This document shows positions 1-64,000 of a stretch of DNA of 64,000 nucleotides, piece after piece. The DNA comes from a bacterium BMS3Bbin08. GTDB lineage: Bacteria > Nitrospirota > Thermodesulfovibrionia > UBA6902 > BMS3Bbin08. The notes beneath the pieces are model-generated. The model ran no database searches. It was not told the DNA's origin and worked only from the letters and a program-made list of their open reading frames with translations. The translations under genes were made by a program, and so were the position numbers. The stretch lies in contig BDTR01000025.1 in the NCBI GenBank assembly GCA_002897775.1, forward strand, positions 454-64,453, written 5' to 3'. Positions within the stretch are counted from its first letter, which is position 1; each line of letters opens with the position of its first letter.

Positions 1-803
1 ACACAATATTGGCAGTGCTTTCGATCGTTTTTATGCTGTCCGCAGTGCCGGCTTATGCCCACAGGGGAAGCGATGTTGACATCAGTATCATCTCAGACAA
101 CGGCAAAGAGTTCCTTGCCATACCCTTCAGGGAACACCGAAAGGGCCGCACACACGTGGTAAAAAAGTACCTTGAAGCAGTAAAAGGGGATAATTACAGC
201 ATTGTAATAAGAAACAGAACATCTTACAGGATCGGGGTTGTGATAGCGGTTGACGGACGGAATATCATCTCCGGGAAAAAGTCTTATCTCAAGAGCAGTG
301 AGCGGATGTACATCGTGGGGCCGCACGGCCGGACCAGGCTGGAGGGCTGGAGAACCGACCTGGATACTGTACACAGGTTCTATTTCACTGACAAAGGGGA
401 TTCGTATTCCATAAGGACGTTCAACGATTCTTCGGCAATGGGGGTTATTACTGTTGCCGCGTTCAGGGAGAAGAAAAGACCGGAGATCCTCAGTGATGGA
501 TACACTTTCAAAGAGAGCAAGCGAAGGGCACCTGCCGCGCCATCTGCAGGCGAAAAATCCAGCAAATACGAAGAAGACACCGCGGGTACAGGGTTCGGCA
601 ACAGGAGACACTCGTCGGCAGTAAAGGTTGAATTTGAGCCTGAAAGAGACCCGTTCAAAAAATTGCTGGTAAAATACGAGTGGCATGACACACTGTGCGA
701 AAAAGGGATCCTTAAGTGCGTACGCGGCGAAAAGAACAGGCTTTGGGATGATGATGAATACGCGCCTTTTCCCCCCGGCTATTGGGAATACAAAGGCCAA
801 TAA
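1..803 (+). CDS. hypothetical secreted protein, 5' end probably outside the window
   Basis: ORF 9..803 stays open back to base 3. It begins inside a hydrophobic signal-like stretch (LSIVFMLSAVPAYA) with no charged n-region. No family recognised. Confidence 0.5.
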   Translation, partial: TILAVLSIVFMLSAVPAYAHRGSDVDISIISDNGKEFLAIPFREHRKGRTHVVKKYLEAVKGDNYSIVIRNRTSYRIGVVIAVDGRNIISGKKSYLKSSERMYIVGPHGRTRLEGWRTDLDTVHRFYFTDKGDSYSIRTFNDSSAMGVITVAAFREKKRPEILSDGYTFKESKRRAPAAPSAGEKSSKYEEDTAGTGFGNRRHSSAVKVEFEPERDPFKKLLVKYEWHDTLCEKGILKCVRGEKNRLWDDDEYAPFPPGYWEYKGQ

Positions 804-883
804 ACCCCTAACCCTGTTGAGTTCAGTCAGCCAACATTATCAGGCGCGGAACACGGGGGAAAGGCTGATTTGCCGTGGATACT

Positions 884-2380
884 CTAAGCCCTTCCATAAA
901 GCCTTGTCAGCCCGGCAAGCCTCTTGATAAGTGAAGCGGACAGACGTCCGGGCGCGAGCCGCCACTGCCAGTTACCTTTTTTGCTTGCCGGCAGGTTCAT
1001 TCTTGCCTTTTCTCCAAGGCCGAGGATGTCCTGCATGGGGATGATAACCATATCCGCGACAGACATCATGGCAAGCCTGACAAGGTCCATGTGAACCGTC
1101 TTGCCGGAGACCTCGCGTCCCAGATAAGCGGAAAGCCTTTTCCTGCCTGCAGGACCGAGCTCTTTTCTATACCACCCCTTGACGGTATTATTGTCATGTG
1201 TTCCGGTATAAACCAGGCAGTTTTTAATATGGTTATGAGGCGCGTATTGATGGTCGGACAGTCTCTCGCCAAAAGCAAATAGAAGAACTTTCATGCCGGG
1301 AAACCCGAACCTTTTCATGATCTCCCTTACATACGGGGTAATGTCACCAAGGTCCTCGGCAATAAGCGGGAGATGGCTGAAATGTTTTAACAACGTATTA
1401 AAAAAGTCCTCTGCGGGAGCACTGACCCACCTGCCGTTTCTTGCGGACCTTTCGCCTGCCCGGACCTCCCAGTACCCGACAAATCCCCTGAAATGGTCAA
1501 GTCTGAACATGTCAAAAAGTTTCATGTTATGCTCCAGGCGTTTTATCCACCAGAAAAAACGTGTCTTTTTCAATCTGTCCCACCTGTAAACCGGATGGCC
1601 CCAGAGCTGGCCCGTGGAACTGAAATAATCAGGCGGCACCCCAGCCACTGTCAATGGTCTTTTTCTTTTATCCAGATTAAATATTCCGGGGTTTGACCAC
1701 ACATCTGCGCTGTCATAATTGACATACATAGCCATATCACCTATCAAATGAATATTTTTCTTCTCACAATAGCTCTTTAGAGAAAACCACTGTCTGAAGA
1801 AAATATACTGGAGGAATTTTGCCATTAATATCTCTTCTTTAAGTTTTTCCCGCCACTGATTTACTGCGCCCTTTTTTCTGTCCCTAATATCCGCCGGCCA
1901 ATGACCCCAGTCAGCACTGAACCTGCCTTTTAAGGAAATAAACAGCGAGTAATCATCAAGCCAGCAAGAGTTTTCCCTGCAAAACCTCTGAAATTCGTGG
2001 TCGTGCTCAAGGCCTGTCCTGTTCTTTTTAAAGGCCTCATTGAAAATACTGTTCTTAAATACGGTAACCGTTCTGTAATTGACACGGCCGGCTGGAAACG
2101 CTGGAACGCGCTTAATGTCATGTTTGGAGAGGATGCCGTCCTTCACCATCATGTCAGGACTTATCATAAGAGGATTGCCGGCATAGGCTGAGTAACTGCT
2201 ATAGGGAGAGTTGCCGAAAACCTGGCACGTCACGTTCAGGGGAAGTATCTGCCAGAAACGCTGATGTGTCTCTGAAAGGAAATCTGCAAAACCGTAAGCG
2301 CCCGGCCCAAGGTCCCCTATGCCGTACGCTGACGGAAGGGATGTTATATGAAGGAGTATTCCGCTTCCCCTTGTCTCCAT
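884..2380 (-). CDS. malQ: 4-alpha-glucanotransferase (amylomaltase, GH77)
   Basis: 498 aa. N-terminus RGSGILLHITSLPSAYGIGDLG and the length are typical of MalQ. SD-like aagaggtg lies just upstream. Confidence 0.9.
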   Translation of the reverse strand: METRGSGILLHITSLPSAYGIGDLGPGAYGFADFLSETHQRFWQILPLNVTCQVFGNSPYSSYSAYAGNPLMISPDMMVKDGILSKHDIKRVPAFPAGRVNYRTVTVFKNSIFNEAFKKNRTGLEHDHEFQRFCRENSCWLDDYSLFISLKGRFSADWGHWPADIRDRKKGAVNQWREKLKEEILMAKFLQYIFFRQWFSLKSYCEKKNIHLIGDMAMYVNYDSADVWSNPGIFNLDKRKRPLTVAGVPPDYFSSTGQLWGHPVYRWDRLKKTRFFWWIKRLEHNMKLFDMFRLDHFRGFVGYWEVRAGERSARNGRWVSAPAEDFFNTLLKHFSHLPLIAEDLGDITPYVREIMKRFGFPGMKVLLFAFGERLSDHQYAPHNHIKNCLVYTGTHDNNTVKGWYRKELGPAGRKRLSAYLGREVSGKTVHMDLVRLAMMSVADMVIIPMQDILGLGEKARMNLPASKKGNWQWRLAPGRLSASLIKRLAGLTRLYGRA

Positions 2381-2392
2381 TTCACCTCTTCA

Positions 2393-2420
2393 TTGTTAAA
2401 TGTTAATTGATAATTTTTAT
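2393..2420. repeat. 7-nt periodic tandem array (TTGTTAA ATGTTAA TTGATAA TTTTTAT)
   Basis: Read directly. Four head-to-tail units start 12 nt upstream of the malQ ATG (2380). Confidence 0.6.
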
Positions 2421-2461
2421 TTACGTCCTTGATTCCTCTATTCCCTCTGCGAATAGCAGGA

Positions 2462-4879
2462 CTAAATCTTTACGTTCATGCATTCACCCAGCCTGGGTAT
2501 AATTTCCGTCCCTTTTTCAGCTTCCCTGTCTCCCTTTGCCGCCCTGGTTTTCATCGTCCTGAAAAGATCTCTTCCGACCGAGAAGAAAACGTTCTGGGCT
2601 TTCCAGATATCAGGATACAGGGAAAGAGGTTTTAATGTGTCCATCACCCTGCAGATCGTTTCAAAAGGCTGTAAGTCCACTGCATTCTCATTAAGACCTT
2701 CCATAATGGAGTTGATCCATTTACCCACGACAAATTCAACCGTTGTTGTATCGACCCTGACAGACCACCTTTCCGCCTCATCTATCAGCTTAATCAGTCT
2801 TTCAAGGTCCGTACCATTCTCAAAGACTCTTTTCAGGTCAGTATTAAGCACATATTCAACTGCCGAGGCGAAAGGCCTTGGAAGCCTCAGCCCCAGGCTG
2901 TGAAAGTAATTCATTATAGTGTAGTTGTTCTCATATGTCTGGCGGTAAGAGGTTTCAATGTCCTCATAGGTCAACTGGAGTATCTGATTCAGGATCTTTA
3001 TCTGCTCGTCCTTGAACAAATGCCACAGGGAATATATATTACCGTCAAAGTGCTTGTCCATCAGCCTTATTACTTCCGGGATATCGCCTTTTTCAAATGC
3101 CTCCTTTACCTCGCTCTCCATGATCGAAAAATCCCCGTCAGTTGTAAATTCCCTGACCCCGGCATTTATATTGTGGTCGCCAAGATGCAGTACCGCGAAC
3201 ATGATGGTCTTTTTATCCCATGTTATGTCCGAGGCAATATCTGATTTGCCTGTAGCAAGTTTCAGTTTCCCGGCCTCTATTTTATTGTAAACCCTGCTCT
3301 TTTCAGTGTAGCAGCATATTTTTATGTCTTCAGCGTACTCTTCAAAGATCGAGGATATGCAGTAATGGGCTCCTACCCTGATAAGGCCACCTGCCCGTTT
3401 TACAAACATCTCATAGGGGATCGCCGCGTTCTCAAAAATATTACTGGGTGCTTTCTGAAGGTATTGCAGATATTCTGACTCAAGAGACAGCCCCGTCAGC
3501 TCTTCCGCATATTGAATTGCCTTTGACGCATACCTCATCACCTGAACCGCCTCAGTACCTGATACTTCATCAAAGAACCAGCCGCAGCTCGTATACATCA
3601 GCATGGCGTTTCTCTGCATTTCAAGAAGCCTCAGGACCCTTACCTTTTCCTCTTGTGAGAGGGCCTTGTCAGAGCGTCTTTTAAAAAAGGTCTGCACATT
3701 ATTACGCGACCTGTCCAGTACAACTCCGATATAATCATTTCTTAATTCCCATGGGTCATTAAAATGTTTCAAGACCCTGTCATCCTCAAATATATGGATA
3801 AGCTGATTCCTCAACCAGTCCATGGCGTTCCTCAGCGGTCCTCTCCATGCCTGGTTCCAGCCCTGATGCATACCGGTGTTACACCCGCAGTTATCCCTCC
3901 ACCTTTCAACACCGTGTACACAACTCCACGACGAATTCTCAAAAATCTCAACTATGTGGTCCGGGGGGTGCTTTTCAAGATACTCGCCGTAATTCGTTAT
4001 TTTTGCCAGGTTGTTCGATTCTATGTGATGCAGGCAATACGACAATGCCATATCGCCGAACCTGTGATGGTGGCCAAAGGTCTCTCCATCAGTCGCGATA
4101 TTAACGATCTGGGGCCAGTCCCTGTGTTCATTAAACGCGGAAATTAATTTATTGGCAAAGGCCTCTCCACTTTTCAGTAATTCACTGAACGCGATCGCCT
4201 GCGATACAGGGCCGTCATAGAAAAAAAAGCTTATTGTCCTTCCTGACGGAAGGGAACACTGATAAGCCATTGTCGGATCTACTTTCTCTCCGCTGACGTC
4301 CCGCCAGTTCCCTTCTTCTTCTATCCTGCATATTCTTTTTGCCTGCCTGGGCGAAAGAACGGTAAACTTGATCCCATGGTCCACAAGTGTCTCAAGGGTC
4401 TCTATGTCGACAGCGGTTTCCGGAAGCCACATTCCCTCAGGCAATCTGTTGAACCTCTTTTCAAAGTCCTTTATCCCCCATATTGTCTGTGTGTACTTGT
4501 CCCTTTTATTAGCCAGGGGCATTATCATATGGTTATACGCCTGTGCCATTGCGGACCCATGGCCTGAGAATCTCTTCATGCTTAGTCTGTCCGCTTCAAG
4601 AATCGCCTCGTAGATGTCGGGTTTGTGTCTATCAAGCCATGATAAAAGGGTAGGACCGAAATCAAAACTTATCTTCGAATAGATATTTGTTATATCAACG
4701 ATTCTTCCTTCTTTGTTAAGGATGCGGGAAGCCGCGTTCGGGGCGTAACACTCTGCGGTTATTTTTTCATTCCAGTCATGATAGGGATATGCCTCTTCCT
4801 GAAGTTCGATCTCTTCAAGCCAGGGGTTTTCCCTTGGCGGCTGATAAAAATGTCCATGAACGCAAATATATCTATCCAT
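2462..4879 (-). CDS. glycoside hydrolase family 57 protein (alpha-amylase/branching-enzyme-like) with long C-terminal extension
   Basis: 805 aa. N-terminus YICVHGHFYQPPRENPW is the GH57 signature start. Sits between malQ and glgB. Confidence 0.85.
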   Translation of the reverse strand: MDRYICVHGHFYQPPRENPWLEEIELQEEAYPYHDWNEKITAECYAPNAASRILNKEGRIVDITNIYSKISFDFGPTLLSWLDRHKPDIYEAILEADRLSMKRFSGHGSAMAQAYNHMIMPLANKRDKYTQTIWGIKDFEKRFNRLPEGMWLPETAVDIETLETLVDHGIKFTVLSPRQAKRICRIEEEGNWRDVSGEKVDPTMAYQCSLPSGRTISFFFYDGPVSQAIAFSELLKSGEAFANKLISAFNEHRDWPQIVNIATDGETFGHHHRFGDMALSYCLHHIESNNLAKITNYGEYLEKHPPDHIVEIFENSSWSCVHGVERWRDNCGCNTGMHQGWNQAWRGPLRNAMDWLRNQLIHIFEDDRVLKHFNDPWELRNDYIGVVLDRSRNNVQTFFKRRSDKALSQEEKVRVLRLLEMQRNAMLMYTSCGWFFDEVSGTEAVQVMRYASKAIQYAEELTGLSLESEYLQYLQKAPSNIFENAAIPYEMFVKRAGGLIRVGAHYCISSIFEEYAEDIKICCYTEKSRVYNKIEAGKLKLATGKSDIASDITWDKKTIMFAVLHLGDHNINAGVREFTTDGDFSIMESEVKEAFEKGDIPEVIRLMDKHFDGNIYSLWHLFKDEQIKILNQILQLTYEDIETSYRQTYENNYTIMNYFHSLGLRLPRPFASAVEYVLNTDLKRVFENGTDLERLIKLIDEAERWSVRVDTTTVEFVVGKWINSIMEGLNENAVDLQPFETICRVMDTLKPLSLYPDIWKAQNVFFSVGRDLFRTMKTRAAKGDREAEKGTEIIPRLGECMNVKI

Positions 4880-4997
4880 AGTTTTGCAAATATTCGTTTA
4901 ACCCGTTAATTGCAGCATAAAACTGTTATGGTTATCTTGATCCACAAGAATTTAAATCCGGGACCGAACTTCGGACCAACTAAACATACGCGATGCT

Positions 4998-6923
4998 TCA
5001 GCTTTTAAAAAACAAAACGCTTAACGGGGGCAAAGTCAGAGATATTGAGTGGTCCCTTCCCTGCACAGGCATCGCGACCGCTTCAGCGCCTCCGGAATTC
5101 CCGAGGTTGCTTCCTCCATAAGCCTCCGCGTCACTGTTCAGGAGTTCTTTCCAGAAACCCGCATGAGGCACCCCTACCATGTAGCCGTGTCTCGGGACAG
5201 GAGTCAGATTGCATACAACCAGAATTGTTTCTCCGGAGTGCTTACTCTTTCTGATAAAACTTATGATACTTTGCTCCCAGTCATGAGAATCGATCCACTC
5301 AAAACCATCCGCCGAGAAATCCAGTTCATGCAGGGCCGGCTCTGTCCTGTAAAGATAATTCAGGTCTTTCAGCCATTTTCGCAGTCCGATGTGTATCGGA
5401 TACTGGAGACCGTGCCATTCCAGGCTTTCATCATGGTTCCACTCCTTCCACTGGCCAAACTCCCCTCCCATAAAAAGCAGTTTTTTGCCGGGATGACCGT
5501 ACATACATCCAAACAGCGCTCTGAGGTTCGCGTACCTTTGCCATTCGTCTCCGGGCATTTTTCCAACAAGCGACCCTTTCCCATGTACAACCTCGTCATG
5601 GGAAAGTGGAAGGAGAAAGTTTTCCGTGAACGCGTACCATATACTGAATGTAAGCTGGTTGTGGTGGTATTTCCGATGGACCGGGTCCTCCGAGAAGTAT
5701 TTCAGTGTATCGTGCATCCATCCCATGTTCCACTTCATGCCGAAACCCAGGCCTCCGACATGGACGGGCCTTGAAACCATAGGCCACGTAGTGGATTCTT
5801 CAGCAATGGTCTGAACATCAGGATACGCGCTGTAAACAGCTTCGTTCAGTTTCTTTAGCAAAGAAATAGCATCCAGGTCCTCGTTCCCGCCGTATATATT
5901 TGGTATCCATTCCCCTTCTTTCCTGGCATAGTCAAGATACAGCATTGATGCCACGGCATCCACCCTGATGCCGTCGATATGGTATTTATCCAGCCAGTAA
6001 AGGGCATTGCTTATAAGAAAATTTCTGACCTCGTTCCTGCTGTAGTTAAAAATATAACTGCTCCATTCAGGATGAAAACCCTTTTTCGGGTCAGCGTGCT
6101 CGTAAAGATAAGAACCGTCAAAAAAGGAAAGGCCGTGTTGGTCAGACGGAAAATGCGACGGCACCCAGTCAAGTATCACGCCTATTCCGTTTTTGTGAAG
6201 ATGGTCAATAAGATACATAAAATCCTGGGGTGTGCCGTACCTGCTGGACGGCGCGAAATACCCTGTGATCTGGTATCCCCATGAGCCATAGAACGGGTGC
6301 TCCATAACAGGCAGCAGTTCAACATGCGTAAAGCCCATATCCTTTACATAATCCGCGAGATGATGAGCCATTTCCCTGTAGTTAAGGCGCCTGTCCCCTT
6401 CTTCAGGGACCCGTCTCCATGAGCCGAGATGAACCTCGTATATTGAATACGGGGCATCTAGTGAATTAACTTTATACCTGTTCGCCATCCATTCATCGTC
6501 CTGCCACTGATAACCGAGTTCCCACACCACGGAAGCTGTTTTTGGAGACTGCTCCCAGTAATAAGCGAACGGGTCTCCCTTGTCAACCCTGTAGCTGTTA
6601 TATCTGGAGACTATGTGATACTTGTAAATATCCCCTTTTTGAATTCCCGGGATAAAGCCTTCCCATATGCCGGAGCCGTCCCACCTGACACTAAGGGGAT
6701 GTGATCCGCGGTTCCAGCCGTTAAAATCCCCGATCAAAAAAACCTTTTCCGCGTTCGGCGCCCACAAGGCAAAATAGGTCCCTTTTACGCCTCCGACCGT
6801 CATCAGGTGAGAGCCAAGTTTATTGTATAGCCTGAAATGGCTCCCTTCCCTGAAAAGGTAGATGTCGTGCTCAGTAAAAAGACTTGCACTTTGTCCTGTC
6901 ATAACTGCCTTGTCTTCTATCAT
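4998..6923 (-). CDS. glgB: 1,4-alpha-glucan branching enzyme (GH13)
   Basis: 641 aa. Motifs [37 protein letters not shown] and overall GlgB architecture. Confidence 0.95.
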
Positions 6924-7086
6924 ATTTTCATAAAACTCTGAAACTAAAAGATTATCAGTCTGATAAAGAAACAGATTATATTATATCTTAAATCCATAAT
7001 TAAATACCCCTGGACCCATCAGTTACGGGCGGCAGATGTTTCCTCCCGCGAGAAGACTTGATCGGAATTTCCCTCTCAGGGCCGAT

Positions 7087-7123
7087 CCCCGTGAGAAAGT
7101 TCGATACTTTCTTTCTCACGGGG
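7087..7123. repeat. 13-bp-stem GC-rich hairpin (ccccgtgagaaag / ctttctcacgggg) followed by gtaaaa
   Basis: Perfect inverted repeat 7087-7099 / 7111-7123 in the 388-nt divergent glgB-gatA spacer. Shares the word ACGGGGTAAA with the palindrome at 32187-32228. Confidence 0.5.
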
Positions 7124-7311
7124 TAAAATAGTACAATGAATAGCTCTCAACGGGAGCGGATCTTATTAAGAAGTTAACTCCTTACATTGGTATTTACGAA
7201 GTGAATACAAAAATGTCACGACTACGACTATGAACTATCAACCCCGCAGTTTCAGGTTCGCCCTTTCAAGAAGAACCTTGCGGGGAGCTATGAACTTTAT
7301 CTGGAGAGAAA

Positions 7312-8766
7312 TTGGCACTTCATAAATTAACCATCAGTGAAGCGAGCGCGGCAATCGAAAAAGGCGAAATAAGCCCTGTTGAGCTCGCTAACGCGTTATT
7401 CGACCGGATAGACGCTGTTGAAAAGAAAATAGGCGCTTATGTGACCATTACCATGGAGCATGCGATCGGTCAGGCAAAAGAGGCCGGAAACCGGGTCAGG
7501 AACGGCGAAAAAGGAAAGCTCCTGGGCATCCCGATGGCAATAAAGGACAACATGTGCACCGAAGGCATTAAGACCACCTGTTCGTCGAACATACTCGGGA
7601 ACTTCATCCCTCCGTATGAGAGCACAGTGACGCAGGAATTAAAAGAGCGCGGTTACGTCCTTACAGGGAAGACCAACCTGGATGAGTTTGCAATGGGTTC
7701 GTCCACGGAAAACTCAGCCTTTGGATATACAAAAAACCCGTGGGATACAGCACGGGTACCGGGCGGCTCAAGCGGCGGTTCAGCCGCTGCCGTCGCAGCT
7801 GATGAATGCATTGCGGCTATCGGGTCTGATACAGGCGGCTCAATAAGACAGCCTGCATCGTTTTGCGGGGTCGTGGGGATGAAACCAACATACGGAAGGG
7901 TCTCGCGTTACGGCCTTGTCGCCTTTGCCTCATCCCTTGACCAGATAGGGCCTATTACAAAAACCGTGGAAGACTCGGCGATCCTCATGAACATCATTTC
8001 AGGAAACGACCCGTACGACTCCACTTCGGCCCCTGCAGCAATTCCTGATTTCACCTCAGTGCTGGGGAAGGAGATAAAAGGGCTCAAGATAGGAATTCCA
8101 AAAGAATATTTTATTGAGGGTATTGACGCGGAGGTGGGAGAACATGTTAAAAACGCTGTAAAACAGCTGGAATCACTCGGTGCGGTCCCGGTTGACATAT
8201 CACTTCCTCATACAGGTTATGCTGTTGCAACCTATTATATTCTGGCTACCTCAGAGGCTTCATCCAACCTTGCCAGGTATGACGGGGTCAAGTACGGTTT
8301 CAGGGCTGAGGGTAAAGACCTGCTGGACACTTATATGAAAACAAGGGCAAAGGGATTTGGCGACGAGGTAAAGAGAAGAATAATATTAGGCACATATGCC
8401 CTGTCCTCCGGATATTATGACGCATATTACAAAAAGGCCCAGCAGGTAAGGACATTGATAAAGCAGGACTTTGAAAAAGCCTTTGAAACCGTCGATGTCA
8501 TTGTCACTCCGACCGCTCCTACGCCTGCCTTCAGGGCCGGGGAAAAAACAGCCGACCCCCTGCAGATGTATTTATCCGACATCCTGACGATATCCGTAAA
8601 CCTGGCCGGCATGCCGGCCATATCAATACCATGCGGTTTCACTTCCGGCAGTCTGCCCGTCGGACTTCAGATAGTCGGGAAACATTTCGATGAAGAGGCC
8701 GTATTTAAGACCGCGTATGCCTATGAGCAGTCCACTGACTGGCACAAAAGAAAACCAAAGCTATAA
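7312..8766 (+). CDS. gatA: Asp-tRNA(Asn)/Glu-tRNA(Gln) amidotransferase subunit A
   Basis: 484 aa. Amidase signature [12 protein letters not shown] and full-length GatA-like sequence. TTG start as in the ORF track. Confidence 0.95.
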
Positions 8767-8881
8767 ATTAATAATGACGCCGTTATCAGGAGCGACAGCG
8801 ATAGACTGTCACTCCCATTCTCAGTTCCACATATTGTCTACCTTGCTGCATACCGATATGCAGGGAAAAGGAAATTAACTA

Positions 8882-10372
8882 ATGCAATACGAAACCGTGA
8901 TCGGCCTTGAGGTCCATGCCCAGCTACTGACAGGGACAAAAATGTTCTGCGGCTGCTCCACCAGGTTCGGTTCAGGGCCCAATACTCAGACCTGTCCCAT
9001 ATGTATTGGAATGCCCGGCGTCCTGCCGGTAATGAACAAAAAAGCCGTTGAATACGTGATAAGAACAGGCATTGCCGTGGACTGCAGGATCTCTTCATAC
9101 AGCAGGTTCGCCAGAAAGAACTATTTTTACCCTGACCTTCCCAAAGGCTATCAAATAAGCCAGTACGAGCTTCCCTTATGCGAGGGAGGCTTTGTTGAGA
9201 TCCCGGACAGCGGAAGCACAAAAAAAATAGGGCTTACAAGGATCCACCTGGAGGAAGACGCCGGCAAGAACATACACGGCGGCGCTAACCTGAGCTTTGT
9301 CGATCTGAACCGTACAGGTGTTCCGCTTATGGAGATCGTTAGCGAGCCTGATATCCGGACCCCTAAACAGGCCATGGAGTTCATGAAAAAAATAAGGACC
9401 ATCCTCCGTTATATCAATGTCTGCGACGGCAATATGGAACAGGGATCACTGAGGTGCGACGCAAATGTGTCTGTCAGACCTGTTGGACAGCGGGAATTCG
9501 GCACAAAAACTGAAATGAAGAACATGAACTCCTTCAAGTTCGTTGAAAAAGCCCTTGATTATGAGATCAAACGTCAGATAAAGATGCTTGCGGACGGCGG
9601 GAAGATCGTGCAGGAGACAAGGCTCTGGAACGCTGAAAGAGGGATCACTGAATCAATGCGTTCAAAAGAAGAGGCCCATGACTACAGATATTTTCCCGAG
9701 CCCGACCTTGCCCCTGTAGAAGTTGAAGCCTCATGGATAGAGAAAATAAAAGCTGATATAAATGAACTCCAGGACGTTAAAAAAGCGCGCTTCATCAGTC
9801 AGTTCGGCCTGCCTGAACACGACGCCGAACTGCTTACATCTGAAAGGTCTGTAGCAGAATGGTTTGAACAGGCGGTCAGCCTGGGCGGGAATCCTAAAAA
9901 CGTCAGCAACTGGATGATGGGTGATTTAATGAGACTGTTAAATGAAGAAAACATCCCCATACAGAATTGCCCTCTAAAACCGGCCCATCTGGTAGATCTA
10001 TTGAAGCTAATAGAGGACGGAACCATTAACAGAAATCAGGCAAAATCAGTTTTTGTGGAAATATATAAGCGAGGCAAAGTGATACAAGCCGCTAAAGGTA
10101 AAATGAATCTTCCCGCCCTGAAGATAGAAGTTTATTCAGAAGTAAAAGTTATAGATATAGTTAAGGAAAAGGGCCTTGCACAGATAAGCGATGAATCAGA
10201 AATCGAGGCGGCCATAAATGATATACTTGAGAAGAACCCCGGTGAAGTGGAAAGGTTTAAGGCCGGGGAAGCAAAACTGATGGGCTTTTTTGTGGGACAG
10301 GCCATGAAGGCGACCAAAGGCAAGGCAAACCCGAAGATCGTAAATGAACTGTTAAGAAAGAAACTTGGCTGA
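8882..10372 (+). CDS. gatB: Asp-tRNA(Asn)/Glu-tRNA(Gln) amidotransferase subunit B
   Basis: 496 aa. N-terminus YETVIGLEVHAQL..KMFCGC and a GatB/YqeY-type C-terminal domain. Confidence 0.95.
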   Translation: MQYETVIGLEVHAQLLTGTKMFCGCSTRFGSGPNTQTCPICIGMPGVLPVMNKKAVEYVIRTGIAVDCRISSYSRFARKNYFYPDLPKGYQISQYELPLCEGGFVEIPDSGSTKKIGLTRIHLEEDAGKNIHGGANLSFVDLNRTGVPLMEIVSEPDIRTPKQAMEFMKKIRTILRYINVCDGNMEQGSLRCDANVSVRPVGQREFGTKTEMKNMNSFKFVEKALDYEIKRQIKMLADGGKIVQETRLWNAERGITESMRSKEEAHDYRYFPEPDLAPVEVEASWIEKIKADINELQDVKKARFISQFGLPEHDAELLTSERSVAEWFEQAVSLGGNPKNVSNWMMGDLMRLLNEENIPIQNCPLKPAHLVDLLKLIEDGTINRNQAKSVFVEIYKRGKVIQAAKGKMNLPALKIEVYSEVKVIDIVKEKGLAQISDESEIEAAINDILEKNPGEVERFKAGEAKLMGFFVGQAMKATKGKANPKIVNELLRKKLG

Positions 10373-10373
10373 G

Positions 10374-11738
10374 ATGGCAAAGATCCTTGTTGTAGAAGAC
10401 AAAGACTCAATGGCGCAGATGCTGAAGCAGACCCTTGAACTTGACGGTTTTGAGGTTGTAATTGCCAGGGACGGGGCGGAAGGGATAAAAAGGGTCAGGG
10501 ACACCAAGGTCGATGTAGTACTTACCGACCTAAAGCTGCCGAAAAAAAACGGGCTTGAGGTGCTTAAGGCGTCAAAGGAAGAAAACCCGCTGAACCAGGT
10601 GATCGTCATGACCGCGTTCGGATCGATCGAGACGGCGGTTAATGCCATGAAACTGGGCGCCTATGATTTTATTACAAAGCCGCTGGATACAGACCACCTG
10701 CTAATGCTTATTAAAAGGTCTCTTGAGAACCAGCGGCTGATAACAGAGAATATGCTGCTCAGGAACGAGCTTTCGCAGCATCTGGGCATGCCCAGAATAA
10801 TCGGGAAAAGCCGCCTGATGCTTGAGGTCGGCGAAAACATCCAGAAAGTAGCTGTCACAAAGACAACGGTTCTTCTTCTCGGGGAATCAGGCACGGGCAA
10901 AGAGCTGTTCGCAAGGGCGATACATTTTCTGAGTCCGCGTAAAGATCATCCCTTCGTAGCCATAAACTGCGCCGCCATACCCAGGGAACTCCTTGAGCCA
11001 GAACTGTTCGGTTATGAAAAGGGCGCTTTTACCGGGGCCGAAGAGAAAAAACTCGGGAAGTTTGAACTTGCTGACAGGGGGACCATATTCCTTGATGAAG
11101 TCGGCGAGATGGATATGTCCCTGCAGTCAAAATTATTAAGAAGCCTTCAGGAAGGTGAAATAGAAAGGGTCGGGGGCACGGGCACTATCAAGGTAGATAT
11201 CCGGATAATTGCTGCCAGCAACAAAGACCTTAAAGCCGGCGTAGCCGACAGGTCCTTCCGTGAAGACCTTTATTACAGGCTGAGCGTTTTCCCTGTCATT
11301 ATCCCCCCCCTTAGGGAAAGAAAGCCGGACATCCCTGCACTTGCCGAGCATTTCATAGCCAAATGCGCGGCAGAAATGAAAATAGGGCAGAAGAAAATAT
11401 CGCCCGGCGCGATGGATATCTTAAGGTCTTATTTGTGGAAAGGTAATGTCAGGGAACTTGAAAATGTTCTGGAAAGGGCGCTTATTCTGTGTGAAGGAGA
11501 TACTATTACACCGGAGTACCTCAGGTTAAGCCCTCTGGACACGGGACAGGCAGCAGAGCAGGATATCCCTATGGACGGCACCCTTGATGATACCGCAAAG
11601 GCCGCGCTCAGGAAGGCTGAATCAAGGAGAATAAAAAAGGCCCTTGACACCACCGCGGGCAACAAAAGCAGGGCCGCGGAACTGCTCAAAGTCAGCTATA
11701 AAACCATCCTCACCAAGATCAAGGAATACAACATATAA
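10374..11738 (+). CDS. sigma54-dependent response regulator (NtrC family: REC + AAA+ + Fis-type HTH)
   Basis: ILVVEDK...D phosphoacceptor region, Walker A GESGTGKE, GAFTGA loop, C-terminal HTH. I prefer the ATG at 10374 to the TTG at 10365. It abuts the gatB stop. Confidence 0.9.
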   Translation: MAKILVVEDKDSMAQMLKQTLELDGFEVVIARDGAEGIKRVRDTKVDVVLTDLKLPKKNGLEVLKASKEENPLNQVIVMTAFGSIETAVNAMKLGAYDFITKPLDTDHLLMLIKRSLENQRLITENMLLRNELSQHLGMPRIIGKSRLMLEVGENIQKVAVTKTTVLLLGESGTGKELFARAIHFLSPRKDHPFVAINCAAIPRELLEPELFGYEKGAFTGAEEKKLGKFELADRGTIFLDEVGEMDMSLQSKLLRSLQEGEIERVGGTGTIKVDIRIIAASNKDLKAGVADRSFREDLYYRLSVFPVIIPPLRERKPDIPALAEHFIAKCAAEMKIGQKKISPGAMDILRSYLWKGNVRELENVLERALILCEGDTITPEYLRLSPLDTGQAAEQDIPMDGTLDDTAKAALRKAESRRIKKALDTTAGNKSRAAELLKVSYKTILTKIKEYNI

Positions 11739-11748
11739 ATTTTAAATC

Positions 11749-11849
11749 CCTGCCTGCCGGTTTACCCGCCTTGTAGTGTGGCGGGCAGGCAGGCGAATAT
11801 CGAAACACTAAATACATCCTCCGTAGTCCCGAAACATCGGGACGGAGGA
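11749..11849. repeat. REP-like composite element, copy 1 (GGCAGGCAGG palindrome plus GTCCCGAAACATCGGGAC hairpin)
   Basis: cctgcctgcc (11749-58) pairs with ggcaggcagg (11784-93). A second hairpin is tcctccgt...acggagga (11817-49). The same words occur in the same order at 37945-38070. Confidence 0.65.
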
Positions 11850-11948
11850 CGGGCAATATCAAATTACCAAAATACAAATTCATAAACAAGACATGATCGC
11901 GCAGATCCTTATATACTCAAGAAATTCTGGTATTTTTTTAGGAATTTC

Positions 11949-12923
11949 ATGAGAGCTCTTATTACAGGAGCATCCGGTTTTATCGGGAGCCACCTTACAG
12001 AAAAACTCCTCAGAAAAGGCTTTGAGACAGACTGTCTTACGAGAAACACGGCCAACCCGGGCTGGCTTAAAGATCTCGACGTAAATCTTATCCAGGGAGA
12101 CTGCTCTGACGAAAATTTCCTTTTTAACCATGTGAGAAACTATGATTATATTTTCCATTTGTCCGGCCTGACGAAGACCAGCTCTCCTGATGATTTTTAT
12201 TCAGTAAATTTCAACGGAGCTGAAAATATTATAAACGCGGTCGTCAGGAAAAACCCTAATATAAAGAGATTTGTTTATTTAAGCAGTCTGTCGGCTTTCG
12301 GCCCGAGGGTTAACAACAAAATGCCGACAGAGGACCAGGAACCGCTGCCTGTTTCGCACTATGGAAAGAGCAAATTGAAAGGTGAAGGTGCTGTCCTCAG
12401 GCACAGTGATATAATACCCGTATCAATACTCAGGCCTTCTGCTGTATACGGGCCAAGGGACAGGGAGATATTCCTGCTTTTCAAGTGCGTAAAAAAGGGG
12501 CTGTTCCCGTATTGGGGGAAAGGCAGCACGTCCATGATCTATGTGGATGACCTTATAACCGCGATCGTAGCTGCCGCGGAGAGCGATAATGCCGTTGGCA
12601 GGACCTATTTTATTTCTGACGGCGCTGTATATACTAACGAAAATATTGTAAAGGAAATGGCGTCTGTTCTTGGTGTCATGCCGTTAAAAATAAAGGTCCC
12701 AAGGTCTTTTTTGCCGGCAATTGGATTTTTTGGAGAAAAAATTAGTAAAATTGTGGGAACAAACACCATGATCAACAGAGACAAAATAAAAGAACTCATG
12801 TATACTGACTGGATATGTGACATAACCAGAGCAAGGAACGAGCTTTCATTCGAGCCAAAAGTAGGCATAAAAGAAGGGATAAAATGGACCGCAGACTGGT
12901 ACAAAATTCACAAATGGCTGTAA
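11949..12923 (+). CDS. NAD(P)-dependent epimerase/dehydratase-family (extended SDR) reductase
   Basis: 324 aa. N-terminal Rossmann motif ITGASGFIGSHL and catalytic YGKSK. Confidence 0.8.
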   Translation: MRALITGASGFIGSHLTEKLLRKGFETDCLTRNTANPGWLKDLDVNLIQGDCSDENFLFNHVRNYDYIFHLSGLTKTSSPDDFYSVNFNGAENIINAVVRKNPNIKRFVYLSSLSAFGPRVNNKMPTEDQEPLPVSHYGKSKLKGEGAVLRHSDIIPVSILRPSAVYGPRDREIFLLFKCVKKGLFPYWGKGSTSMIYVDDLITAIVAAAESDNAVGRTYFISDGAVYTNENIVKEMASVLGVMPLKIKVPRSFLPAIGFFGEKISKIVGTNTMINRDKIKELMYTDWICDITRARNELSFEPKVGIKEGIKWTADWYKIHKWL

Positions 12924-14110
12924 AAAAACGAGCGGATATCTTTGAGAAGTGTTACAGGTACACCACTGTAAAGAACATGATAGCTGCGGATATCTATCCT
13001 TATTTCCGGACAATAGAAAGCGCCCAAGACCCCGAGGTAGTTGTCGACGGCAAAAAAATGATAATGATAGGCTCCAACAATTACCTGGGGCTTACGAGCC
13101 ATCCAAGTGTAAAAGAAGCGGCGATCGACGCACTGAAAAAATACGGATCCGGCTGCGCCGGATCAAGGTTCCTGAACGGCACACTGGATATTCATGTTGA
13201 TCTGGAAGCAAAACTGGCGCGTTTTATGAGAAAACAGGCGGCGCTTATCTTTTCCACCGGCTATCAGACCAACCTGGGTGTCATATCGGCAATTGCTGGC
13301 AGGGATGACGTGCTTCTTATCGATAAAATGGACCATGCCAGCATAATCGACGGGTGCAGACTTTCTTTCGGCGAAGCCAAGAAATTCAGGCATAACGACA
13401 TGGAAGACCTTGAAAGGCTCCTTCAGCAATACAGCAACAAAGGCAAGTTAATAGTGGTTGACGGGGTTTTCAGCATGGAGGGTGATATCGTCAACCTGCC
13501 GGAGGTCGTAAAACTCGCGAAAAAATACGACGCCAGGGTAATGGTGGATGATGCACATGGCATAGGCGTACTTGGCAATACCGGACGCGGCACAGCCGAA
13601 CATTTCGGCCTTGAGGACGAGGTCGACCTCATTATGGGCACATATTCCAAATCTCTGGCGTCTATCGGAGGTTTCATCGCGGCTTCTGAAGAAGTGATCC
13701 ATTATATAAAGCATATTGCAAGATCCCTGATGTTCAGTGCCAGCCCCCCTCCGGCGTCTGTTGCTTCTGTCAGCGCGGCGATCGACATTATTGAAAAAGA
13801 ACCGGAGCGCAGGGAACGCCTGTGGCACAATACGAATAAAATGCTGGACGGGTTCAAAGGCCTCGGGTTTGATACAGGTTCGTGCCAGTCCCCTATAATA
13901 CCTGTGATCGTTGGCGATGACAAAAAAGCCTTCACAATGGCAAGAATGCTTCATGAAAGAGGCATCTTCGCGAATGTCGCGGTAAGCCCCGCAGTCCCCA
14001 GCGGCAAGGCATTAATACGCACAAGCTACATGGCCACGCATACGGATGAACAGCTTGACAAAGTGCTCAAGGCCTTTGAGGAGATCGGAAAAACCCTGGG
14101 GATCATTTAA
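12914..14110 (+). CDS. alpha-oxoamine synthase family PLP enzyme (serine palmitoyltransferase / 8-amino-7-oxononanoate synthase-like)
   Basis: GSNNYLGL, DDAHG and the PLP-lysine context GTYSKSL. The ATG at 12914 overlaps the upstream stop (ATGGCTGTAA). The ORF track offers 12884 as an alternative. Confidence 0.85.
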   Translation: MAVKKRADIFEKCYRYTTVKNMIAADIYPYFRTIESAQDPEVVVDGKKMIMIGSNNYLGLTSHPSVKEAAIDALKKYGSGCAGSRFLNGTLDIHVDLEAKLARFMRKQAALIFSTGYQTNLGVISAIAGRDDVLLIDKMDHASIIDGCRLSFGEAKKFRHNDMEDLERLLQQYSNKGKLIVVDGVFSMEGDIVNLPEVVKLAKKYDARVMVDDAHGIGVLGNTGRGTAEHFGLEDEVDLIMGTYSKSLASIGGFIAASEEVIHYIKHIARSLMFSASPPPASVASVSAAIDIIEKEPERRERLWHNTNKMLDGFKGLGFDTGSCQSPIIPVIVGDDKKAFTMARMLHERGIFANVAVSPAVPSGKALIRTSYMATHTDEQLDKVLKAFEEIGKTLGII

Positions 14111-14113
14111 CAA

Positions 14114-14148
14114 AAATTGTTGATTGCAAATTGCAAATTTTAAAATTT
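14114..14148. repeat. 7-nt periodic tandem array (AAATTGT TGATTGC AAATTGC AAATTTT AAAATTT)
   Basis: Read directly. Starts 4 nt after the stop at 14110. Confidence 0.55.
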
Positions 14149-14247
14149 AGCTTCAAAACTACAAACAAAAAATCAGGATGATCTCAGAGTACATCTAATT
14201 TAAGCAAGCGCGGAAGTTGCTTTCAGACTAATCAAGGACAAACTGAA

Positions 14248-15354
14248 TTGATCGAAGTAGTTCCTGTTACCGACAAAAGAACCTTCAATGAATTCCTGCA
14301 GTTACCTTTCAAATTGTATTCTAAGGACTCTCTGTGGGTGCCGCCTCTTCTTAAGGATATAAAAGATCAGTTCGCCCCTGAAAACCCATTTTTCAAACAC
14401 GCGCAAATAGCGTCATTCATCGCAAAGTCCGGCGGAAAAACAGTCGGCAGAATAACGGCCATACATAATGAGGCTCACATCGATTTCTCGCGCGAAAAAG
14501 CCGGTTTTTTCGGTTTTTTTGATTGTGTAGATGAAATATCCGCGGCATTGCCGCTTATTGAAAAGGCAAGGCAGTGGCTTAAACAAAAGGGCATGGTCGT
14601 GCTTAGGGGGCCTATGAATTTCTCTTCAAATGAAGAGTGGGGTTCTCTCATAGAAGGTTTTGACGAATCTCCCATGATCATGATGCCGTATAATTTCCCA
14701 TACTATAAGGACTTATTCGAAAACTGCGGACTCACCAAGGCAAAGGACCTGTTTGCCTACATAATAGATATCCCTGACAAACTCCCTGAAAAAACCTACA
14801 GGGTCGCTTCCATCGCTGAAAAGCACGGGGTAAAAGTAAGGCCTTTGAACATCAAGGCGTTTGATGAAGAGATGGCGACATTTAAAAGCATTTATAATTC
14901 CGCGTGGGGGAAAAACTGGGGTTTTATCCCCATGACTGACGAAGAGATCGATCATATGGCTGAGAAACTGAAACCGATAATAATACCTGATCTCACGCTG
15001 ATAGCTGAATGCGACGGAGAGGCGGCCGGCTTTATGATGCTCCTGCCTGACTTTAACTTCGCCCTTAAGAAGCTAAACGGACGATTGTTCCCGTTCGGCA
15101 TATTCAAAGCGCTATGGTATTCCAGACGAATAAAGGACCTTCGCATTCTGCTGCTCGGGGTAAAGGAAAAATACAGAAGACGCGGGGTTGATGCTTTTAT
15201 GTTCATAGAAGGCCTGAAAACCATCAAAAAACTCGGATACAAAAGAGCCGAATTTTCCTGGATCCTGGAAGACAACTATCCTGTCCAGAAAATAATCGGG
15301 ATGGCAGGCGGAAGACTGTATAAAAAATACAGAATATATGAGATTGAAATTTGA
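14248..15354 (+). CDS. GNAT-like acyltransferase-fold protein (candidate bacterial ceramide synthase-type N-acyltransferase)
   Basis: 368 aa. I recognise the roughly 370-aa family usually annotated as GNAT N-acetyltransferase (GFFGFFD, LGVKEKYRRRGVD). TTG start taken from the ORF track. The functional assignment is inference from context. Confidence 0.55.
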   Translation: MIEVVPVTDKRTFNEFLQLPFKLYSKDSLWVPPLLKDIKDQFAPENPFFKHAQIASFIAKSGGKTVGRITAIHNEAHIDFSREKAGFFGFFDCVDEISAALPLIEKARQWLKQKGMVVLRGPMNFSSNEEWGSLIEGFDESPMIMMPYNFPYYKDLFENCGLTKAKDLFAYIIDIPDKLPEKTYRVASIAEKHGVKVRPLNIKAFDEEMATFKSIYNSAWGKNWGFIPMTDEEIDHMAEKLKPIIIPDLTLIAECDGEAAGFMMLLPDFNFALKKLNGRLFPFGIFKALWYSRRIKDLRILLLGVKEKYRRRGVDAFMFIEGLKTIKKLGYKRAEFSWILEDNYPVQKIIGMAGGRLYKKYRIYEIEI

Positions 15355-15431
15355 AACGCAGATGATCAGAGATAAAAATATACAGATGACCGCAGACAAT
15401 GGGCAAGGAAAAGAGTTGAAAGCGGTTTTCT

Positions 15432-15466
15432 CTCGCTACTCGCTACTTGCTACTCGCTACTTGCAT
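15432..15466. repeat. 7-nt tandem array (CTCGCTA CTCGCTA CTTGCTA CTCGCTA CTTGCAT)
   Basis: Read directly. Ends 10 nt before the ATG at 15477. Confidence 0.75.
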
Positions 15467-15476
15467 AGGGGATCCT

Positions 15477-16748
15477 ATGCCTAGAATAATTGCCGACCTC
15501 CACGTGCATTCAGGTTACAGCAGGGCAACGAGTAAGGATATGAACGTTGCGGTTATGGCCAGATGGGCAAAGAAAAAAGGCATAGATCTTCTGGGGACAG
15601 GGGACTTCACCCACCCTCTTCATCTCGCGGACCTGAAATCATCGCTTAAACCCGCTGGAAACGGCCTCTACACGACCCCTTCCGAACCATCGGTCTTCTT
15701 TATGCTTACGGCTGAAGTAAGCAGTATCTACTCGTATAAAGGCAGGGTCAGGAGAATTCATAATATAATAATGGCGCCGGGCATAGATGTCGCGGAAAAG
15801 ATCAACCGCGCATTGCAGAAACGCGGCGTCAATTTATCCTCGGACGGAAGGCCTATCATGGGAATACCGGCAAAAGACCTGCTGAAAATGGTGCTGGATA
15901 TATCCGGGGACTGTCTTTTTGTGCCTGCCCACGCGTGGACCCCCTGGTTCTCGATCTTTGGAAGCAAATCCGGATTTAACTCGATAGAAGAATGTTTCGA
16001 GGAGTATTCAAAACATATATATGCCATTGAGACAGGCCTTTCTTCAGACCCTGAGATGAACTGGAGACTCCCGGCCCTCGATAATATCACTTTACTGTCC
16101 AACTCAGACGCCCACTCGCCCGGCAAACTGGGAAGGGAAGCAAATGTGTTTGATTGCGGGATGGATTATTATGAGATCATGGATACGATCAGGAAAAAAG
16201 ATAAAAAACGGTTTTTATATACTGTGGAATTTTTCCCTGAAGAGGGCAAATACCATTATGACGGCCACAGGCTCTGCGACGTGCTCTTTTCCCCTTCGCA
16301 GACAAAGGAACACGCGTGCATCTGTCCGGTCTGCAAAAAACCTCTCACCGTAGGGGTTATGAACCGGGTTGATGAGCTCGCCGACAGACCTGTCGGATTT
16401 GTTCCTGAGAACGCGGTCCCCTCCAGGCACCTGGCGCCTTTAATTGAAATTATTGCCGGGACATTAAACGCGGGGGTCAACACTGTAAAGGTCAAAAGAG
16501 AATACGAAAGGATGATCTCGGCCAATACGGAGTTTGATATCCTTCTGGATATCAGTGACGCCGGACTATACGAGCTTGCCTCTGAAAATATCGCGGACGG
16601 CATTTTAAAGATGCGAAAGGGCGAAATAGATATTATCCCGGGCTATGACGGAGTGTTCGGCAGGATCTCAATACTCTCCGGGAAACCCGCGGCAGGCGAC
16701 AGAGAAAAAACAACGGCTGCCGGTCAAAAACAGGGCAGCCTGTTTTAA
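15477..16748 (+). CDS. endonuclease Q-like PHP-domain protein (TIGR00375 family)
   Basis: IADLHVHSGYSRATS, PAHAWTPWFS, LSNSDAHSP.KLGREANVF, GKYHYDGHR, the Cys knuckle CPVCKKPLTVGVMNRV, and IIPGYDGVFG. These match my recollection of Pyrococcus EndoQ. The start is moved to the ATG at 15477 because 15447-15476 is the heptamer array. Confidence 0.75.
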   Translation: MPRIIADLHVHSGYSRATSKDMNVAVMARWAKKKGIDLLGTGDFTHPLHLADLKSSLKPAGNGLYTTPSEPSVFFMLTAEVSSIYSYKGRVRRIHNIIMAPGIDVAEKINRALQKRGVNLSSDGRPIMGIPAKDLLKMVLDISGDCLFVPAHAWTPWFSIFGSKSGFNSIEECFEEYSKHIYAIETGLSSDPEMNWRLPALDNITLLSNSDAHSPGKLGREANVFDCGMDYYEIMDTIRKKDKKRFLYTVEFFPEEGKYHYDGHRLCDVLFSPSQTKEHACICPVCKKPLTVGVMNRVDELADRPVGFVPENAVPSRHLAPLIEIIAGTLNAGVNTVKVKREYERMISANTEFDILLDISDAGLYELASENIADGILKMRKGEIDIIPGYDGVFGRISILSGKPAAGDREKTTAAGQKQGSLF

Positions 16749-16912
16749 AAAATACGCTCGGAATACCGATAAAACGGGCTTATCATTTTTTCTTTATTTC
16801 TTGGCGATTTATTTGTATACTTTCAGTGTCAGAGCAATGTCCATTTAGTGCCTGACAATGACCGGCAGGTGGATTTTGCCGTAAAAAAATTTCATTAACG
16901 GAGATAAAAAAA

Positions 16913-17695
16913 GTGGGGACAAGTCTTTTCAAGAAAATATTTTCGGCGATAAAAAGCGACAAGCTGGAGGACGTAGAGGCCAATATCGACGAACTGCTAA
17001 AAAATGATCCCGGCAATCCAAACCATCATGTTAAAAAGGGAGATATCTGCCAGAGGCTCGGCAAGAATAAAAAAGCGATCGGCGCTTATCACAAGGCCGC
17101 CTACATCTTCAGGGAACAGGGGTTTCTCAAAAAATCGCTTGCCATATACAAGATCATTCTCAGGCTTGATCCCGGCAATGTCATGGCAATGGACAATGCC
17201 GAACAGGCCATCCGTGAGGTCGAGTCCATTGAGGAGGAGTTTGTCCAGCCTGTTTACGTGGAAGAAACTCAAGAGGCGCCGGGTATGGCGCGGAACCCTT
17301 TTTTCAGGCCGTTCAACAGTGACGAGATCGAGCAGATACTTAACAGGGCGGAACTCAGGAACTATTCTGATACCGCGGTTATCATCAGGGAGGACGCTTC
17401 CGGGGATTCCATCTTCGCGGTAAAAGATGGAACAGCGACGGTCGTAACGTCCCTTCTTGGCAGGGATATCGAGCTCGCGACGCTCAGGACCGGGGATATT
17501 TTTGGAGAGGTCGCGTTCCTGACAGGCAGGGCCAGAACCGCTTCGGTCATTGCAAAGGGAGACCTTACGGTACACGAACTCAAAAGACCTCTTCTGGAGG
17601 AGATGCTGGAAAGAAAGCCCGAGATCATGGAATATCTTAATGAAATATATAACCTGAGATCAAAAGGCAGGGAAGACAAGATAAAAAATGTATGA
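16913..17695 (+). CDS. TPR-like plus cyclic-nucleotide-binding (CAP-effector) domain protein
   Basis: 260 aa. The C-terminal half carries FGEVAFLTGRARTASVIA, typical of a cNMP-binding domain. GTG start with ggag upstream. Confidence 0.8.
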   Translation: MGTSLFKKIFSAIKSDKLEDVEANIDELLKNDPGNPNHHVKKGDICQRLGKNKKAIGAYHKAAYIFREQGFLKKSLAIYKIILRLDPGNVMAMDNAEQAIREVESIEEEFVQPVYVEETQEAPGMARNPFFRPFNSDEIEQILNRAELRNYSDTAVIIREDASGDSIFAVKDGTATVVTSLLGRDIELATLRTGDIFGEVAFLTGRARTASVIAKGDLTVHELKRPLLEEMLERKPEIMEYLNEIYNLRSKGREDKIKNV

Positions 17696-17717
17696 ATTCA
17701 TTCATAAGGTCCGGCCT

Positions 17718-19691
17718 TTACTTTTCCCTGTGACGCACAATCTTATCTTTTTCAGGCTCTGTTATAGTTGATTCAGAACCATGGTCCAGGGACTTCACCT
17801 CATATATACTTATCGGCTGTTCCTTGCCTTTGACTATGACCCTTTCCAGCCCTTTAACTGACAGGTGCGAAATAGCGCCGGATGTCACAAGATCCTTGAT
17901 CCTGTTCTTGGTAAATTCCGTGATCAGGATGCGGGTATTGTACTTCTTGGTCAGGCCCTCTACCCTTGCTCCAAGATTTACATGGTCCCCGATGACCGTA
18001 TAGTCCATTTTTTTACCTTCAGCGCCTATATTTCCAACTATAACTTCCCCGGAATTTATGCCTATCCCGGCATTAAGGACGGGCTTGCCCTCTGCCTGCC
18101 ATTTCCGCTGGAGATCGTCAAGTTCCTGAGACATATTAAGCGCGCACCTCAAGGCAAGCTCCGCGTGATTATCCTGTCTCATGGGAGCGCCCCAGAAGGC
18201 AAGTATCTCGTCTCCCACAAACTTGTCAAGAGTGCCCTCCCACCTGAAAATAACATCCGTCATCTCCGCGAGGTATTCATTCAGCATATGGACAACCTCC
18301 TCAGGTGAATGTTTTTCCGAAAAAGTCGTAAAACCCCTTATATCGGAAAACAATACGGTTATATCCCTTCTCTCGCCGCCCAGCCTTGCCATGTCAGGGT
18401 TCTTCATCAACTCATTGACGACCCTTTCAGTGACATAGCTGGAAAATATCTTCCTGACATGCCTGGCGCTTTTTTCTTCGATAAAATACCTGTAGCTTAT
18501 TATAAAAGTGCCTTCTGTCATCAGGGTATAGATGGGATATATGTAATTAACCCTGACACCATGGAACGAAAAGAGAAACTGGTTCGCGGCCATCACGGAT
18601 AAAGTTAAGATCACGTACCAGTTAAATGACCTGACCGCGCTTTGCTTAATGCTCATCAGCAGGCCGAGTATGCCGACCACGATCACAACAAGCACATTGA
18701 CGTAATCAGGGGCCGGAGTAATGAAATTTCTCTTAATTATGTTGGAAACGACGGTTGCGTTCTTTTCAACGCCGGGCATGATCGCTGAAAAAGGCGTGAT
18801 CTTTGTGTCAAAGGTAGCTATGGCAGACGTTCCGATAAACACAACTTTATCCCTGAAGGCGCCTTCCGGCAGGCGGCCTGACAGGACATCCGAGGCATGT
18901 ATGGACGTTATGCTCCCCTGCTTGCCGATGTAGTTAACGTCAACCCGGCCGAATTTATCAGTGGGAATGAACAGCCCGTCAAGCTCAACTCCGGCCCCGC
19001 CTATAATTTTTATACTATCAAGGGGAAGTCCTTTGTAAATGCGCGCTGCCTGAAGGGCCAGCGAAGGGAAATACTCGTCCCCGTATTTAATATAAAGGCT
19101 TTCCTTCCTCAGTTTTCCATCCCTGTCAGGCGGTGAAACTACATGCCCGTATGTCGCGGGGCCTGTCAGGGGGCCCTCCTCCGGAAGAAACACTTTATAC
19201 GCTTCATAAGCATTCAGAAAGCTCTGGTTTTCTATCTTCCGAATAGCGTTGTCATAGAGAACGTCCTCGATTTCACCTTCGAATTTTTTACCCTCTTTGA
19301 CTCCAAACGTAAGGGCCACCACAAGCCTGTCTTTATACCTGCTGAACACATCGGCAAGCGCCCTGTCATATTCCGGGTCTTTAGGGTCGGAATAAAAGAT
19401 ATCCAGCGCAACGGCCTTAGGCCCGTACCTGAACACCTTTTCAACAAGCTCTGCCTGAAGTTTCCTGTCCCACTGCCATCCGCCGTATTCTTTGATGCTC
19501 GGCTCATCAATCAGGACTAACTGTACATCAGCAGGTATTGGAGGCGGGGAAATAAGGTTTCTGATCTTAAACCTGTAGTCAACGAACAGCGCTTCCACGT
19601 ATTCGTCAATGACCGAGGGATTTATGATGGTGAGCCAGACAAAGGCAAGGGTTATCAGCAGAGGAACAATTATAATTATTTTTCCGCTCAA
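17718..19691 (-). CDS. CHASE2 sensor-domain class III adenylate/guanylate cyclase
   Basis: 657 aa. N-terminal TM segment, a periplasmic domain of about 300 aa, three TM segments, then a cyclase domain (VLFSDIRGFT..., FVGDEILAFWGAP, GINSGEVIVGNIG). Confidence 0.9.
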   Translation of the reverse strand: MSGKIIIIVPLLITLAFVWLTIINPSVIDEYVEALFVDYRFKIRNLISPPPIPADVQLVLIDEPSIKEYGGWQWDRKLQAELVEKVFRYGPKAVALDIFYSDPKDPEYDRALADVFSRYKDRLVVALTFGVKEGKKFEGEIEDVLYDNAIRKIENQSFLNAYEAYKVFLPEEGPLTGPATYGHVVSPPDRDGKLRKESLYIKYGDEYFPSLALQAARIYKGLPLDSIKIIGGAGVELDGLFIPTDKFGRVDVNYIGKQGSITSIHASDVLSGRLPEGAFRDKVVFIGTSAIATFDTKITPFSAIMPGVEKNATVVSNIIKRNFITPAPDYVNVLVVIVVGILGLLMSIKQSAVRSFNWYVILTLSVMAANQFLFSFHGVRVNYIYPIYTLMTEGTFIISYRYFIEEKSARHVRKIFSSYVTERVVNELMKNPDMARLGGERRDITVLFSDIRGFTTFSEKHSPEEVVHMLNEYLAEMTDVIFRWEGTLDKFVGDEILAFWGAPMRQDNHAELALRCALNMSQELDDLQRKWQAEGKPVLNAGIGINSGEVIVGNIGAEGKKMDYTVIGDHVNLGARVEGLTKKYNTRILITEFTKNRIKDLVTSGAISHLSVKGLERVIVKGKEQPISIYEVKSLDHGSESTITEPEKDKIVRHREK

Positions 19692-19737
19692 ACCGGCGGT
19701 TATTCTCTTACTCAGATCGCTTATGGAAGACCTCCAC

Positions 19738-21189
19738 TCATTTCTTCAGGAGCCTGTCTCTGTAATCTTCCACTATCCTTCCCCTGCTTCCTTCTTCCGT
19801 AGATTCAACAAGCTCGACCCTGCCGTCCTTCCTTGTGCGATAAGAGGAATTCTCGTCTTCCAGCTTTGGATAAAACCTGCCTGCAATGACCTCATACAGG
19901 TCTACTTTAAAAAGAGGCCTGCCAGGACCGGCCGCTCCTTCCCGCGAAAGATCGAGGAGCCCTTCGTTATCATTGACAGTATACAGTCCTCTTTCATTTT
20001 TATAGCCTACATAATACTTGCCCGCATCTTTATGATATACGTCAGCATTAAGGGGATAGAGCCTGTCATCCACCTTTTCAAAAAATTTATTCCCTTTTAT
20101 CCTGAAGTTCTTTTCTGAATTGCACAACACCCATTCAGAGGTTATCTTGTCAGGGCCGTGAGTGAGTATGGTCCTGTTCTGTTTGAGCGTGCTGTTCTTA
20201 AGCCCCCTGTAGTCAGTATGGACCGCGCCGGCGTTAACAGAAATATCATGGATAACAATTGCGCTATCATACGCGTGTATTGCCTGGTCATACCGTTCCT
20301 TACTCCAAACCCGCTCTATATAATCGTTTATATCCCCGTAAATAACAGACGCGGCCTCGAACTCCTTCTTTGACATGCCCGGCGTCTGTTTTCTTTTCTT
20401 TGTATAAAGCCTTTTCCACAGGTCCAGGTCATTGACTGTGTCAGAGCTGAAAACAAGAGTTTCTTTATCAGTACTGAACTTAAACCCGACAGCAGGGACA
20501 CCATGCCATACAGGAGCCTTTATCGCCTCAATGGTAAAACCCTCTTTGTCCCTGTATATGTTCTTGTCTTCTCCATAGAATACATTCGAAGAAAAGGGAT
20601 AATAGTTCTCAGGCTCGATCCACTCTTTGGAATCAGGGTCCCTGAACAACAACCGCGGCCTTCTGGTCTTGTTGCTGATAACTATCTTTGCTTTTTCAGA
20701 TCCCGCAACATTACCGGCTGTGTCGATCACATACAGGCCTGTTTTGCCGTTGCCCTCTTCAACAGAGGTTATACGGTATCTGGCGCGCGGGCCTACTATT
20801 TCGTAATCAATATAATCTTCATACGCAATGTCAATTACTTTCGAGGAATCCCGGGTAAGGCTTCTGTCCAGTGCCGCCGCTGATGTCGCGACAAGGTCAT
20901 CATGGATAGCCTCTGATGTAAGCAGAGAGACCCTGTTCGTAAAATCAGCCGCGTACATGTTAAACAGGGCAAGGTCGGTAAACCACCTCTTGTGGTCATC
21001 GTGACAGTGGGTGACCGTCAGGCCGCTTATCTCTTTCAGTCCATGGCCGCCTATTTGCTGGAAAAGAGGCGCTCCACAGTCAACGAGGTAACTGGACTTC
21101 CCTATGGTCACCCGGTAACCAATACTTTTACCCATCCTTGAGAACGGGCCGGAATCACCCAGCACATATAAAGTTATGCCGTCTTTCAT
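19738..21189 (-). CDS. metallo-beta-lactamase-fold hydrolase with large insertions (possible cyclic-nucleotide phosphodiesterase)
   Basis: 483 aa. The HxHxDH-type motif THCHDDH follows an LVDCG strand. It lies 46 nt upstream of, and co-oriented with, the cyclase gene. The PDE role is inference. Confidence 0.6.
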   Translation of the reverse strand: MKDGITLYVLGDSGPFSRMGKSIGYRVTIGKSSYLVDCGAPLFQQIGGHGLKEISGLTVTHCHDDHKRWFTDLALFNMYAADFTNRVSLLTSEAIHDDLVATSAAALDRSLTRDSSKVIDIAYEDYIDYEIVGPRARYRITSVEEGNGKTGLYVIDTAGNVAGSEKAKIVISNKTRRPRLLFRDPDSKEWIEPENYYPFSSNVFYGEDKNIYRDKEGFTIEAIKAPVWHGVPAVGFKFSTDKETLVFSSDTVNDLDLWKRLYTKKRKQTPGMSKKEFEAASVIYGDINDYIERVWSKERYDQAIHAYDSAIVIHDISVNAGAVHTDYRGLKNSTLKQNRTILTHGPDKITSEWVLCNSEKNFRIKGNKFFEKVDDRLYPLNADVYHKDAGKYYVGYKNERGLYTVNDNEGLLDLSREGAAGPGRPLFKVDLYEVIAGRFYPKLEDENSSYRTRKDGRVELVESTEEGSRGRIVEDYRDRLLKK

Positions 21190-21305
21190 TTAACGGATAT
21201 TTTAGCATTTTTTTTACTCAATGAATAGAAAAAATTACAATAATGCGCCGGTGTTCCGGAAAATCAGGCGACATTACGCAATTAAAATGTGTATCATAAA
21301 CGCTA

Positions 21306-21737
21306 ATGTTAAAAACCGAATCAGATAATAGCCCTATCCTGAAAAATACAGCCATTCATCTAAGCCTGATACTTTTAATTGGCCTTGTAGTCCGGCTGGT
21401 CTATCTGTGGCAGATCTCTGAATACCCCAATTTTTATGTGCCGTATCCGGGAATGGACGTTGCGTTTTACCATGACCGCGCAAAAGAAGTGGCCGGTGGG
21501 AATTTGCTTCTTGGCCATAACGCGTACTATTACGCTCCATTGTACGCGTATTTCCTTGGAGGACTGTACACACTTTTTGGTGATAGTTACTGGGTCGCGC
21601 GGCTTGCCAATGTCATCATTGGTGTCGGCAGCATCGCTCTTATCTATTTCCTGACCCTGAGACTGTTCAGGTCATACGGAACAGCCCAGACAGTGGCGTA
21701 CCCTTTCAAGCATGCTAAGACGGCTGGGCTATATTGA
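21306..21737 (+). pseudogene. N-terminal fragment of a GT39/ArnT-like membrane glycosyltransferase
   Basis: 143 aa of TM helices with a Y..PLYAYFLG pattern like the first ~130 residues of 500+ aa ArnT/PMT-family proteins. The ORF stops early and no continuation is seen. Confidence 0.4.
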
Positions 21738-21808
21738 AGAATCACAAAAAGCAAAGGAGAACGTCAAAAAATATAAACCCGGACGTTCTCCTCAAAAAAC
21801 CCGCTAAT

Positions 21809-23164
21809 CTATTCTTTTGATACTAGCGGCGGCGTTAAACACCCGCCTGAAACCGCTGAATTAAAAGGATCAAAAAGCGGAGCCGGGTTGACACCCCAGT
21901 AACATATATCAATACCGCCCGAACAACTGCCTGATGAGCTAATAGTTGGTCCCGTCGGCTCGGTTGTACTGTCGTGGTCCCACGAGTTATTAATTGCATC
22001 CACCTGAGTAGAACTATCGCTTATCAGGTCCGCGTCCCAGTTGCAGTAGATCTCACTATTCCTTACAGTTACATCGGCTTCATAGACCTCAATACCAAAG
22101 GCATTATTATAAATAGTATTGCCCGTGATATTAGCAACGCCGCCATCAATATATATCCCCCCGGATGCATTATCCGAAATTTCAGTGTCAGTTATAGTTA
22201 CGTTTGAATCATTGGCATAGATAGCTGTCTCACCGCCGCCGTTAATATCACGAATAATTGAATTGCTAACTACAGAGCCGTCACTGCTGATGCCTAAACT
22301 TATGCCTTCACCGGCGCAGCATCCGCCGCCCTCAATTAACACATTATCTATAGTCATTGGACCATTACTGAATATTCCTGTCTCATAATTATCAACGATC
22401 ACTCTGCATCCCTGAATTAATGCACCTGTTGCGCCTTGTATGGCAAGGCTCCAGGCATCAAACGCGTCAATAACCGTGGTAAAGTCCGATCCTGTGCAGA
22501 TCAGAGACATACCGCTTTGTAACAGAAGAGGGAAAGTCTCATTTCCCGGCCCCACCGCAAGCTCTGGTGCGGAAGGAGGCGGTGCGTAAGCATATCCGCC
22601 GGATCCATAATACGTACCGGCTGCTACACATATTACCGCGTTGTCGATCTCCCTGATGCCGGCCTCTTCAATGGCCCTGGTAATTGTCTCAAGCGGCATT
22701 GCTATTGAACCGTCATTTATATCGTCGTCTCCAGTATTGATATCAACGTAAATGTCACACTGGGTCCGCATATAAACAGTCACACTGGTCGGCCCCTGAA
22801 TATCCGCGCAGGTGACCCCTGAGTATAAAAGCCTTCCATCTCCGTCAAGCGCGTCTATCCTGAAACACCTGTCCGGGCCGTTTGGAACAACAAAAACAAC
22901 AGTAATTGTATCCTGGCCCTGCACATCCACTATTTCTTTCATGGGGCTCATATCCGGCCCTGTTACAGTGAACCTGAAAGTTTCTATTGACGCCGGGAAT
23001 AGTTCCGGGCCCTGCGCAGCGCTGCCTCCGGAACGCTCACCTATTGTGACAGATACCTCTGTCCAGCCTTCGTCAGAACTGTCGCTTACACTACTGCTGC
23101 CGCTGCTGCATGAAGCGATCAGCAAACATAACGCCAGTAAGCCTATATATTGCGGGAATTTCAT
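21809..23164 (-). CDS. lipoprotein with a shared N-terminal domain and a C-terminal right-handed parallel beta-helix region
   Basis: Lipobox LLIASC after the start at 23164, which has SD aaggag. The N-terminal ~120 aa are alignable to those of the 28633-30501 protein. PbH1-like repeats are present (NSIIRDINGGG, ITDTEISDNASGGIYIDG, ITGNTIYNNAFGIEV). Confidence 0.7.
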   Translation of the reverse strand: MKFPQYIGLLALCLLIASCSSGSSSVSDSSDEGWTEVSVTIGERSGGSAAQGPELFPASIETFRFTVTGPDMSPMKEIVDVQGQDTITVVFVVPNGPDRCFRIDALDGDGRLLYSGVTCADIQGPTSVTVYMRTQCDIYVDINTGDDDINDGSIAMPLETITRAIEEAGIREIDNAVICVAAGTYYGSGGYAYAPPPSAPELAVGPGNETFPLLLQSGMSLICTGSDFTTVIDAFDAWSLAIQGATGALIQGCRVIVDNYETGIFSNGPMTIDNVLIEGGGCCAGEGISLGISSDGSVVSNSIIRDINGGGETAIYANDSNVTITDTEISDNASGGIYIDGGVANITGNTIYNNAFGIEVYEADVTVRNSEIYCNWDADLISDSSTQVDAINNSWDHDSTTEPTGPTISSSGSCSGGIDICYWGVNPAPLFDPFNSAVSGGCLTPPLVSKE

Positions 23165-23238
23165 AATTCTTCTCCTTGAACTATATATATTCAAAAAAGC
23201 ACTTTATTTCTAAGCAACTCAGCCGGAGAGCATAAAAT

Positions 23239-23267
23239 AGTTTTCCACAATTCAGCTAAATTGTCAA
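23239..23267 (-). promoter_or_regulatory. candidate sigma70 promoter TTGACA-N17-AAAACT
   Basis: On the minus strand the -35 is at 23262-23267 and the -10 at 23239-23244, about 68 nt before the ATG at 23164. The architecture matches the sites at 25500-25528 and 27816-27844. Confidence 0.3.
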
Positions 23268-23334
23268 GAAACGATCCAATTACATATGTACAGCTTCTGC
23301 CTGCAACATACAGCTAATCACGCATAAATCGGCA

Positions 23335-24111
23335 TTAATAACCGAATTCCATTTCTACATTGACCGGCGAAACCGGATCTTCAGGCTCCTGGTCCGACCC
23401 CGGATCGACATCTCCTTCACTCAGCAGCTCTTCCGGCGTCTTCTTATCTTCTTCGCTGTGACCTTTGGGATAGTCTCCTATTACAATAATATCTCCCCAG
23501 TCATCGCCCAACAGCTCAAAGTCAGCGTCTTTGACGTCTTCAGGGTCCATACCCCATTCAACACGGGTCATCTCGCCTGCCTTGACAAGGACGCTTTTCT
23601 TGCCAAGTTTGCCGTCAATGACCGCTGTGACCTTTGACTCACCTTCGGTCACGATAACAATGGTAAACCACTTGCCCCCTATCTTCATATATTTCACATG
23701 GATGACCGTGCCTCGTGCCGCGGCTACAGCAGTGGCAGTGTGTATCTCAAGGTCAGACCTGCCGACCACGACTTTTAACGATCCGTCAATAAGCCTGTAG
23801 ATCGACTTTGACCTTTGTTTCTCTGGACTGTACAGATATTCTTCAACCACAAGTTTGCTCATCTCTCCAAGATTAATAATACTGTCATCAGTGAAAAACA
23901 GTTTTGCCCTTGATTTCTTTCCGGTCTCAACCGAATCCTTGAGCATGAGCTTCATCTGTGGCTCAGCGGCTTTCTTACTTTCACCCTGCACAATATGCAC
24001 CTGTTTCTTAACTGACAGGACATGTCCGACTTCTGTATCAGCCCCGGACCTTGCCGTACTCATAAAGACCATTGAAAGACATATCAACCCTGTTAACAAA
24101 TATTTTTTCAT
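23335..24111 (-). CDS. secreted FecR-domain protein, paralog 1
   Basis: 258 aa with a signal peptide. The block KLFFTDDSIINLGEMSKL...YRLIDGSLKV...IHTATAVAAARGT looks like FecR (PF04773). Acidic C-terminal tail. The start overlaps the upstream stop (ATGA). Confidence 0.7.
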   Translation of the reverse strand: MKKYLLTGLICLSMVFMSTARSGADTEVGHVLSVKKQVHIVQGESKKAAEPQMKLMLKDSVETGKKSRAKLFFTDDSIINLGEMSKLVVEEYLYSPEKQRSKSIYRLIDGSLKVVVGRSDLEIHTATAVAAARGTVIHVKYMKIGGKWFTIVIVTEGESKVTAVIDGKLGKKSVLVKAGEMTRVEWGMDPEDVKDADFELLGDDWGDIIVIGDYPKGHSEEDKKTPEELLSEGDVDPGSDQEPEDPVSPVNVEMEFGY

Positions 24112-25415
24112 AGCACACCTACCTTTAAGAATATTCCAACAATGTTCCTGCTGTAATCATAATTGCTCAGATTGGAGCTATTGTTGGTATAAGTATCTGT
24201 CAAGGCGACACTCAGCCTGTCCGGAATGATATAGTAAGTAAGCTTTGCGCCGTATTTCGTCATCTCGTCTTTCCTCTTGAGTGAAGAACCGAGGAAAACA
24301 GCCTTATGGCTTCTTTTATTATACTCGCCTGAAACACTTATAAACAGCGGAGTTGTTATCTGATAGACAAGCTTCGCGCCGGCCCTGTGCCCGTCATATG
24401 ACCAGTAAGCAGTCTCCGCCCTGTTGAAATCAGCGAAATAAAAAACATGTCCAGCCAGTTTTTTAACTGTAAAGTTCTGCTTTATGCCGTACGTGTTAGT
24501 ATGCCCTCTGCGCAGCCGGTTAGTGCTGAACAAAGGCGCGTCCCAGTACTTGTTGTCCTTATATTCGATTATTGCTTCGGTTGACAGATGCTTTCCCTCT
24601 TTTAATTTCAGTTTGCCCTGATAAATATGCTTCCTGCTGTAAAGCTCATCTCCAAACAGTGTGTATGTCAGAGTATAGCCTGCCGTAGCCTGAAGCGGTT
24701 CCAATATATCAACAACTATGTACGGGTTTATATTGTGATAATGGATATTATAATCATCAAGGTCCGCGTGAAAACTCTGATAAAACTTATAATTTACCTT
24801 AAGCTTTGCCGGCCCTATCTCATATAATGTGGCGGCGGCGGATATGTATACGGTCCCTCTGATGTCATCCGCGTCACCAGCGCCCGCAACCGGAGGGTTG
24901 TCAGGTTCAAGTATTACATTGCTGTCATACTGTCCGCCGAGTGTAATATCAAGTTTGTAGCGTTTTTCCCCTCTTCTTTCTTTTTTGCAGTCTTTCCGCA
25001 TTTTCTCAGCCTGTTTCTTAAGCGGGCTTTCTGCCGTAAGCGCAATAAACCTTGAAAAGTTGCCCGAAGACTTACTGCATTCAAAGGTCAGGTAATAAAT
25101 ACGGCCAAGTTCAAAATATGCTTCCACAGCGTCTTTATCAAGCTGAAGGACTTTGTGAAATGCTGTTTCAGCCTTTTTATAATTCTTAAGCCCTGTGTAT
25201 GCGACACCTGAGTAAAAGACCGCCTCAATGCTGTTAGGCGATATCTTTATTGCCCTTTTTAGCAGCATAAGCGCTGAGCTGTAATTTTGTTCATTGATCT
25301 TCTGAATACCCCTGGCAACGTACAGTTCGGCATCCTCTGTTCTCGCGTGGACCACCGGCACTGCTGATATAAGAAGAAAAACAAAAGTTATCAGGCATGC
25401 AAAATATCTTTTCAT
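24108..25415 (-). CDS. TPR-repeat plus predicted outer-membrane beta-barrel protein, paralog 1 (Slam/DUF560-like architecture)
   Basis: 435 aa. Signal peptide, about 130 aa of TPR, a charged linker, then about 270 aa with an alternating beta-strand pattern starting KLDITLGGQYDSNV. SD aggaggtggg. Assignment to DUF560 is unverified. Confidence 0.55.
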   Translation of the reverse strand: MKRYFACLITFVFLLISAVPVVHARTEDAELYVARGIQKINEQNYSSALMLLKRAIKISPNSIEAVFYSGVAYTGLKNYKKAETAFHKVLQLDKDAVEAYFELGRIYYLTFECSKSSGNFSRFIALTAESPLKKQAEKMRKDCKKERRGEKRYKLDITLGGQYDSNVILEPDNPPVAGAGDADDIRGTVYISAAATLYEIGPAKLKVNYKFYQSFHADLDDYNIHYHNINPYIVVDILEPLQATAGYTLTYTLFGDELYSRKHIYQGKLKLKEGKHLSTEAIIEYKDNKYWDAPLFSTNRLRRGHTNTYGIKQNFTVKKLAGHVFYFADFNRAETAYWSYDGHRAGAKLVYQITTPLFISVSGEYNKRSHKAVFLGSSLKRKDEMTKYGAKLTYYIIPDRLSVALTDTYTNNSSNLSNYDYSRNIVGIFLKVGVL

Positions 25416-25499
25416 TTTAATAATCCCACCTCCTGATCTATAGCTTTTTTGTTATATATTAAAATATTAATATGTTTGCGTGAAGGCTAAATCTTGCTT

Positions 25500-25528
25500 A
25501 TTTTTCCATAAGTTACAGGGTTTGTCAA
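25500..25528 (-). promoter_or_regulatory. candidate sigma70 promoter TTGACA-N17-AAAAAT
   Basis: On the minus strand the -35 is at 25523-25528 and the -10 at 25500-25505, within the 221-nt gap between the two duplicated modules. Confidence 0.35.
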
Positions 25529-25636
25529 GGTTAAATTAACCTATAAATAATGTTAATTTAACTCCTTTGATTTTCAGATTTATCCCTGTTAAATATGTAT
25601 TCCAAATATCTTATAAATTATCTACTACTACAACTA

Positions 25637-26440
25637 CTACTGGAAATCCAGATCAATTGTCACCGGAATTGTCTCAGTAGTCGCCGGCTCCTGTTCTTCT
25701 ATCGGAGGTAAATCACCCTCCTCAACAGGATCTCCTTCAAGGGGATCGCCTTCGCCTTCTTCAATAAGTGTTTCATCCAGCGGCGGCAATGGCTCGCCTG
25801 AATCATACACCTGGTCGCCTATTACAATGGTAGCCTCCTCAAACTGCTCTATCACGGCAGGGTCAAACGGGACCTTCTCAAGACCCCCCCCCTCTGTGGT
25901 CTGGCCCATTTCTCCGGCGCCAAGCGGAAGCGGCTCTCCTATGCCTGTGAGGTCAGTAAGTATGGCGTCTCCTTCTGTGACTATCATCCATGTAAACAGG
26001 TTGCCGTCAGCATCACGGTCAACACCGATATAAATAACAGTTCCCCTTGCAGCCGCGACCGCGGTCGGTGTGTGTATCTCAAGGTCTGACCTGCCTACAA
26101 CGACCTTTAAAGAACCGTCCAGCAGTCTGTAAATTGACTTGGACCTCTTCTTCTCCGGACTGTATAAGTATTCTTCAACCTCTACCCTGCTCTTCTCGCC
26201 AAGGCTCAGGATACTGTCATCACTGAAAAACAGTTTTGTCCTTGATCTCTTGCCTGTCTCCACCGCATCCTTGAGCATAAGCTTCATCTTAGGCTTCGCG
26301 TCCTTTTTCATGTTGTCGCGCACGACATATACGTCTTTCTTCACTGACAGGACCTGTCCGGCCTCTGTCCCGGCATAGGACGCTGTAGCCGCGAATACCA
26401 TTAAAAGACAAACAAAACCTGTCAATCCATATTTTCTCAT
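25637..26440 (-). CDS. secreted FecR-domain protein, paralog 2
   Basis: 267 aa. The N-terminal ~140 aa are highly similar to the 23335-24111 product. The C-terminal half has diverged and is acidic and proline-rich. ATGA overlap with the upstream gene. Confidence 0.7.
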   Translation of the reverse strand: MRKYGLTGFVCLLMVFAATASYAGTEAGQVLSVKKDVYVVRDNMKKDAKPKMKLMLKDAVETGKRSRTKLFFSDDSILSLGEKSRVEVEEYLYSPEKKRSKSIYRLLDGSLKVVVGRSDLEIHTPTAVAAARGTVIYIGVDRDADGNLFTWMIVTEGDAILTDLTGIGEPLPLGAGEMGQTTEGGGLEKVPFDPAVIEQFEEATIVIGDQVYDSGEPLPPLDETLIEEGEGDPLEGDPVEEGDLPPIEEQEPATTETIPVTIDLDFQ

Positions 26441-27753
26441 AGCACACCTGCTTTCAGGAATATTCCCGCAACATTCCTTTCATAATCATAGTCCAATAAA
26501 TTGGAATCATTAATTGTGTATGTATCCGCTATTATAACGCTCAGAACTTTTGAGACCTTGTAGGTAAACCCTATGTAGTACTTCTGCATCTTGTCCAACC
26601 TCTTAGCAGTAAAACCGGCGAAAATGTCCTTGTGTTGCCGCCTGTTGTATTCACCGGAAACTTTCACCTGCAGAGATGGTATTATCTTGTAACATACTTT
26701 GCCGCCTGCCCTGTAACCGTCAAATGACCAGTACCTCACTTCAGCTCTCTTAAAGTCTGCATAACCATATATGCCGGCGCAAAACTTTTTAATATAAAGT
26801 TTCTGCTTCAGGCCAAATGTGTTCTGATGCCCACTGCGCAGGGAATTCGTGGTAAACAGGTCATCATCCCAGTACTTGATATCCTTATACTCATAAATTC
26901 CTTCTGTGACAAGATGTTTGCCCTCTTTGACCTGAGCTTTTCCCTGGTAAGTATGAACTCTGCTGTAAAGGTCGTTGCCAAGAAGCGTATAATCCAGCGT
27001 GTAACCGGCGGTTGCAGTTACCGGGCCCATAACATCCACTACAACAGCAGGATTGAATCTATAATACTGCAGATTATATTCCTCCAGGTTGCCGTGCACG
27101 CTGTTATAAGTAAGGGCATTAGCCTTCAGCTTCACTGGTCCTGTTTTGAATATAGTACCCCTGGCCGCGATAATTGCCACGCCCCGCCCGTCTTCTTTCC
27201 TGTCTCTTCTTTCTAAACCAGAAGGCGGGTTTGACGGCTCAAGTATTACATTGCTGTCATGCTGACCGCCTACAGTAATATTAAGCTTGAAGCTTTTTTT
27301 CTCTTTTTTAGCTTCTTTTCTACAGCTATTCTTCAGTCTTATTGCGTACTGCTTTGCTGATTCATTATCCGTACGGGATATAAACCTTGAAAGATAAGAT
27401 GAGGACTTGTCACACCTGCCTGTGGAATAATAAACACTGCCAAGTTCAAGAAAGGCGTTCATAGATGTTTTGTCCAGGCTGATCGTCCTTAAAAGTAATT
27501 TTTCAGCCTTTTTATATTCACCAAGCCTTGAGTGCGCGATCCCTGTATAATATGTTGCTTCAGGGTCATTAGGCGACATGCTCAAGGCCTTTTCTAACAC
27601 TTTTAAGGCTTCGCCATAGCGTTCTTCGTTTATCTTCTGAATGCCCTGCGCAATATACAACTCGTAGTCATTGGCACTCAGGTCAGGCGGGGATATTACA
27701 GAAAAGGAAAAAATAACCAACAGACATGCTAGAATACCTCTCAGAATAGTCAT
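26437..27753 (-). CDS. TPR-repeat plus predicted outer-membrane beta-barrel protein, paralog 2
   Basis: Collinear with the 24108-25415 product (KLNITVGGQHDSNVILEPSNPP, C-terminus GIFLKAGVL). I prefer the ATG at 27753, preceded by gtggaggtgg, to the ORF-track start at 27825. Confidence 0.55.
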   Translation of the reverse strand: MTILRGILACLLVIFSFSVISPPDLSANDYELYIAQGIQKINEERYGEALKVLEKALSMSPNDPEATYYTGIAHSRLGEYKKAEKLLLRTISLDKTSMNAFLELGSVYYSTGRCDKSSSYLSRFISRTDNESAKQYAIRLKNSCRKEAKKEKKSFKLNITVGGQHDSNVILEPSNPPSGLERRDRKEDGRGVAIIAARGTIFKTGPVKLKANALTYNSVHGNLEEYNLQYYRFNPAVVVDVMGPVTATAGYTLDYTLLGNDLYSRVHTYQGKAQVKEGKHLVTEGIYEYKDIKYWDDDLFTTNSLRSGHQNTFGLKQKLYIKKFCAGIYGYADFKRAEVRYWSFDGYRAGGKVCYKIIPSLQVKVSGEYNRRQHKDIFAGFTAKRLDKMQKYYIGFTYKVSKVLSVIIADTYTINDSNLLDYDYERNVAGIFLKAGVL

Positions 27754-27815
27754 TCCACCTCCACTTATCATTATTAAGGTAAGATTATTTACAATAAATC
27801 GGCGTTGATTGCATA

Positions 27816-27844
27816 ATTTTTTCATAATAGCCCGATTTTGTCAA
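27816..27844 (-). promoter_or_regulatory. candidate sigma70 promoter TTGACA-N17-AAAAAT
   Basis: On the minus strand the -35 is at 27839-27844 and the -10 at 27816-27821, about 60 nt before the ATG at 27753. Confidence 0.35.
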
Positions 27845-27855
27845 GGCAAAATTCA

Positions 27856-28563
27856 CTATTTTATCCCTGAAAATCCAAAATCCATCTCCATTGTTTTACC
27901 CACTGTTGTTCCTTCCGGTTTTTCAGCAGTATATGTTCCGGGAATTCTGAGGATCTTTGCCTCATTGTCCCAGACCGCCGTACGGGTCTTTATGAGCTTT
28001 CCAGTAAAAAAATCCTCCACACTGACTCCTTTCATATTGATCTTTTTTCTCTTGAAGTCAATACGGGCTTTATCTGCCTTGAGCAGTAAGAAAGGCTCAT
28101 CAGCTTTATATATCCTGATCTCAAGGCCGTCTATAAGCCCGCGTGTGATAAGACCCAATCCTTGGGTACCGGTCCTGCCCTGTTCATCAAGGGTCAGGAT
28201 GCTTCGCGCTGTGGAAAGCAGGTCCACTTTTGAAGACATATCATCATTTGAAGGCATATCATCATAAAGATAGAACTCCAGCCTGGCATTTGTAAGGACG
28301 GCTTCATTAAAAGGCCGCACATTGAATACCCAGAATTTTCTCTTTTTTACCTTGAGCTCATCAGCTTCAATTCTGGCTATAAGCCTGCCCTTATCATGGG
28401 TGCTGTAGGAAAGGCCTTTAATTTTAAGGGGATGAACAGATGTTTTCTGTTTTTTTACCTGAGGCTGTAGCTCATGGTCCCGGCCTGTGCGCCAGAGGAT
28501 AAGCATAACGCAAACGCCAAAGACCAGTATTAAAAAAACCGTTATAAAACGGGAACGGGGCAT
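27856..28563 (-). CDS. N-terminally membrane-anchored periplasmic protein (possible LptC/OstA-like beta-jellyroll)
   Basis: 235 aa. Single TM segment (FITVFLILVFGVCVMLILW) followed by a beta-rich body. The LptC-like impression comes only from size, topology and strand pattern. Confidence 0.4.
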   Translation of the reverse strand: MPRSRFITVFLILVFGVCVMLILWRTGRDHELQPQVKKQKTSVHPLKIKGLSYSTHDKGRLIARIEADELKVKKRKFWVFNVRPFNEAVLTNARLEFYLYDDMPSNDDMSSKVDLLSTARSILTLDEQGRTGTQGLGLITRGLIDGLEIRIYKADEPFLLLKADKARIDFKRKKINMKGVSVEDFFTGKLIKTRTAVWDNEAKILRIPGTYTAEKPEGTTVGKTMEMDFGFSGIK

Positions 28564-28583
28564 AAATTTTATACCTTAGAGGA

Positions 28584-28617
28584 TAAAAACGGGTAGGGCT
28601 TTACAAAGCCCTACCCG
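28584..28617 (-). terminator. Rho-independent terminator after the 28633-30501 gene
   Basis: Perfect 10-bp stem cgggtagggc / gccctacccg (28590-99 / 28608-17) with an 8-nt loop. It is followed on the minus strand by TTTTTA. Confidence 0.7.
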
Positions 28618-28632
28618 CAAACTTATTCTTAA

Positions 28633-30501
28633 CTATGGTAATGGCATGCCATCAACTTCAATGCCGGTTGTTGCGCCGGGAGCCGTCATCAGGATATATT
28701 CGTCCTCATATATCCAGGCACCAAAATCGTCATCAGCTGAAAGACGCCCGCTCCAATTGATGCCAGAGTCCCAGACCTGCAGTGAACAGCAAAATGCACC
28801 TGCACCACCCTGAAAATAGATAGAATCTATCAGATAGTCTGTGCCGTGAAGATCAAACCACAGGCTCCTTACCAGATAATAATTATAAGCGCCCGGGAAA
28901 CTAATTGTACCGTCGTATGTATGAGCCGCCCCAAGCAGAATAAATCCGAATGCTTCCGGGTCATGGCCGATATTCTCTTTGTTGGGGCTGGTATCTCCTG
29001 TGACATCGATGCCGCCGTAAACATAGTAAATGCCTTCCTCAAAAATGTCTGCCGTGCCGTTACCGTCACGGTCATTATTCAATTCTGACGGGTCCCATCC
29101 ATCCAGTTGCACAAAAACACCGTCCATATATGGGTCCGGCAGAAAACCGGTTGGATCATCACCCGCAATGGTCGGAAGTAACGCCCTCAGGTTTATACCC
29201 GGACTGAAGAAATTACTAAAATCGAGAATAGTATCATCAGATGTGTCGCCGACTGTCTCATTGTCATCAACAGTGCACTGGCCAAAAAGACACTGTTTTG
29301 CCGTGGTTAAGTCATCCCGATCCTCCTGTATCTCCTGGGCATCTGCATCACCAAGGTTGATAAAATCATTATCCTGATTGTCTGATTCTGCGTCCATCCA
29401 GGCAATGGCTGCATCAAGGTCATTAGCTCCATCATCCAAATAATTCCTTGCCGTATTCAGATTTCCGGTGTTTGTCAAGGTCCCGAAATTCGGGTTATCA
29501 TTAAGAAAGTCCTGCTTTGTCCTGGATTCCTCGTTGTTAGCTTCAAAGTCTATATCTGCATCAAGATCATACGCGTCCTGCATTAAAAGAAGCGCCAGCC
29601 CACCTTTAGCTAAAGCACTGAAAACGAGAATGTCTCCGAAATCGCTCTCTACTGACGTGCCGTCCCACGGCTCGGTCCAGACATAATTGAAAGACTGAGA
29701 GACAGACTGAATCGTTGTTATTATATCTTCAAGTGCCGGACGACCCACATTAAAGAGAAAATTCTGAAGCTCCAGACCGGTGGGTGAGTTACCCGGCATA
29801 GTATCAGGACAGCTGGGGTCGTCATGAACACTGCCCGCATGAGTGCAATTAAACGCGTCAAGGATATCACTGGCAGTGTTCAACCCGTTATTGGGATCTC
29901 CGTCAGATACTGTATCAAAAAAGAATGTCAGCACATGAAAAAACCTTGCTGTGTCAGCTTCATTTGAGACTTCAGTTCCGTATCTGTCCGAGGCATCCCT
30001 GCAAAAGTCATTTGCGGCAGATAAATTATCACTGCTGACGGCGCTCTCACAAAGCGCGAGCAATGCACCCGGTGAGAGACCTTCCATGCTAAGTATTATT
30101 GAAACAGATACAGGCTCGCCTCCTGCCCCCACTTCAAGGTCTGCATAGGCGTCACCGTAATAGTACAAAGTGCCGTTGGCAGTATAGGCAAACACTTCAA
30201 AATGCCTGTTAGGCCCTATCGGGACATCGAATGTCTCGGAAACACTGGTCCCGGTCACTAATACAGTACGCTCTATCGGGTCCATATCCGATCCCGTGAT
30301 ATAAAACCTGACAGATGCCACCCCGGCCGGCGCCTGTTCCGGAGCAGCTATTGAGGAACCGTCCCGACCGCCGACGTTAACTATAACAGTCGCGGTTCCT
30401 GAACCGGTCCTGCTGAGGTCATCACTGTTTCCCAATCCACCGCTGCAGGATAAGATCATAAGGGATAAAACCATTAAACCTATGAACTGAAGGTATCTCA
30501 T
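28633..30501 (-). CDS. lipoprotein with a shared N-terminal domain and a large acidic, Asp/Asn-rich C-terminal region
   Basis: 622 aa. Lipobox LMILSC, SD aaggag. The N-terminal ~120 aa align with the 21809-23164 product (FxxTGxDMxP...VPxGPxR...G.L.Y.G). Contains NNDRDGNGTAD and DxD-rich stretches that suggest Ca-binding loops. Confidence 0.65.
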   Translation of the reverse strand: MRYLQFIGLMVLSLMILSCSGGLGNSDDLSRTGSGTATVIVNVGGRDGSSIAAPEQAPAGVASVRFYITGSDMDPIERTVLVTGTSVSETFDVPIGPNRHFEVFAYTANGTLYYYGDAYADLEVGAGGEPVSVSIILSMEGLSPGALLALCESAVSSDNLSAANDFCRDASDRYGTEVSNEADTARFFHVLTFFFDTVSDGDPNNGLNTASDILDAFNCTHAGSVHDDPSCPDTMPGNSPTGLELQNFLFNVGRPALEDIITTIQSVSQSFNYVWTEPWDGTSVESDFGDILVFSALAKGGLALLLMQDAYDLDADIDFEANNEESRTKQDFLNDNPNFGTLTNTGNLNTARNYLDDGANDLDAAIAWMDAESDNQDNDFINLGDADAQEIQEDRDDLTTAKQCLFGQCTVDDNETVGDTSDDTILDFSNFFSPGINLRALLPTIAGDDPTGFLPDPYMDGVFVQLDGWDPSELNNDRDGNGTADIFEEGIYYVYGGIDVTGDTSPNKENIGHDPEAFGFILLGAAHTYDGTISFPGAYNYYLVRSLWFDLHGTDYLIDSIYFQGGAGAFCCSLQVWDSGINWSGRLSADDDFGAWIYEDEYILMTAPGATTGIEVDGMPLP

Positions 30502-30749
30502 AAAATTACTCCTTGAAAAGATTTCTTACACTGCGAGCATACCCTTCTGAAAGAAAGAGCTCTTGTGTCTATATGAGTGAACTATAGCATAAACCAATAT
30601 TAAGAGGAAACGTGAAAAAATAACCAGAATATATGGATTAAAATTAGTTATTTTTTGCAATAATCAATTTTTTCGCATACTGTAAAAGCTTGTTAAGATA
30701 AAATTCACATTCTCAATGCTTCACCAGAAAAGGCAAAACTGAAGGAAAA

Positions 30750-31178
30750 TCAGGGCATAATGCCCGTTACCTCAAAGAATCTTTTAGGTGTAACAATATC
30801 AATTCCTTTGTATGACTCAAGACCTAACAGGTGGGAATCGCCGGACACAATATAGTCTGCCCTGCCCTCTACAGCAGTTGATAAGACCTTATTGTCATCA
30901 GGGTCTTCCTTTATAACATCAATCAACGGCAGGTCTCCTGTTAAAACAGAATATCTCAAAAGGTTCAGGATGGTTTGTCTTATCAGATCCTCATTCAGAC
31001 GGTATTTCTTTTTTATCTTTGGATAGTTCAGGACTTTTTCAGCTTCCATAACCATTGATTGCGATGTTACAAGAACAATGGCTTCTTCTTCCCAAAGTCT
31101 GACAACCTTATATGGGGACCCCCTTTTCTGTATGATGCCGCTTATGAGGATATTGGTGTCTATTACGACCCTAAGCAC
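30750..31178 (-). CDS. PIN-domain toxin (VapC-like)
   Basis: 142 aa. VVIDTNILISG N-terminal acidic motif and C-terminal IVSGDSHLL. Overlaps the upstream antitoxin gene by 8 nt. Confidence 0.8.
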   Translation of the reverse strand: MLRVVIDTNILISGIIQKRGSPYKVVRLWEEEAIVLVTSQSMVMEAEKVLNYPKIKKKYRLNEDLIRQTILNLLRYSVLTGDLPLIDVIKEDPDDNKVLSTAVEGRADYIVSGDSHLLGLESYKGIDIVTPKRFFEVTGIMP

Positions 31179-31443
31179 CTTTTCTTGCCGCCTTTACGGC
31201 CTCCCGGACATCTGCCCTGACCTCTCTCGCAGTATAACCCTTTGATTTAGCCCTGATCTCACCAAATATTTTCATGTCTGCTGTTCTTTGTCTTTTATAG
31301 TTCTCGAACTCATCATAGGGTATTAAAACTGCCATGGTCTTTTTACCTCTTTTGATAATGTACTCCCTGCCCTGGTAATAGACCTCCTCAAGTATCTCGC
31401 CAAGATTTCCCCTGACTTTTAACGCGGACAATTCTTTTGCCAT
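31171..31443 (-). CDS. Phd/YefM-type antitoxin
   Basis: About 90 aa. LSALKVRGNLGEILEEVYYQGREYIIKRGKKTMAVLIPYDEF is Phd/YefM-like. The ATG at 31443 lies 8 nt after aggagg. Confidence 0.75.
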   Translation of the reverse strand: MAKELSALKVRGNLGEILEEVYYQGREYIIKRGKKTMAVLIPYDEFENYKRQRTADMKIFGEIRAKSKGYTAREVRADVREAVKAARKGA

Positions 31444-31456
31444 GATCAACACCTCC

Positions 31457-31493
31457 TATAATAACTATACTAACTATGCTAACTATGATAGTT
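31457..31493 (-). promoter_or_regulatory. possible toxin-antitoxin operator: 9-nt-spaced AACTA repeats ending in the palindrome AACTAT-G-ATAGTT
   Basis: AACTA occurs at 31463, 31472 and 31481. A perfect 6+6 inverted repeat is at 31481-31493, immediately upstream of the antitoxin SD. Confidence 0.3.
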
Positions 31494-31683
31494 TTATTTT
31501 AACAGAAACCGGCGCCAAAAGAAACGTGTTTATAACCGGGGAAAGATCAACAGGATTATCTTATGGGCAGGAACGTCTTGTGATGTCTCAGAAACTTATG
31601 GCCGGAGTCAGCCTCTAATCCAGTTCCTTACGCAGGTCCGCGGAGATAAGAAAATAGTCCCGGTCCTTTCTGTTCACTGCCCT

Positions 31684-32163
31684 TCATAAATTCCTCCTCG
31701 AAGTCGAGTCGTGCCGACCTGCTATAACTTTAGCAAATTTCACCAGCAAAGCAAAATGAACTTTTATGTCAAGGGTCCGGAGGAATATGTTCTTATATCG
31801 TTCATTGCCTGTAAACATGTCCCACAGGATAGAGCTCAGTGTCTTGGGGGCCTCTGCATCCTGCTGTTCGTCATTAACAACAGCGAGCATGCCTTTGGTC
31901 ATCATACTGCTGGTCTTGATCAGGTCTGTAACCGCGAACAGGTACTTTCCAAACCTGTTGTCAACTATCAGCTCCCTGTAGGCCGGGTAGTAATCCTCCT
32001 GGAAATGCTCTTTGCCTACACCGTGGAAAACCGCTGTTTTCGCGGCTGCCTTTCCCATTGTGTATGCCGCGCCCAGGCCGTCTTTAAAAAGCCTGGTCGA
32101 TCCTGAATCCCCGCACATGATCACCCTGTTGGTAAACGCTGTTTTCGGCGCTCCGACGTTCAT
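31684..32163 (-). pseudogene. C-terminal fragment of an FAD-dependent (geranylgeranyl-reductase-like) oxidoreductase
   Basis: 159 aa beginning near the conserved ...CGDSGS.R.FKDG... region. The N-terminal Rossmann/GxGxxG part is absent. A REP-like palindrome sits exactly at the truncation point. Confidence 0.45.
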
Positions 32164-32166
32164 CTT

Positions 32167-32228
32167 GGGCAGGCAGGTGTTGCTGCGGTTTACCCCGTCA
32201 GAGATTCGTCTCTATACGGGGTAAAGCC
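32167..32228. repeat. REP-like element copy (GGGCAGGCAGG plus GGTTTACCCCGT / ACGGGGTAAAGCC palindrome)
   Basis: Read directly. Shares GGCAGGCAGG and CGGTTTACCC with 11749-11793, and ACGGGGTAAA with 7111-7127. Confidence 0.55.
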
Positions 32229-32272
32229 GTAGACTTTCGAAAAAAGGGTCACGCCCCTTCAGTCCCGCATGC

Positions 32273-32566
32273 TCAGGTAGGCGTAAAAGGCGCGTGAAGA
32301 CCGCCTGCGCCCTTGGTCAAAGGCCCTGTCCATTCATTTACCCCGCCCCTTATGCTCCTGGCCCTGAACCCCTGATTATTAAGAAGAAAAGCGGCTGAGG
32401 CGCTCCTGGCCCCGCCCAGGCAATATACAAAATACTCCTTGTCCTGCCGCAGTTCGCCATATCTCTGCCTCAATTCATCAAGCGGTATATTTACAGCTCC
32501 GGGGATATGCTCTTCTTCAAATTCTATGTCCAGCTGAATGCTGATTTTTAATTGCCTGATAGGCAT
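32273..32566 (-). CDS. rhodanese-like single-domain sulfurtransferase (possibly N-terminally shortened)
   Basis: 97 aa. EEHIPGAVNIPL and the active-site loop YCLGGARS. Confidence 0.7.
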   Translation of the reverse strand: MPIRQLKISIQLDIEFEEEHIPGAVNIPLDELRQRYGELRQDKEYFVYCLGGARSASAAFLLNNQGFRARSIRGGVNEWTGPLTKGAGGLHAPFTPT

Positions 32567-32601
32567 AGAAAAATTTGCTGTCAGGGGTTATTATATTAAT
32601 C

Positions 32602-33084
32602 ATGGGCAAAGCTGACTCGGCAGTATCACTTTTTAAAAAAGGGCTGAATTGCGCCCAGTCGCTGCTCCTGGTTTACGGAACTGAACTCGGGATGGACAAT
32701 GAGACAGCCCTGAGGATCGCCACTGCCTTTGGCAGCGGAATGGGGAAAATGGGTGAGACCTGCGGAGCTGTAACAGGCGCTTTTATGATCATCGGTCTCA
32801 GGCACGGCACAGCGCACTCAAAGGACAGGAGATCAAAAAGCAGGACTTATGAACTTGTCGAGCGGTTCGTTGAAAAGTTCAAGGCCCGGAACAATACTAT
32901 TGTCTGCAGAGAGCTGGTAGGCGCCGATATGGGTACTCCGGGCGTTGGCAGGATCATTATGCAAAAGTGCCCTAAATATGTCCATGATTCCGCTGAACTG
33001 ATCGAGGAAATACTGGAAATTCAGGCTGGAGAGACCGTGAGCGGACAGGAACAGCTTCATGTTCCAGTAAAAGGCCATAAATGA
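32602..33084 (+). CDS. C_GCAxxG_C_C family protein
   Basis: Contains GLNCAQSLL and GETCGAVTGA plus later Cys residues, which define the family. ATG at 32602 preferred. Confidence 0.8.
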   Translation: MGKADSAVSLFKKGLNCAQSLLLVYGTELGMDNETALRIATAFGSGMGKMGETCGAVTGAFMIIGLRHGTAHSKDRRSKSRTYELVERFVEKFKARNNTIVCRELVGADMGTPGVGRIIMQKCPKYVHDSAELIEEILEIQAGETVSGQEQLHVPVKGHK

Positions 33085-33587
33085 AAAAACTCAGTCACCT
33101 GGATAAAAAAGGCCGCGCCTGCATGGTCGATGTAAGTAAAAAGACTTCAACAGCCAGAGAAGCGATAGCCATGGGCACCGTTCACATGAAAAAACAGACC
33201 CTCAGCCTTATCACAAATAAAAAGATCTCAAAAGGCGATGTCTTTGAAACAGCAAGGCTTGCCGGCATTATGGCGGCAAAAAGAACCAGTGAACTGATAC
33301 CCTTATGTCATCCCCTTAATATCTCGTCCGTTACTGTTGATCTCAGTGTTGACAGCAGGAAAAACAGCGTCAACATAGAGGCAAAGGTCAAATGCGCGGG
33401 GCAGACAGGTGTGGAAATGGAAGCAATGACAGCTGTTCTGGTCTCTGCCCTTACAGTCTATGACATGTGCAAGGCTGTTGACAGGGGAATAGTTATATCT
33501 GACATTAAGCTCATGCGGAAAAGCGGCGGAAAGAGCGGTAATTGGGTTAGAACGACCCGCAGGTCATCCGGGAAAAACCCGCGCTAG
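33081..33587 (+). CDS. moaC: cyclic pyranopterin monophosphate synthase
   Basis: 168 aa. LSHLDKKGRACMVDVS, AGIMAAKRTSELIPLCHPL, TGVEMEAMTAV. Four-nt overlap with the upstream gene. Confidence 0.95.
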   Translation: MKKLSHLDKKGRACMVDVSKKTSTAREAIAMGTVHMKKQTLSLITNKKISKGDVFETARLAGIMAAKRTSELIPLCHPLNISSVTVDLSVDSRKNSVNIEAKVKCAGQTGVEMEAMTAVLVSALTVYDMCKAVDRGIVISDIKLMRKSGGKSGNWVRTTRRSSGKNPR

Positions 33588-34762
33588 TCTTTGTTTCTTT
33601 TCTTTTTCCCTTCCAGCTTTTCAAGTTCTTTTTTTGCCTTTTCATTCACCGGGTCCCATTCCAGCGCTGTTTGAAACTGTTTAATGGCCCTTTTTTTTAA
33701 TCCTGTCCTAAGATAGATCTCGCCTGATTGCACATAATATTTCGAGTTGTGGGGTTCCAGTTCTATTGCTTTCAGAATGGTTTCTTCCGCTTCTTTGATT
33801 CTCTTTGGCACCCGGCTTAAAGCCAGGGACAGAAAAGCCCAGTACTTGGCGTGCTCAGGGGCCGCCCTTGTCGCCCCCCGCAAAAAGTCCATGGCGCCCC
33901 AGTAATTTCCGCTTTTAAATTCGCTGAAACCTCTGACAAACTGTTCCTCTGCGTTTATCTCAGCCCTGTCAGGGGTTTTTGAGGCTGTCCTTTTAAGAAT
34001 ACCGGCGTCATATTTTTTCTTTTCCGTCTCATCGCTCAATGTATGATAGGCCTTGTTAATTAAAGAAAAGATCGCCGTGAGTTTCTCTTTTAACCCCTGG
34101 ACTGGCATTTCCTGGCGTTTGTCAGGATGGAACTCTTTAGCCAGATTTAAATATGACTTTTTTATTTCTTCAGGAGCGGCGTCCATGCCGACCTCCAGGA
34201 CATCGTAATAGCTTAATTTTTTTATATTCCCGTAAAGCCCGTCCACCTTTCGCAGGAATGAATCATCCTGCTGCCTTCTCATTGCTTCCTGCATCTGAAG
34301 CCCTTCTGTTATGAGAGCATCCATGCTCATGCTTAGAGCAATTATTTCTTCAGGCGGCGGTGTTTCCCTGAAAATATATTCGCAGTCTTCCCATAGGAAA
34401 AGGCTCAGAATGATCTCCCTGACCTGGAGTTTAAGTTCGTCAAAAAGTTCGTTCGGCTTAAGATAACCCAGCCCTACAAGGACAGCGCCGTGCCTTTTGC
34501 CCAGCCTTTTTGAGAGCTTTGCGGCCTTGTCGCTCTTCTCCCGGGTTATCTTGCCTTTCCTGATAAGCATATTGCCGAGACGCTCCTCCTCCAGGCTGGA
34601 AGACGCAAACACAGCGGTGCCGTCCCTTATAAAAATACTTTTTTTTGCCTCTCCTTTCTGAAGAGTAAGGGTCCCTGATCTTTTCTTTTTCTTCAGGCTG
34701 GCAAGCAGTTGCGGAAGGCTGCAATATCTGAGAGTTCCCCTCGGAGGTATCTCATTTTGCAC
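33584..34762 (-). CDS. DUF4388-like N-domain + J-domain + TPR protein
   Basis: 392 aa. J-domain YYDVLEVGMDAAPEEIKKSYLNLAKEFHPDK and C-terminal TPR repeats. Confidence 0.8.
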   Translation of the reverse strand: MQNEIPPRGTLRYCSLPQLLASLKKKKRSGTLTLQKGEAKKSIFIRDGTAVFASSSLEEERLGNMLIRKGKITREKSDKAAKLSKRLGKRHGAVLVGLGYLKPNELFDELKLQVREIILSLFLWEDCEYIFRETPPPEEIIALSMSMDALITEGLQMQEAMRRQQDDSFLRKVDGLYGNIKKLSYYDVLEVGMDAAPEEIKKSYLNLAKEFHPDKRQEMPVQGLKEKLTAIFSLINKAYHTLSDETEKKKYDAGILKRTASKTPDRAEINAEEQFVRGFSEFKSGNYWGAMDFLRGATRAAPEHAKYWAFLSLALSRVPKRIKEAEETILKAIELEPHNSKYYVQSGEIYLRTGLKKRAIKQFQTALEWDPVNEKAKKELEKLEGKKKRNKD

Positions 34763-35111
34763 TGTCTTTTCTGCCTTTCTCTGGTGCGGATACCGAAGGC
34801 GCGGTATCCGGACCGCCGGACATTGACTCCGGGTCGGCTTTCACGCGTTCCTTCCCGGTCTCAAGCGCTTTTATAATAGCCAGGAACTCGGACTTCTCAT
34901 TGTCAAGGTTTCTTTTTATCGATGTGATCACCTGATCCCTGGACCTGATCTCCAGTTCCCGTATTCCGATATCCTGCTTAAGCTTGAACGTGTAAACACC
35001 CAGTGAGCCGAGCGCCACGGACAGCAAAGCTATCAGGACCAGAACACTGAACGGTATCTTAACAAGTTCGCGGCGTTCAATATCCTTTTCAAGCTGACTC
35101 TTATCAGACAT
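34752..35111 (-). CDS. small single-pass membrane protein with a coiled-coil segment
   Basis: 119 aa with one TM segment (IPFSVLVLIALLSVALGSLGV). Tightly packed between neighbouring genes. No family recognised. Confidence 0.4.
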   Translation of the reverse strand: MSDKSQLEKDIERRELVKIPFSVLVLIALLSVALGSLGVYTFKLKQDIGIRELEIRSRDQVITSIKRNLDNEKSEFLAIIKALETGKERVKADPESMSGGPDTAPSVSAPEKGRKDSAK

Positions 35112-35617
35112 TACCTGTACCTCCTGACCTCAAAACGAAAAAGCTCTATATCGTCCATTGAAAATATTCCCGCCTTGTATGCTGTTATGTTAAGCTGTTC
35201 CTCGACAGTATTGACCCCCTCCAGGTCGGGGAGCAGGAGCCCGCGGTTGTTCCCTTTTTTAACTATAACACCGTAACGTTTAGGGTCAAGCTCATCCCGG
35301 CTTTCAACTTTTTCCGGAGGCGAAAGCACATCAACAGAATACTCAAGCTCACTCAGCTCCGAAGGAGAGACAGGAGGGAACCTGGGGTCCTGGACAGCGG
35401 CGCTCACAGCGTTCTGTATTATCTCGCCGGCCACATTTTCAGTAGTAGGGGAATAAGTCCCTATACATCCCCTGAGCTCGCCTTTCTTCTTAATGGATAC
35501 AAAAACACCGGCTTTGTCTTTCATCTCCGGGGTCAGCTCTTCAGGCAGGGGGGTAGTTTCCCCGTCCCGTATATAACGCTCGACCGTTTCTTTTGCAAGC
35601 TTTACGACAGGATGCAT
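35111..35617 (-). CDS. AMMECR1-domain protein
   Basis: 168 aa. [18 protein letters not shown] and DPRFPPV motifs. Confidence 0.85.
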
Positions 35618-35620
35618 AGC

Positions 35621-35649
35621 AAATAAGTTAAAAGTTAAAAGTCAAAATT
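35621..35649. repeat. 7-nt periodic array (AAATAAGT TAAAAGT TAAAAGT CAAAATT)
   Basis: Read directly. Starts 3 nt upstream of the AMMECR1 ATG. A second T-tract array with 7-nt phasing lies at 35722-35760. Confidence 0.5.
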
Positions 35650-35760
35650 TTCGAAAAAAATCCATTAAATTAAAACAAACAAAAAATTTTGAACGAATCC
35701 AGGCAGAGAACCGCCTCAACCTTAATTTTACATTTTAATATTTTATTTTTGATCTTTATT

Positions 35761-36807
35761 TTACTTCCCCCGTCCAAGTGAATAGTCCGAGATGGTCAAG
35801 AGGGCAGACTTCTCAGTAGAGTCCCTGAAGATATCAAGCTCCTCTTTTGCCTCCTGTAATATGGCACTAGCCCTTTCGTAAGACTTTTCTATTGACCTGT
35901 ACTTGCTTAACAGACCCAGGACATATTCGAGATCTGATTTTGAGATCTTTTCAGCGCTTATTATTGATTTTATTCTCAGCGCCTCTTTGGCGTCGGCCTC
36001 TCTCAGCAGGAATATAAGCGGCAGTGTGATCTTGCCCTCCTCAAGATCTTTACCCAGGTTTTTCCCGAGCATTGACTCTTCCGCCATATAGTCAAGGATG
36101 TCATCAGCCATCTGAAAGGTAAGGCCCAGCTTCAGGCCGAAAGAAGAAAGCGCGCTCTCCTGTTCCCGCGCCGCGTTGCCGATAACAGCCCCGCCCATGC
36201 ACGCCGCTGACATAAGGATGGCTGTCTTGCCTGTTATTATTTTCATGTAGTCTTCCTCAGACACATTGAATTCGCCTTTTTTGCTCTTTTCTTTTTTACT
36301 GAGCTGAATAAGCTCCCCCTCGCTCATCATGGCGGTCGCGTTAGTAAAGGCATCCATGATCTTCTGGCTTTTCAGCGAATTGACAAGCCTTAAGGCATTC
36401 GAATAAAGATAATCACCTACAAGCACTACGACCTGGTCTCCCCAGAGTGAATGCGCGGAAGGCTTCCCTCTTCGCATGCCGGCTCCGTCAACTATATCAT
36501 CATGAAGCAGTGAAGCTGTATGAATAGACTCAACAGAACAGGCAAGGACACTGGCCTTCTCACCCGTATATCCCATGATCTTTGAACACAATATGGCAAG
36601 AACAGGACGGATACGTTTTCCCCCGCTCATGAGAAGGTATTTACCGACCATCGAGACAGCAGGCGCTACTGTTGACAGGGTCTCCTGTATCTTTTCTTCT
36701 GCCAGCTCAAGGTCGTTCCTGTAATGATCCCATACTTCTTCGATCTTCATTTTAGCCGCCCGGTCCTTTTCATCCAATTGACTGAGTTTTTCATATGACG
36801 TCTTCAC
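35761..36807 (-). CDS. long-chain polyprenyl diphosphate synthase (IspB-like)
   Basis: 348 aa. First DDxxD (LLHDDIVDG) and second (FQMADDILDY) aspartate-rich motifs. Confidence 0.85.
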   Translation of the reverse strand: MKTSYEKLSQLDEKDRAAKMKIEEVWDHYRNDLELAEEKIQETLSTVAPAVSMVGKYLLMSGGKRIRPVLAILCSKIMGYTGEKASVLACSVESIHTASLLHDDIVDGAGMRRGKPSAHSLWGDQVVVLVGDYLYSNALRLVNSLKSQKIMDAFTNATAMMSEGELIQLSKKEKSKKGEFNVSEEDYMKIITGKTAILMSAACMGGAVIGNAAREQESALSSFGLKLGLTFQMADDILDYMAEESMLGKNLGKDLEEGKITLPLIFLLREADAKEALRIKSIISAEKISKSDLEYVLGLLSKYRSIEKSYERASAILQEAKEELDIFRDSTEKSALLTISDYSLGRGK

Positions 36808-36854
36808 CCCGTTGTCCAGATCCTTTTTCTACACCCGCGTCCAGTTTCGGTTAT

Positions 36855-37910
36855 TCAGAAACTGCGGGTGGAGGATCTAACGGGGCTTTCCTTTAATTTA
36901 TGCAGTTCTTCAGGTTTAAAAACCCCTTTTTCAGTAATTATGGCTGTTACATATTTAGCGGGCGTAACATCAAACGCCGGATTCCTGACGTTCACGCCTT
37001 CCGGAGCTATACGGCACCCGCTCACTACAGTGACCTCTTCAGGGTCTCTTTCTTCTATGGGGACCAAATCCCCTGTCGCAATTGAAAGATCAATACTGCT
37101 TGTCGGCGCCGCGACATAAAAGGGGACCCCGTGTTCTTTGCAAAGAACAGCCAGCGTATATGTCCCTATCTTGTTGACCACATCACCATTCGCAGCTGTC
37201 CTGTCAGTGCCGACAATGGCAAGGGATATCTCTCCTTTCCTCATCAGCGCTCCTGCCGCGCTGTCTGTAATAAGGGTCACCGGAATCCCATCCTGCATCA
37301 ATTCCCACGCGGTTAAGCGGCAGCCCTGAAACACAGGCCTGGTCTCGTCAGCTATTACATGGACTTTCCTGCCCCGCTCTATAGCCGCCCTTATCGGAGC
37401 TGTTGCCGTGCCATAACCGCCGGTAGCCAGAGACCCGGCATTGCAGTGCGTAATAACGGTATCACCATCCCGTATGAACCGGACTCCAAGCCTGCCTATT
37501 TCCCTGTTGACCTCAATATCTTCTGCGAGCATATTGTTGGCCTCATCTATTAAAAGGGCCTTGAGCCCCCCTACACCAAGCTCTTTTTTTGATTTCAGCA
37601 GTTTCCTCAGCCTGTTGACCGCCCATTCTATGTTCACGGCAGTGGGCCTTGTCGCGATCATTGTGGAGAATACAGGCTCCAGCGCTTCATAAAACTCTTC
37701 AAACCTGTCAGCCTTTATCTCCTGCGCGCCAATTGCCGCGCCCATTGCCGCCGCGATACCGATAGCAGGCGCTCCACGTATCCACAGTTTTTTTATGCCC
37801 TCCGCGACTTTATGATAATCCGCGCACTCAACATACCGGACCTCCAGTGGCAGTCTGCTCTGGTCCAGCATCACAACTTTTCCGTCTACCAGCTCTATAG
37901 TCTTAACCAT
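36855..37910 (-). CDS. mtnA: S-methyl-5-thioribose-1-phosphate isomerase
   Basis: 351 aa. LDQSRLP start, IRGAPAIG, ADETRPVFQG, GTDRTAANGD. Confidence 0.9.
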   Translation of the reverse strand: MVKTIELVDGKVVMLDQSRLPLEVRYVECADYHKVAEGIKKLWIRGAPAIGIAAAMGAAIGAQEIKADRFEEFYEALEPVFSTMIATRPTAVNIEWAVNRLRKLLKSKKELGVGGLKALLIDEANNMLAEDIEVNREIGRLGVRFIRDGDTVITHCNAGSLATGGYGTATAPIRAAIERGRKVHVIADETRPVFQGCRLTAWELMQDGIPVTLITDSAAGALMRKGEISLAIVGTDRTAANGDVVNKIGTYTLAVLCKEHGVPFYVAAPTSSIDLSIATGDLVPIEERDPEEVTVVSGCRIAPEGVNVRNPAFDVTPAKYVTAIITEKGVFKPEELHKLKESPVRSSTRSF

Positions 37911-37944
37911 AATAATTCACGTGCTCCGGAACCCCGCTCCATGA

Positions 37945-38070
37945 CCTGCCTGCAGGCCCCTGGGCAGAGGAGGAATATGGAACTTTACGGGCAGGCCCGC
38001 CTACCGGCAGGCACACCCATGATATCTTAAATTACCCGCCTACGTCCCAACATATGTCGGGACTTCGTCG
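37945..38070. repeat. REP-like composite element, copy 2
   Basis: Starts cctgcctgc like copy 1. Contains gggcaggcccgcctaccggcaggc (homologous to 56191-56214) and the hairpin gtcccaacatatgtcgggac (compare 11827-11844). Confidence 0.65.
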
Positions 38071-38071
38071 A

Positions 38072-38182
38072 GGTTATCCGCCAAAACATGTAGGAACCTG
38101 CTCCTTCAGTGACATCTCGCCGAAGCACTCTGTTCGCGTTCATCCACGGGTAAACCCGTGGTGTTCCGCGAAGGCGGATAAC
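38072..38182. other. nested-hairpin element (possible structured RNA or REP cluster) in the nramp-mtnA spacer
   Basis: Outer 10-bp pairing gttatccgcc / ggcggataac (38073-82 / 38173-82). Inner pairings are ttcgcg / cgcgaa and ccacggg-taaa-cccgtgg. The transcribed strand is unknown. Confidence 0.35.
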
Positions 38183-38225
38183 TGTAAATTTATTATATAC
38201 TGAATATTGCGCCGGAGTAAAACTA

Positions 38226-39458
38226 CTATTTCACCGGAACAGCTACCATGACCAGAAGCGTAGTTGTCAGGACTATTAAAACACCAATTGTGCCCCAGGA
38301 TATATAATTGTACGCCTTTGAATTCGTATACTCTCCCATGATCTTCCTGTTGTTAACAAGAGAGATCGCGAATACAAGAACAAAAGGAAGCAGGATACCG
38401 TTTAATACCGATGACAGAACCATTAAAAGGATCAGCGGGGCGTTCGGGATCAGCACCAGCAGGGCTGAAACGGTTATGAGCGCGGTATATATCCACATGA
38501 ACTGTGGCGCCTCTTTAAAACTCTTGTTCACTCCGGCTTCCCACCCCATGGCCTCGCATATGTAATACGCTGTCGCGAGCGGCACAATAATAGCTCCCAG
38601 GATCGAGGCGTTCGCAAGGCTCACGGCAAACAGGGTGGACGCATGCTGTCCTGCAAAGGGCGTCAGCGCGATCGCCGCCTCCTTCGCGTCATTTATTCTT
38701 ATACCGTCAGGGAATAACGTCGTTGCGCAGGTCACTATTATAAAAAAAGCTACTATATTGGTTATAAAACATCCGGCGACAACATCAAGCTTTGAAAACT
38801 TATAGTTTTCCTTTTTGATCCCTTTTTCAGCTATTGACGACTGAAGATAGAACTGCATCCACGGCGTTATGGTGGTCCCTATTATTGCTATTGAAAGCAT
38901 GATAAATTCAGGTTCCCACTTTATCTTCGGTACAAGAGTGCTCTGGAGGACATCCCCCCATTTCGGACCTGCCATAATGCCTGAGAAAATATATCCGAAA
39001 TAAAGCAGGCACGCCCCGAGAAGCACGATCTCCACAGTCCTGTAACTGCCTCTTGTGACAAGGAGCCATACGCCAAAGGCACCCAGAGGGACCATGAAAT
39101 ACTTGCTTAAACCGAACATTTCCATACTTGCGGCCCATCCGGCGAATTCCGCGACAGTTGTGCCGAAGTTCGCTATTAAAAGGACCATCATCATGTAAAA
39201 GGTTGTCTTTACGCCGTAATTTTCCCTGATAAGGTCGGAAAGCCCCTTTCCTGTCACAACGCCCATACGCGCCACCATTTCCTGGGTGACTATAAGGGCC
39301 ACTGTTGTAGGGATCAGGATCCACAACAACGCATATCCATACCGCGCTCCCGCGACCGAATAAGTGGTGATACCGGAAGCGTCATTGTCAATGGAAGCGG
39401 TTATGATACCCGGCCCTATTACGGATAGCAGAATAATAAAACTCTTCCACCTGCTCAT
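38226..39458 (-). CDS. NRAMP-family transporter with non-canonical metal-site motifs
   Basis: 410 aa with about 11 TM segments and an NRAMP-like layout. TM1 reads SIDNDASG where canonical NRAMPs have DPGN. TM6 reads TITPWMQFYLQSS where they have MPHN. Confidence 0.8.
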   Translation of the reverse strand: MSRWKSFIILLSVIGPGIITASIDNDASGITTYSVAGARYGYALLWILIPTTVALIVTQEMVARMGVVTGKGLSDLIRENYGVKTTFYMMMVLLIANFGTTVAEFAGWAASMEMFGLSKYFMVPLGAFGVWLLVTRGSYRTVEIVLLGACLLYFGYIFSGIMAGPKWGDVLQSTLVPKIKWEPEFIMLSIAIIGTTITPWMQFYLQSSIAEKGIKKENYKFSKLDVVAGCFITNIVAFFIIVTCATTLFPDGIRINDAKEAAIALTPFAGQHASTLFAVSLANASILGAIIVPLATAYYICEAMGWEAGVNKSFKEAPQFMWIYTALITVSALLVLIPNAPLILLMVLSSVLNGILLPFVLVFAISLVNNRKIMGEYTNSKAYNYISWGTIGVLIVLTTTLLVMVAVPVK

Positions 39459-40717
39459 ACCCTCCTCCTTTTTCTTTTGGATAAAGGCGGCAGGAGAATA
39501 TCCATGATGTCATCTATGGTCACCATGCCAAGAAGAACTCCGTCATCGTCTATCACGGGTATGGCAAGAAGATTATATTTGGATATAATTTCAGCAACGT
39601 CATACTGGTCTGTATCCGGGGTCACAGTCTTGAGCTTTGTCTCCATTATTTCGGATAGCGGTTCATCCGGTGCTGAAAGCAGCACGTCCTTGAGGGAAGT
39701 TACGCCCAGGAGCTTCTCATCCTCATCAACGATGTATATATAATAAACGGTTTCCACATTGTGGGCATCTATTTTGAATTTCTCAATAGCGTCTATTGCC
39801 TTCAGGTCCGGATCATACGCGATAAATTCATTTGTCATAAGGCCGCCCGCGGTATCTTCCTCATGGCTCAGCAGTTCCTGGATGTCCTGGGCCTCTCCCT
39901 TTTCTATGGACTCAAGCAGTTCCTGGGCTTTTTCCGACGGAAGCTCTCCAAGCAGGTCAGCTGCCTCATCAGGCGGCATACGTTCTACAATGTCCGACGC
40001 AAAGTCCTTATCAAGGCTTTGTATGATCCCCTTTTGCGCGTCAGGTTCCAGTTCATGGATCGCTTCCGCGGCAACGTTGGGATCAAGGCCTTCGAATAAG
40101 GCCATCCTCTCTTCATGGGACACCTTGCTTATGATGTCCGCTATGTCAGCCGGATGAAGGGCGGAAACCATTTGACGCGGAACGGTCAGGGATATTGTCG
40201 TCAGCTTCGGCTCCAGCGGCTGAATATAGTTCCACGGGATCAGGTTATGGGAAAGGGTCTTTCCAAAGAGCCGGTAGAGTTTCTCACCTTTTCGTTCTAT
40301 TCCAAAGCGCCTCAGTATGCCCCGCATACCCACATCAACAGCACCCAGGCACGCGCTGCCGTTCATACCCTCCAGCCTTATATCATTGACCCTTACTACT
40401 TTGGCCCCGTTAGCGTCTACGATCTGTTTGTCAAAAATATCCCTTACAATAAGCAGGTCATCTTCGGAAAACTCATAGGGTTTGATCTTTAAAGCGTACA
40501 CTCTCGAGGATATGATACGTTTATTGAAAATGCCTATAACGTCCCAGCCCAGGCGGTAATGCGTGTTTTTTTTCTCCAGTATAAGCGCGGATACCCGGGG
40601 CAGAGCGTCCCCTCTGACAACAACAAAATCCCTTACCCTCCCAAGTTCCTCCCCTTTGGGATCAAGTGCGGGTTTTTTGAGAAGTTCGCTTACAAAAAGT
40701 TCACCGAAAAGAGGCAT
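39455..40717 (-). CDS. soluble PRC-barrel + MgtE N-domain + CBS-pair protein (MgtE cytoplasmic sensor module without a membrane pore)
   Basis: 420 aa. LHPADIADII..., RMPPDEAADLLGELP, HEEDTAGGLMTNEF and two CBS repeats. It ends at ...ILLPPLSKRKRRRV with no TM domain. The stop overlaps the NRAMP ATG (ATGA). Confidence 0.8.
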   Translation of the reverse strand: MPLFGELFVSELLKKPALDPKGEELGRVRDFVVVRGDALPRVSALILEKKNTHYRLGWDVIGIFNKRIISSRVYALKIKPYEFSEDDLLIVRDIFDKQIVDANGAKVVRVNDIRLEGMNGSACLGAVDVGMRGILRRFGIERKGEKLYRLFGKTLSHNLIPWNYIQPLEPKLTTISLTVPRQMVSALHPADIADIISKVSHEERMALFEGLDPNVAAEAIHELEPDAQKGIIQSLDKDFASDIVERMPPDEAADLLGELPSEKAQELLESIEKGEAQDIQELLSHEEDTAGGLMTNEFIAYDPDLKAIDAIEKFKIDAHNVETVYYIYIVDEDEKLLGVTSLKDVLLSAPDEPLSEIMETKLKTVTPDTDQYDVAEIISKYNLLAIPVIDDDGVLLGMVTIDDIMDILLPPLSKRKRRRV

Positions 40718-40733
40718 GATTAACTCGCAAAAA

Positions 40734-40768
40734 CGTTATTCGTTATTGGTTATCAGTTATTAGTTGAA
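40734..40768. repeat. 7-nt tandem array (CGTTATT CGTTATT GGTTATC AGTTATT AGTTGAA)
   Basis: Read directly. Starts 16 nt upstream of the ATG at 40717. Confidence 0.75.
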
Positions 40769-40912
40769 TGAAAGTATACCTAAGGAAAGCGGCTTTCAGC
40801 AACCTCAAAGTTGAGAAAACCATTTTAGATTTGTGGTCACCCTTCAGGCAAGCACAATGCATGGATTTGTTTACTATTGTATTCGCTCGCATCCACTCGC
40901 TTTACATTTTTT

Positions 40913-40947
40913 CTCTCTACCCGTTGCTCGCTACCCGCTGCTTTCTG
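40913..40947. repeat. CTCGCTA-family heptamer array, left copy (CTCTCTA CCCGTTG CTCGCTA CCCGCTG CTTTCTG)
   Basis: Near-perfect inverted copy of 41533-41567. Overlaps the stop codon of the Gx-transporter gene. Confidence 0.7.
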
Positions 40948-41521
40948 AGGAAAGAATTCCTCTGCTGTCTTTCCGGTCAGCAGGTCCCTGCACCTTCTTT
41001 ATTATCAGGCTTGTAACTATCCCGTTAAAGGCCCCGGTCAACGCGCCAAAAAGGATAATCACCGGGCTTATCAATACTATCGCTTCAAACCTTCTGACAA
41101 AGAACAGATATGCCAGTAAAAGCTGGACAATGTTGTGGGTAAGAGCGCCCATGATGCTGATGCCTATGGGGCTGAAAAGTCGTTTACATAGGACTTTTGT
41201 GTACCACATAACCAGCGTACTTGAGACCCCGGCGCCGAGACTCAGAGCGAAAGCAGGGCCGAGAAATGTTCCTGCAAAAAGACTCCCGACAAAAACCCTT
41301 ACCAGCATAACTGTCACACCTGCCTTTAAACCATAAAGCAGAAGAGTGGTGAGCGTTATAATGCTGCTGAAGCCGAACCTGAGCCACGGAATGGGCCTGG
41401 GTATCAGCGTCTCGATGCTGTACAGACCTACCGCATAAGCGGCCAGAAGCGCTATATGAAATATCTCTGCTTTTTTTTCTCCGTTGATATCGGGAAACGC
41501 GTTATTGGCTGAACCGTTCAT
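40931..41521 (-). CDS. Gx-transporter family membrane protein (heptaprenyl-diphosphate-synthase-component-I-like, PF07456-type)
   Basis: About 196 aa from the ATG at 41521 (MNGSANNAF...), with 5-6 TM segments. The family impression is supported by the usual ApbE / NusG-II / Gx gene order. The ORF-track start at 41596 runs through the repeat array and is rejected. Confidence 0.65.
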   Translation of the reverse strand: MNGSANNAFPDINGEKKAEIFHIALLAAYAVGLYSIETLIPRPIPWLRFGFSSIITLTTLLLYGLKAGVTVMLVRVFVGSLFAGTFLGPAFALSLGAGVSSTLVMWYTKVLCKRLFSPIGISIMGALTHNIVQLLLAYLFFVRRFEAIVLISPVIILFGALTGAFNGIVTSLIIKKVQGPADRKDSRGILSSESSG

Positions 41522-41532
41522 ATCTAATACAC

Positions 41533-41567
41533 GAAAGTAGCGGGTAGCGAGCAACGAGTAGAGAGAA
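41533..41567. repeat. CTCGCTA-family heptamer array, right inverted copy
   Basis: The reverse complement reads TTCTCTC TACTCGT TGCTCGC TACCCGC TACTTTC. Starts 11 nt upstream of the ATG at 41521. Confidence 0.7.
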
Positions 41568-41600
41568 CAATACATGGATCTAAATTCCACAATCAAAAAT

Positions 41601-41635
41601 CTTGCTACTCTCTACTTTCTACTTGCTACTTTATT
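41601..41635. repeat. 7-nt tandem array (CTTGCTA CTCTCTA CTTTCTA CTTGCTA CTTTATT)
   Basis: Read directly. Its orientation is opposite to the array 34 nt to its left, so the two could form an imperfect long hairpin. Confidence 0.7.
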
Positions 41636-41814
41636 AAAAAACGCTTGTTTAAAGTTGTCGATACTGGTGTCGGACTTGAAGCCCGGTGAAGATACTCGAC
41701 CAGGCCTGACCAGCTTTCTGCATCGATCTACGAGTTTTCATACCAGCTTCCACATCCATAACCGTGCTTCAAAAAACAGGTCACCCGTCACGTGTTACCT
41801 GTCACTGTTGTTAT

Positions 41815-42231
41815 TTATTTCGTGACCGCGTCGAAATCGCCGGCATGGGAATGCTGTTTATCGCCGCCCACAGACACCACCACCCTGTTCGGAAGGCACA
41901 CTATCGCTCCCCTGTCCACCCAGCCCTGGCGAACACACAGCTTTTGAGGGCATGGCGCGTCTTTCATACGGACCTTACCGTCCTTTATTTCTATTATATT
42001 ATCGCCAAGAGGGCCTTTAACACTGACAACGCGGTCTTCATCAAGGTAAAGCTTATAAACTGTTGTGTCATCAACACTGATATTAACAAGATTACCCGCG
42101 GGCAGCAGGTCATCCATAAAGGAAAACCCTGCTATAGCCAGGGCCACCAGCAGAAAAAAGAGAAGCTTGTCCATAAAGGTCGCCATACTTAAGACGCCGC
42201 CAGTTCTCAGGTCTTTAATCAGCCTCTTCAA
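41815..42231 (-). CDS. NusG domain II-containing (DUF1312-like) membrane-anchored protein
   Basis: 138 aa. One TM segment then GDNIIEIKDGKVRMKDAPCPQKLCVRQGW, which is typical of this family. The true start may be one of the internal Met codons (42186 or 42174). Confidence 0.7.
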   Translation of the reverse strand: MKRLIKDLRTGGVLSMATFMDKLLFFLLVALAIAGFSFMDDLLPAGNLVNISVDDTTVYKLYLDEDRVVSVKGPLGDNIIEIKDGKVRMKDAPCPQKLCVRQGWVDRGAIVCLPNRVVVSVGGDKQHSHAGDFDAVTK

Positions 42232-43228
42232 TATTTATTTTCCCCCTGAGGTTTTTCGTTATATGAACTTTTCTGTCCGCGTCGACTATTATTCCATCAA
42301 GCCCCATGGATTCAAGCAGTTTTATCCCTTTTTCGCGCCCGAGTATAAAGATCCCGGTGGAAAGCCCGTCAGCCATATAGCCGTCAGGAGCTATTACAGA
42401 CACGCTGATGACGCCGGCGGCAGCCGGATAACCTGTTTCCGGGTCCAGAATATGGTGATAGCGCTTGCCGTCCTTTATAAAAAACCTCTGGTAATCACCG
42501 GACGTTGATACGGCCTCTCCATTGAGATGGAGGCTGGCAATAATATCTTTAGTCCTGTCCGGCTTTTTTGCGTCCGGCGTACGGGGGTTTTGAACGCCAA
42601 CGTTCCACGGCCTGTTTCCGGGCTTTGAACCAAAGCCCTTTATGTCTCCCGCGACAGCAACAAGTGCCGCTTTTATGCCTCTTGCTTTTATGGCCTCGAC
42701 CGCCATATCAGCGGCATATCCTTTTGCTATCCCGCCGAGCTCTATCTTCATGCCCTTTTCTTCCAGCAGGACCTCTGAAGCAGAGGGGTCAGCCTTAATT
42801 TTCTTATAACCGACAGATCGAAGAGCCAGCTTGATCTCACGTTCGCCGGGAACGACAGGGTGCTCAGGGTCCTGGCCGGAGAAATCCCACAGTTCAGTTA
42901 ATGGCGCTACCGAGGGATCAAAGGCCCCATAAGTGATATCCGCGACTTCTATTGCCTTTTGAATAAGCCCGAAGGTTTCTTTACTCACCATGACTGGAGA
43001 ACTTCCGGCCGCATTGTTGATCGCCGTAACTTCACTGTCTGAGGAGAAAAAACTCAGCCGTTGTTCAAGTATTTCTATACTGTCAAACCCCGCGCCGATC
43101 GCCTTCCCGGCCTGTTTTTCAGAAGGGCTGACCACTGTAATGGTACAAAGCGTATCCATTACAAAACGGCTTTCCTTGAAAACCCTGTCCTGTCTGGCAC
43201 ACGCCGTTAAAAACAGAGCACAGAACAT
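42215..43228 (-). CDS. apbE: ApbE-family FAD:protein FMN transferase lipoprotein
   Basis: AFDPSVAPL, GGIAKGYAAD, TSGDYQRFF motifs and lipobox LTAC. The start is placed at the ATG at 43228. A TTG at 43234 or 43237 is possible because the signal peptide is short. Confidence 0.85.
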   Translation of the reverse strand: MFCALFLTACARQDRVFKESRFVMDTLCTITVVSPSEKQAGKAIGAGFDSIEILEQRLSFFSSDSEVTAINNAAGSSPVMVSKETFGLIQKAIEVADITYGAFDPSVAPLTELWDFSGQDPEHPVVPGEREIKLALRSVGYKKIKADPSASEVLLEEKGMKIELGGIAKGYAADMAVEAIKARGIKAALVAVAGDIKGFGSKPGNRPWNVGVQNPRTPDAKKPDRTKDIIASLHLNGEAVSTSGDYQRFFIKDGKRYHHILDPETGYPAAAGVISVSVIAPDGYMADGLSTGIFILGREKGIKLLESMGLDGIIVDADRKVHITKNLRGKINIEEAD

Positions 43229-43240
43229 AAACAACAAAAG

Positions 43241-43275
43241 GATGAGGGATGAGGGATGAGGGATGAAGGATGAAT
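43241..43275. repeat. 7-nt tandem array (GATGAGG x3, GATGAAG, GATGAAT)
   Basis: Read directly. Starts 12 nt upstream of the apbE ATG. Confidence 0.85.
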
Positions 43276-43307
43276 TGTTTTTTTGTCTTCCGGACTCCGG
43301 GTTCTGT

Positions 43308-43342
43308 CCATCGTCCATCATCCATCGTCTATCGTCCCTCCG
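43308..43342. repeat. 7-nt tandem array (CCATCGT CCATCAT CCATCGT CTATCGT CCCTCCG), flanked by GGGTTCT repeats
   Basis: Read directly. CCGGGTTCTG occurs at 43297 and 43340, and GGGTTCTGGGTTCT at 43371-43384. Confidence 0.8.
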
Positions 43343-43434
43343 GGTTCTGTTGCCTGTTACATAATTCGTGGGTTCTGGGTTCTGCCTGCCCAGTGGCGAA
43401 GTTGCTCGGGGGGGGCTGAGTTCCAACATGTTTC

Positions 43435-45990
43435 TCACGCTACCGCCTCTCCAGCAGGCAGTTTTCTCTTGAGGAACATGCCTGTATAAGATCCCGGGTC
43501 CATCGCGACTTCTTCAGGGGTTCCGGCAGCAATGATCCTGCCGCCTTCATCTCCGCCGCCCGGCCCCAGGTCAATAATATGGTCGGCTATCTTGATTATT
43601 TCAAGGTTATGTTCTATCACTACAACGCTGTTGCCGGCCTCTACAAGACCGTTCAGCACATTGACAAGTTTCTGGATATCCACGAAGTGCAATCCGGTTG
43701 TCGGCTCATCGAGTATATAGAGTGTTTTGCCTGTCGCTTTTTTGCCGAGTTCCCGGGACAGCTTTACCCTCTGCGCCTCGCCGCCTGACAACATTGTGGC
43801 TGACTGTCCAAGCTGTATGTATCCAAGACCCACACTGTCAAGCGCTGTAAGCTTGTGTTTGAGCGCGGGAATGGGACTGAAAAACTCAAGGGCCTGAGCA
43901 ACCGTCATATCAAGGATATCGGCAATATTTTTGCCTTTATATTTAATGTTCAGGGTCTCCCTGTTATACCTTTTTCCTTTGCATACCTCACAGGGGACAT
44001 AAATGTCAGGAAGGAAGTGCATAGCCACTTTTATCAGCCCGTCGCCTTTGCAAGTCTCACATCTACCGCCCGCGACATTAAAACTGAACCGACCAGGCCT
44101 GTAACCCCTCACCCTCGAATCAGGGAGATGGGAATAAAAACTCCTTATAAATGTAAATATGCCCGTGTATGTCGCGGGGTTCGAACGGGGCGTTTTACCA
44201 AGAGGGGACTGGTCTATGTCTATGACCTTGTCGATCTTCTCGATCCCGAGTATCTCTTTGTGCCTGCCGACCCTGTGCCGCAGTGAAATACCTTCAGGAA
44301 GTGCTGATGAGGCTTTTCCCCTGCGGGAATACAATTTTTTCGCAAGCGCCCTGTAGAGTATCTCAAAAACAACCGTGCTCTTGCCCGAACCCGAGACCCC
44401 TGTTATGCAGGTCAGGACACCCAGGGGTATTTTGACATCTATGTTCTTGAGGTTATGTTCCCGCGCGCCTACCACGGTAATATGGCCTCTGCACCTTCTT
44501 CTTTTTGCCGGAAGCCCGATCGTCTGGCCCCCGCGCAGATAAGAGCCGGTGGGAGAATTTTTGTTCCCGGTGATCCTTTCAGGTGATCCTTCCGCTACCA
44601 CAAAGCCTCCCCTGAGGCCCGCCGCCGGCCCCATATCTATTATGTGGTCAGCCCTCCTTATTGTGTCCTCATCATGCTCAACAACTATCACCGTATTACC
44701 CATATCCCTTAATTTGCAAAGGCTGTCCAGCAGCTTGCCATGGTCATGGGGATGCAGTCCGATACTGGGCTCGTCGAGGATATAAAGTACGCCCGTAAGT
44801 GAAGAGCCCACCTGGGTCGCAAGCCTTATCCTCTGTCCTTCTCCGCCGGAAAGTGTAAATGCCGGCCTGTTCAGGGTAAGGTAGCCCACCCCGACCTTGC
44901 TGAGGAACGAGAGTCTTTCTCTGATCTCCTTCAGGACCTTTTCGGCGATTACCTGTTCTCTTTCTCCAAGTTTAAGCCGCTCAAAAAAAACGGCCGCGTC
45001 TTCAATGGACATGTTCGAAAGTTCGCCTATGTTCATACCGTTGACCGTTACGCCCAGCGCCTCTTTCCTGAGCCTTAGTCCTTTGCACCTGGAACAGGGC
45101 CTGAGTTCTCCCATGTCCCCGCTCTCTTCCCCCATATTTTCAAATCCAATGCCCCGGCATCCGGGACACGCGCCGTAGGGGCTGTTAAAAGAAAAGAATC
45201 TCGGGCTTATCTCAGGGTAACTTATCCCGCATCCGGGGCACGCGAGCTTGCGGCTGAAAAAAATATCCTCCTGCTTTTCAATAATATTTATCACCACAAC
45301 GCTGGTAAATCTCATCGCGAGCCCGATCGCCTCGGTTACCCGCCTTTCAATGCCCGATTTAATGATAAGCCTGTCAATGACGATATCAATGTTATGTCTC
45401 TTGTGTCTGTTAAGCTTTATATCGGTCGTGAGGTCTACCATCTCCCCGTCTATTCTTGCCCTTATAAAGCCCTGTCTCCTTATTTGCCGCAGTTCTTTTT
45501 TGTATTCCCCTTTTCTGCCCATTACAACAGGGGAAAGGATCTGCACCCGTGAACCCGCCGGCAGGTTCACTAAGGAGTCAATGATCTGCCGGGTATCCTG
45601 TGTTTCCATGGGATTTCCGCACTTATAGCAGTTTCTGTCCCCGATCCTCGCGTACAGGACCCTCAGGTAGTCATATATTTCGGTTATCGTACCCAGGGTA
45701 GACCTCGGGTTTTTTGTTGTTGTCTTTTGTTCTATGGCAATGGATGGAGAGAGCCCTTCGATAAAGTCCACGTCAGGCTTTTGCATCTGTTTGAGAAACT
45801 GGCCCGCGTACGAGGAAAGGCTCTCCATATAGCGCCTGTGGCCCTCCGCGTAAAGAGTATCAAATGCCAGGGAAGACTTACCTGACCCCGACGGACCTGT
45901 AATGACCACAAGCCTGTCCCTGGGGATCCTCACATCAATATTTTTAAGGTTATGTACCTTTGCGCCTTTTACTATTATGAAGTTAAGCAT
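43435..45990 (-). CDS. uvrA: excinuclease ABC subunit A homolog, short form (851 aa)
   Basis: Two ABC ATPase modules (GPSGSGKSS, GVSGSGKST, LSGGE signatures) and Cys-pair zinc modules. It is about 90 aa shorter than the ~940-aa canonical UvrA. Confidence 0.9.
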   Translation of the reverse strand: MLNFIIVKGAKVHNLKNIDVRIPRDRLVVITGPSGSGKSSLAFDTLYAEGHRRYMESLSSYAGQFLKQMQKPDVDFIEGLSPSIAIEQKTTTKNPRSTLGTITEIYDYLRVLYARIGDRNCYKCGNPMETQDTRQIIDSLVNLPAGSRVQILSPVVMGRKGEYKKELRQIRRQGFIRARIDGEMVDLTTDIKLNRHKRHNIDIVIDRLIIKSGIERRVTEAIGLAMRFTSVVVINIIEKQEDIFFSRKLACPGCGISYPEISPRFFSFNSPYGACPGCRGIGFENMGEESGDMGELRPCSRCKGLRLRKEALGVTVNGMNIGELSNMSIEDAAVFFERLKLGEREQVIAEKVLKEIRERLSFLSKVGVGYLTLNRPAFTLSGGEGQRIRLATQVGSSLTGVLYILDEPSIGLHPHDHGKLLDSLCKLRDMGNTVIVVEHDEDTIRRADHIIDMGPAAGLRGGFVVAEGSPERITGNKNSPTGSYLRGGQTIGLPAKRRRCRGHITVVGAREHNLKNIDVKIPLGVLTCITGVSGSGKSTVVFEILYRALAKKLYSRRGKASSALPEGISLRHRVGRHKEILGIEKIDKVIDIDQSPLGKTPRSNPATYTGIFTFIRSFYSHLPDSRVRGYRPGRFSFNVAGGRCETCKGDGLIKVAMHFLPDIYVPCEVCKGKRYNRETLNIKYKGKNIADILDMTVAQALEFFSPIPALKHKLTALDSVGLGYIQLGQSATMLSGGEAQRVKLSRELGKKATGKTLYILDEPTTGLHFVDIQKLVNVLNGLVEAGNSVVVIEHNLEIIKIADHIIDLGPGGGDEGGRIIAAGTPEEVAMDPGSYTGMFLKRKLPAGEAVA

Positions 45991-46104
45991 GGAATTATCC
46001 CTTGAGACAGAAAGATATCCTTTACTATAACTTAACTTTACGGCGGGATGTCAATCAGTCAAAAAACCTTTTGCCTCCGGAACTTTCCGTTGCAGTTATG
46101 GTTT

Positions 46105-46134
46105 TTGACAAAAAGGACTTAAAAGTGCTTTAAT
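46105..46134 (+). promoter_or_regulatory. candidate sigma70 promoter for metK (TTGACA-N18-TTTAAT)
   Basis: TTGACA at 46105-46110 and TTTAAT at 46129-46134. SD ggagg at 46157-46161 precedes the ATG at 46169. Confidence 0.4.
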
Positions 46135-46168
46135 ACGAATTCAAATATTTTACCTTGGAGGAACGACT

Positions 46169-47323
46169 ATGAGTACCAGGCAAAAAACCTTCCTGTTTAC
46201 CTCTGAATCAGTTACCGAAGGGCACCCCGATAAAATCGCTGACCAGATCTCCGACGCGATACTTGACACGATCATATCTGAAGATAAAAACGCAAGGGTC
46301 GCGTGTGAAACGCTCCTGACCACAGGACTTGCCTTTGTTGCCGGCGAAATATCGACCACCTGTTATGCCGACATACCAGCCATAGTAAGAGAGACCATCA
46401 AAGATATCGGTTATACGAGGGCAAAGTATGGTTTTGATTATGAAACATGCGCGGTCATCACATCTATCCACGAGCAGTCTGTTGATATTGCCGCGGGGGT
46501 TGACCCTGGAGGCGCCGGAGACCAGGGACTTATGTTCGGATATGCCTGCGATGAGACCCCGGAACTCATGCCCTTGCCTATAATGCTGGCGCATAAGCTC
46601 GCGATGAGACTCACCGAGGTCAGGAAAAAAGATATTCTGGGCTACATCAGGCCCGACGGAAAAACCCAGGTCACGGTCCAGTATACCGGCGGCAAACCCA
46701 AAAAGGTTGATACAGTAGTGGTCTCAACACAGCACAGTCCTGATATAACGCTCAGGGAATTAAAGGAAGACATCATCGAGAAGGTCATAAAGCCCGTTAT
46801 TCCGAAGAAACTCCTTGACGAAGAACACATAACATATCACATCAACCCTACCGGCCGGTTTGTCATAGGCGGCCCGCAGGGTGACACGGGTCTGACAGGA
46901 AGAAAAATAATAGTTGACAGCTACGGCGGCATCGGAAGCCACGGCGGCGGCTGTTTTTCAGGCAAGGACCCGACAAAGGTCGACAGGTCAGGCTCTTACA
47001 TGGCCAGATATGTCGCAAAGAACATTGTTGCCGCCGGACTTGCCGATAAGGTCGAGATCCAGATTGCCTACGCAATAGGTGTTCCTGAGCCGGTATCAAT
47101 ACTCATTGATACATTTAATACAGGAAAAATTCCTGATAATGACATATCCGCTATTGTAAGAAAGAATTTTGATTTCAGGCCGAAATCACTGATAAAAACC
47201 CTTAACTTAAGAAGGCCCATCTACAAAAAAACCGCGGCATACGGCCACTTCGGCAGAAGCGAGCCTGAGTTCACATGGGAAAAAACCAATATGGCTGCGA
47301 CCCTGAAAAAGGCGGCAAAATAA
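46169..47323 (+). CDS. metK: S-adenosylmethionine synthetase
   Basis: 384 aa. [48 protein letters not shown]. Confidence 0.97.
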
Positions 47324-47340
47324 CAGGGGGAAGCCAGTAT

Positions 47341-48780
47341 ATGATATCAACATCAAAGACCAGATCGGGGAAAAGCACAATGGACCATAAAATAGCTGAT
47401 ATAAACCTGGCAGAGTGGGGAAGAAAAGAAATAGAGATCGCCGAAAAAGAAATGCCCGGCCTGATGGCTGTAAGAGAAAAATATTCCGAAGAAAAACCTC
47501 TTAAGGGTGTCAGGGTCTCCGGATCTCTTCATATGACCATTCAGACGGCCGTGCTCATCGAAACCCTTGTCGCTATTGGGGCGGATGTCAGGTGGGCAAG
47601 CTGCAATATATTTTCGACCCAGGACCATGCTGCCGCGGCAATTGCGAAAACCGGTATACCGGTGTTTGCGTGGAAAGGGGAAACACTTGAAGAATACTGG
47701 TGGTGTACAGTTCAGGCACTGACCTTTCCCGGGGGAAACGGACCTCAATTAGTAGTGGACGACGGAGGAGACGCCGCCCTTTTGATCCACCTCGGTTATG
47801 AAGCAGAGAACGATCCTGCAATACTTGATAAAAAAACAGACAGTGCTGAAATGGAGATGATCAACAACCTTCTTAAGGAACAGTTGCTGGAAGACAATCA
47901 AAGATGGCATAAAGTGGTCAAGGACTGGCATGGTGTCAGTGAAGAGACAACTACAGGAGTTCACAGGCTGTATGAGAGAATGAGCAATGGCACTCTTCTG
48001 GTCCCCGCGATAAATGTAAATGACTCTGTTACCAAATCAAAGTTTGACAACCTCTACGGCTGCAGGGAATCACTGGTAGACGGCATCAAAAGGGCAACAG
48101 ACGTCATGATTGCCGGAAAAGTTGCGGTTGTGTGCGGTTACGGCGATGTTGGAAAAGGATGCGCCCAGTCCTTAAGGGAGTTCGGGGCGCGCGTCATTAT
48201 AACTGAAATAGACCCTATCTGCGCCCTTCAGGCCGCTATGGAAGGCTATGAAGTGAAAACCGTTGAAGATACTCTGGGTGTTGCCGATATCTATGTGACT
48301 GCCACGGGAAACAGGGATATCCTTGCCCTGGAGCACATGGAAAAGATGAAAGACCAGGCCATCGTCTGCAATATCGGGCATTTTGACAATGAGATACAGG
48401 TCGACAGGCTGAGCAGCCACCCCGGCATAAAGAAGACCAACATAAAGCCCCAGCTTGACAGGTATCTGTTCCCTGACGGACACTCGATATTTCTCCTTGC
48501 GGAAGGACGGCTTGTAAATCTGGGGTGCGCGACAGGTCACCCTTCATTCGTTATGTCCAACAGCTTCACAAACCAGGTGCTGGCACAGATCGATCTCTGG
48601 GAGAACAGGGAGAATTACGAAAAAAAGGTCTACACGCTTTCGAAAAAACTTGATGAAGAGGTCGCCAGGCTGCATCTTGAAAAGATCGGCGTTAAACTGA
48701 CAAAACTCACCCGGGCACAGGCTGATTATATAGGGGTCCCTGCTGAAGGACCTTTCAAGCCCGATTATTATCGATACTAA
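47341..48780 (+). CDS. ahcY: adenosylhomocysteinase
   Basis: [27 protein letters not shown], the NAD motif CGYGDVGKG, and the C-terminal tail PDYYRY. The ATG at 47341 is preceded by aggggga. The ORF-track start at 47275 overlaps metK. Confidence 0.95.
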
Positions 48781-48799
48781 TACTGAGCTTGCCGAAGTG

Positions 48800-49486
48800 C
48801 TACTTAGCGACTTCCTCTTTGTACTGCTTAAAAGTGACGACCCTGTTCCTGCCCGTCTTCTTTGCCATGTAAAGCGCGTCGTCCGCGGCTTTTATTAAGC
48901 CGTCCTTATCGAGCGAGTCATCGGGAAAGACCGCGACACCTATGCTTACAGAGAGATGACAGGCCTTGCCCCTGATATCAAGCGAGCTCACGCCGACGTC
49001 GCTTCATATTTTTTCAGCTACCCTGATGCCGCCGTTGTACGACGACTCCGTAAGTGTAATGGCGAACTCTTCCCCGCCGTAACGTGAAGCAGAGTCGATC
49101 TTTCTAACGTTCCGGCTTAAAATATTTGACAACCACCTGAGGGCCGCGTCACCCTCCTGGTGCCCATAGGTATCGTTGAATTCCTTATTTCTTTTATACG
49201 TGTAGATCAGATAGATCAGACCTGTTGAGACCATCAATAAAGAAACAGAGAAGAAGAAGTAGGCCCTGAGCTGTATACGTCCGATCTCATCCACAAGCTG
49301 GTTTAATTGGAAAGACTCGAGCGAGGAAAACCCTGGATTTCTTTCAGCAAGTTTTCTGGTGAACACCAGGATCTTATCCGTGCTGTTATAAACATCTCCA
49401 AAGGAAAAGACCGCGGCAATTATGATCATGATTATAAAAACTATACCGATGAAATAAAAAGTGGTTAGTTTGCGCAGTACTCTCAT
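48800..49486 (-). pseudogene. degenerate GGDEF-domain membrane protein interrupted by an in-frame TGA
   Basis: Two TM segments, then KEFNDTYGHQEGD...RYGGEEFAI...AEKI, a TGA at 49004-49006, and continuation in the same frame as SDVGVSSLD...LSVSIGVA...ADDALYMAKKTGRNRV. The usual D.LT.L.NRR start of the domain is missing. The ATG at 49486 overlaps the upstream stop (ATGA). Confidence 0.7.
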
Positions 49487-50454
49487 ATCGCCTTCATGAC
49501 CCCCAGAGTACTTTTTATGACCTTTCTGTCCCACATAATGGATACGTGGTTTGCGCGTATATTATGATGTTCCGACGACCATGGCATCAAAGAGCTTTTC
49601 GCGGAAACAAGCCCGTCGCCCTTACCCGGTGTTATTTCGTCGGTGATCAGAAACGACGGGGTAATTTTAAGCAGTGAATCCGGTATGGACAACAATGGCC
49701 TGGGATGGAGACCTCTCCCGGTCCTTTTACACATATAAACAGTGAAAAACCTCGGCTCAGTACCTCCGAACGATAAATAACTCACTCCTTTCTGGAACGA
49801 GTCTCTCAGGTTTTCGAAGAAAACCGAATCCGGAAGAAGCTCTTTCAGGGCGCTTCCTTTGAGCAGGTCAGCGACATTCTTGATGGTCCTGGAAACAGTG
49901 CCATGGGCTTCTTTCGGCAGAACATTCTTAAGCACGGCTGAGAATGGTTTAAGATACTTCCCCAGCAGGGCGATCGAACTGCCGGCATGAGGGGTGGAGA
50001 TCGTTATAAGCGCCTTTATCCCGGCTCTTTTTCTTTCCATGAACTTTCTCGCGACAAGCCCTCCCCTGCTGTGTCCTATGAGGGCTATGGGCTTTCCCGG
50101 AAAGATCCTTTTCGCTCTGCTTACGACCTTGCCGAGCTCCTCAGCGGCAACCATTATCGGCCCTGCAGTCCTTCCCTGGCTCCAGCAGATAATACTAAAA
50201 CCATCATCTCTTAACGCGGCCCAGAGGTTATTGATCCTCTCAGGAATTGTTCCGATAGAGATCTTCCGCGCGTATTGACAGGTCGGTCCGGGCTTTGAAG
50301 CCGCAAAGATCTTTAGCGGTACGTTTTTGGCAAAGATCCTGGTATTCATCGGGTCAATCCAGATGTCCCTGTCCACTCCAAGACCGTGGATGAAGATTCC
50401 AACCGGTCTGTCATCCCGGCCTTTGTGAACCACCGTGTCCAAACCTGATCTCAT
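49483..50454 (-). CDS. alpha/beta-fold hydrolase (lipase/esterase-like)
   Basis: 323 aa. Nucleophile elbow IGHSRGG and IFIHGLG near the N-terminus. Confidence 0.75.
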   Translation of the reverse strand: MRSGLDTVVHKGRDDRPVGIFIHGLGVDRDIWIDPMNTRIFAKNVPLKIFAASKPGPTCQYARKISIGTIPERINNLWAALRDDGFSIICWSQGRTAGPIMVAAEELGKVVSRAKRIFPGKPIALIGHSRGGLVARKFMERKRAGIKALITISTPHAGSSIALLGKYLKPFSAVLKNVLPKEAHGTVSRTIKNVADLLKGSALKELLPDSVFFENLRDSFQKGVSYLSFGGTEPRFFTVYMCKRTGRGLHPRPLLSIPDSLLKITPSFLITDEITPGKGDGLVSAKSSLMPWSSEHHNIRANHVSIMWDRKVIKSTLGVMKAI

Positions 50455-50511
50455 AGCAAAATCTCGTTCAGCCGGGACTCATAAAAACCTTATGTCCTCA
50501 AAGGGCCTTTA

Positions 50512-50946
50512 TTAAAGCAGGTTTACTGTTTCAAGGTTCCCGTCGTTTTTTAAATATACAACCTTTATTATCCGGGCATTCCTGATCATGCGGGTGCAGA
50601 GCTTACACGGCGCTCCGTTGGCGATACTTTTGTCCTCTTCAAAACCCGCTATATAGATGGCCGCGTCCTTCATCCTTTCAGGCCCGCCGTTGATGATCGC
50701 GTTTTGCTCGGCGTGAACAGCCTCGCAAAGTTCATACCTTTCGCCCGAGGGTACATTAAGCTCCTTCCGGGTACATTTTTGCCTGTCAATACAGTTATCC
50801 ACACCCCGGGGCGAACCGTTGTATCCGGTACTGATTATAACATTATCCTTAACAACTACCGCCCCGTATCTTCTTCTCAGGCAGGTTGATCTTGATGAAA
50901 CCACTTTCGCAATTTCGATAAAATAGTTGTCCCATGACGGACGCAA
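50512..50946 (-). CDS. deoxycytidylate (dCMP) deaminase
   Basis: 144 aa. Zinc motifs HAEQNAI and PCKLCTRMI. TTG start with SD ggagg 6 nt upstream. Confidence 0.9.
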   Translation of the reverse strand: MRPSWDNYFIEIAKVVSSRSTCLRRRYGAVVVKDNVIISTGYNGSPRGVDNCIDRQKCTRKELNVPSGERYELCEAVHAEQNAIINGGPERMKDAAIYIAGFEEDKSIANGAPCKLCTRMIRNARIIKVVYLKNDGNLETVNLL

Positions 50947-50957
50947 AGAAACCTCCG

Positions 50958-50985
50958 CAATTGTCGATCGTCAATTGTCAATTGT
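50958..50985. repeat. 7-nt tandem array (CAATTGT CGATCGT CAATTGT CAATTGT)
   Basis: Read directly. It fills most of the 51-nt spacer between the cysE-cysS stop and the dCMP deaminase start. Confidence 0.75.
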
Positions 50986-50997
50986 TATTTTAAAGGG

Positions 50998-53178
50998 TCA
51001 CCCGGCCTTTATTTTCCAGTCGGTTCTGTCCTTTTTATCTTCAAGTATGATCCCTTTTCCCTCAAGCTCTTTCCTTATACTGTCCGAGAGGTCCCAGTCT
51101 TTTTTCTGCCTTGCCTCCTGTCTGGCAGATATCTTATCAAGGATATCATCTCCTGACAGGCCGATCTTTTTTACATCCATTAATGACCGGTACCATTCTT
51201 CCGGTGTTCTCTGGAATATATTCAGCACTGCGCCGATCCCGGAAAGGACCTCTTTTGTCCTTAGGACAAGCTCCCTGGCCTTTTGCCCTGAAGGCTTCCC
51301 GTCAAGGAACCTGTTCACCTCCCTGACAAGCTCAAATATATGTCCAAGCGCAAGCGCGGAGTTGAAGTCATCATCCATGGCAGATTCGAATTTGCCCCTG
51401 GCAGAGGACAACAGCTTTTCAAACTCATCATCAACCCCGTTAGAGGCTTTCTTCTCAACAGGGAGTTCCTCAGATGATTTGTCAGCGGTTCCTCCTGTCT
51501 CTATAAAATCATTGATCCTCATTACAGTCGAATAGTACCTGTCAACAGAAACCTCTACATCGTTTAGCTGGGCGTCTGAAAAATCTATGGGACTCCTGTA
51601 ATGGGTTGATAGCAGGAAGTAACGCACCACTTCCGGATCATATTTCCCCAGGATCTCTTCGACCGTAAAAAAGTTGCCAAGAGATTTGGACATCTTCTCT
51701 TTGTCGACCGTTATAAACCCGTTATGCAGCCAGTACTTTACAAAAGGCTTGCCTGTAACGGCCTCGCTCTGGGCTATCTCGTTCTCATGGTGCGGGAAGA
51801 TAAGGTCAGCTCCTCCGCCGTGTATATCAAAGCTTTCGCCAAGATACTTCATCGACATGGCGCTGCATTCTATGTGCCATCCCGGCCGTCCGGGTCCCCA
51901 CGGGCTCTCCCATGAAGGCTCGCCCTCTTTAGAGGATTTCCAGAGGGCAAAGTCAAGCGGGCTCTTCTTCCTCTCATCCACATCGACCCTTGCTCCGGCC
52001 ATCATCTCATCCGGATTCCGGCCTGAAAGCTTTCCGTATCCCGGAAATTTACTGACCTCGAAATAGACGTCTCCGTCAACACTATAGGCGACCCCGGTAT
52101 CAACAAGCCTTTTTATCAGGTCCACCATCTCCTTTATGTGCCCGGTCGCCCTTGGCTCAATATCTGCCCTGCTGACGCCAAGCATGTCCATATCCCTGTA
52201 GTATTTCTCTGTATATTTCCCGGCTATCTCGTCTGTCGATACATTTTCCTGAGCCGCCTTTGCGATTATCTTGTCGTCAACATCAGTAATGTTCCTTATG
52301 TGTTCTACCTTGTACCCCTTAAATCTCAGATACCTTTTTATAACGTCAAAGACTACCGCGCTTCTTGCATGTCCAAGGTGGCTGATATCATAAGCGGTAA
52401 TGCCGCATACATACATGCTGACCTTACCTGGAGTGATGGGGAGAAATTCTTCTTTCTTCCTGGTCAGCGTGTTATAAACCCTCATCCCTGCCTGTCCGGA
52501 AGGCAGGTTTCCGTCTTTTTTACTTTGTTTTTCCATTGCATCAATCCTCTTTGCCAGTTCATCGACCCTTGACTCCATCTCTTCAATCTTCTCTGACACC
52601 GGGTCAGGGAAATGGTCCATAACCTCGACCAGCCCCTCTTCTGTGGTCATCCTGATGATCTTTTTCCTGGTGATCCTGCCCGGTACACCGACCACAGTCG
52701 CGTTGTCAGGTATGGATTTAAGTATGACCGAATTCGCGCCTATCTTCACATTATTTCCGACAGTTATCGGACCCAGTATCTTTGTTCCTGTTCCTACGAC
52801 AACATTGCTGCCCAGGGTCGGGTGTCTCTTGCCTTTTTCCGTGCCGGTACCCCCAAGCGTAACACCCTGATACAGCGTAACATTCTCTCCTATTTCAGAT
52901 GTCTCGCCGACAACAACACCCATGCCGTGGTCAATGAAAAAACCGCCTTTGATCTGCGCGCCGGGGTGTATTTCTATTCCGGTTAGGAACCGCCCCACGT
53001 GGGACAGGAACCTTGGCATCACAGGGACACGGATCTTCCACAAAAAATGGTTTATTCTGTGCAGAAAGATCGCGTGAAAACCCGGATAAGCAAGCACGAC
53101 CTCGATCCCGTTCTTTGCGGCCGGGTCCATCTCAAAAACTGCTTTGTAATCATGCCTTACGTCCTTCCAAAAACCCAT
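50998..53178 (-). CDS. cysE-cysS: fusion protein: serine O-acetyltransferase (N-terminal) + cysteinyl-tRNA synthetase (C-terminal)
   Basis: A single 726-aa ORF. Residues 1-170 form the CysE hexapeptide-repeat region ([31 protein letters not shown]...). A ~60-aa coiled-coil-like linker follows. From Met232 (nt 52485) there is a complete CysS ([29 protein letters not shown]). No stop codon separates the two parts. Confidence 0.85.
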   Translation of the reverse strand: [726 protein letters not shown]

Positions 53179-53185
53179 AGCAGGT

Positions 53186-53191
53186 ATTATA
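53186..53191 (-). promoter_or_regulatory. TATAAT box 7 nt upstream of the cysE-cysS ATG (possible leaderless start)
   Basis: The minus strand reads ttgTATAATacctgctATG. No SD is visible and no good -35 was found. Confidence 0.25.
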
Positions 53192-53203
53192 CAATAAAAA
53201 TAT

Positions 53204-53259
53204 GAGAAGTTAGGAAGTTAAGAAGATAGGAAGCTGAGAAGTTGGGAAGTTAAGAGGTC
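53204..53259. repeat. 8-nt tandem array, 7 units (GAGAAGTT AGGAAGTT AAGAAGAT AGGAAGCT GAGAAGTT GGGAAGTT AAGAGGTC)
   Basis: Read directly, between the yajQ stop and the cysE-cysS start. Confidence 0.85.
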
Positions 53260-53308
53260 AGCAAATTATTCCAGGCTTTCGCACTTCTGCTCTTCCGCGC
53301 TCCTGGTG

Positions 53309-53806
53309 TTACCGGTAGTTCACAAACTCCATGTGCACATTGAAATCTTTTTCTTTCAAAAGGCTGATCGTTGACTGAAGGTCATCGATCTTATTTGCCT
53401 TTACGCGCACCTGGTCTTTCTGGATCTCAGACTGCACCTTGAGCTTTGTCTCTTTTATGGTCTTAACGATCTCTTTGGCCTTTTCTGTCGTTATGCCCTG
53501 CTGGATGGTTATAACCTGTTTTGCGGTTCCGGAAAGAGCAGGCTCGATCTTTCCGTAATTTAACGATTTTAAAGATATTTTTCTCTTAACTAATTTACCC
53601 TGAAGTATATCGACAACACTTTTGAGCTTGTACTCGTCATCAGAAGCAACACGTATCTCGTTCTTTGCCTGGTCAAGCTCAATACTGCTTTTGCTGCCTT
53701 TAAAGTCAAATCTCTGGCTGATCTCCTTGAGCGCCTGCTGAATAGCATTTGAAACCTCCTGAAGGTCCACTTTGCTCACAATATCAAAGGAGTGATCACT
53801 TGCCAT
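53309..53806 (-). CDS. yajQ: YajQ-family (UPF0234) nucleotide / c-di-GMP-binding protein
   Basis: 165 aa. [33 protein letters not shown] is a typical YajQ N-terminus. Confidence 0.9.
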
Positions 53807-53991
53807 AGTTTAAGTCCCCTTATTATTCCAGATTTCCCGACAGGTACATATTTTAAAGAAGTAAGGCAGTATTATCAACCGATTTATTACGGACAGAGAA
53901 AAATTCCGGCCGCGCATAGCCAAATACATAAGACGATGTTATAATTATATTAGATAACCTGATTGAAAATCTCAACTCAGCATACAACATT

Positions 53992-54339
53992 ATGGGAAAA
54001 AATATCAATTTATCGACAAGGATCCTGATCCATAGCTCTGTAGGGTGCCTTGCCGGTCTCGTGTTCCTGCATCCGGTGTCCATGTTTATCTTTAATATTT
54101 ATGGACACAATACCATGGAGCACTTTTTTGACCCGGGCCACCTGCTGATGGCAGTATACTTTTCATTACTGGGAGGCGCCATAGGTTTTTTTAACGGGCT
54201 ATATATCCACAAAAAAACCTTACTTTACAAGGAGATAGAGATCCTCTCCATTACCGATGAATTGACCTCCCTGTATAACCGCCGTTTTTTTACGAGTCAG
54301 CTCGGCAAGGAGATGGAAAGAGAGATGAGCACCGCCTGA
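53992..54339 (+). pseudogene. N-terminal fragment of a membrane GGDEF protein
   Basis: 115 aa. Two TM segments, then ITDELTSLYNRRFFTSQLGKEMERE (the first helix of a GGDEF domain), then the ORF terminates. Confidence 0.55.
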
Positions 54340-54665
54340 CCGTCAGGCCCGGTAATGATGAGCCGGCCCCGAAGCCACGCCACCATGCCATCATGTATCT
54401 GGTACTGAACCCTTCTGAAAAAATTCCTTATTTCCTTCACCGAATCCCTTATGCCGAGTTCTATTACACCGTGGATCACTATGACGTTATACAGGTTAAT
54501 CCAGAAGGCAATCTGCTCCTGCCTGCTCTTCTGGAAGTTCAGGGCCATTTTTTTCAGGGTGTAGCTCATTTCCAGATACTGCCCGTATGCCTCTGATCTC
54601 CGCATCCGTTCGTAGGCAACCCGGCCCTTCGCAGTATCAAAAAACGCGCCCCTTAGAACATTCAT
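54340..54665 (-). pseudogene. DUF547-like fragment
   Basis: Contains QIAFWINLYNVIVIHGVIE, typical of DUF547, but similarity is lost after ~95 aa. The ORF tail runs antisense into the GGDEF fragment. The boundary at 54340 is approximate. Confidence 0.45.
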
Positions 54666-54710
54666 TGAGTCTTTGAGATTAACAGCTATCTCTTTTGGCG
54701 GAATGTCATA

Positions 54711-56118
54711 TCAGGACTCTCCGTCATTCAGCACTATCCTGTCTGCCAGAAGGATGTTCAACCCTGGCATTTCTTTTTCCGGCTCCACACCCTTTTCTTT
54801 TGCCTTCCGCAGGGCAACTGCACTGTTTATATATCCTATATGAGTAAACGCCTGCGGGAAATTGCCCAGCGCTTCCTTCCATACGACATCATACTCTTCT
54901 GAAAAAAGCCCCAGGCCGTTTGCAGTGCCTTCGATGCGGCGAATAAAGGTTTCAGCCTCATCAAGCCTGCCAAGCGCGATAAGATTATCGACCAGCCAGA
55001 AAGTGCAGAGCAGAAACGGCCCTCCTCTTACCTCCCATATTCCCGAGTCCCTGTCTTTCCAGTGATCAACAACATGATTACAAATGCCCCGGAGGAAAGG
55101 CCATATCTCTGAATCTACTTTGCCTACATATCGGGAGAGCTTTAAGGCTGAGTCCAGAAGTTCGCCGTAGATATCAAGTTGTCTCTGTTTGGCTGCTTCA
55201 TTTCCGATACGCACAGGCCTGGAGCCCTTGTATCCGTCCAGATGGGAAAGCTCCTCTTCAGGCAAATTCTCTTCCCCGCGGAGCCCGTACATTATCTGCA
55301 TCCTGGCCGCGCCGTGCTCTGACAGCAGTCTTTCTATCCATCTCAGGTACCCCTCTGTCTCTGACAAATGCCCGAGATTAAAAAGCGCCTGCAGTGTAAA
55401 AGAGGCGTCCCTCACCCATGTATACCGGTAATCCCAGTTCCTTACCCCGCCGACCTCTTCGGGCAGGGAAGTTGTGGCCGCGGCTGCGATAGCGCCTGAA
55501 GGTTCGTAGTAGAGACCTTTCTGCTTTCTCCTTATCAGGTCCGGCCGGTTTTTCCTCTTCATACGCCAGATGCAGCCATTTGCTTTCACCTTCAGACATC
55601 TGCCACTCCGCCTCCGCCCGGTTCTCACTGATATTGAGTTTATGCCCGCTGGAGAGGACCAGGCTTTCCCCATTACCTTTGGCAATGACCCCCAGGTCAT
55701 GTCCTTCGAGCACTGTTTCCGCCCGGGCATAATTAAACCTCGGTTCAAAGACCAGCCTGGCATTTACTCTGCCCTTAAGCACCTCTACAAACCTGTACAG
55801 TTCATGGTTCTGTTTCTCTAAAACCTCAATTCCGCAAGAACAAACAGGCATAAAATCAGTAATCCGCATGATTCCGGTCCTTGTTCTGAACATGATCATC
55901 AATATGTTGGTACCGGGCCTGTATTCAGATGTTGAATCCCATTCATCAACGGGCGAGACAGAACAATAACCGCCTTTCCCGTCATCGAGCAGTGCGCCGA
56001 ATACGCTTGGTGAATCGATATGAGGCAGACAAAGCCAGTCTATAGAGCCGTCCAGCCCTACAAGCGCAATTGAGTGAAGGTTTCCGATTATGCCGTAATC
56101 ACTTATTTTTTTGTACAT
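54711..56118 (-). pseudogene. glycoside hydrolase family 15 (glucoamylase-like) gene with a frameshift and internal deletions
   Basis: The N-domain ORF 55378-56118 (YGIIGNLHSIALVGLDGSIDWLCLP) and the catalytic-domain ORF 54711-55763 (TTSLPEEVGGVRNWDYRYTWVRDASF) are in different frames. EVRGGP joins directly to FLLCTFWLV, which implies that about 100+ residues are missing. Confidence 0.75.
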
Positions 56119-56130
56119 CTTTTAAAAAAC

Positions 56131-56151
56131 CGTTATTAGTTGTTCGTTATC
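56131..56151. repeat. 7-nt tandem array (CGTTATT AGTTGTT CGTTATC)
   Basis: Same unit family and gene-relative orientation as 40734-40768. Starts 12 nt upstream of the GH15 ATG. Confidence 0.55.
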
Positions 56152-56176
56152 TGACGCGCGATACAGAATTCGCTAA

Positions 56177-56214
56177 AATGGAACCCCACTGGCAAGCCCG
56201 CCTACCCGCAGGCC
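56177..56214. repeat. REP-like element copy (aatggaaccccactggcaagcccgcctacccgcaggc)
   Basis: Aligns with 37975-38012 (atatggaactttacgggcaggcccgcctaccggcaggc). Supplies the last codons and the stop of the 56202-57650 gene. Confidence 0.65.
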
Positions 56215-57650
56215 CTTCCTTTAAGATGGAAGAAAAACTTAAGGGCTTTTTTTACTTTATCCGAGAAGATCTTTCCTGAAAAGAAATTCCCCACAACTCT
56301 CTTGTTGATCTCTGCAAGGGTCGGATAAGAATGAACGGCGGCGGCCAGCTTTGAAAGCTTGACCCCTCCGTTCATCACAGCGACCCACTCGCCAAGCAGT
56401 TCTCCGGCATGCGGCCCCAGGATCTGTATGCCTATTGGTTTATCTTTTTTATCCAGGAGCATTTTCACCTTACCGACCTCCTCACCCTCCGCAAGGCTCC
56501 TGTCATTGGCCCTGAATTGCTCTGTCCAGACCGAGTACTGAATCCCGGCGGCCCCGGCGCTTTTTTCGTTCATCCCTATGCTCGCGAGTTCCGGGTCTGT
56601 ATACGTGCACCAGGGAAGATAAGTGTAGTCTGTTTTTCGGGGCAAATGAAGGATAGCGTTGCTGAGCACGATTCCTCCCTCATAACCGGCAGCATGAGTA
56701 AACTGATACGCTCCGGTGACATCGCCCGCGGCATAGATATGCTTGTGGTCTGTCCTGAGCCTGCTGTCCAGCTTAAGGCCCTTCTTATCAAAGTCCATTG
56801 AGATCCCGTCAAGCCCAAGTCCCTGGAGGTTCGCCTGTCTTCCCAGGGCTATAAGGATCTTCTCAGCCTTAAGGCTTATGGTCCTGCCTTCTTTGTTCCT
56901 GATAACGATCTCCTTTTCACTGCCCAGGTCTTTTGCGCCAAGTATTGAGGAGTTCAGGTGAAATTCCACTCCCTCGGAGATCATGACATTCATAAGCTGG
57001 TCAGCCATGTCCTTATCCTCTTTACTTAATATCTGGCCGCTTCTCTGAACCACAATGACCTTTGTGCCAAGTCGGCTGAACGACTGGGCCATCTCAATTG
57101 CTATAGGGCCCGCGCCTATAGCGATCATGCTCTTTGGAAGACTGTCAAGGGAGAATATCTCTTTATTAGTGATAAACGGGGTGTCATTGATACCCTCTAT
57201 CGGCGGGACAGACGGAGAAGAACCTGTTGCAATGACCCAGTTCTTCGCCGAATATGTCTTGCCGTTAAGGCGTACAGAATATTCGTCCGCGAAAACAGCA
57301 TCCCCGAACTCGACCTTTACCCCAAGTTTACAGAACCTCTCTTCAGAATCATGCTTCTGTATCGTTCTTATCACCGATTGTATCCTCTTTGCCACTTCTT
57401 TATAATCAACCGGTTTAAGATCGGTTTTGGGAAGGCCGTACCTTTCGGCATTTTTCATTAAATGGTAGACATAAGCGGTTCTTATGAGCGTCTTGCTGGG
57501 AACACAACCGTAATGCAGACAGTCCCCTCCAAGCTCTTTTTCTTTTTCGATCAGGAGTGTTCGGGCCCCGAACTGGCTCGCTCCGGCAGCGATCGTGAGT
57601 CCGGCTGAACCTCCGCCTAAAATGCCTATGTCATAATCATGATCCGGCAT
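56202..57650 (-). CDS. class I pyridine nucleotide-disulfide oxidoreductase (dihydrolipoyl dehydrogenase / mercuric reductase-like)
   Basis: 482 aa. GGGSAG FAD motif, redox disulfide GGDCLHYGCVPSK, C-terminal dimerisation domain. Confidence 0.85.
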   Translation of the reverse strand: MPDHDYDIGILGGGSAGLTIAAGASQFGARTLLIEKEKELGGDCLHYGCVPSKTLIRTAYVYHLMKNAERYGLPKTDLKPVDYKEVAKRIQSVIRTIQKHDSEERFCKLGVKVEFGDAVFADEYSVRLNGKTYSAKNWVIATGSSPSVPPIEGINDTPFITNKEIFSLDSLPKSMIAIGAGPIAIEMAQSFSRLGTKVIVVQRSGQILSKEDKDMADQLMNVMISEGVEFHLNSSILGAKDLGSEKEIVIRNKEGRTISLKAEKILIALGRQANLQGLGLDGISMDFDKKGLKLDSRLRTDHKHIYAAGDVTGAYQFTHAAGYEGGIVLSNAILHLPRKTDYTYLPWCTYTDPELASIGMNEKSAGAAGIQYSVWTEQFRANDRSLAEGEEVGKVKMLLDKKDKPIGIQILGPHAGELLGEWVAVMNGGVKLSKLAAAVHSYPTLAEINKRVVGNFFSGKIFSDKVKKALKFFFHLKGRACG

Positions 57651-57663
57651 AACAGCTTCCGTT

Positions 57664-57759
57664 TAAGTTATTTAGTCATTTAGTTATTGAGTCATTCCGC
57701 TTTGCTATTATTGAGTCCTCTTATTAATGACATAATGACTTATTAACTCAATGACTAAT
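57664..57759. repeat. two opposed 8-nt periodic arrays (TTAGTCAT-type on the left, TGACTTAT-type on the right)
   Basis: Left array: TAAGTTAT TTAGTCAT TTAGTTAT TGAGTCAT. Right array: TGACATAA TGACTTAT TAACTCAA TGACTAAT. The region fills the spacer between the TVP38 stop and the oxidoreductase start. Confidence 0.65.
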
Positions 57760-58453
57760 ATTGTTTTTCTTTTCTTGATTTATACAGCGCCATTAATTTC
57801 TTTACTGCTATCGGGAAAAGCCCGAGAATAACAAAAGACAGGATCAGGCCCGGGGAAAATATCCCGGAAGGAGAGTCGATCTTTCCAAGCTCTTTCCCTG
57901 CATTCACAAAGACCATGGTGCCGGGAAGCATCCCGATCTGTGATACCCAGAAAAATGTCCTCAGACGCATCTTTGTAAGACCCATTACAAGATTTATAAG
58001 CCAGAAGGGAAACATAGGGATCAGCCGTAAGGTGAACAGATAAAACGGCCCTTCCTTTTCGATCCCCCGGTTAACTGTTTTAAGCTTGTCCCCGAACTTA
58101 CCCTGCATCCAGTCTCTGAGAATAAACCTCGACACAAAGCAGGCCAGTGTAGCACCGATAGTGCTTGAGAAAGAAACAGCAACGGTAGCTACAATAAAAC
58201 CGAAAAGAGCCCCTCCGGCGAGTCCCATTATCACAGCCCCTGGTAAAGACAACGCGGCCATAACGATATAGATCAACATATAAACCGCGATCACGGTAAC
58301 CCGGTGTTCCGCATAGAGGAGATCGAACTTCTCCTGGGACTCTTTAATGTACGCGAGAGAAAAATATTCTCCGAGGTTAAAAACCTTGAAAACCGCGATA
58401 AGAAGAATAATGACCAGAACGATTATTATTTTTTTTACATGTTTCTTATTCAT
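57755..58453 (-). CDS. TVP38/TMEM64 (DedA-related) family membrane protein
   Basis: 232 aa, multi-TM. PGAVIMGLAGGALFG and LRLIPMFPFWLINLVMG motifs. Confidence 0.85.
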   Translation of the reverse strand: MNKKHVKKIIIVLVIILLIAVFKVFNLGEYFSLAYIKESQEKFDLLYAEHRVTVIAVYMLIYIVMAALSLPGAVIMGLAGGALFGFIVATVAVSFSSTIGATLACFVSRFILRDWMQGKFGDKLKTVNRGIEKEGPFYLFTLRLIPMFPFWLINLVMGLTKMRLRTFFWVSQIGMLPGTMVFVNAGKELGKIDSPSGIFSPGLILSFVILGLFPIAVKKLMALYKSRKEKQY

Positions 58454-58623
58454 TAATATTGCTCAGGCAGACTGAAGCAACAGGGTTTTTGGCTTATGAT
58501 ACCTAGGATATCAGAACATTGTGTTTTGTCAATAAACTACAGTTGATATTCTGTAATATATTCATAACAGGCTGTTACGATCGAAAACGTGGTAAACTTG
58601 AAACTCAGGAGGTAAATACCCGG

Positions 58624-59316
58624 TTGTCCGATAAAATAACAGTAATAGTGCCCACGCTCAATGAAGAGAAAACACTTTATAATACGCTGAACCTGCTCAG
58701 TTTGTCGGATAACGAAGAGTTGATAGTGGTAGACGGCGGGAGCAGTGACGGCTCCGTATCCATCGCGCGGAAATTTACTGACAGGGTCTTTGTTACCACG
58801 ACAGGCAAAGGCCGGGGGCACGCGATGAATTACGGGGCGCAGAGAGCAGAAGGAGACATACTTCTTTTTCTCCATGCCGACAGCTCTCTGCCGGACGGCG
58901 CGTTTGATACGGTCCGGGAGGTAATGAAAAACCGCCGTGTCGCGGCAGGGGCGTTTGACATCATTATCGATCATCCCGGCCTGCGTTTCAGGATCATAGA
59001 GGCGGGCGCGAACCTGAGGTCAAGAGGCACTTCCATACCGTACGGAGACCAGGGCATATTTATGAAAAAAGACCGGTTTCACAGCGTGGGCGGATTTGAG
59101 GACCTGCCGATTATGGAAGACATCGCGATATCCAGAAAACTCAGCAAAGAGGGGAAAATAGTTTTTGTCAGGCCTCCCGTTAAAACATCTCCAAGGCGGT
59201 GGCTGAAAGAAGGCGCTGTCTATACAACATTAAGGGACTGGACGATCGCGCTTTCATATTCTTTTTTACGAATATCGCCGTCAGTACTGAAGAAGTATTA
59301 TAGGGACGTAAGATGA
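58624..59316 (+). CDS. family 2 glycosyltransferase of the TIGR04283 type (rSAM/selenodomain-associated transferase 2)
   Basis: VIVPTLNEE, LIVVDGGSSDGS, LLFLHADSSLP, IPYGDQGIFMKK, PIMEDIAISRKL, TSPRRW. I prefer the TTG at 58624, 11 nt after aggagg. The ORF-track start is 58519. Confidence 0.75.
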   Translation: MSDKITVIVPTLNEEKTLYNTLNLLSLSDNEELIVVDGGSSDGSVSIARKFTDRVFVTTTGKGRGHAMNYGAQRAEGDILLFLHADSSLPDGAFDTVREVMKNRRVAAGAFDIIIDHPGLRFRIIEAGANLRSRGTSIPYGDQGIFMKKDRFHSVGGFEDLPIMEDIAISRKLSKEGKIVFVRPPVKTSPRRWLKEGAVYTTLRDWTIALSYSFLRISPSVLKKYYRDVR

Positions 59317-59915
59317 AAAACAAAAATGCCCTCATAATAATCGCGAAATACCCTGAGTTAAATAACGTTATGACTCGTCTTGCCGGCTCAATGCCGGATA
59401 AAAAAAGACTCGTACTTTACATATCTCTTCTGGAAAGTACCGTTCAAAGATTGAGGTCGATACCAGGGGTGGATACATTTATAGCGTACGCTCCGCAAAA
59501 CAGCAAAGAGTATTTTTCTAAATTCAATGTTAAACTGCTTCCGCTCAGCAAAGGGGACCTGGGCGAAAGAATGCTTGACGCCATGAGCAGGGTCCTGGCC
59601 GAAGGGTATGAAAAAACGGCGCTCGCAGGTGTTGATATTCCTGAACTTACAGGTTCAATAATCCTTAAGGCGTTCGAACTGCTGTCAGGCAATGATATAG
59701 TTTACGGCCCGGCCGGAGACGGCGGTTATTACCTTGTAGGCATAAAGAAACCTGTAAAAGAGATCTTCAATGATATTCAGTGGTCTACGGAGCGGACATT
59801 GGAGCAGTGTATGGATAAGGCGAAACAGTTCGGATATAGTGTTGTCTTTACCAAAACCCTCAGTGACGTGGATACGCCGGAAGACCTGGAAAATACGGAC
59901 CTGCCTACATATTGA
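59313..59915 (+). CDS. DUF2064 / TIGR04282-type transferase (rSAM/selenodomain-associated transferase 1)
   Basis: 200 aa. [39 protein letters not shown]. Four-nt overlap with the upstream partner gene. Confidence 0.75.
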
Positions 59916-59916
59916 C

Positions 59917-60075
59917 TCTGAACTTCCTCAGCCTTAACGCGTTTGTAACAACGGTGACCGAGGACATGCCCATTGCCGCCGCCGCGAACATGGGATTCAT
60001 AAGTATGCCGAAAAACGGGAAACAGTATGCCCCATACACACCTGAGCAGTTTATTCCTGAAAGCCTCCGTCTCCA
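59917..60075 (-). pseudogene. relic of the 3' end of a heavy-metal P-type ATPase gene (diverged duplicate of copA 61456-61600)
   Basis: The minus-strand translation gives ...WGILFPVF / [30 protein letters not shown] with a 1-nt frameshift. Identical blocks gacatgcccattgccgc (59963-79 and 61511-27) and gccgcgaacatggg are shared. Confidence 0.7.
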
Positions 60076-60342
60076 TATCCACGCGCGTCTATCTCTTTTT
60101 GTATTTTCGTTACTTCTTAGCCACTAAGACACCAATTTTATGAAATTATAAAAATATTTGACAGAATTAATTTGGATATGATTCCCCATTAAATCCGGCA
60201 ATATTGTTAGAATAATTATGGGGTTGGAAAACTGCACACCGGGATCTGTGAGGCAGTTGGGTAACTGGCTGTTCTACCTTGATGACCAACCTTGTTTTTA
60301 AGTAATTATTAAATGTAAACTAAATAATATTGGGGGTATGTA

Positions 60343-60573
60343 ATGGCTATATTGAAATTTAAAAACTTTGAAGATGTGGATAGGCTTGAGAAAGAAGGAA
60401 AAGGTATAAACTGGCGATTTACACCCGACCAGGTTTATCTCAATAAGGTTCTCAGGTTTCAAATCAAGGTTCCATTCCCTCCCGGCGTCTATAAATTTAA
60501 GACTTTTAAAGATGCTGAAATATGGGAAAGGGGATGGTGGGTAAAAAGTGGAGCTGCAAAGAGAACTCGTTAG
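60343..60573 (+). CDS. small hypothetical protein (possible partner of the downstream nucleotidyltransferase-fold gene)
   Basis: 76 aa. Preceded by gggggtatgta. Overlaps the next ORF by 26 nt. No family recognised. Confidence 0.4.
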   Translation: MAILKFKNFEDVDRLEKEGKGINWRFTPDQVYLNKVLRFQIKVPFPPGVYKFKTFKDAEIWERGWWVKSGAAKRTR

Positions 60574-61037
60574 ATTGTGTGCAGCGCTTAACCATGCAGA
60601 GGTAAAATATATAGTAGTTGGAGGGTGTGCTGTTATCCTTCATGGCTACTACAGAACTACTCATGATATTGACCTTATTATAGATCCATCCCCGGAAAGT
60701 ATACGAAAAATGAAGGAAGCGCTTTATGAAATCTTTGGTTCTAAAGAGGTATTTAATATCCATGATGATGATGTGATGCGATATGCTGTTGTCAGGTTTG
60801 CCCCTGAATCGGAAGAGATAGTAATTGACTTTATTGGTAAAATAGGCGATATCTCCTTTGAGACAGCTATTTAAAGATAAAGAAGAAGTAGAGGTTGAAG
60901 GAGTAAATATCCCCGTGTGTGGACTCTCAACGCTTATTGAGACCAAAAAGGGAGTAAGGCCCAAAGACAAAGAAGATTTGCTTTTTCTATTAGGCAAAAA
61001 GGAATATCTTGAAAGACAGCATAGGAATGATACATAA
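60548..61037 (+). pseudogene. nucleotidyltransferase-fold protein with a frameshift near 60846-60874
   Basis: VVGGCAVILHGYYRTTHDIDLII is an NTase-type G..(D)xD motif. The reading frame stops at 60874, but the +1 frame continues as DKEEVEVEGVNIPVCGLSTLIETKKGVRPKDKEDLLFL up to 61037. Confidence 0.5.
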
Positions 61038-61094
61038 ATACTGTTTCGGATATGAACGATTTGTAATTGCTATCAAAAAGAGAGGATTAAAATA

Positions 61095-61406
61095 ATGAAG
61101 GTATCCGCAAGAATTCTTTTAACGACGTTATTGATCGTATTATTTGCAATGTCCACCTACGCCCAGGAGACATTATCGAACGAGCTAAATGCCAAGGCTG
61201 CTACACTTTATCAACAAGGAAGATATTCTGAGGCAGTCAATGTAGTGAAAGAAGCATTGAAAGTTGCCGAAAACACATTTGGGCCAGACCATCCAAATGT
61301 GGCAACCTCCCTGAACAATCTGGCAGGACTTTACAAAGAGATTGGAAAGAAAGATAAAGCGAAAAAATTTGAAGAACGTGCAAAGAGGATTCATTCCGGA
61401 AAATAG
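61095..61406 (+). CDS. small secreted TPR protein
   Basis: 103 aa. Signal peptide and a kinesin-light-chain-type TPR (GPDHPNVATSLNNLAGLY). SD gagagg upstream. Confidence 0.7.
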   Translation: MKVSARILLTTLLIVLFAMSTYAQETLSNELNAKAATLYQQGRYSEAVNVVKEALKVAENTFGPDHPNVATSLNNLAGLYKEIGKKDKAKKFEERAKRIHSGK

Positions 61407-61452
61407 GGGTCTTTTCCTATATCCAGCCTAAAATGAACATGGCCTTTCTTTT

Positions 61453-64000
61453 TTAGAGGCTGAACTTAAACTTCCTAAGCCGCAAGGCATTTGTCACCAC
61501 TGTAACCGACGACATGCCCATTGCCGCTGCCGCGAACATGGGGTTCAGGAGTATTCCAAAAAAGGGAAACAGTATGCCCGCTGCAACCGGAATTAATATT
61601 GTATTGTATGCAAAAGCCCAGAAAAGGTTCTGTCTTATATTTCTGAGTGTAGCTCTGGAAAGCGCTATAGCAACCACCACCCCTCTCAGGTCACCGCTGA
61701 TAAGGGTAATGTCAGAAGCCTCCATGGCAACGTCAGTTCCTGTCCCGATCGCAATACCTATATCGGCCTGCGCAAGCGCCGGCGCGTCATTGATACCGTC
61801 TCCGACCATGGCGACAACTTTATTTTCGGATTGAAGCTTTTTAACTTCTTTTGCCTTGTCCTCAGGAAGCACCTCGGCAAGCACCCTGTCTATGCCGGCC
61901 TGTTTCGCAATAGCCACCGCGGTTCTTTTATTGTCGCCTGTGATCATTACCGTTTCAATGCCTGACTTATCGAGTGACCTGATAGCAGCAAGAGAATTTT
62001 CCTTTAATGTGTCGGCAACAGCTACAATCCCTATGGCAGTCCCATCCACTGCCACATACATTGGTGTCTTCCCTTCACCGGATAATTGTTCGGCTTTTTC
62101 TGCAAGGTCCCTGATGTTTATGTTTTCGTCATCCATAAAATTTGCATTGCCAAGATGAACGGTTTTCCCGTCAATCTTTGCTTTAATCCCATGTCCGGGC
62201 ACGGCTTTAAAGTCAGCAGGATCTTTAAGGCCGACACCTCTCTCCTTTGCTTTCTTTACGATCGATTCTCCAAGGGGGTGCTCCGAGCCTTTTTCAGCAG
62301 AAGCGGCAAATTTCAATATTTCATCAGCCGTCCATTGCTCGCCTCGTGCGAAGCCTACGGGTCCTTCATCCAACGTCAGTATATCAGTTACCTCGGGTTC
62401 TCCTTTTGTAAGGGTGCCTGTCTTGTCAAAAACAACAACATTAATTTTATGGGATATTTCAAGCGCTTCTGCGCCCCTTATTAAGATGCCGTTTTCAGCG
62501 CCTTTGCCAGTGCCTACCATTATTGATGTAGGTGTTGCAAGCCCGAGTGCGCACGGACAGGCAATTATCAGGACAGCTATAAAGTTCAGCAGCGCGTATG
62601 TGAAAGCAGGGGCCGGGCCGAAGAGATACCACACAATAAATGTAATAGAGGCAATTCCCATGACCGCAGGGACAAAGACAGACGCGATCTTATCGACAAG
62701 CCTCGCTATCGGTGGCTTGGATCCCTGCGCCTCCTGAACCATATTTATAATCTGTGAGAGCATCGTATTCCTGCCAACCTTGGTTGCCTCAAATTTAAAT
62801 GAGCCTGTTTTATTTATCGTGGCTCCTATCACTTCATCCCCAGCCTTTTTTTCAACCGGCAGGGACTCACCTGATATCATGGATTCATCCACGGATGAAT
62901 AGCCTTCTTTTAATACACCGTCAACAGGTATTTTCTCTCCGGGCCTGACAAGTACGATATCGCCGATTTCCACATCTTCAATGGGAACATCCTTTTCTTC
63001 CCCGTCTTTGATGATCCTGGCTGTCTTTGCCTGCAGGCCCATAAGCTTTTTTATGGCCTCGGATGTCTGACCCTTTGCCCTTGCCTCAAGCAGTCTTCCC
63101 AGAAGGATGAGAACAATAATAGCGGCAGCTGTATCAAAATAAACCTCAGCCGAATAGCCTTTTATCTCAAAAAGTGAAGGAAAGAATGTAGCGATCACAC
63201 TATATATATATGCTGCAGATGTTCCAACAGCTATCAGGGTGTTCATATTGGTAGTCCTGTGCCGTGCGGCAGCAAAGGCGCCTGCATAGAACTGCCCCCC
63301 TACCCAGAACTGGACCGGTGTCTGAATGAGCAACTGAATAATAAAACCTGTCTGCCTGGGGATATCAATAACTGCGGACAGGCCGATCCTGTCCCGGAAC
63401 ACGAGCAGGAAAAGCGGGATGGTTAACGCCATTCCGGCAAAAAGTTTTGCTTTAAGCTTTTTATATTCATTTTCCCTCTCTATTTTTTCCTTCTCAACTA
63501 TGTCTTCACCCTTTTCAACCTCTATAATCTCATAACCCGCTTCTTTGACAGCCTTTTTAAAATCCCTCATGCCGACCTGCGCAGGCATGTATTCAATCGC
63601 GGCTTTTTCAGTTGCAAAATTCACAGAAACTGAAAAAACTCCGTCTAATGAAGAGAGCGCATCCTGCACTCTCTTTACACACGCGGCACAGCTCATACCT
63701 TTTATGGGGAATGTAATCTTCGAGGCTGAAACACCGTATCCGAGGTCCTTTATGATTTCTATGAATTCATTAACGTCACTTACTGACGGGTTGTAAAAAA
63801 CAGTGGCTTTTTCAGCGGCAAAATTCATTGCGGCATTATCCACACCTTTAAGTTTTAACAGTTCATCCTGTATTTTGGATGCGCAGGATACACATGACAT
63901 GCCTGTTATTGGCAGGTCTATTCTTTTGGCCTGAGAAGAGAACTTTTTTGCAGGAACGATCTGAAGCGGTATGATCTTCTGCCCCGGCTGTAAATACTTC
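61453..64000 (-). CDS. copA: copper-translocating P-type ATPase with at least 2 N-terminal HMA domains (5' end outside the window)
   Basis: GMSCVSC and GMSCAAC HMA motifs, CPC in the TM helix, [15 protein letters not shown]. The frame stays open from 63900 to base 64000, so the true start lies beyond the window. Confidence 0.95.

Follow-up and report, generated by a model that had tools for sequence, protein, structure and literature searches.

Heptanucleotide repeat arrays near gene starts in Thermodesulfovibrionia: a new lineage for a known kind of bacterial repeat

The window analyzed here is a 64,000-nt stretch of contig BDTR01000025.1 from the Thermodesulfovibrionia (phylum Nitrospirota) bacterium BMS3Bbin08. 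Short tandem arrays lie in many of its intergenic spacers, and an initial annotation, made from the sequence alone, had described them as phased against start codons. We searched the window with Tandem Repeats Finder and with a separate period scan. The following arrays stand singly:

2393–2420, minus strand: malQ array of about 4 units (sense AATTATCAATTAACATTTAACA), identical in 9 assemblies
14114–14148, plus strand: AAATTGC-type array, identical in 8 assemblies
15432–15466, plus strand: CTCGCTA x5 array, 10 nt 5' of the endoQ-like ATG 15477, identical in 8 assemblies
35621–35649, minus strand: AMMECR1 array (sense TTTTGAC/TTTTAAC), 3 nt 5' of ATG 35617
40734–40768, minus strand: mgtE array (sense AACTAATAACTGATAACCAATAACGAATAACG), 16 nt 5' of ATG 40717, identical in 11 assemblies
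50958–50985, minus strand: dCMP deaminase array (sense ACAATTG/ACGATCG, with palindromic cores)
53204–53259, minus strand: period-8 array of about 6–7 units (sense CTTAACTT type), 25 nt 5' of the cysE-cysS ATG 53178
56131–56151, minus strand: three degenerate units (sense GATAACG AACAACT AATAACG), 12 nt 5' of ATG 56118 of the GH15 N-terminal gene

The heptamer arrays are real, as confirmed by both searches. The window holds 10 period-7 arrays, compared with a mean of 0.5 (maximum 2) in 30 block-wise dinucleotide shuffles, and none with periods of 4–6 or 10–11 in the period scan. The arrays listed in the initial annotation were recovered at period 7 (2392–2419, 14123–14149, 15432–15464, 35625–35647, 40734–40765, 41601–41632, 43240–43274, 43306–43337 and 50958–50985) or at period 8 (53205–53255 and 57663–57696/57725–57756). 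Three were weaker, namely 40913–40947, which scored as period 14 only, 41533–41567, its reverse complement (38 nt, 92%), and the three degenerate units at 56131–56151, spotted by eye. Array length varies little (26–35 nt), as does copy number (typically 3–5, median 4.4, with more than 6 copies in only 2 of 78 arrays), and the units in the window are degenerate (76–96% matches in Tandem Repeats Finder). Every window array is base-identical in 5–11 independent assemblies from several sequencing runs; thus, the arrays are neither assembly artefacts, a concern raised in the initial annotation, nor visibly hypervariable. No copy-number difference was found in any of 15 arrays across these 5–11 assemblies, which are only about 1 SNP per kb apart and among which a homopolymer indel at 35690 segregates.

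Nine of the ten gaps between array and start codon given earlier check out for the starts used: malQ (12 nt), endoQ (10), AMMECR1 (3), mgtE (16), Gx (11), dCMP deaminase (11), cysE-cysS (25), the GH15 N-terminal gene (12) and an oxidoreductase gene (13). The Gx value applies only to ATG 41521; with the starts of public gene calls (41575 or 41596), the array falls within the gene. The cysE-cysS value applies to ATG 53178, and an alternative cysS start at ATG 53154 is possible. The tenth gap, that of apbE, fails (see below). The 14114–14148 array adjoins a stop codon rather than a start, as the sole stop-proximal exception in the window: it begins 3 nt past the aminotransferase stop at 14110, whereas 99 nt separate its end from TTG 14248; its unit type is also found in the relative L001 at 6631.

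The surroundings of the other single arrays vary. The malQ array, in the GH57-to-malQ spacer, lies 12 nt 5' of ATG 2380 and 41 nt past the upstream stop, with the Shine-Dalgarno (SD) motif GAGGTG between array and start; at the endoQ-like gene, AGGGGA occupies this place. AMMECR1 has no SD and its array lies 111 nt past the upstream stop; TAAC-core arrays occur at the same position in L001 and L059 and are absent there in 10 other species. The dCMP deaminase array takes up most of the 51-nt spacer following cysS (11 nt from TTG 50946, 12 nt from the upstream stop) and is followed by the SD GGAGG. Between the cysE-cysS array and its ATG lies TGTATAAT, and this array may therefore be promoter-upstream DNA rather than leader. 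The units at 56131–56151 are followed by a T-run, and the GH15 N-terminal gene has no SD.

The region around mgtE and Gx combines a single array with inverted ones:

40773–40802, minus strand: promoter-like TTGCTG-18 nt-TATACT 5' of mgtE, conserved across species
40908–40945, plus strand: degenerate CTCGCTA-type array overlapping the Gx stop codon (40931–40933)
41533–41570, minus strand: CTCGCTA-type array (sense orientation), 11 nt 5' of the Gx ATG 41521
41601–41635, minus strand: purine-rich 5' hairpin arm (sense TAGCAAG type) in the spacer between a NusG_II-domain gene and Gx

The mgtE gene lacks an SD. TAACTGA itself is among the units of its array. Compared with a seed in L001 (TTCAACTAACTAAC), the array is expanded by 16 nt; it starts 4 nt downstream of the conserved promoter-like -10 box and, judging from this sequence context, the mgtE leader would have it at its 5' end. 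The 40908–40945 and 41533–41570 arrays are the arms of a 38-nt, 92% inverted repeat bracketing the Gx coding sequence. The latter additionally serves as 3' arm in a local hairpin whose other arm is 41601–41635, and folding of the spacer that separates the NusG_II-domain gene from Gx gives -56 kcal/mol (z = -2.8).

Paired arrays also occur in apbE and before the oxidoreductase gene, and those of relatives include hairpins with T-tracts:

43241–43275, minus strand: CCTCATC x5 (sense) array within the apbE ORF, encoding the stretch just upstream of the signal-peptide hydrophobic core (SSFIPHPSSLI)
43308–43342, minus strand: GACGATG-type (sense) array within the apbE ORF, encoding a charged n-region stretch (RRDDRRWMMDDG)
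43369–43384, minus strand: short CAGAACC x2.3 array in the apbE 5' coding extension
57664–57759, minus strand: inverted pair of period-8 arrays (5' arm 57725–57759; 3' arm 57664–57696, sense AATGACTC/AATAACTA)
L010 4219–4318, L010 15474–15578, L014 10047–10153, L026 13797–13868 and L059 106–144: hairpins with T-tract in relatives

The initial annotation had placed the apbE start at ATG 43228, downstream of both major arrays. The start is instead GTG 43438, which puts 43241–43275 and 43308–43342 within the ORF: in 17 of 24 species, apbE keeps an ATGA/GTGA start that overlaps the upstream stop, however long the insert is. Since this start reads through both arrays, they encode an expanded lipoprotein signal peptide, which has the lipobox LTAC with its Cys codon at 43199–43201, and the frame in which the coding arrays are read is conserved between species. 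The two arrays pair imperfectly with each other (22 inter-arm pairs, z = -3.1), and 13-nt direct repeats ACAGAACCCGGAG (43338–43350 and 43295–43307) flank the core of the 43308–43342 array (43308–43337). The 57664–57759 pair spans the VTT-to-oxidoreductase spacer, ends 13 nt before ATG 57650 and yields a hairpin z-score of -3.5.

Arrays were present in 49 of 274 co-directional and 9 of 54 divergent spacers, that is, in 58 of 328 spacers holding a gene start, compared with 1 of 61 convergent spacers (Fisher p = 3.6e-4). This bears out the claimed association with the 5' sides of genes. Phasing to the SD site did not survive: single non-coding window arrays are nearer to a start than to a stop in 7 of 8 cases (one-sided p = 0.035), but in the wider comparison set of 470 kb the distance to upstream stop codons is as short as that to starts, distances in relatives being approximate because their gene models are our own ORF-based calls. 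The rule that arrays are G-poor in the sense of the downstream gene stands in the window. Across the 470-kb set, only the start-proximal arms of paired arrays follow it (G 14%, C 31%), single arrays having 18% G and 19% C. Single arrays are predicted to be unpaired, folding at about 0 kcal/mol. They are no less structured than column-permuted arrays of equal composition (p = 0.9), and the unstructured state is thus no positive evidence for selection on unit order.

The excess of arrays is a property of the lineage. Period-7 arrays reach 16.8 per 100 kb in 30 related Nitrospirota loci versus 1.5 per 100 kb in 37 loci of other phyla; in the same comparison periods 5, 6 and 9–11 are not raised, and the excess is confined to periods 7 and 8. 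In these relatives, arrays lie in frame within FabF (in loops), MnmA, other enzymes and a TolB signal peptide, over gene 3' ends, where some overlap stop codons, and in inverted pairs, some of which form hairpins followed by T-tracts. The proposal that the arrays are 5'-UTR or intercistronic elements fits part of the set, including the putative mgtE leader and the single arrays predicted to be unpaired, but not the at least two window arrays that code for the apbE signal peptide, nor these sites in relatives. Comparison of orthologous spacers, suggested at the outset, showed gain and loss of arrays between species: many spacers are minimal (9–35 nt, SD only), and others carry array inserts of 60–180 nt with unrelated units. 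The 5' region of apbE has arrays in most species, with differing units. Overall, the interpretation in the initial annotation is partly supported.

On balance, we regard these as probably lineage-specific heptanucleotide, less often octanucleotide, repeats that are born by slippage, kept where tolerated and filtered near starts, with a periodicity that is not read. Slipped-strand duplication would create the arrays, and concerted evolution would keep them, the place remaining constant while the unit sequence drifts. Their sites are all sequence-tolerant (intercistronic and promoter-proximal spacers, signal-peptide coding, protein surface loops, 3' ends and hairpin stems), and turnover between species is rapid, the mgtE array being an expansion of a seed that L001 also has. 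No slippage event was observed among the 5–11 assemblies, in which the arrays are invariant. Near start codons, selection may act as a filter that leaves forward-oriented forms, stop-rich in all three frames and not self-folding, which in the window are also G-poor and often have a TAAC core. The excess of arrays on 5' sides, the start-proximal position of 7 of 8 single window arrays and the orientation of TAAC-core arrays (13 toward the start, 2 away) fit such a filter. Such arrays would join the 5' leader, as at mgtE, and hold the ribosome-binding region single-stranded, which may help in a genome that has core SD motifs at no more than about a quarter of its genes; two arrays in inverted orientation would instead give a 20–35 bp hairpin. 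Periodicity would then be a by-product of origin that nothing reads. Identical units recur at non-orthologous loci and across species (24 pairs versus 4.1 +/- 2.0 in unit shuffles), which would not be expected if arrays arose at random and purely locally.

The likeliest of the alternatives, though still unlikely, is that the single arrays near starts serve as a dedicated cis-acting element for translation: a protein covering about 7 nt would park or recruit the ribosome at SD-less genes, as has been proposed for the TAACTGA repeats of Beggiatoaceae. A candidate reader would be a single-strand RNA-binding protein, for instance ribosomal protein S1 or one with a cold-shock domain, on the A/U/C-rich periodic leader. 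TAAC-core units point toward the start in 13 versus 2 cases (own tally of listed arrays; binomial p = 0.007), a position and orientation bias like that in PMC4679880, and recur 5' of AMMECR1 in three species; the TAACTGA unit at mgtE, the narrow array length and the 3–16 nt gaps at malQ, endoQ, AMMECR1, mgtE, dCMP deaminase, the GH15 gene and the oxidoreductase gene also fit. A core SD motif precedes just 2 of 9 array-preceded genes, but this frequency is equally low genome-wide (15 of 55), so that array genes are not special in SD scarcity. Units moreover vary so widely between loci (CTCGCTA, ACAATTG, CCTCATC, CTTAACTT) that one sequence-specific reader would not fit them all, the orthologous genes of related species mostly have no array, and like arrays occur in coding regions, 3' ends and hairpins.

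Somewhat less probable still is that the inverted pairs are RNA structural elements, that is, long intercistronic hairpins serving as intrinsic terminators or attenuators, RNase III sites or REP-like mRNA stabilizers. Inter-arm hairpins form in 17 of 28 adjacent array pairs (z-scores of -2 to -9) with a consistent polarity: among the arrays scored, 22 of 27 5' arms are rich in purines and 19 of 24 3' arms in pyrimidines. T-tracts follow most non-apbE hairpins of relatives, in which the hairpins of the Gx-to-mgtE spacer come after the upstream stop and before the conserved promoter-like element of mgtE. However, convergent spacers, the expected terminator sites, are nearly devoid of arrays; the sense strand is not stabler than the antisense (6 versus 10, p = 0.3), giving no sign of RNA-level selection; and the window pairs lack a convincing U-tract (57664–57759) or lie within an ORF (apbE). 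This reading covers only the paired subset.

Small mobile or dispersed elements resembling MITEs, REPINs or Rickettsia palindromic elements, able to insert in frame and spread by a transposase such as Y1 (RAYT-type), are very unlikely. They would account for the recurring units, the inverted-arm architecture of the paired elements (about 100 nt), the in-frame insertions in FabF and other enzymes of relatives and the direct repeats around 43308–43337. Within this genome, however, no sequence or terminal motif is shared, periodicity alone being common, and the mgtE array resembles local expansion of a resident seed. A composite of (AAATTTC)n and (CTGTTCA)n is present at two signal-peptide loci in L006, but beyond the arrays the flanks of the two copies differ at once, as does the inter-array segment. 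A Y1_Tnp gene lies about 1.6 kb past the left end of the window on the longer contig, but in a tRNA-linked island without flanking heptamer arrays.

Contingency loci, in which gain and loss of units by slippage would switch or tune the downstream gene, are exemplified by CTCTT repeats in Neisseria opa signal peptides and by the 7-bp repeats of Haemophilus hmw genes, where heptanucleotide repeats in the 5'-UTR control expression (PMC12721329). The initial annotation had named slippage-tunable spacers as a possible role and had mentioned the hmw repeats as known promoter tuners. Although repeats here lie between promoter and start or in signal-peptide coding, with a unit that is not a multiple of 3, this reading is already disfavoured and almost certainly wrong: copy number is constant where a homopolymer varies, the genes are housekeeping (malQ, cysS, mgtE, apbE, dCMP deaminase) rather than surface or restriction-modification genes, the short arrays of degenerate units imply lower slippage rates, and the frame through the coding arrays is conserved.

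The arrays are like the cyanobacterial STRR (short tandemly repeated repetitive) sequences, which are heptanucleotide tandem repeats, and are the same kind of repeat as prokaryotic long simple sequence repeats (LSSRs). In many prokaryotes, long SSRs are most often heptanucleotides, for which an origin by polymerase slippage has been proposed, and Nostoc and Xanthomonas carry heptamer arrays that include inverted pairs (PMC4679880, PMC4692102). Contrary to the initial annotation, which knew of no such description, start-proximal heptamer arrays are already known as the TAACTGA repeats, found in forward orientation a few nucleotides from start codons (MacGregor 2015, PMC4679880), and the position and orientation bias seen here is the same. 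The arrays thus represent not a new start-codon control system but a type of bacterial repeat that is known, though unexplained, and that now extends to Thermodesulfovibrionia as a new lineage.

Tandem Repeats Finder located period-7 arrays in the window with starts at 2392, 14123, 15432, 35625, 40735, 41601, 43240, 43306 and 50958, and period-8 (or 16) arrays at 53205 and 57666. The main period-7 arrays comprised 4.0-4.9 copies with 76-96% matches, and those at 14123, 35625 and 43369 comprised 2.3-3.3 copies. An independent self-match scan returned 10 period-7 arrays in the window, compared with 0.5 on average and never more than 2 in 30 block-wise dinucleotide shuffles of the window, and no arrays of periods 4-6 or 10-11. 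Runs of at least three head-to-tail 7-nt copies are thus present beyond chance, and the arrays reported in the initial annotation exist as non-random features. Three of those listed are weaker: 40913-40947 scores as period 14 only, 41533-41567 is its reverse complement, and 56131-56151 consists of three degenerate units.

The excess of periods 7 and 8 is specific to the lineage. Across 30 Nitrospirota loci (406 kb), array density was 16.8 per 100 kb for period 7 and 4.4 per 100 kb for period 8, versus 1.5 and 1.8 per 100 kb in 37 loci from other phyla (same query), and no other period was raised in the Nitrospirota loci; the arrays are a lineage-wide rather than a one-locus trait. Density differs between lineages. 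High-GC relatives had almost no arrays; among three relatives at about 82% identity, L079 and L081 were likewise nearly array-free and the third, L080, carried two AATTATC-type arrays, one of which adjoins a stop codon. Copy number peaked at 3-5 (median 4.4) and exceeded 6 in just 2 of 78 arrays.

According to ORF-based gene models for a 470-kb set, arrays occupied 49 of 274 co-directional and 9 of 54 divergent spacers, versus 1 of 61 convergent ones (Fisher p=3.6e-4), where 6.9 arrays were expected from spacer length. The scarcity in convergent spacers indicates that the association with start-containing spacers is real. Within the window, the downstream start was nearer than the upstream stop for 7 of 8 single non-coding arrays (one-sided p=0.035); the 5' sides of genes are favoured. 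In the larger set, arrays were equally near upstream stops and starts, and in nine spacers the array overlapped the stop codon; the window array 40908-40945 overlaps the stop of Gx, the gene with an Hpre_diP_synt_I domain. Start distances in the relatives are biased by our own start-calling rule and were kept out of the phasing evidence. Because arrays adjoin stop codons and also lie in frame deep within enzymes, they are not a structure specific to start codons. The initial annotation had proposed 5'-UTR or intercistronic elements phased against start codons; the bias toward gene 5' sides and the putative leader at mgtE uphold part of that interpretation, whereas the start specificity is lost to the stop-adjacent and coding arrays.

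Eight of the ten array-to-start gaps listed earlier are right at starts shared with public gene calls, whereas for Gx the gene caller chooses other starts and for apbE the gap was wrong. In 17 of 24 species, an in-frame ATGA/GTGA start of apbE and the stop of the uvrA-like gene upstream share 4 nt, and this overlap is kept with as few as 18 and as many as 77 residues ahead of the lipobox cysteine. The window start is GTG 43438 (- strand), with GTGA overlapping the uvrA-like stop; the ORF remains open across the arrays 43369-43384, 43308-43342 and 43241-43275 to LTAC (Cys codon 43199-43201), and one public annotation is exactly the resulting 407-residue protein. In L004, L009 and L015, three loci from relatives, the pyrimidine-rich array clearly specifies the hydrophobic core of an ordinary lipoprotein signal peptide. 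Given the conserved overlapping start and the open ORF, the apbE arrays are coding expansions of the signal peptide, not spacer DNA. The pre-lipobox signal peptide spans 18-77 residues because heptamer arrays were added in frame. A 13-nt direct repeat, ACAGAACCCGGAG (sense strand, 43338-43350 and 43295-43307), brackets the core of the GACGATG-type array (43308-43337), and the heptamer CAGAACC is repeated nearby at 43369-43384; this arrangement suggests arrays nested in arrays or a duplication of ~43 nt. Arrays mislead gene callers on start codons, as in apbE (337 versus 407 residues in public annotations) and Gx, for which calls differ too, and they also create spurious small ORFs.

The order of uvrA-like, apbE, Gx, mgtE, Nramp, IF-2B-like, polyprenyl synthase and AMMECR1 genes is conserved. 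Such well-conserved gene order in Thermodesulfovibrionia makes orthologous array sites comparable and provides clean comparative material. For each spacer, many species have a minimal junction of 9-35 nt, and in others arrays built from unrelated units take up 60-180 nt; the arrays turn over between species. Two promoter-like elements lie beside window arrays:

40773-40802, - strand: promoter-like TTGCTG-18-TATACT upstream of mgtE, conserved in at least 9 related species
53186-53193, - strand: extended -10-like TGTATAAT upstream of the cysE-cysS ATG 53178

The mgtE array, a 16-nt expansion of the L001 sequence TTCAACTAACTAAC, begins 4 nt past the conserved -10 box and, judging from this placement, would form the leader's 5' end, in agreement with the earlier 5'-UTR proposal at this gene. 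No Rfam family, such as the M-box, matched the mgtE leader. At cysE-cysS, the array lies upstream of TGTATAAT, which is located 7 nt from ATG 53178; this spacing suggests a leaderless transcript, and the array may be promoter-upstream DNA. The true start of cysE-cysS is uncertain, being either ATG 53178 or a second ATG at 53154 preceded by GGAAGGA. The Gx coding sequence is bracketed by a 38-nt inverted repeat of CTCGCTA-type units (40908-40945/41533-41570, 92% complementary, 587 nt between the arms), which could serve long-range RNA pairing or DNA inversion. An ORF at 41764-42192 (+) was rejected as a gene, as public calls instead give a NusG_II-domain gene at 41815-42231 (-); the Gx spacer is thus co-directional, not divergent.

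Arrays that preserve the reading frame also occur inside enzymes of the relatives. FabF carries them at two loop sites in L003, L014, L018 and L059 and lacks them in L015 and L017; in MnmA of L004, (AAACTCG)6 encodes KNSKLETRNSKLET; and further in-frame arrays lie in a CobB-like protein, an aminotransferase, a HemN-like protein and a TolB signal peptide. The enzyme arrays add 7-32 residues with the frame kept, and array-free orthologues align cleanly across the sites. In-frame heptamer/octamer arrays in these loci are as follows:

L003, 7574-7770
L059, 8017-8190
L014, 14455-14479
L018, 9632-9660
L004, 3931-3997
L007, 12998 and 14107
L024, 3281 and 3695

On balance, we regard as probable an origin by slippage followed by a selective filter, with heptamer arrays tolerated as leaders. 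Slipped-strand duplication of resident seeds would generate the arrays, concerted evolution would let them persist, and selection would clear them wherever function would be disrupted. Near starts, the survivors would be stop-rich, start-codon-free, non-folding, forward forms (G-poor in the window), and would act as single-stranded leaders that do no harm or help slightly, in a genome where SD motifs are scarce.

A dedicated translation element bound by a protein along its period is possible, although we doubt it. The evidence that speaks to it concerns the arrays with a TAAC core in the unit. Those at 2393, 35621, 40734, 53204, 56131 and 57664 all face the downstream start with gaps of 3-25 nt, and by our own tally of the whole data set, start-proximal non-coding arrays often shared this core, which was forward in 13 cases and reverse in 2 (binomial p=0.007). 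Their units place a stop codon in each of the three frames and are nearly devoid of G; TAACTGA occurs only as a variant unit within 40734-40768, and the strict (TAAC N3-4)x3 pattern gave 5 matches, too few for statistics. Other arrays have units of other sequence, and arrays of this kind also lie at stop codons and in coding regions. A core SD motif (GGAG, GAGG or AGGA at -20 to -4) preceded 2 of 9 array-preceded genes, and the background rate, 15 of 55, was low as well, with approximate starts; with ~15 of 55 window genes carrying the motif at such starts, the genome appears SD-poor. SD motifs are likewise scarce in Cyanobacteria and Bacteroidetes, two other groups with heptamer repeats close to gene starts.

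Functions of RNA hairpins, which would apply to the paired subset only and overlap in part with the slippage and selection account, are unlikely. Single arrays are predicted to be unpaired (MFE 0 to -3 kcal/mol; spacer z-scores at least 0). Column-permuted arrays of the same composition were equally unstructured (p=0.9), so the lack of structure follows from composition and tandem arrangement, not base order, and selection of unit order against RNA structure was ruled out. By contrast with the singles, 17 of 28 adjacent array pairs are inverted and fold as inter-arm hairpins (z -2 to -9), including three in the window (41533/41601, 43241/43308 and 57664/57725). In gene sense, the 5' arm was purine-rich in 22 of 27 and the 3' arm pyrimidine-rich in 19 of 24 scored arrays; in many cases this polarity comes from apbE orthologues, where coding explains it. 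Sense-strand hairpins were no more stable than antisense ones (6 vs 10). Several G+C-rich non-coding hairpins in relatives have a T-tract directly behind them and resemble terminators whose stems the arrays have lengthened; of the window pairs, 57664-57759 lacks a T-tract and 43241-43342 lies in coding sequence. When the surroundings of the arrays were scanned for consensus promoters and terminators, the results were no better than on shuffles and left the arrays unmarked. Across the window, Rfam at gathering thresholds gave no match, and no tRNA or tmRNA genes were found.

Still less probable, and speculative, is a reading in which the 7-8 nt periodicity is itself functional, through a dedicated array generator or a single-strand-binding protein, largely indifferent to sequence, with a 7-nt footprint that coats the arrays. 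A genome-wide layer of control over translation or mRNA fate at 5' ends would result, with in-frame building and remodelling of signal peptides and enzyme loops by the same process. The array data demonstrate no new mechanism. If true, this reading would group Thermodesulfovibrionia with heterocystous cyanobacteria and Beggiatoaceae.

A mobile element is very improbable. Units differ between loci in a non-random way: identical canonical units formed 24 pairs versus 4.1 +/- 2.0 after within-unit letter shuffling; some of these are orthologous sites or two arms of one hairpin, and others lie elsewhere (AAATTTC in L001, L006, twice, and L024; AATAACT in the window, L001 and L014). Within 64 kb of this genome, several unit families each recur at more than one locus: the CTCGCTA type at 15432, 40908, 41533 and 41601, and the AATAACN type at 40734, 56131 and 57664. 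What the window arrays share is a period and small unit families, not the common sequence and defined ends of REP, REPIN or MITE elements. At two loci of L006 (3896-3982, -; 6398-6479, +), a composite of (AAATTTC)4 and then (CTGTTCA)5 comes directly after the start ATG of two secreted or membrane proteins that are not related to each other, one of them TolB-like. In both, the composite codes for the signal-peptide n-region and hydrophobic region; its flanks are unrelated and diverge at once. In L102, a larger contig that reaches past window position 1, the region 5640-6899, ~1.2-2.4 kb beyond that position, holds a tRNA-like gene whose 3' end (AAGTCCTCTCTCGCCCACCA) recurs two more times downstream; a 283-residue Y1_Tnp (IS200/RAYT-like) gene comes next, with no flanking heptamer arrays. 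This region looks like an element integrated at a tRNA gene.

Phase variation is almost certainly not the explanation: short tandem units at gene starts resemble contingency loci, but copy number did not vary among the 5-11 consensus assemblies compared, and the downstream genes (malQ, endoQ-like, AMMECR1, mgtE, apbE, dCMP deaminase, cysE-cysS, GH15 and oxidoreductase) do not belong to surface, virulence or restriction-modification functions. The window comes from a population for which GCA_002897755.1 (contig BDTC01000039.1) stands, and is 99.9% identical to 5-11 further assemblies from several sequencing runs, in all of which every array spacer is base-identical; 47 other sites differ between these consensus assemblies. 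This identity and the excess over shuffles indicate that the arrays are real, not visibly hypervariable, and not an assembly artefact, the concern for which a comparison of independent assemblies had been proposed. Indel polymorphisms among the independent assemblies occur at 35690 and 54210 only; the former falls within a homopolymer in the spacer between the polyprenyl synthase and AMMECR1 genes, at 41 nt from a heptamer array that does not vary. A protein search for strains of intermediate divergence was empty between 100% and 83% identity, so the comparison spans near-identical assemblies and distant species. Neisseria opa carries CTCTT repeats in the signal-peptide coding region, a placement like that of the apbE arrays; opa loci, which govern surface proteins, are hypervariable within populations. 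As in the phase-variable heptanucleotide SSR upstream of the Haemophilus influenzae hmw genes (PMC12721329), short tandem units lie between promoter and start codon, but hmw loci are hypervariable and control surface proteins, whereas the window arrays are invariant in the examined assemblies and precede housekeeping genes.

Thermodesulfovibrionia represents a fourth, unrelated lineage with heptanucleotide arrays, at a density near one array per 6 kb. No relevant report on heptamer repeats in Nitrospirota emerged from literature searches, and the window therefore extends a known kind of repeat to a new lineage. The array position persists while unit sequence turns over, convergent spacers are avoided, and both a signal peptide and essential enzymes accommodate arrays in frame; a theory of heptamer repeats has to meet these constraints together. 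Heptanucleotide arrays in bacteria have been known since 1990, the classical case being the STRR of cyanobacteria; to our knowledge, they have since gained no established explanation of origin or function. The STRR heptanucleotides of heterocystous cyanobacteria were reportedly described by Mazel and colleagues in 1990, and STRR sequences can sit in functional genes, for example in helix P12 of the cyanobacterial RNase P RNA. Like STRR, the window arrays are tandem heptamers with several unit families per genome at many, mostly non-coding loci. Unlike STRR, which can be much longer and in the strict sense have a cyanobacterial host, they occur in a genome whose proteins have their nearest relatives in Thermodesulfovibrionia/Nitrospirota MAGs (64-83% identity). 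We know of no reported link of STRR to gene 5' sides or start codons, and of no recognition of in-frame protein-coding inserts as an STRR feature.

As summarised in PMC4679880 and PMC4692102, Mrazek et al. (2007) found heptanucleotides to be the most abundant class of long SSRs (5-11 nt units) in many prokaryotes and proposed polymerase slippage, with a contact length of ~7 nt, as their origin; the prevalence of heptanucleotides and their sporadic phylogenetic distribution fit our data. In these summaries, the survey is statistical, does not cover Thermodesulfovibrionia and includes no start-codon proximity, inverted-pair polarity or frame-preserving coding inserts. Rehm et al. (2015; PMC4692102) described heptamer arrays, inverted pairs included, in Xanthomonas and Nostoc. 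Like those GGGAATC/GGGGAYT repeats, the Nitrospirota arrays are mostly intergenic, include inverted pairs able to form stem-loops, and occupy the same gene junctions in related species with varying length and sequence. However, the GGGAATC/GGGGAYT repeats are G-rich, quadruplex-capable and of a single unit family, whereas Nitrospirota units are many and most start-proximal arrays are G-poor.

The likeness extends to the 169 sets of TAACTGA repeats, 2-6 copies each, in one Beggiatoaceae genome. Most of these are forward and lie a few nt from a start codon, as a rule with no ribosome-binding site; no structure is predicted for them, Cyanobacteria and Bacteroidetes carry such repeats too, and their proposed readers are S1, Csp or CsrA-like proteins (MacGregor 2015; PMC4679880). 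Both sets consist of mostly intergenic tandem heptamers that run forward toward the start and end a few nt upstream; they have no predicted structure, contain stops in every frame and show no functional theme downstream, and in both a canonical ribosome-binding site may often be missing. The window mgtE array even contains TAACTGA, TAACTAA and TAACGAA units. They differ in that the Beggiatoaceae genome has one dominant unit (169 sets), whereas in the window each locus has its own unit, with the TAAC core in a subset; gaps are 3-25 nt in the window, whereas the largest Beggiatoaceae class ends 1 nt before the start (PMC4679880); and the Nitrospirota arrays, from a different phylum, also occur as inverted pairs and in-frame coding inserts. 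The traits that set the window arrays apart are the many unit types per genome and the frame-preserving coding inserts.

Follow-up and report, generated by a model that had tools for sequence, protein, structure and literature searches.

Two paralogous barrel, FecR and lipoprotein gene sets beside a CHASE2 cyclase, a probable split form of the NsrA-type sensory module

Two paralogous copies of an envelope gene module in the bacterium BMS3Bbin08 probably represent a split outer-membrane sensory module of the NsrA type, giving input to a CHASE2 adenylate cyclase encoded just downstream. The analysed window is the whole 64,000-nt stretch of contig BDTR01000025.1 (454-64453; GCA_002897775.1). This reading is based on folds and domains, homologies, synteny, the co-occurrence of the FecR-domain protein with CHASE2, and the architecture of NsrA, all obtained computationally. 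The kind of system to which the module belongs is barely understood, NsrA-CyaK of Sinorhizobium being the sole studied relative of the pathway.

Gene content of the window

The initial annotation had proposed seven co-oriented minus-strand genes between 21809 and 30501, and all seven ORFs were found there. We call the barrel proteins B, the FecR-domain proteins F and the lipoproteins L. The features are listed below in the direction of transcription of the module.

30669-30697, minus strand: promoter-like motif upstream of L2, CTTAACAA-N12-TGCGAAAAA
28633-30501, minus strand: L2, lipobox ILSC, conserved N-domain of ~115 aa and Asp-rich C-terminal region
28589-28618, minus strand: intrinsic-terminator-like hairpin between L2 and the anchored protein, 13-bp stem, 8 GC pairs, T-run
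27856-28563, minus strand: anchored periplasmic protein adjacent to the module, sub-threshold LptC-like N-region
27818-27845, minus strand: promoter-like motif upstream of B2, CTTGACAA-N13-TGAAAAA
26437-27753, minus strand: B2, signal peptide, ~3 TPRs and predicted 14-strand outer-membrane barrel, paralog of B1
25637-26440, minus strand: F2, SPase-I signal, FecR domain with beta extension, acidic disordered linker, terminal strand ...IPVTIDLDFQ; start overlaps the B2 stop (ATGA)
25502-25529, minus strand: promoter-like motif upstream of B1, CTTGACAA-N13-TGGAAAA
24108-25415, minus strand: B1, signal peptide, ~3 TPRs (residues ~30-147) and 14-strand barrel (153-433, predicted)
23335-24111, minus strand: F1, secreted FecR-domain protein, acidic linker, terminal motif ...SPVNVEMEFGY; ATGA overlap with B1
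23241-23268, minus strand: promoter-like motif upstream of L1, CTTGACAA-N13-TGGAAAA
21809-23164, minus strand: L1, lipobox IASC, L N-domain and right-handed beta-helix
19738-21189, minus strand: cytoplasmic MBL-fold protein of 483 aa, intact HCHDDH motif, candidate cyclic-nucleotide phosphodiesterase
17718-19691, minus strand: CHASE2 sensor with class III cyclase (TM, periplasmic CHASE2, TMs, cyclase domain)
16913-17695, plus strand: TPR and cNMP-binding protein (cNMP_binding E 4e-17), convergent with the cyclase, candidate cAMP effector

The shorter starts of B2 (27753) and L1 (23164) are backed by the RBS positions and by the promoter-like site at 27818-27845. The ATGA overlaps formerly read at the B2/F2 and B1/F1 junctions are both present, and the terminator placed after L2 corresponds to the hairpin at 28589-28618. 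Four copies of the promoter-like motif occur in the window, preceding L2, B2, B1 and L1, and the B1 site has a conserved orthologous site in locus L010 (at 9887).

The paralogy of the three families is far above chance. The barrel candidates had been described as paralogs, and B1 and B2 indeed share 50.6% identity over 439 aa (E 1e-156), while F1 and F2 share 52% (E 2e-75). The supposed near identity of the two F N-termini is too strong a description, with 69% at residues 1-145, but the contrast with their tails is clear, identity falling to 31% afterwards. The domain reported as common to L1 and L2 was recovered, with 37% identity restricted to the first ~140 aa (E 2.5e-21).

Conserved gene order and the CHASE2 cyclase

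We surveyed 48 species-representative loci, mostly from Nitrospirota. Independent relatives repeatedly show the order B, F, L, [MBL phosphodiesterase], CHASE2 cyclase, and B and F are adjacent in 33 of the 48 loci. CHASE2 cyclases are present in 11 of 18 informative loci with F and in 0 of 6 without it (Fisher p = 0.016, a statistic that ignores kinship). The link to the cyclase, previously regarded as speculative, turned out to be the strongest contextual signal, given this conserved order and the tracking of CHASE2 with F. A distant Slam-type clade also retains the PDE, the barrel, a FecR-fused protein and the CHASE2 cyclase.

From the cluster originally put forward, the barrel/FecR pair and the lipoproteins constitute a conserved syntenic envelope module, but the anchored protein does not belong to it, since a homolog was found in only 1 of the 48 loci (L035). 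This protein has a single N-terminal hydrophobic segment, and its LptC-like match, confined to residues ~9-72, is sub-threshold with both models (TIGR04409, 29.2 bits for a cut-off of 38; PF06835, 15.5 for a cut-off of 21).

No cyclase was found within 10 kb at L017, L026, L032, L034, L035, L042 and L048, about a third of the informative B-F loci, and B-L pairs devoid of both F and cyclase occur at L038-L040, L043, L045 and L047. Considering these cyclase-free B-F loci and B-L pairs, the B/L part may serve a separate function.

The cyclase of the window and L1 share a strand and are 2.1 kb apart, separated only by the MBL-fold gene and a gene remnant. The cyclase matches CHASE2 (E 3e-51) and Guanylate_cyc (E 3e-23) and, to judge from its Lys/Thr substrate residues, may be an adenylate cyclase. 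The nearest solved relatives of the MBL protein are Apyc1 structures (7u2r and 7t28), and its orthologs carry precomputed Apyc1 matches. Its similarity to phosphodiesterases is weak (E about 1e-3, N-terminal part only), and the assignment rests on this similarity together with position; it is firm in the Slam-type clade, where a PDEase_II-type MBL protein occupies the equivalent position, and weak for the window protein. Genes for cNMP-binding proteins also lie beside the module in L001, L010 and L016.

Barrel, FecR and lipoprotein families and rival readings

A membrane-barrel fold had been supposed for the C-domains of B, and the AlphaFold model of B1 agrees with it, predicting 14 strands at 153-433 (AF2, pLDDT 90.4). 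Pfam TPR matches cover residues ~40-120 in B1 and B2, and the helices of the B1 model extend to 147, forming an N-terminal periplasmic arm as in T11SS OMPs (~140 aa). Foldseek matches of the B1 model include BcsC (top), OmpG, CymA and AlgE, the best size-matched ones being OmpG and CymA, whose barrels are 14-stranded. BBP2_2 matches 35 of the 38 B-family members, with 19.0 and 15.8 bits for B1 and B2 (sub-threshold, cut-off 23.7), and TPR_Slam (PF24575) gives weak matches in 14 of the 38.

The resemblance to Slam proteins noticed at the outset goes beyond mere resemblance. The comparison with the PF04575 (SlipAM) profile had a divided outcome, with no match of B1 or B2 at the gathering threshold in the Pfam search and with two relatives above it (P0039, 49.2 bits; P0196, 22.8 bits). 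By hhalign, the B-family query A1 aligns with P0039, a bona fide PF04575 protein, at 99.6% (E 9e-24). Judged from these profiles, the relation between the B family and Slam/T11SS is one of remote homology, at the superfamily level only.

This relation makes it necessary to consider type XI (Slam-like) secretion or display, in which each B would translocate the neighboring L, and possibly F, to the surface, with the cyclase being merely a co-regulated neighbor. We consider it unlikely as an account of the whole region. In its favor, the B1 model has the T11SS OMP architecture of a ~125-aa TPR arm and a 14-strand barrel (PMC8406197), the lipoprotein genes always adjoin B, also where F or the cyclase is missing, and the C-domains of L are of extracellular types (fn3, Ig-like, beta-helix). 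Moreover, surface exposure was reported as a possibility for the Leptospira FecR lipoprotein Lsa33 (PMC3444417), and cluster 3 of T11SS is believed to rely on as yet unknown targeting domains (PMC12282271). However, known cargo is defined by an 8-stranded barrel at the C-terminus (TbpBBD/lipoprotein C), for which F1, F2, L1 and L2 had no Pfam match, and B1 and B2 themselves lack the PF04575 match. Type XI secretion also leaves unexplained the tracking of F with CHASE2, the conserved PDE and cNMP-binding genes and the signaling function of NsrA, and an F outside the cell could not connect the outer membrane with CHASE2. Slam-like display of L by B is possible, while secretion of FecR "cargo", as first imagined, is not supported.

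Since F lacks a cargo barrel and Burkholderia has FecR-CHASE2 pairs with no barrel at all, such as the LysM-FecR and CHASE2 kinase pair (PMC5192318), we favor F as a periplasmic partner. The location of MtxA, encoded upstream of a CHASE2 cyclase (PMC4439547), fits this role. The C-terminus of F consists of a disordered linker followed by one strand, whose motif occurs in 25 of the 34 distinct tails, whereas only 5.8% of control ORFs have it; in L010 it is kept in a paralog-specific manner.

The beta-helix formerly read in L1 is supported by Beta_helix, DUF1565 and NosD matches and by the structure model, where a beta-sandwich N-domain (residues ~34-122) precedes it. The Asp-rich nature of the L2 C-terminal region also stands (13.6% Asp); this region contains one DxDxDG-like loop and had no family match in the domain search. 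The L2-like protein of L010 has the N-domain alone in common with L2. In other loci, the C-domains of L include fn3, Ig-like and cadherin-like types, with wide variation and mostly non-enzymatic repeats.

The L1 beta-helix resembles alginate epimerase/lyase, tailspikes, pectate lyases and RbmB (Foldseek), which together with the BcsC and AlgE hits of B1 and the weak EpsL, BBP2_2 and PEP-CTERM outer-membrane-protein matches of B could indicate exopolysaccharide export or modification. In such a system B would be a BcsC/PgaA/EpsL-like porin, L1 an epimerase or lyase acting on polysaccharide in the periplasm or at the surface, and cAMP would regulate matrix production. We find this very unlikely: the 48 loci have no conserved gene for a synthase, a glycosyltransferase or a Wza/Wzz-type protein, the B1 model has 14 strands versus the 16 described for PgaA-like barrels (PMC8406197), and the NCBIfam exopolysaccharide matches are far below cut-offs (12-16 bits for BcsC, cut-off 858). 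The variable, mostly non-enzymatic C-domains of L also argue against it, and the set found in synthase-dependent exporters (BcsC, PgaA, AlgK-AlgE), namely TPRs, a 16-18-strand barrel and an adjacent synthase, is not complete here. Fec-type cell-surface signaling by a FecR anti-sigma factor, an ECF sigma factor and a TonB-dependent transducer can practically be discarded, for despite the FecR domain of F1 and F2 (PF04773, E about 1e-10 to 1e-11) it is contradicted by the domain content of F, which has a cleavable signal peptide only, with neither cytoplasmic anti-sigma domain nor TM anchor, and by that of the cluster, which like the syntenic loci has no ECF sigma factor or TonB-dependent receptor.

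Proposed relay and comparison with known systems

For the NsrA-type sensory module that we favor, the following arrangement can be suggested. B would sit in the outer membrane, with a 14-stranded barrel of the Slam/BBP2 superfamily and a TPR arm in the periplasm. F, translationally coupled to B, would be a soluble periplasmic FecR-domain protein whose flexible acidic linker leads to a conserved amphipathic strand at the C-terminus. L would be an outer-membrane lipoprotein docked to the module, presumably on B, through its conserved N-domain, and ligand specificity would come from its exchangeable C-terminal domain, a beta-helix in L1, Asp-rich in L2 and fn3/Ig/cadherin-like in other loci. An envelope or extracellular cue would bind at L and/or the barrel loops and alter the B-F complex, F would relay this change by contacting the periplasmic CHASE2 domain, and the cyclase would then make cAMP. 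The cNMP-binding proteins would respond, and the cytoplasmic MBL phosphodiesterase would reset the signal.

A more tentative extension, which we regard as possible though doubtful, is that the Slam/T11SS-superfamily barrel acts as a trans-envelope receptor hub, holding or displaying the hypervariable L at the surface and passing its ligand state to the tethered periplasmic FecR protein and from there to CHASE2 of the inner-membrane cyclase. To our knowledge, no CHASE2 inputs have been known since the domain was defined. If the hub exists, CHASE2 would gain a general input mechanism through protein partners, and the T11SS barrel family would extend from secretion to signaling, beyond Proteobacteria.

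Among known systems, the Burkholderia "BiofilmReg" set (PA4035/PA4036 type) also has a secreted FecR-domain protein beside a CHASE2 sensor. It differs in lacking a barrel, a TPR protein and a lipoprotein, in the LysM of its FecR protein, and in having a two-component kinase, not a cyclase, as its output (PMC5192318). B resembles T11SS/Slam OMPs (DUF560, PF04575 SlipAM; NilB, Slam1/2, HrpB) in its predicted architecture, remote homology and lipoprotein neighbors. Unlike them, B1 and B2 fall below the PF04575 threshold, BBP2_2 scoring better while still sub-threshold, and the 8-strand cargo barrel at the C-terminus is missing from their neighbors. They stand in a context of cyclic-nucleotide signaling instead of TonB or metal uptake, and the lineage lies outside Proteobacteria, where T11SS has been described.

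The combination of FecR with a TPR-barrel was initially taken as not described before. However, NsrA of S. meliloti combines these domains (PMC7529298, PMC13001267), and a Campylobacterota cluster of CHASE2 cyclase, PDE, FecR and TPR genes was presented by Mo et al. (mBio 2022; PMC9239204). By described gene content, all four kinds are found here within 17718-27753. That description is one comparative-genomics paragraph, in which the TPR protein is named by its TPR domain alone, a barrel going unmentioned, and, unlike here, no lipoprotein partner, duplication or mechanism appears.

NsrA is the closest comparison, being experimentally required for the CHASE2 cyclases CyaK, CyaD1 and CyaD2 to perceive an external protein signal (PMC7529298, PMC13001267). 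In S. meliloti, the ORF occupying the nsrA position lies directly upstream of a cyaK-type CHASE2 cyclase, which it abuts, and consists of FecR (85-179), TPRs (397-606) and a C-terminal region, with a barrel predicted at 600-1200 (PMC7529298). Since NsrA is a single-chain FecR, TPR and barrel protein, the window can be read as a split version of it. Both systems combine a FecR domain and TPRs with an outer-membrane barrel and have a class III CHASE2 cyclase encoded immediately downstream and, putatively here, cNMP-binding effectors and cAMP output. The F family is homologous to the N-terminal ~250 aa of NsrA, the F-family HMM matching residues 20-270 (E 1.5e-11). In the hhalign comparison with A1 as query, only the TPR region of B aligns with NsrA (82% probability), with no alignment of the barrel. 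The NsrA C-terminus had no Pfam match; it spans about 600 aa, unlike the 14-strand barrel of B, and homology between them is not detectable.

Whereas NsrA is one chain of 1,219 aa without an L-type lipoprotein domain, F and B are here separate, translationally coupled proteins, the module is duplicated, a candidate MBL phosphodiesterase is included in the operon, and the host is a Nitrospirota-like organism. To these known systems, the window adds a barrel that can be identified, by profile comparison, as a Slam relative, a third partner in the lipoproteins, which join an unannotated N-domain to exchangeable C-termini, the conserved C-terminal strand motif of F, and a promoter-like motif common to L2, B2, B1 and L1.

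Seven-gene locus and flanking regions

The seven co-oriented ORFs of the initial annotation were all found on the minus strand: the lipoproteins L1 (21809-23164) and L2 (28633-30501), the TPR and barrel proteins B1 (24108-25415) and B2 (26437-27753), the FecR-domain proteins F1 (23335-24111) and F2 (25637-26440), and an anchored protein (27856-28563) with the single N-terminal TM expected for it. Pfam finds FecR in both F proteins and TPRs in both B proteins, and the ATGA overlap is present at both B/F junctions. B1 and B2 are indeed paralogs, with 50.6% identity over the full length (E 1e-156), F1 and F2 show 52% identity (E 2e-75), and the part common to L1 and L2 is limited to the first ~140 residues (37%, E 2.5e-21). 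The F proteins had been described as nearly identical before divergent tails; the tails are divergent (31% identity), but residues 1-145 reach only 69%. The Pfam matches of L1 (Beta_helix/DUF1565/NosD) agree with the proposed beta-helix, and L2, with no Pfam match, has an Asp content of 13.6% in the C-region described as Asp-rich. A terminator with a 13-bp stem was located 3' of L2, as reported. The Rfam scan of 15-33 kb revealed no RNA family. RBS positions favor the short starts of B2 (27753) and L1 (23164), and the longer B2 reading frame contains a promoter-like site.

This promoter-like motif, CTTGACAA-N12-13-TGnRAAAA, corresponds to an extended -10 whose hexamer is A-rich. It was derived post hoc from four sites in the window, which are its only copies in the 64 kb:

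23241-23268, minus strand, upstream of L1
25502-25529, minus strand, upstream of B1
27818-27845, minus strand, upstream of B2
30669-30697, minus strand, upstream of L2

Within 775 kb of related loci, 4 of 5 matches lie directly upstream of B or L genes, where the motif is kept in L001, L002 and L010.

The anchored protein has only a sub-threshold LptC-like match, is missing from L010, the closest relative, and has a homolog near the module in one other locus, L035. There, the LptC-like homolog (6734-7651; 23% identity, E 5e-11) is found just 3' of a B-F-L-L module, perhaps by chance or as an optional accessory. This protein was rejected as part of the module core.

Between L1 and the MBL gene (19738-21189, minus strand), a 143-aa ORF at 21306-21737 (+) is the N-terminal remnant of a 601-aa PMT_2-type membrane glycosyltransferase (56% identity, E 1e-51). 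The PMT_2 gene is intact at the same position in L010, with a second PMT_2 paralog alongside. About 3 kb has been lost from the window here. Immediately upstream of L2, a PIN (VapC-like) toxin and Phd/YefM antitoxin pair (30750-31452, minus strand) may be an insertion. Genes for cNMP-binding proteins are located upstream of the module in L001 and L010, and none was noted in the window from L2 to about 36 kb. At 31684-32566 (-), we observed a 97-aa Rhodanese-only ORF next to one of 159 aa that matches no family. Since L001 has a 366-aa cNMP_binding+Rhodanese gene near the module, an effector gene may have decayed here, leaving both as fragments.

B barrels, L lipoproteins and F tails

The AlphaFold2 model of B1, built from a 38-sequence alignment, has a pLDDT of 90.4 and contains a signal helix, about three TPR pairs ending at residue 147, and 14 beta-strands at 153-433. 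As far as prediction shows, the C-domains are barrels, as initially proposed. Foldseek against the PDB returned outer-membrane barrels only, with BcsC (TPR and barrel) ranking first, and the best size-matched hits were OmpG (TM 0.62-0.64) and CymA, both 14-stranded barrels. BBP2_2 (PF10082) gives a sub-threshold barrel score in 35 of the 38 B-family members, and the barrel gives no score with PF04575. P0039, a distant phmmer match, is a genuine SlipAM/PF04575 protein (49 bits over the full profile, cut-off 22), and hhalign aligns it with the B-family profile over both TPR and barrel (99.6% probability, E 9e-24). The B-family member P0196 narrowly passes the SlipAM threshold. The outer-membrane proteins of the type XI secretion system (T11SS) combine a ~140-aa periplasmic TPR domain with a 14-stranded DUF560 barrel throughout Proteobacteria (PMC8406197). 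The shared architecture, the alignment with P0039 and the P0196 score therefore indicate remote homology of B to Slam/T11SS barrels; B itself does not reach the PF04575 threshold. The exhaustive B-profile search gave counts that TPR-only proteins inflate and that are unusable as family size. P0196 (778 aa, from the representative search) joins an N-terminal ankyrin-repeat region to a Slam-like barrel, an unusual periplasmic fusion. We discarded it as a true F-B fusion within the family, since the extension is not FecR.

The domain common to L1 and L2 (L N-domain) has ~115 aa with the motif VPxGxxRxF...G...DLxG. Each protein, with a length between 360 and 1,527 aa, contains it once, directly behind the Cys of the lipoprotein signal and a Gly/Ser linker. 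It has no match in Pfam or NCBIfam and no sequence relative in the PDB. The word-indexed search with the L2 N-domain alone gave no matches, and we used a profile built from syntenic loci. In the AF2 model of L1 (pLDDT 70 overall, from a shallow alignment of 5 sequences), the N-domain is a 6-7-strand beta-sandwich at pLDDT 70-84, and the beta-helix is predicted with confidence. Foldseek hits of the whole model are alginate epimerase/lyase, tailspikes and pectate lyases, every one a beta-helix protein. The C-terminal regions differ even among close relatives, and the L2-like protein of L010 has only the N-domain in common with L2. Other L proteins carry fn3, Ig-like or InlB-repeat arrays there.

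No solved sequence relative was found for F1. In F1, F2 and the F homologs of L001-L050, a disordered linker of low complexity, acidic or rich in Pro, leads to a terminal amphipathic strand that is conserved, ...QEP...TPVT[IV]x[VL]xF[PQ]. The tails in the window are:

23335-23500, minus strand, tail of F1 (residues ~205-258)
25637-25830, minus strand, tail of F2 (residues ~205-267)

Of 34 distinct tails, 25 contain the strand motif, compared with 5.8% of control ORFs; the motif has no Pfam or NCBIfam match. Both the F1-type (EFGY) and the F2-type tail (LDFQ) are kept in L010. The terminal strand is reminiscent of an outer-membrane beta-signal or of a tail that binds TPRs.

Gene neighborhood and CHASE2 coupling

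A B-profile scan that took a single genome for each GTDB species yielded 48 loci, which were searched with the window's proteins. Most belong to Nitrospirota, the others to Desulfuromonadales, Thermodesulfobacteriota, Tectomicrobia/Entotheonella and Myxococcales. The gene pairings are conserved: F is immediately 3' of B in 33 of 48 loci, and an L N-domain protein is adjacent in about 32. The order on contigs with B homologs is TPR-barrel, FecR, large variable protein, Apyc1-like MBL-fold protein and CHASE2 cyclase, often with cNMP-binding genes close by. L010 (76% identity in B1) repeats the duplicated layout of the window (L2-like, B2, F2, B1, F1, L1, then MBL and CHASE2 cyclase), and B-F-L was duplicated independently in L026 and L033.

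The link to the CHASE2 cyclase (17718-19691, minus strand), initially considered speculative, belongs to the gene context that is the key result of this analysis. With profile HMMs, and restricted to loci that extend 6 kb or more on the downstream side of B, CHASE2 occurs in 11 of 18 loci containing F and in 0 of 6 lacking it (Fisher p = 0.016, phylogeny uncorrected). The cyclase has a TM, CHASE2, further TMs and the cyclase domain, with Lys in DKFVGDE and Thr in YTVIGD, which, judged against class IIIb cyclases, suggests ATP specificity. Cytoplasmic and with its HCHDDH motif intact, the MBL protein has Apyc1 phosphodiesterases as its nearest solved relatives, but the similarity is weak (E 1e-3). 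A gene for a TPR and cNMP-binding protein is convergent with the cyclase gene.

B-L pairs occur with no F or cyclase (L038-L040, L043, L045, L047), and B-F-cyclase sets with no L (L036, L037, L050). In L039, L040, L043, L045 and L047, which belong to Manganitrophaceae and other Nitrospirota, the barrel comes after one or two L-type lipoproteins of very large size (at most 1,527 aa), and FecR and CHASE2 genes are absent within 10 kb; barrel and lipoprotein may form a free-standing system there. Divergent CHASE2 proteins were sought in cyclase-less B-F loci, where the neighbors were instead unrelated (RelA/SpoT, secretin, ABC exporters, GH3). Two loci unrelated to each other (L042, 12192-15961; L045, 17459-19246) have ABC exporter genes (ABC_membrane and ABC_tran) just 3' of a B module that lacks the cyclase, which could be chance.

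In the distant Slam-type clade to which P0039 belongs, a PDEase_II-type MBL is followed by the Slam-type barrel and then by a FecR domain fused to giant Ig-repeat proteins, with a CHASE2 cyclase next where the contig is long enough (L060). The fusions (L060, 1943-6592; L063, 9864-17603) carry Ig/PKD repeats, range in length from 1,550 to more than 2,580 aa, and look as though the roles of F and L were joined in a single chain. Taken with the locus survey, this order indicates that B serves as hub, with F coupled to CHASE2 and L as a separable partner, and that the association is old.

Signaling, export and known systems

The best reading, which we consider probable, is that two paralogous outer-membrane input modules relay to one CHASE2 adenylate cyclase. 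The B and F modules, with L as co-receptors, would pass envelope or external cues to the cyclase, the F tail strand presumably docking on B, and the MBL phosphodiesterase and cNMP-binding proteins would complete the circuit. Signaling could also be combined with export, B displaying L and at the same time signaling via F, which we consider less likely than not. The main rival, pure T11SS-like export, agrees with the barrel homology of B, its lipoprotein neighbors and the free-standing B-L pairs, but the cargo-barrel comparison came out against it and it does not account for the F-CHASE2 coupling or the NsrA genetics, so we regard it as unlikely. EPS export and Fec-type sigma signaling were rejected because of strand number and gene content.

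Parts of the relay reading have precedents. Mo et al. (PMC9239204) describe CHASE2 in all Campylobacterota adenylate cyclases, most of them clustered with a cAMP phosphodiesterase, a FecR-domain protein and a TPR protein. A CHASE2 histidine kinase gene adjoins a LysM-FecR gene in Burkholderia (PMC5192318), and secreted MtxA is encoded upstream of a CHASE2 cyclase (PMC4439547). The recognition target of CHASE2 is not known according to Pfam text quoted in PMC5192318, and nothing in the searched literature settles it. The literature mentioning CHASE2 since 2019, among the matches listed, does not describe the proposed B/F/L-to-CHASE2 mechanism, nor does the T11SS literature examined mention a cyclic-nucleotide signaling link; the locus ties Slam/T11SS-type barrels to such signaling.

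The NsrA-CyaK pathway of Sinorhizobium meliloti is so far, in one rhizobium, the sole functional handle on CHASE2 input. The cyclases CyaK, CyaD1 and CyaD2 require NsrA to perceive their signal (PMC7529298, PMC13001267). We derived the NsrA architecture from pSymB DNA by locating the cyaK-type gene and scanning the abutting 1,219-aa ORF, which contains FecR (85-179) and TPRs (397-606), with no Pfam match in the C-terminal region. Residues 600-1200 are described as the barrel (PMC7529298). The F-family profile matches NsrA residues 20-270 (E 1.5e-11); the barrels of B and NsrA have no detectable homology, only the TPRs aligning, and the L N-domain is absent from NsrA and the Slam-type clade. 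NsrA is one chain, whereas its counterpart is split over three proteins. Given the FecR/TPR layout, the cyaK-type neighbor and the F-profile match, the window holds a split NsrA counterpart by architecture, context and FecR module, not a proven ortholog.

This locus and its ~50 relatives show the NsrA logic to be widespread and modular, with parts that can be separated: the barrel as hub, the FecR protein as a relay tied to CHASE2, and a lipoprotein whose binding domains are exchangeable. Three interactions can be put forward as testable hypotheses, namely F-CHASE2, F tail-B and L N-domain-B. The NsrA genetics and the FecR/TPR/PDE/CHASE2 clustering (one paragraph) were already known. What this analysis adds is that the architecture is split and duplicated, that the barrel belongs to the Slam superfamily, that its parts are present or absent in a modular pattern, and that it occurs in Nitrospirota, together with the lipoprotein family L, the N-domain of that family, and the tail motif of F.
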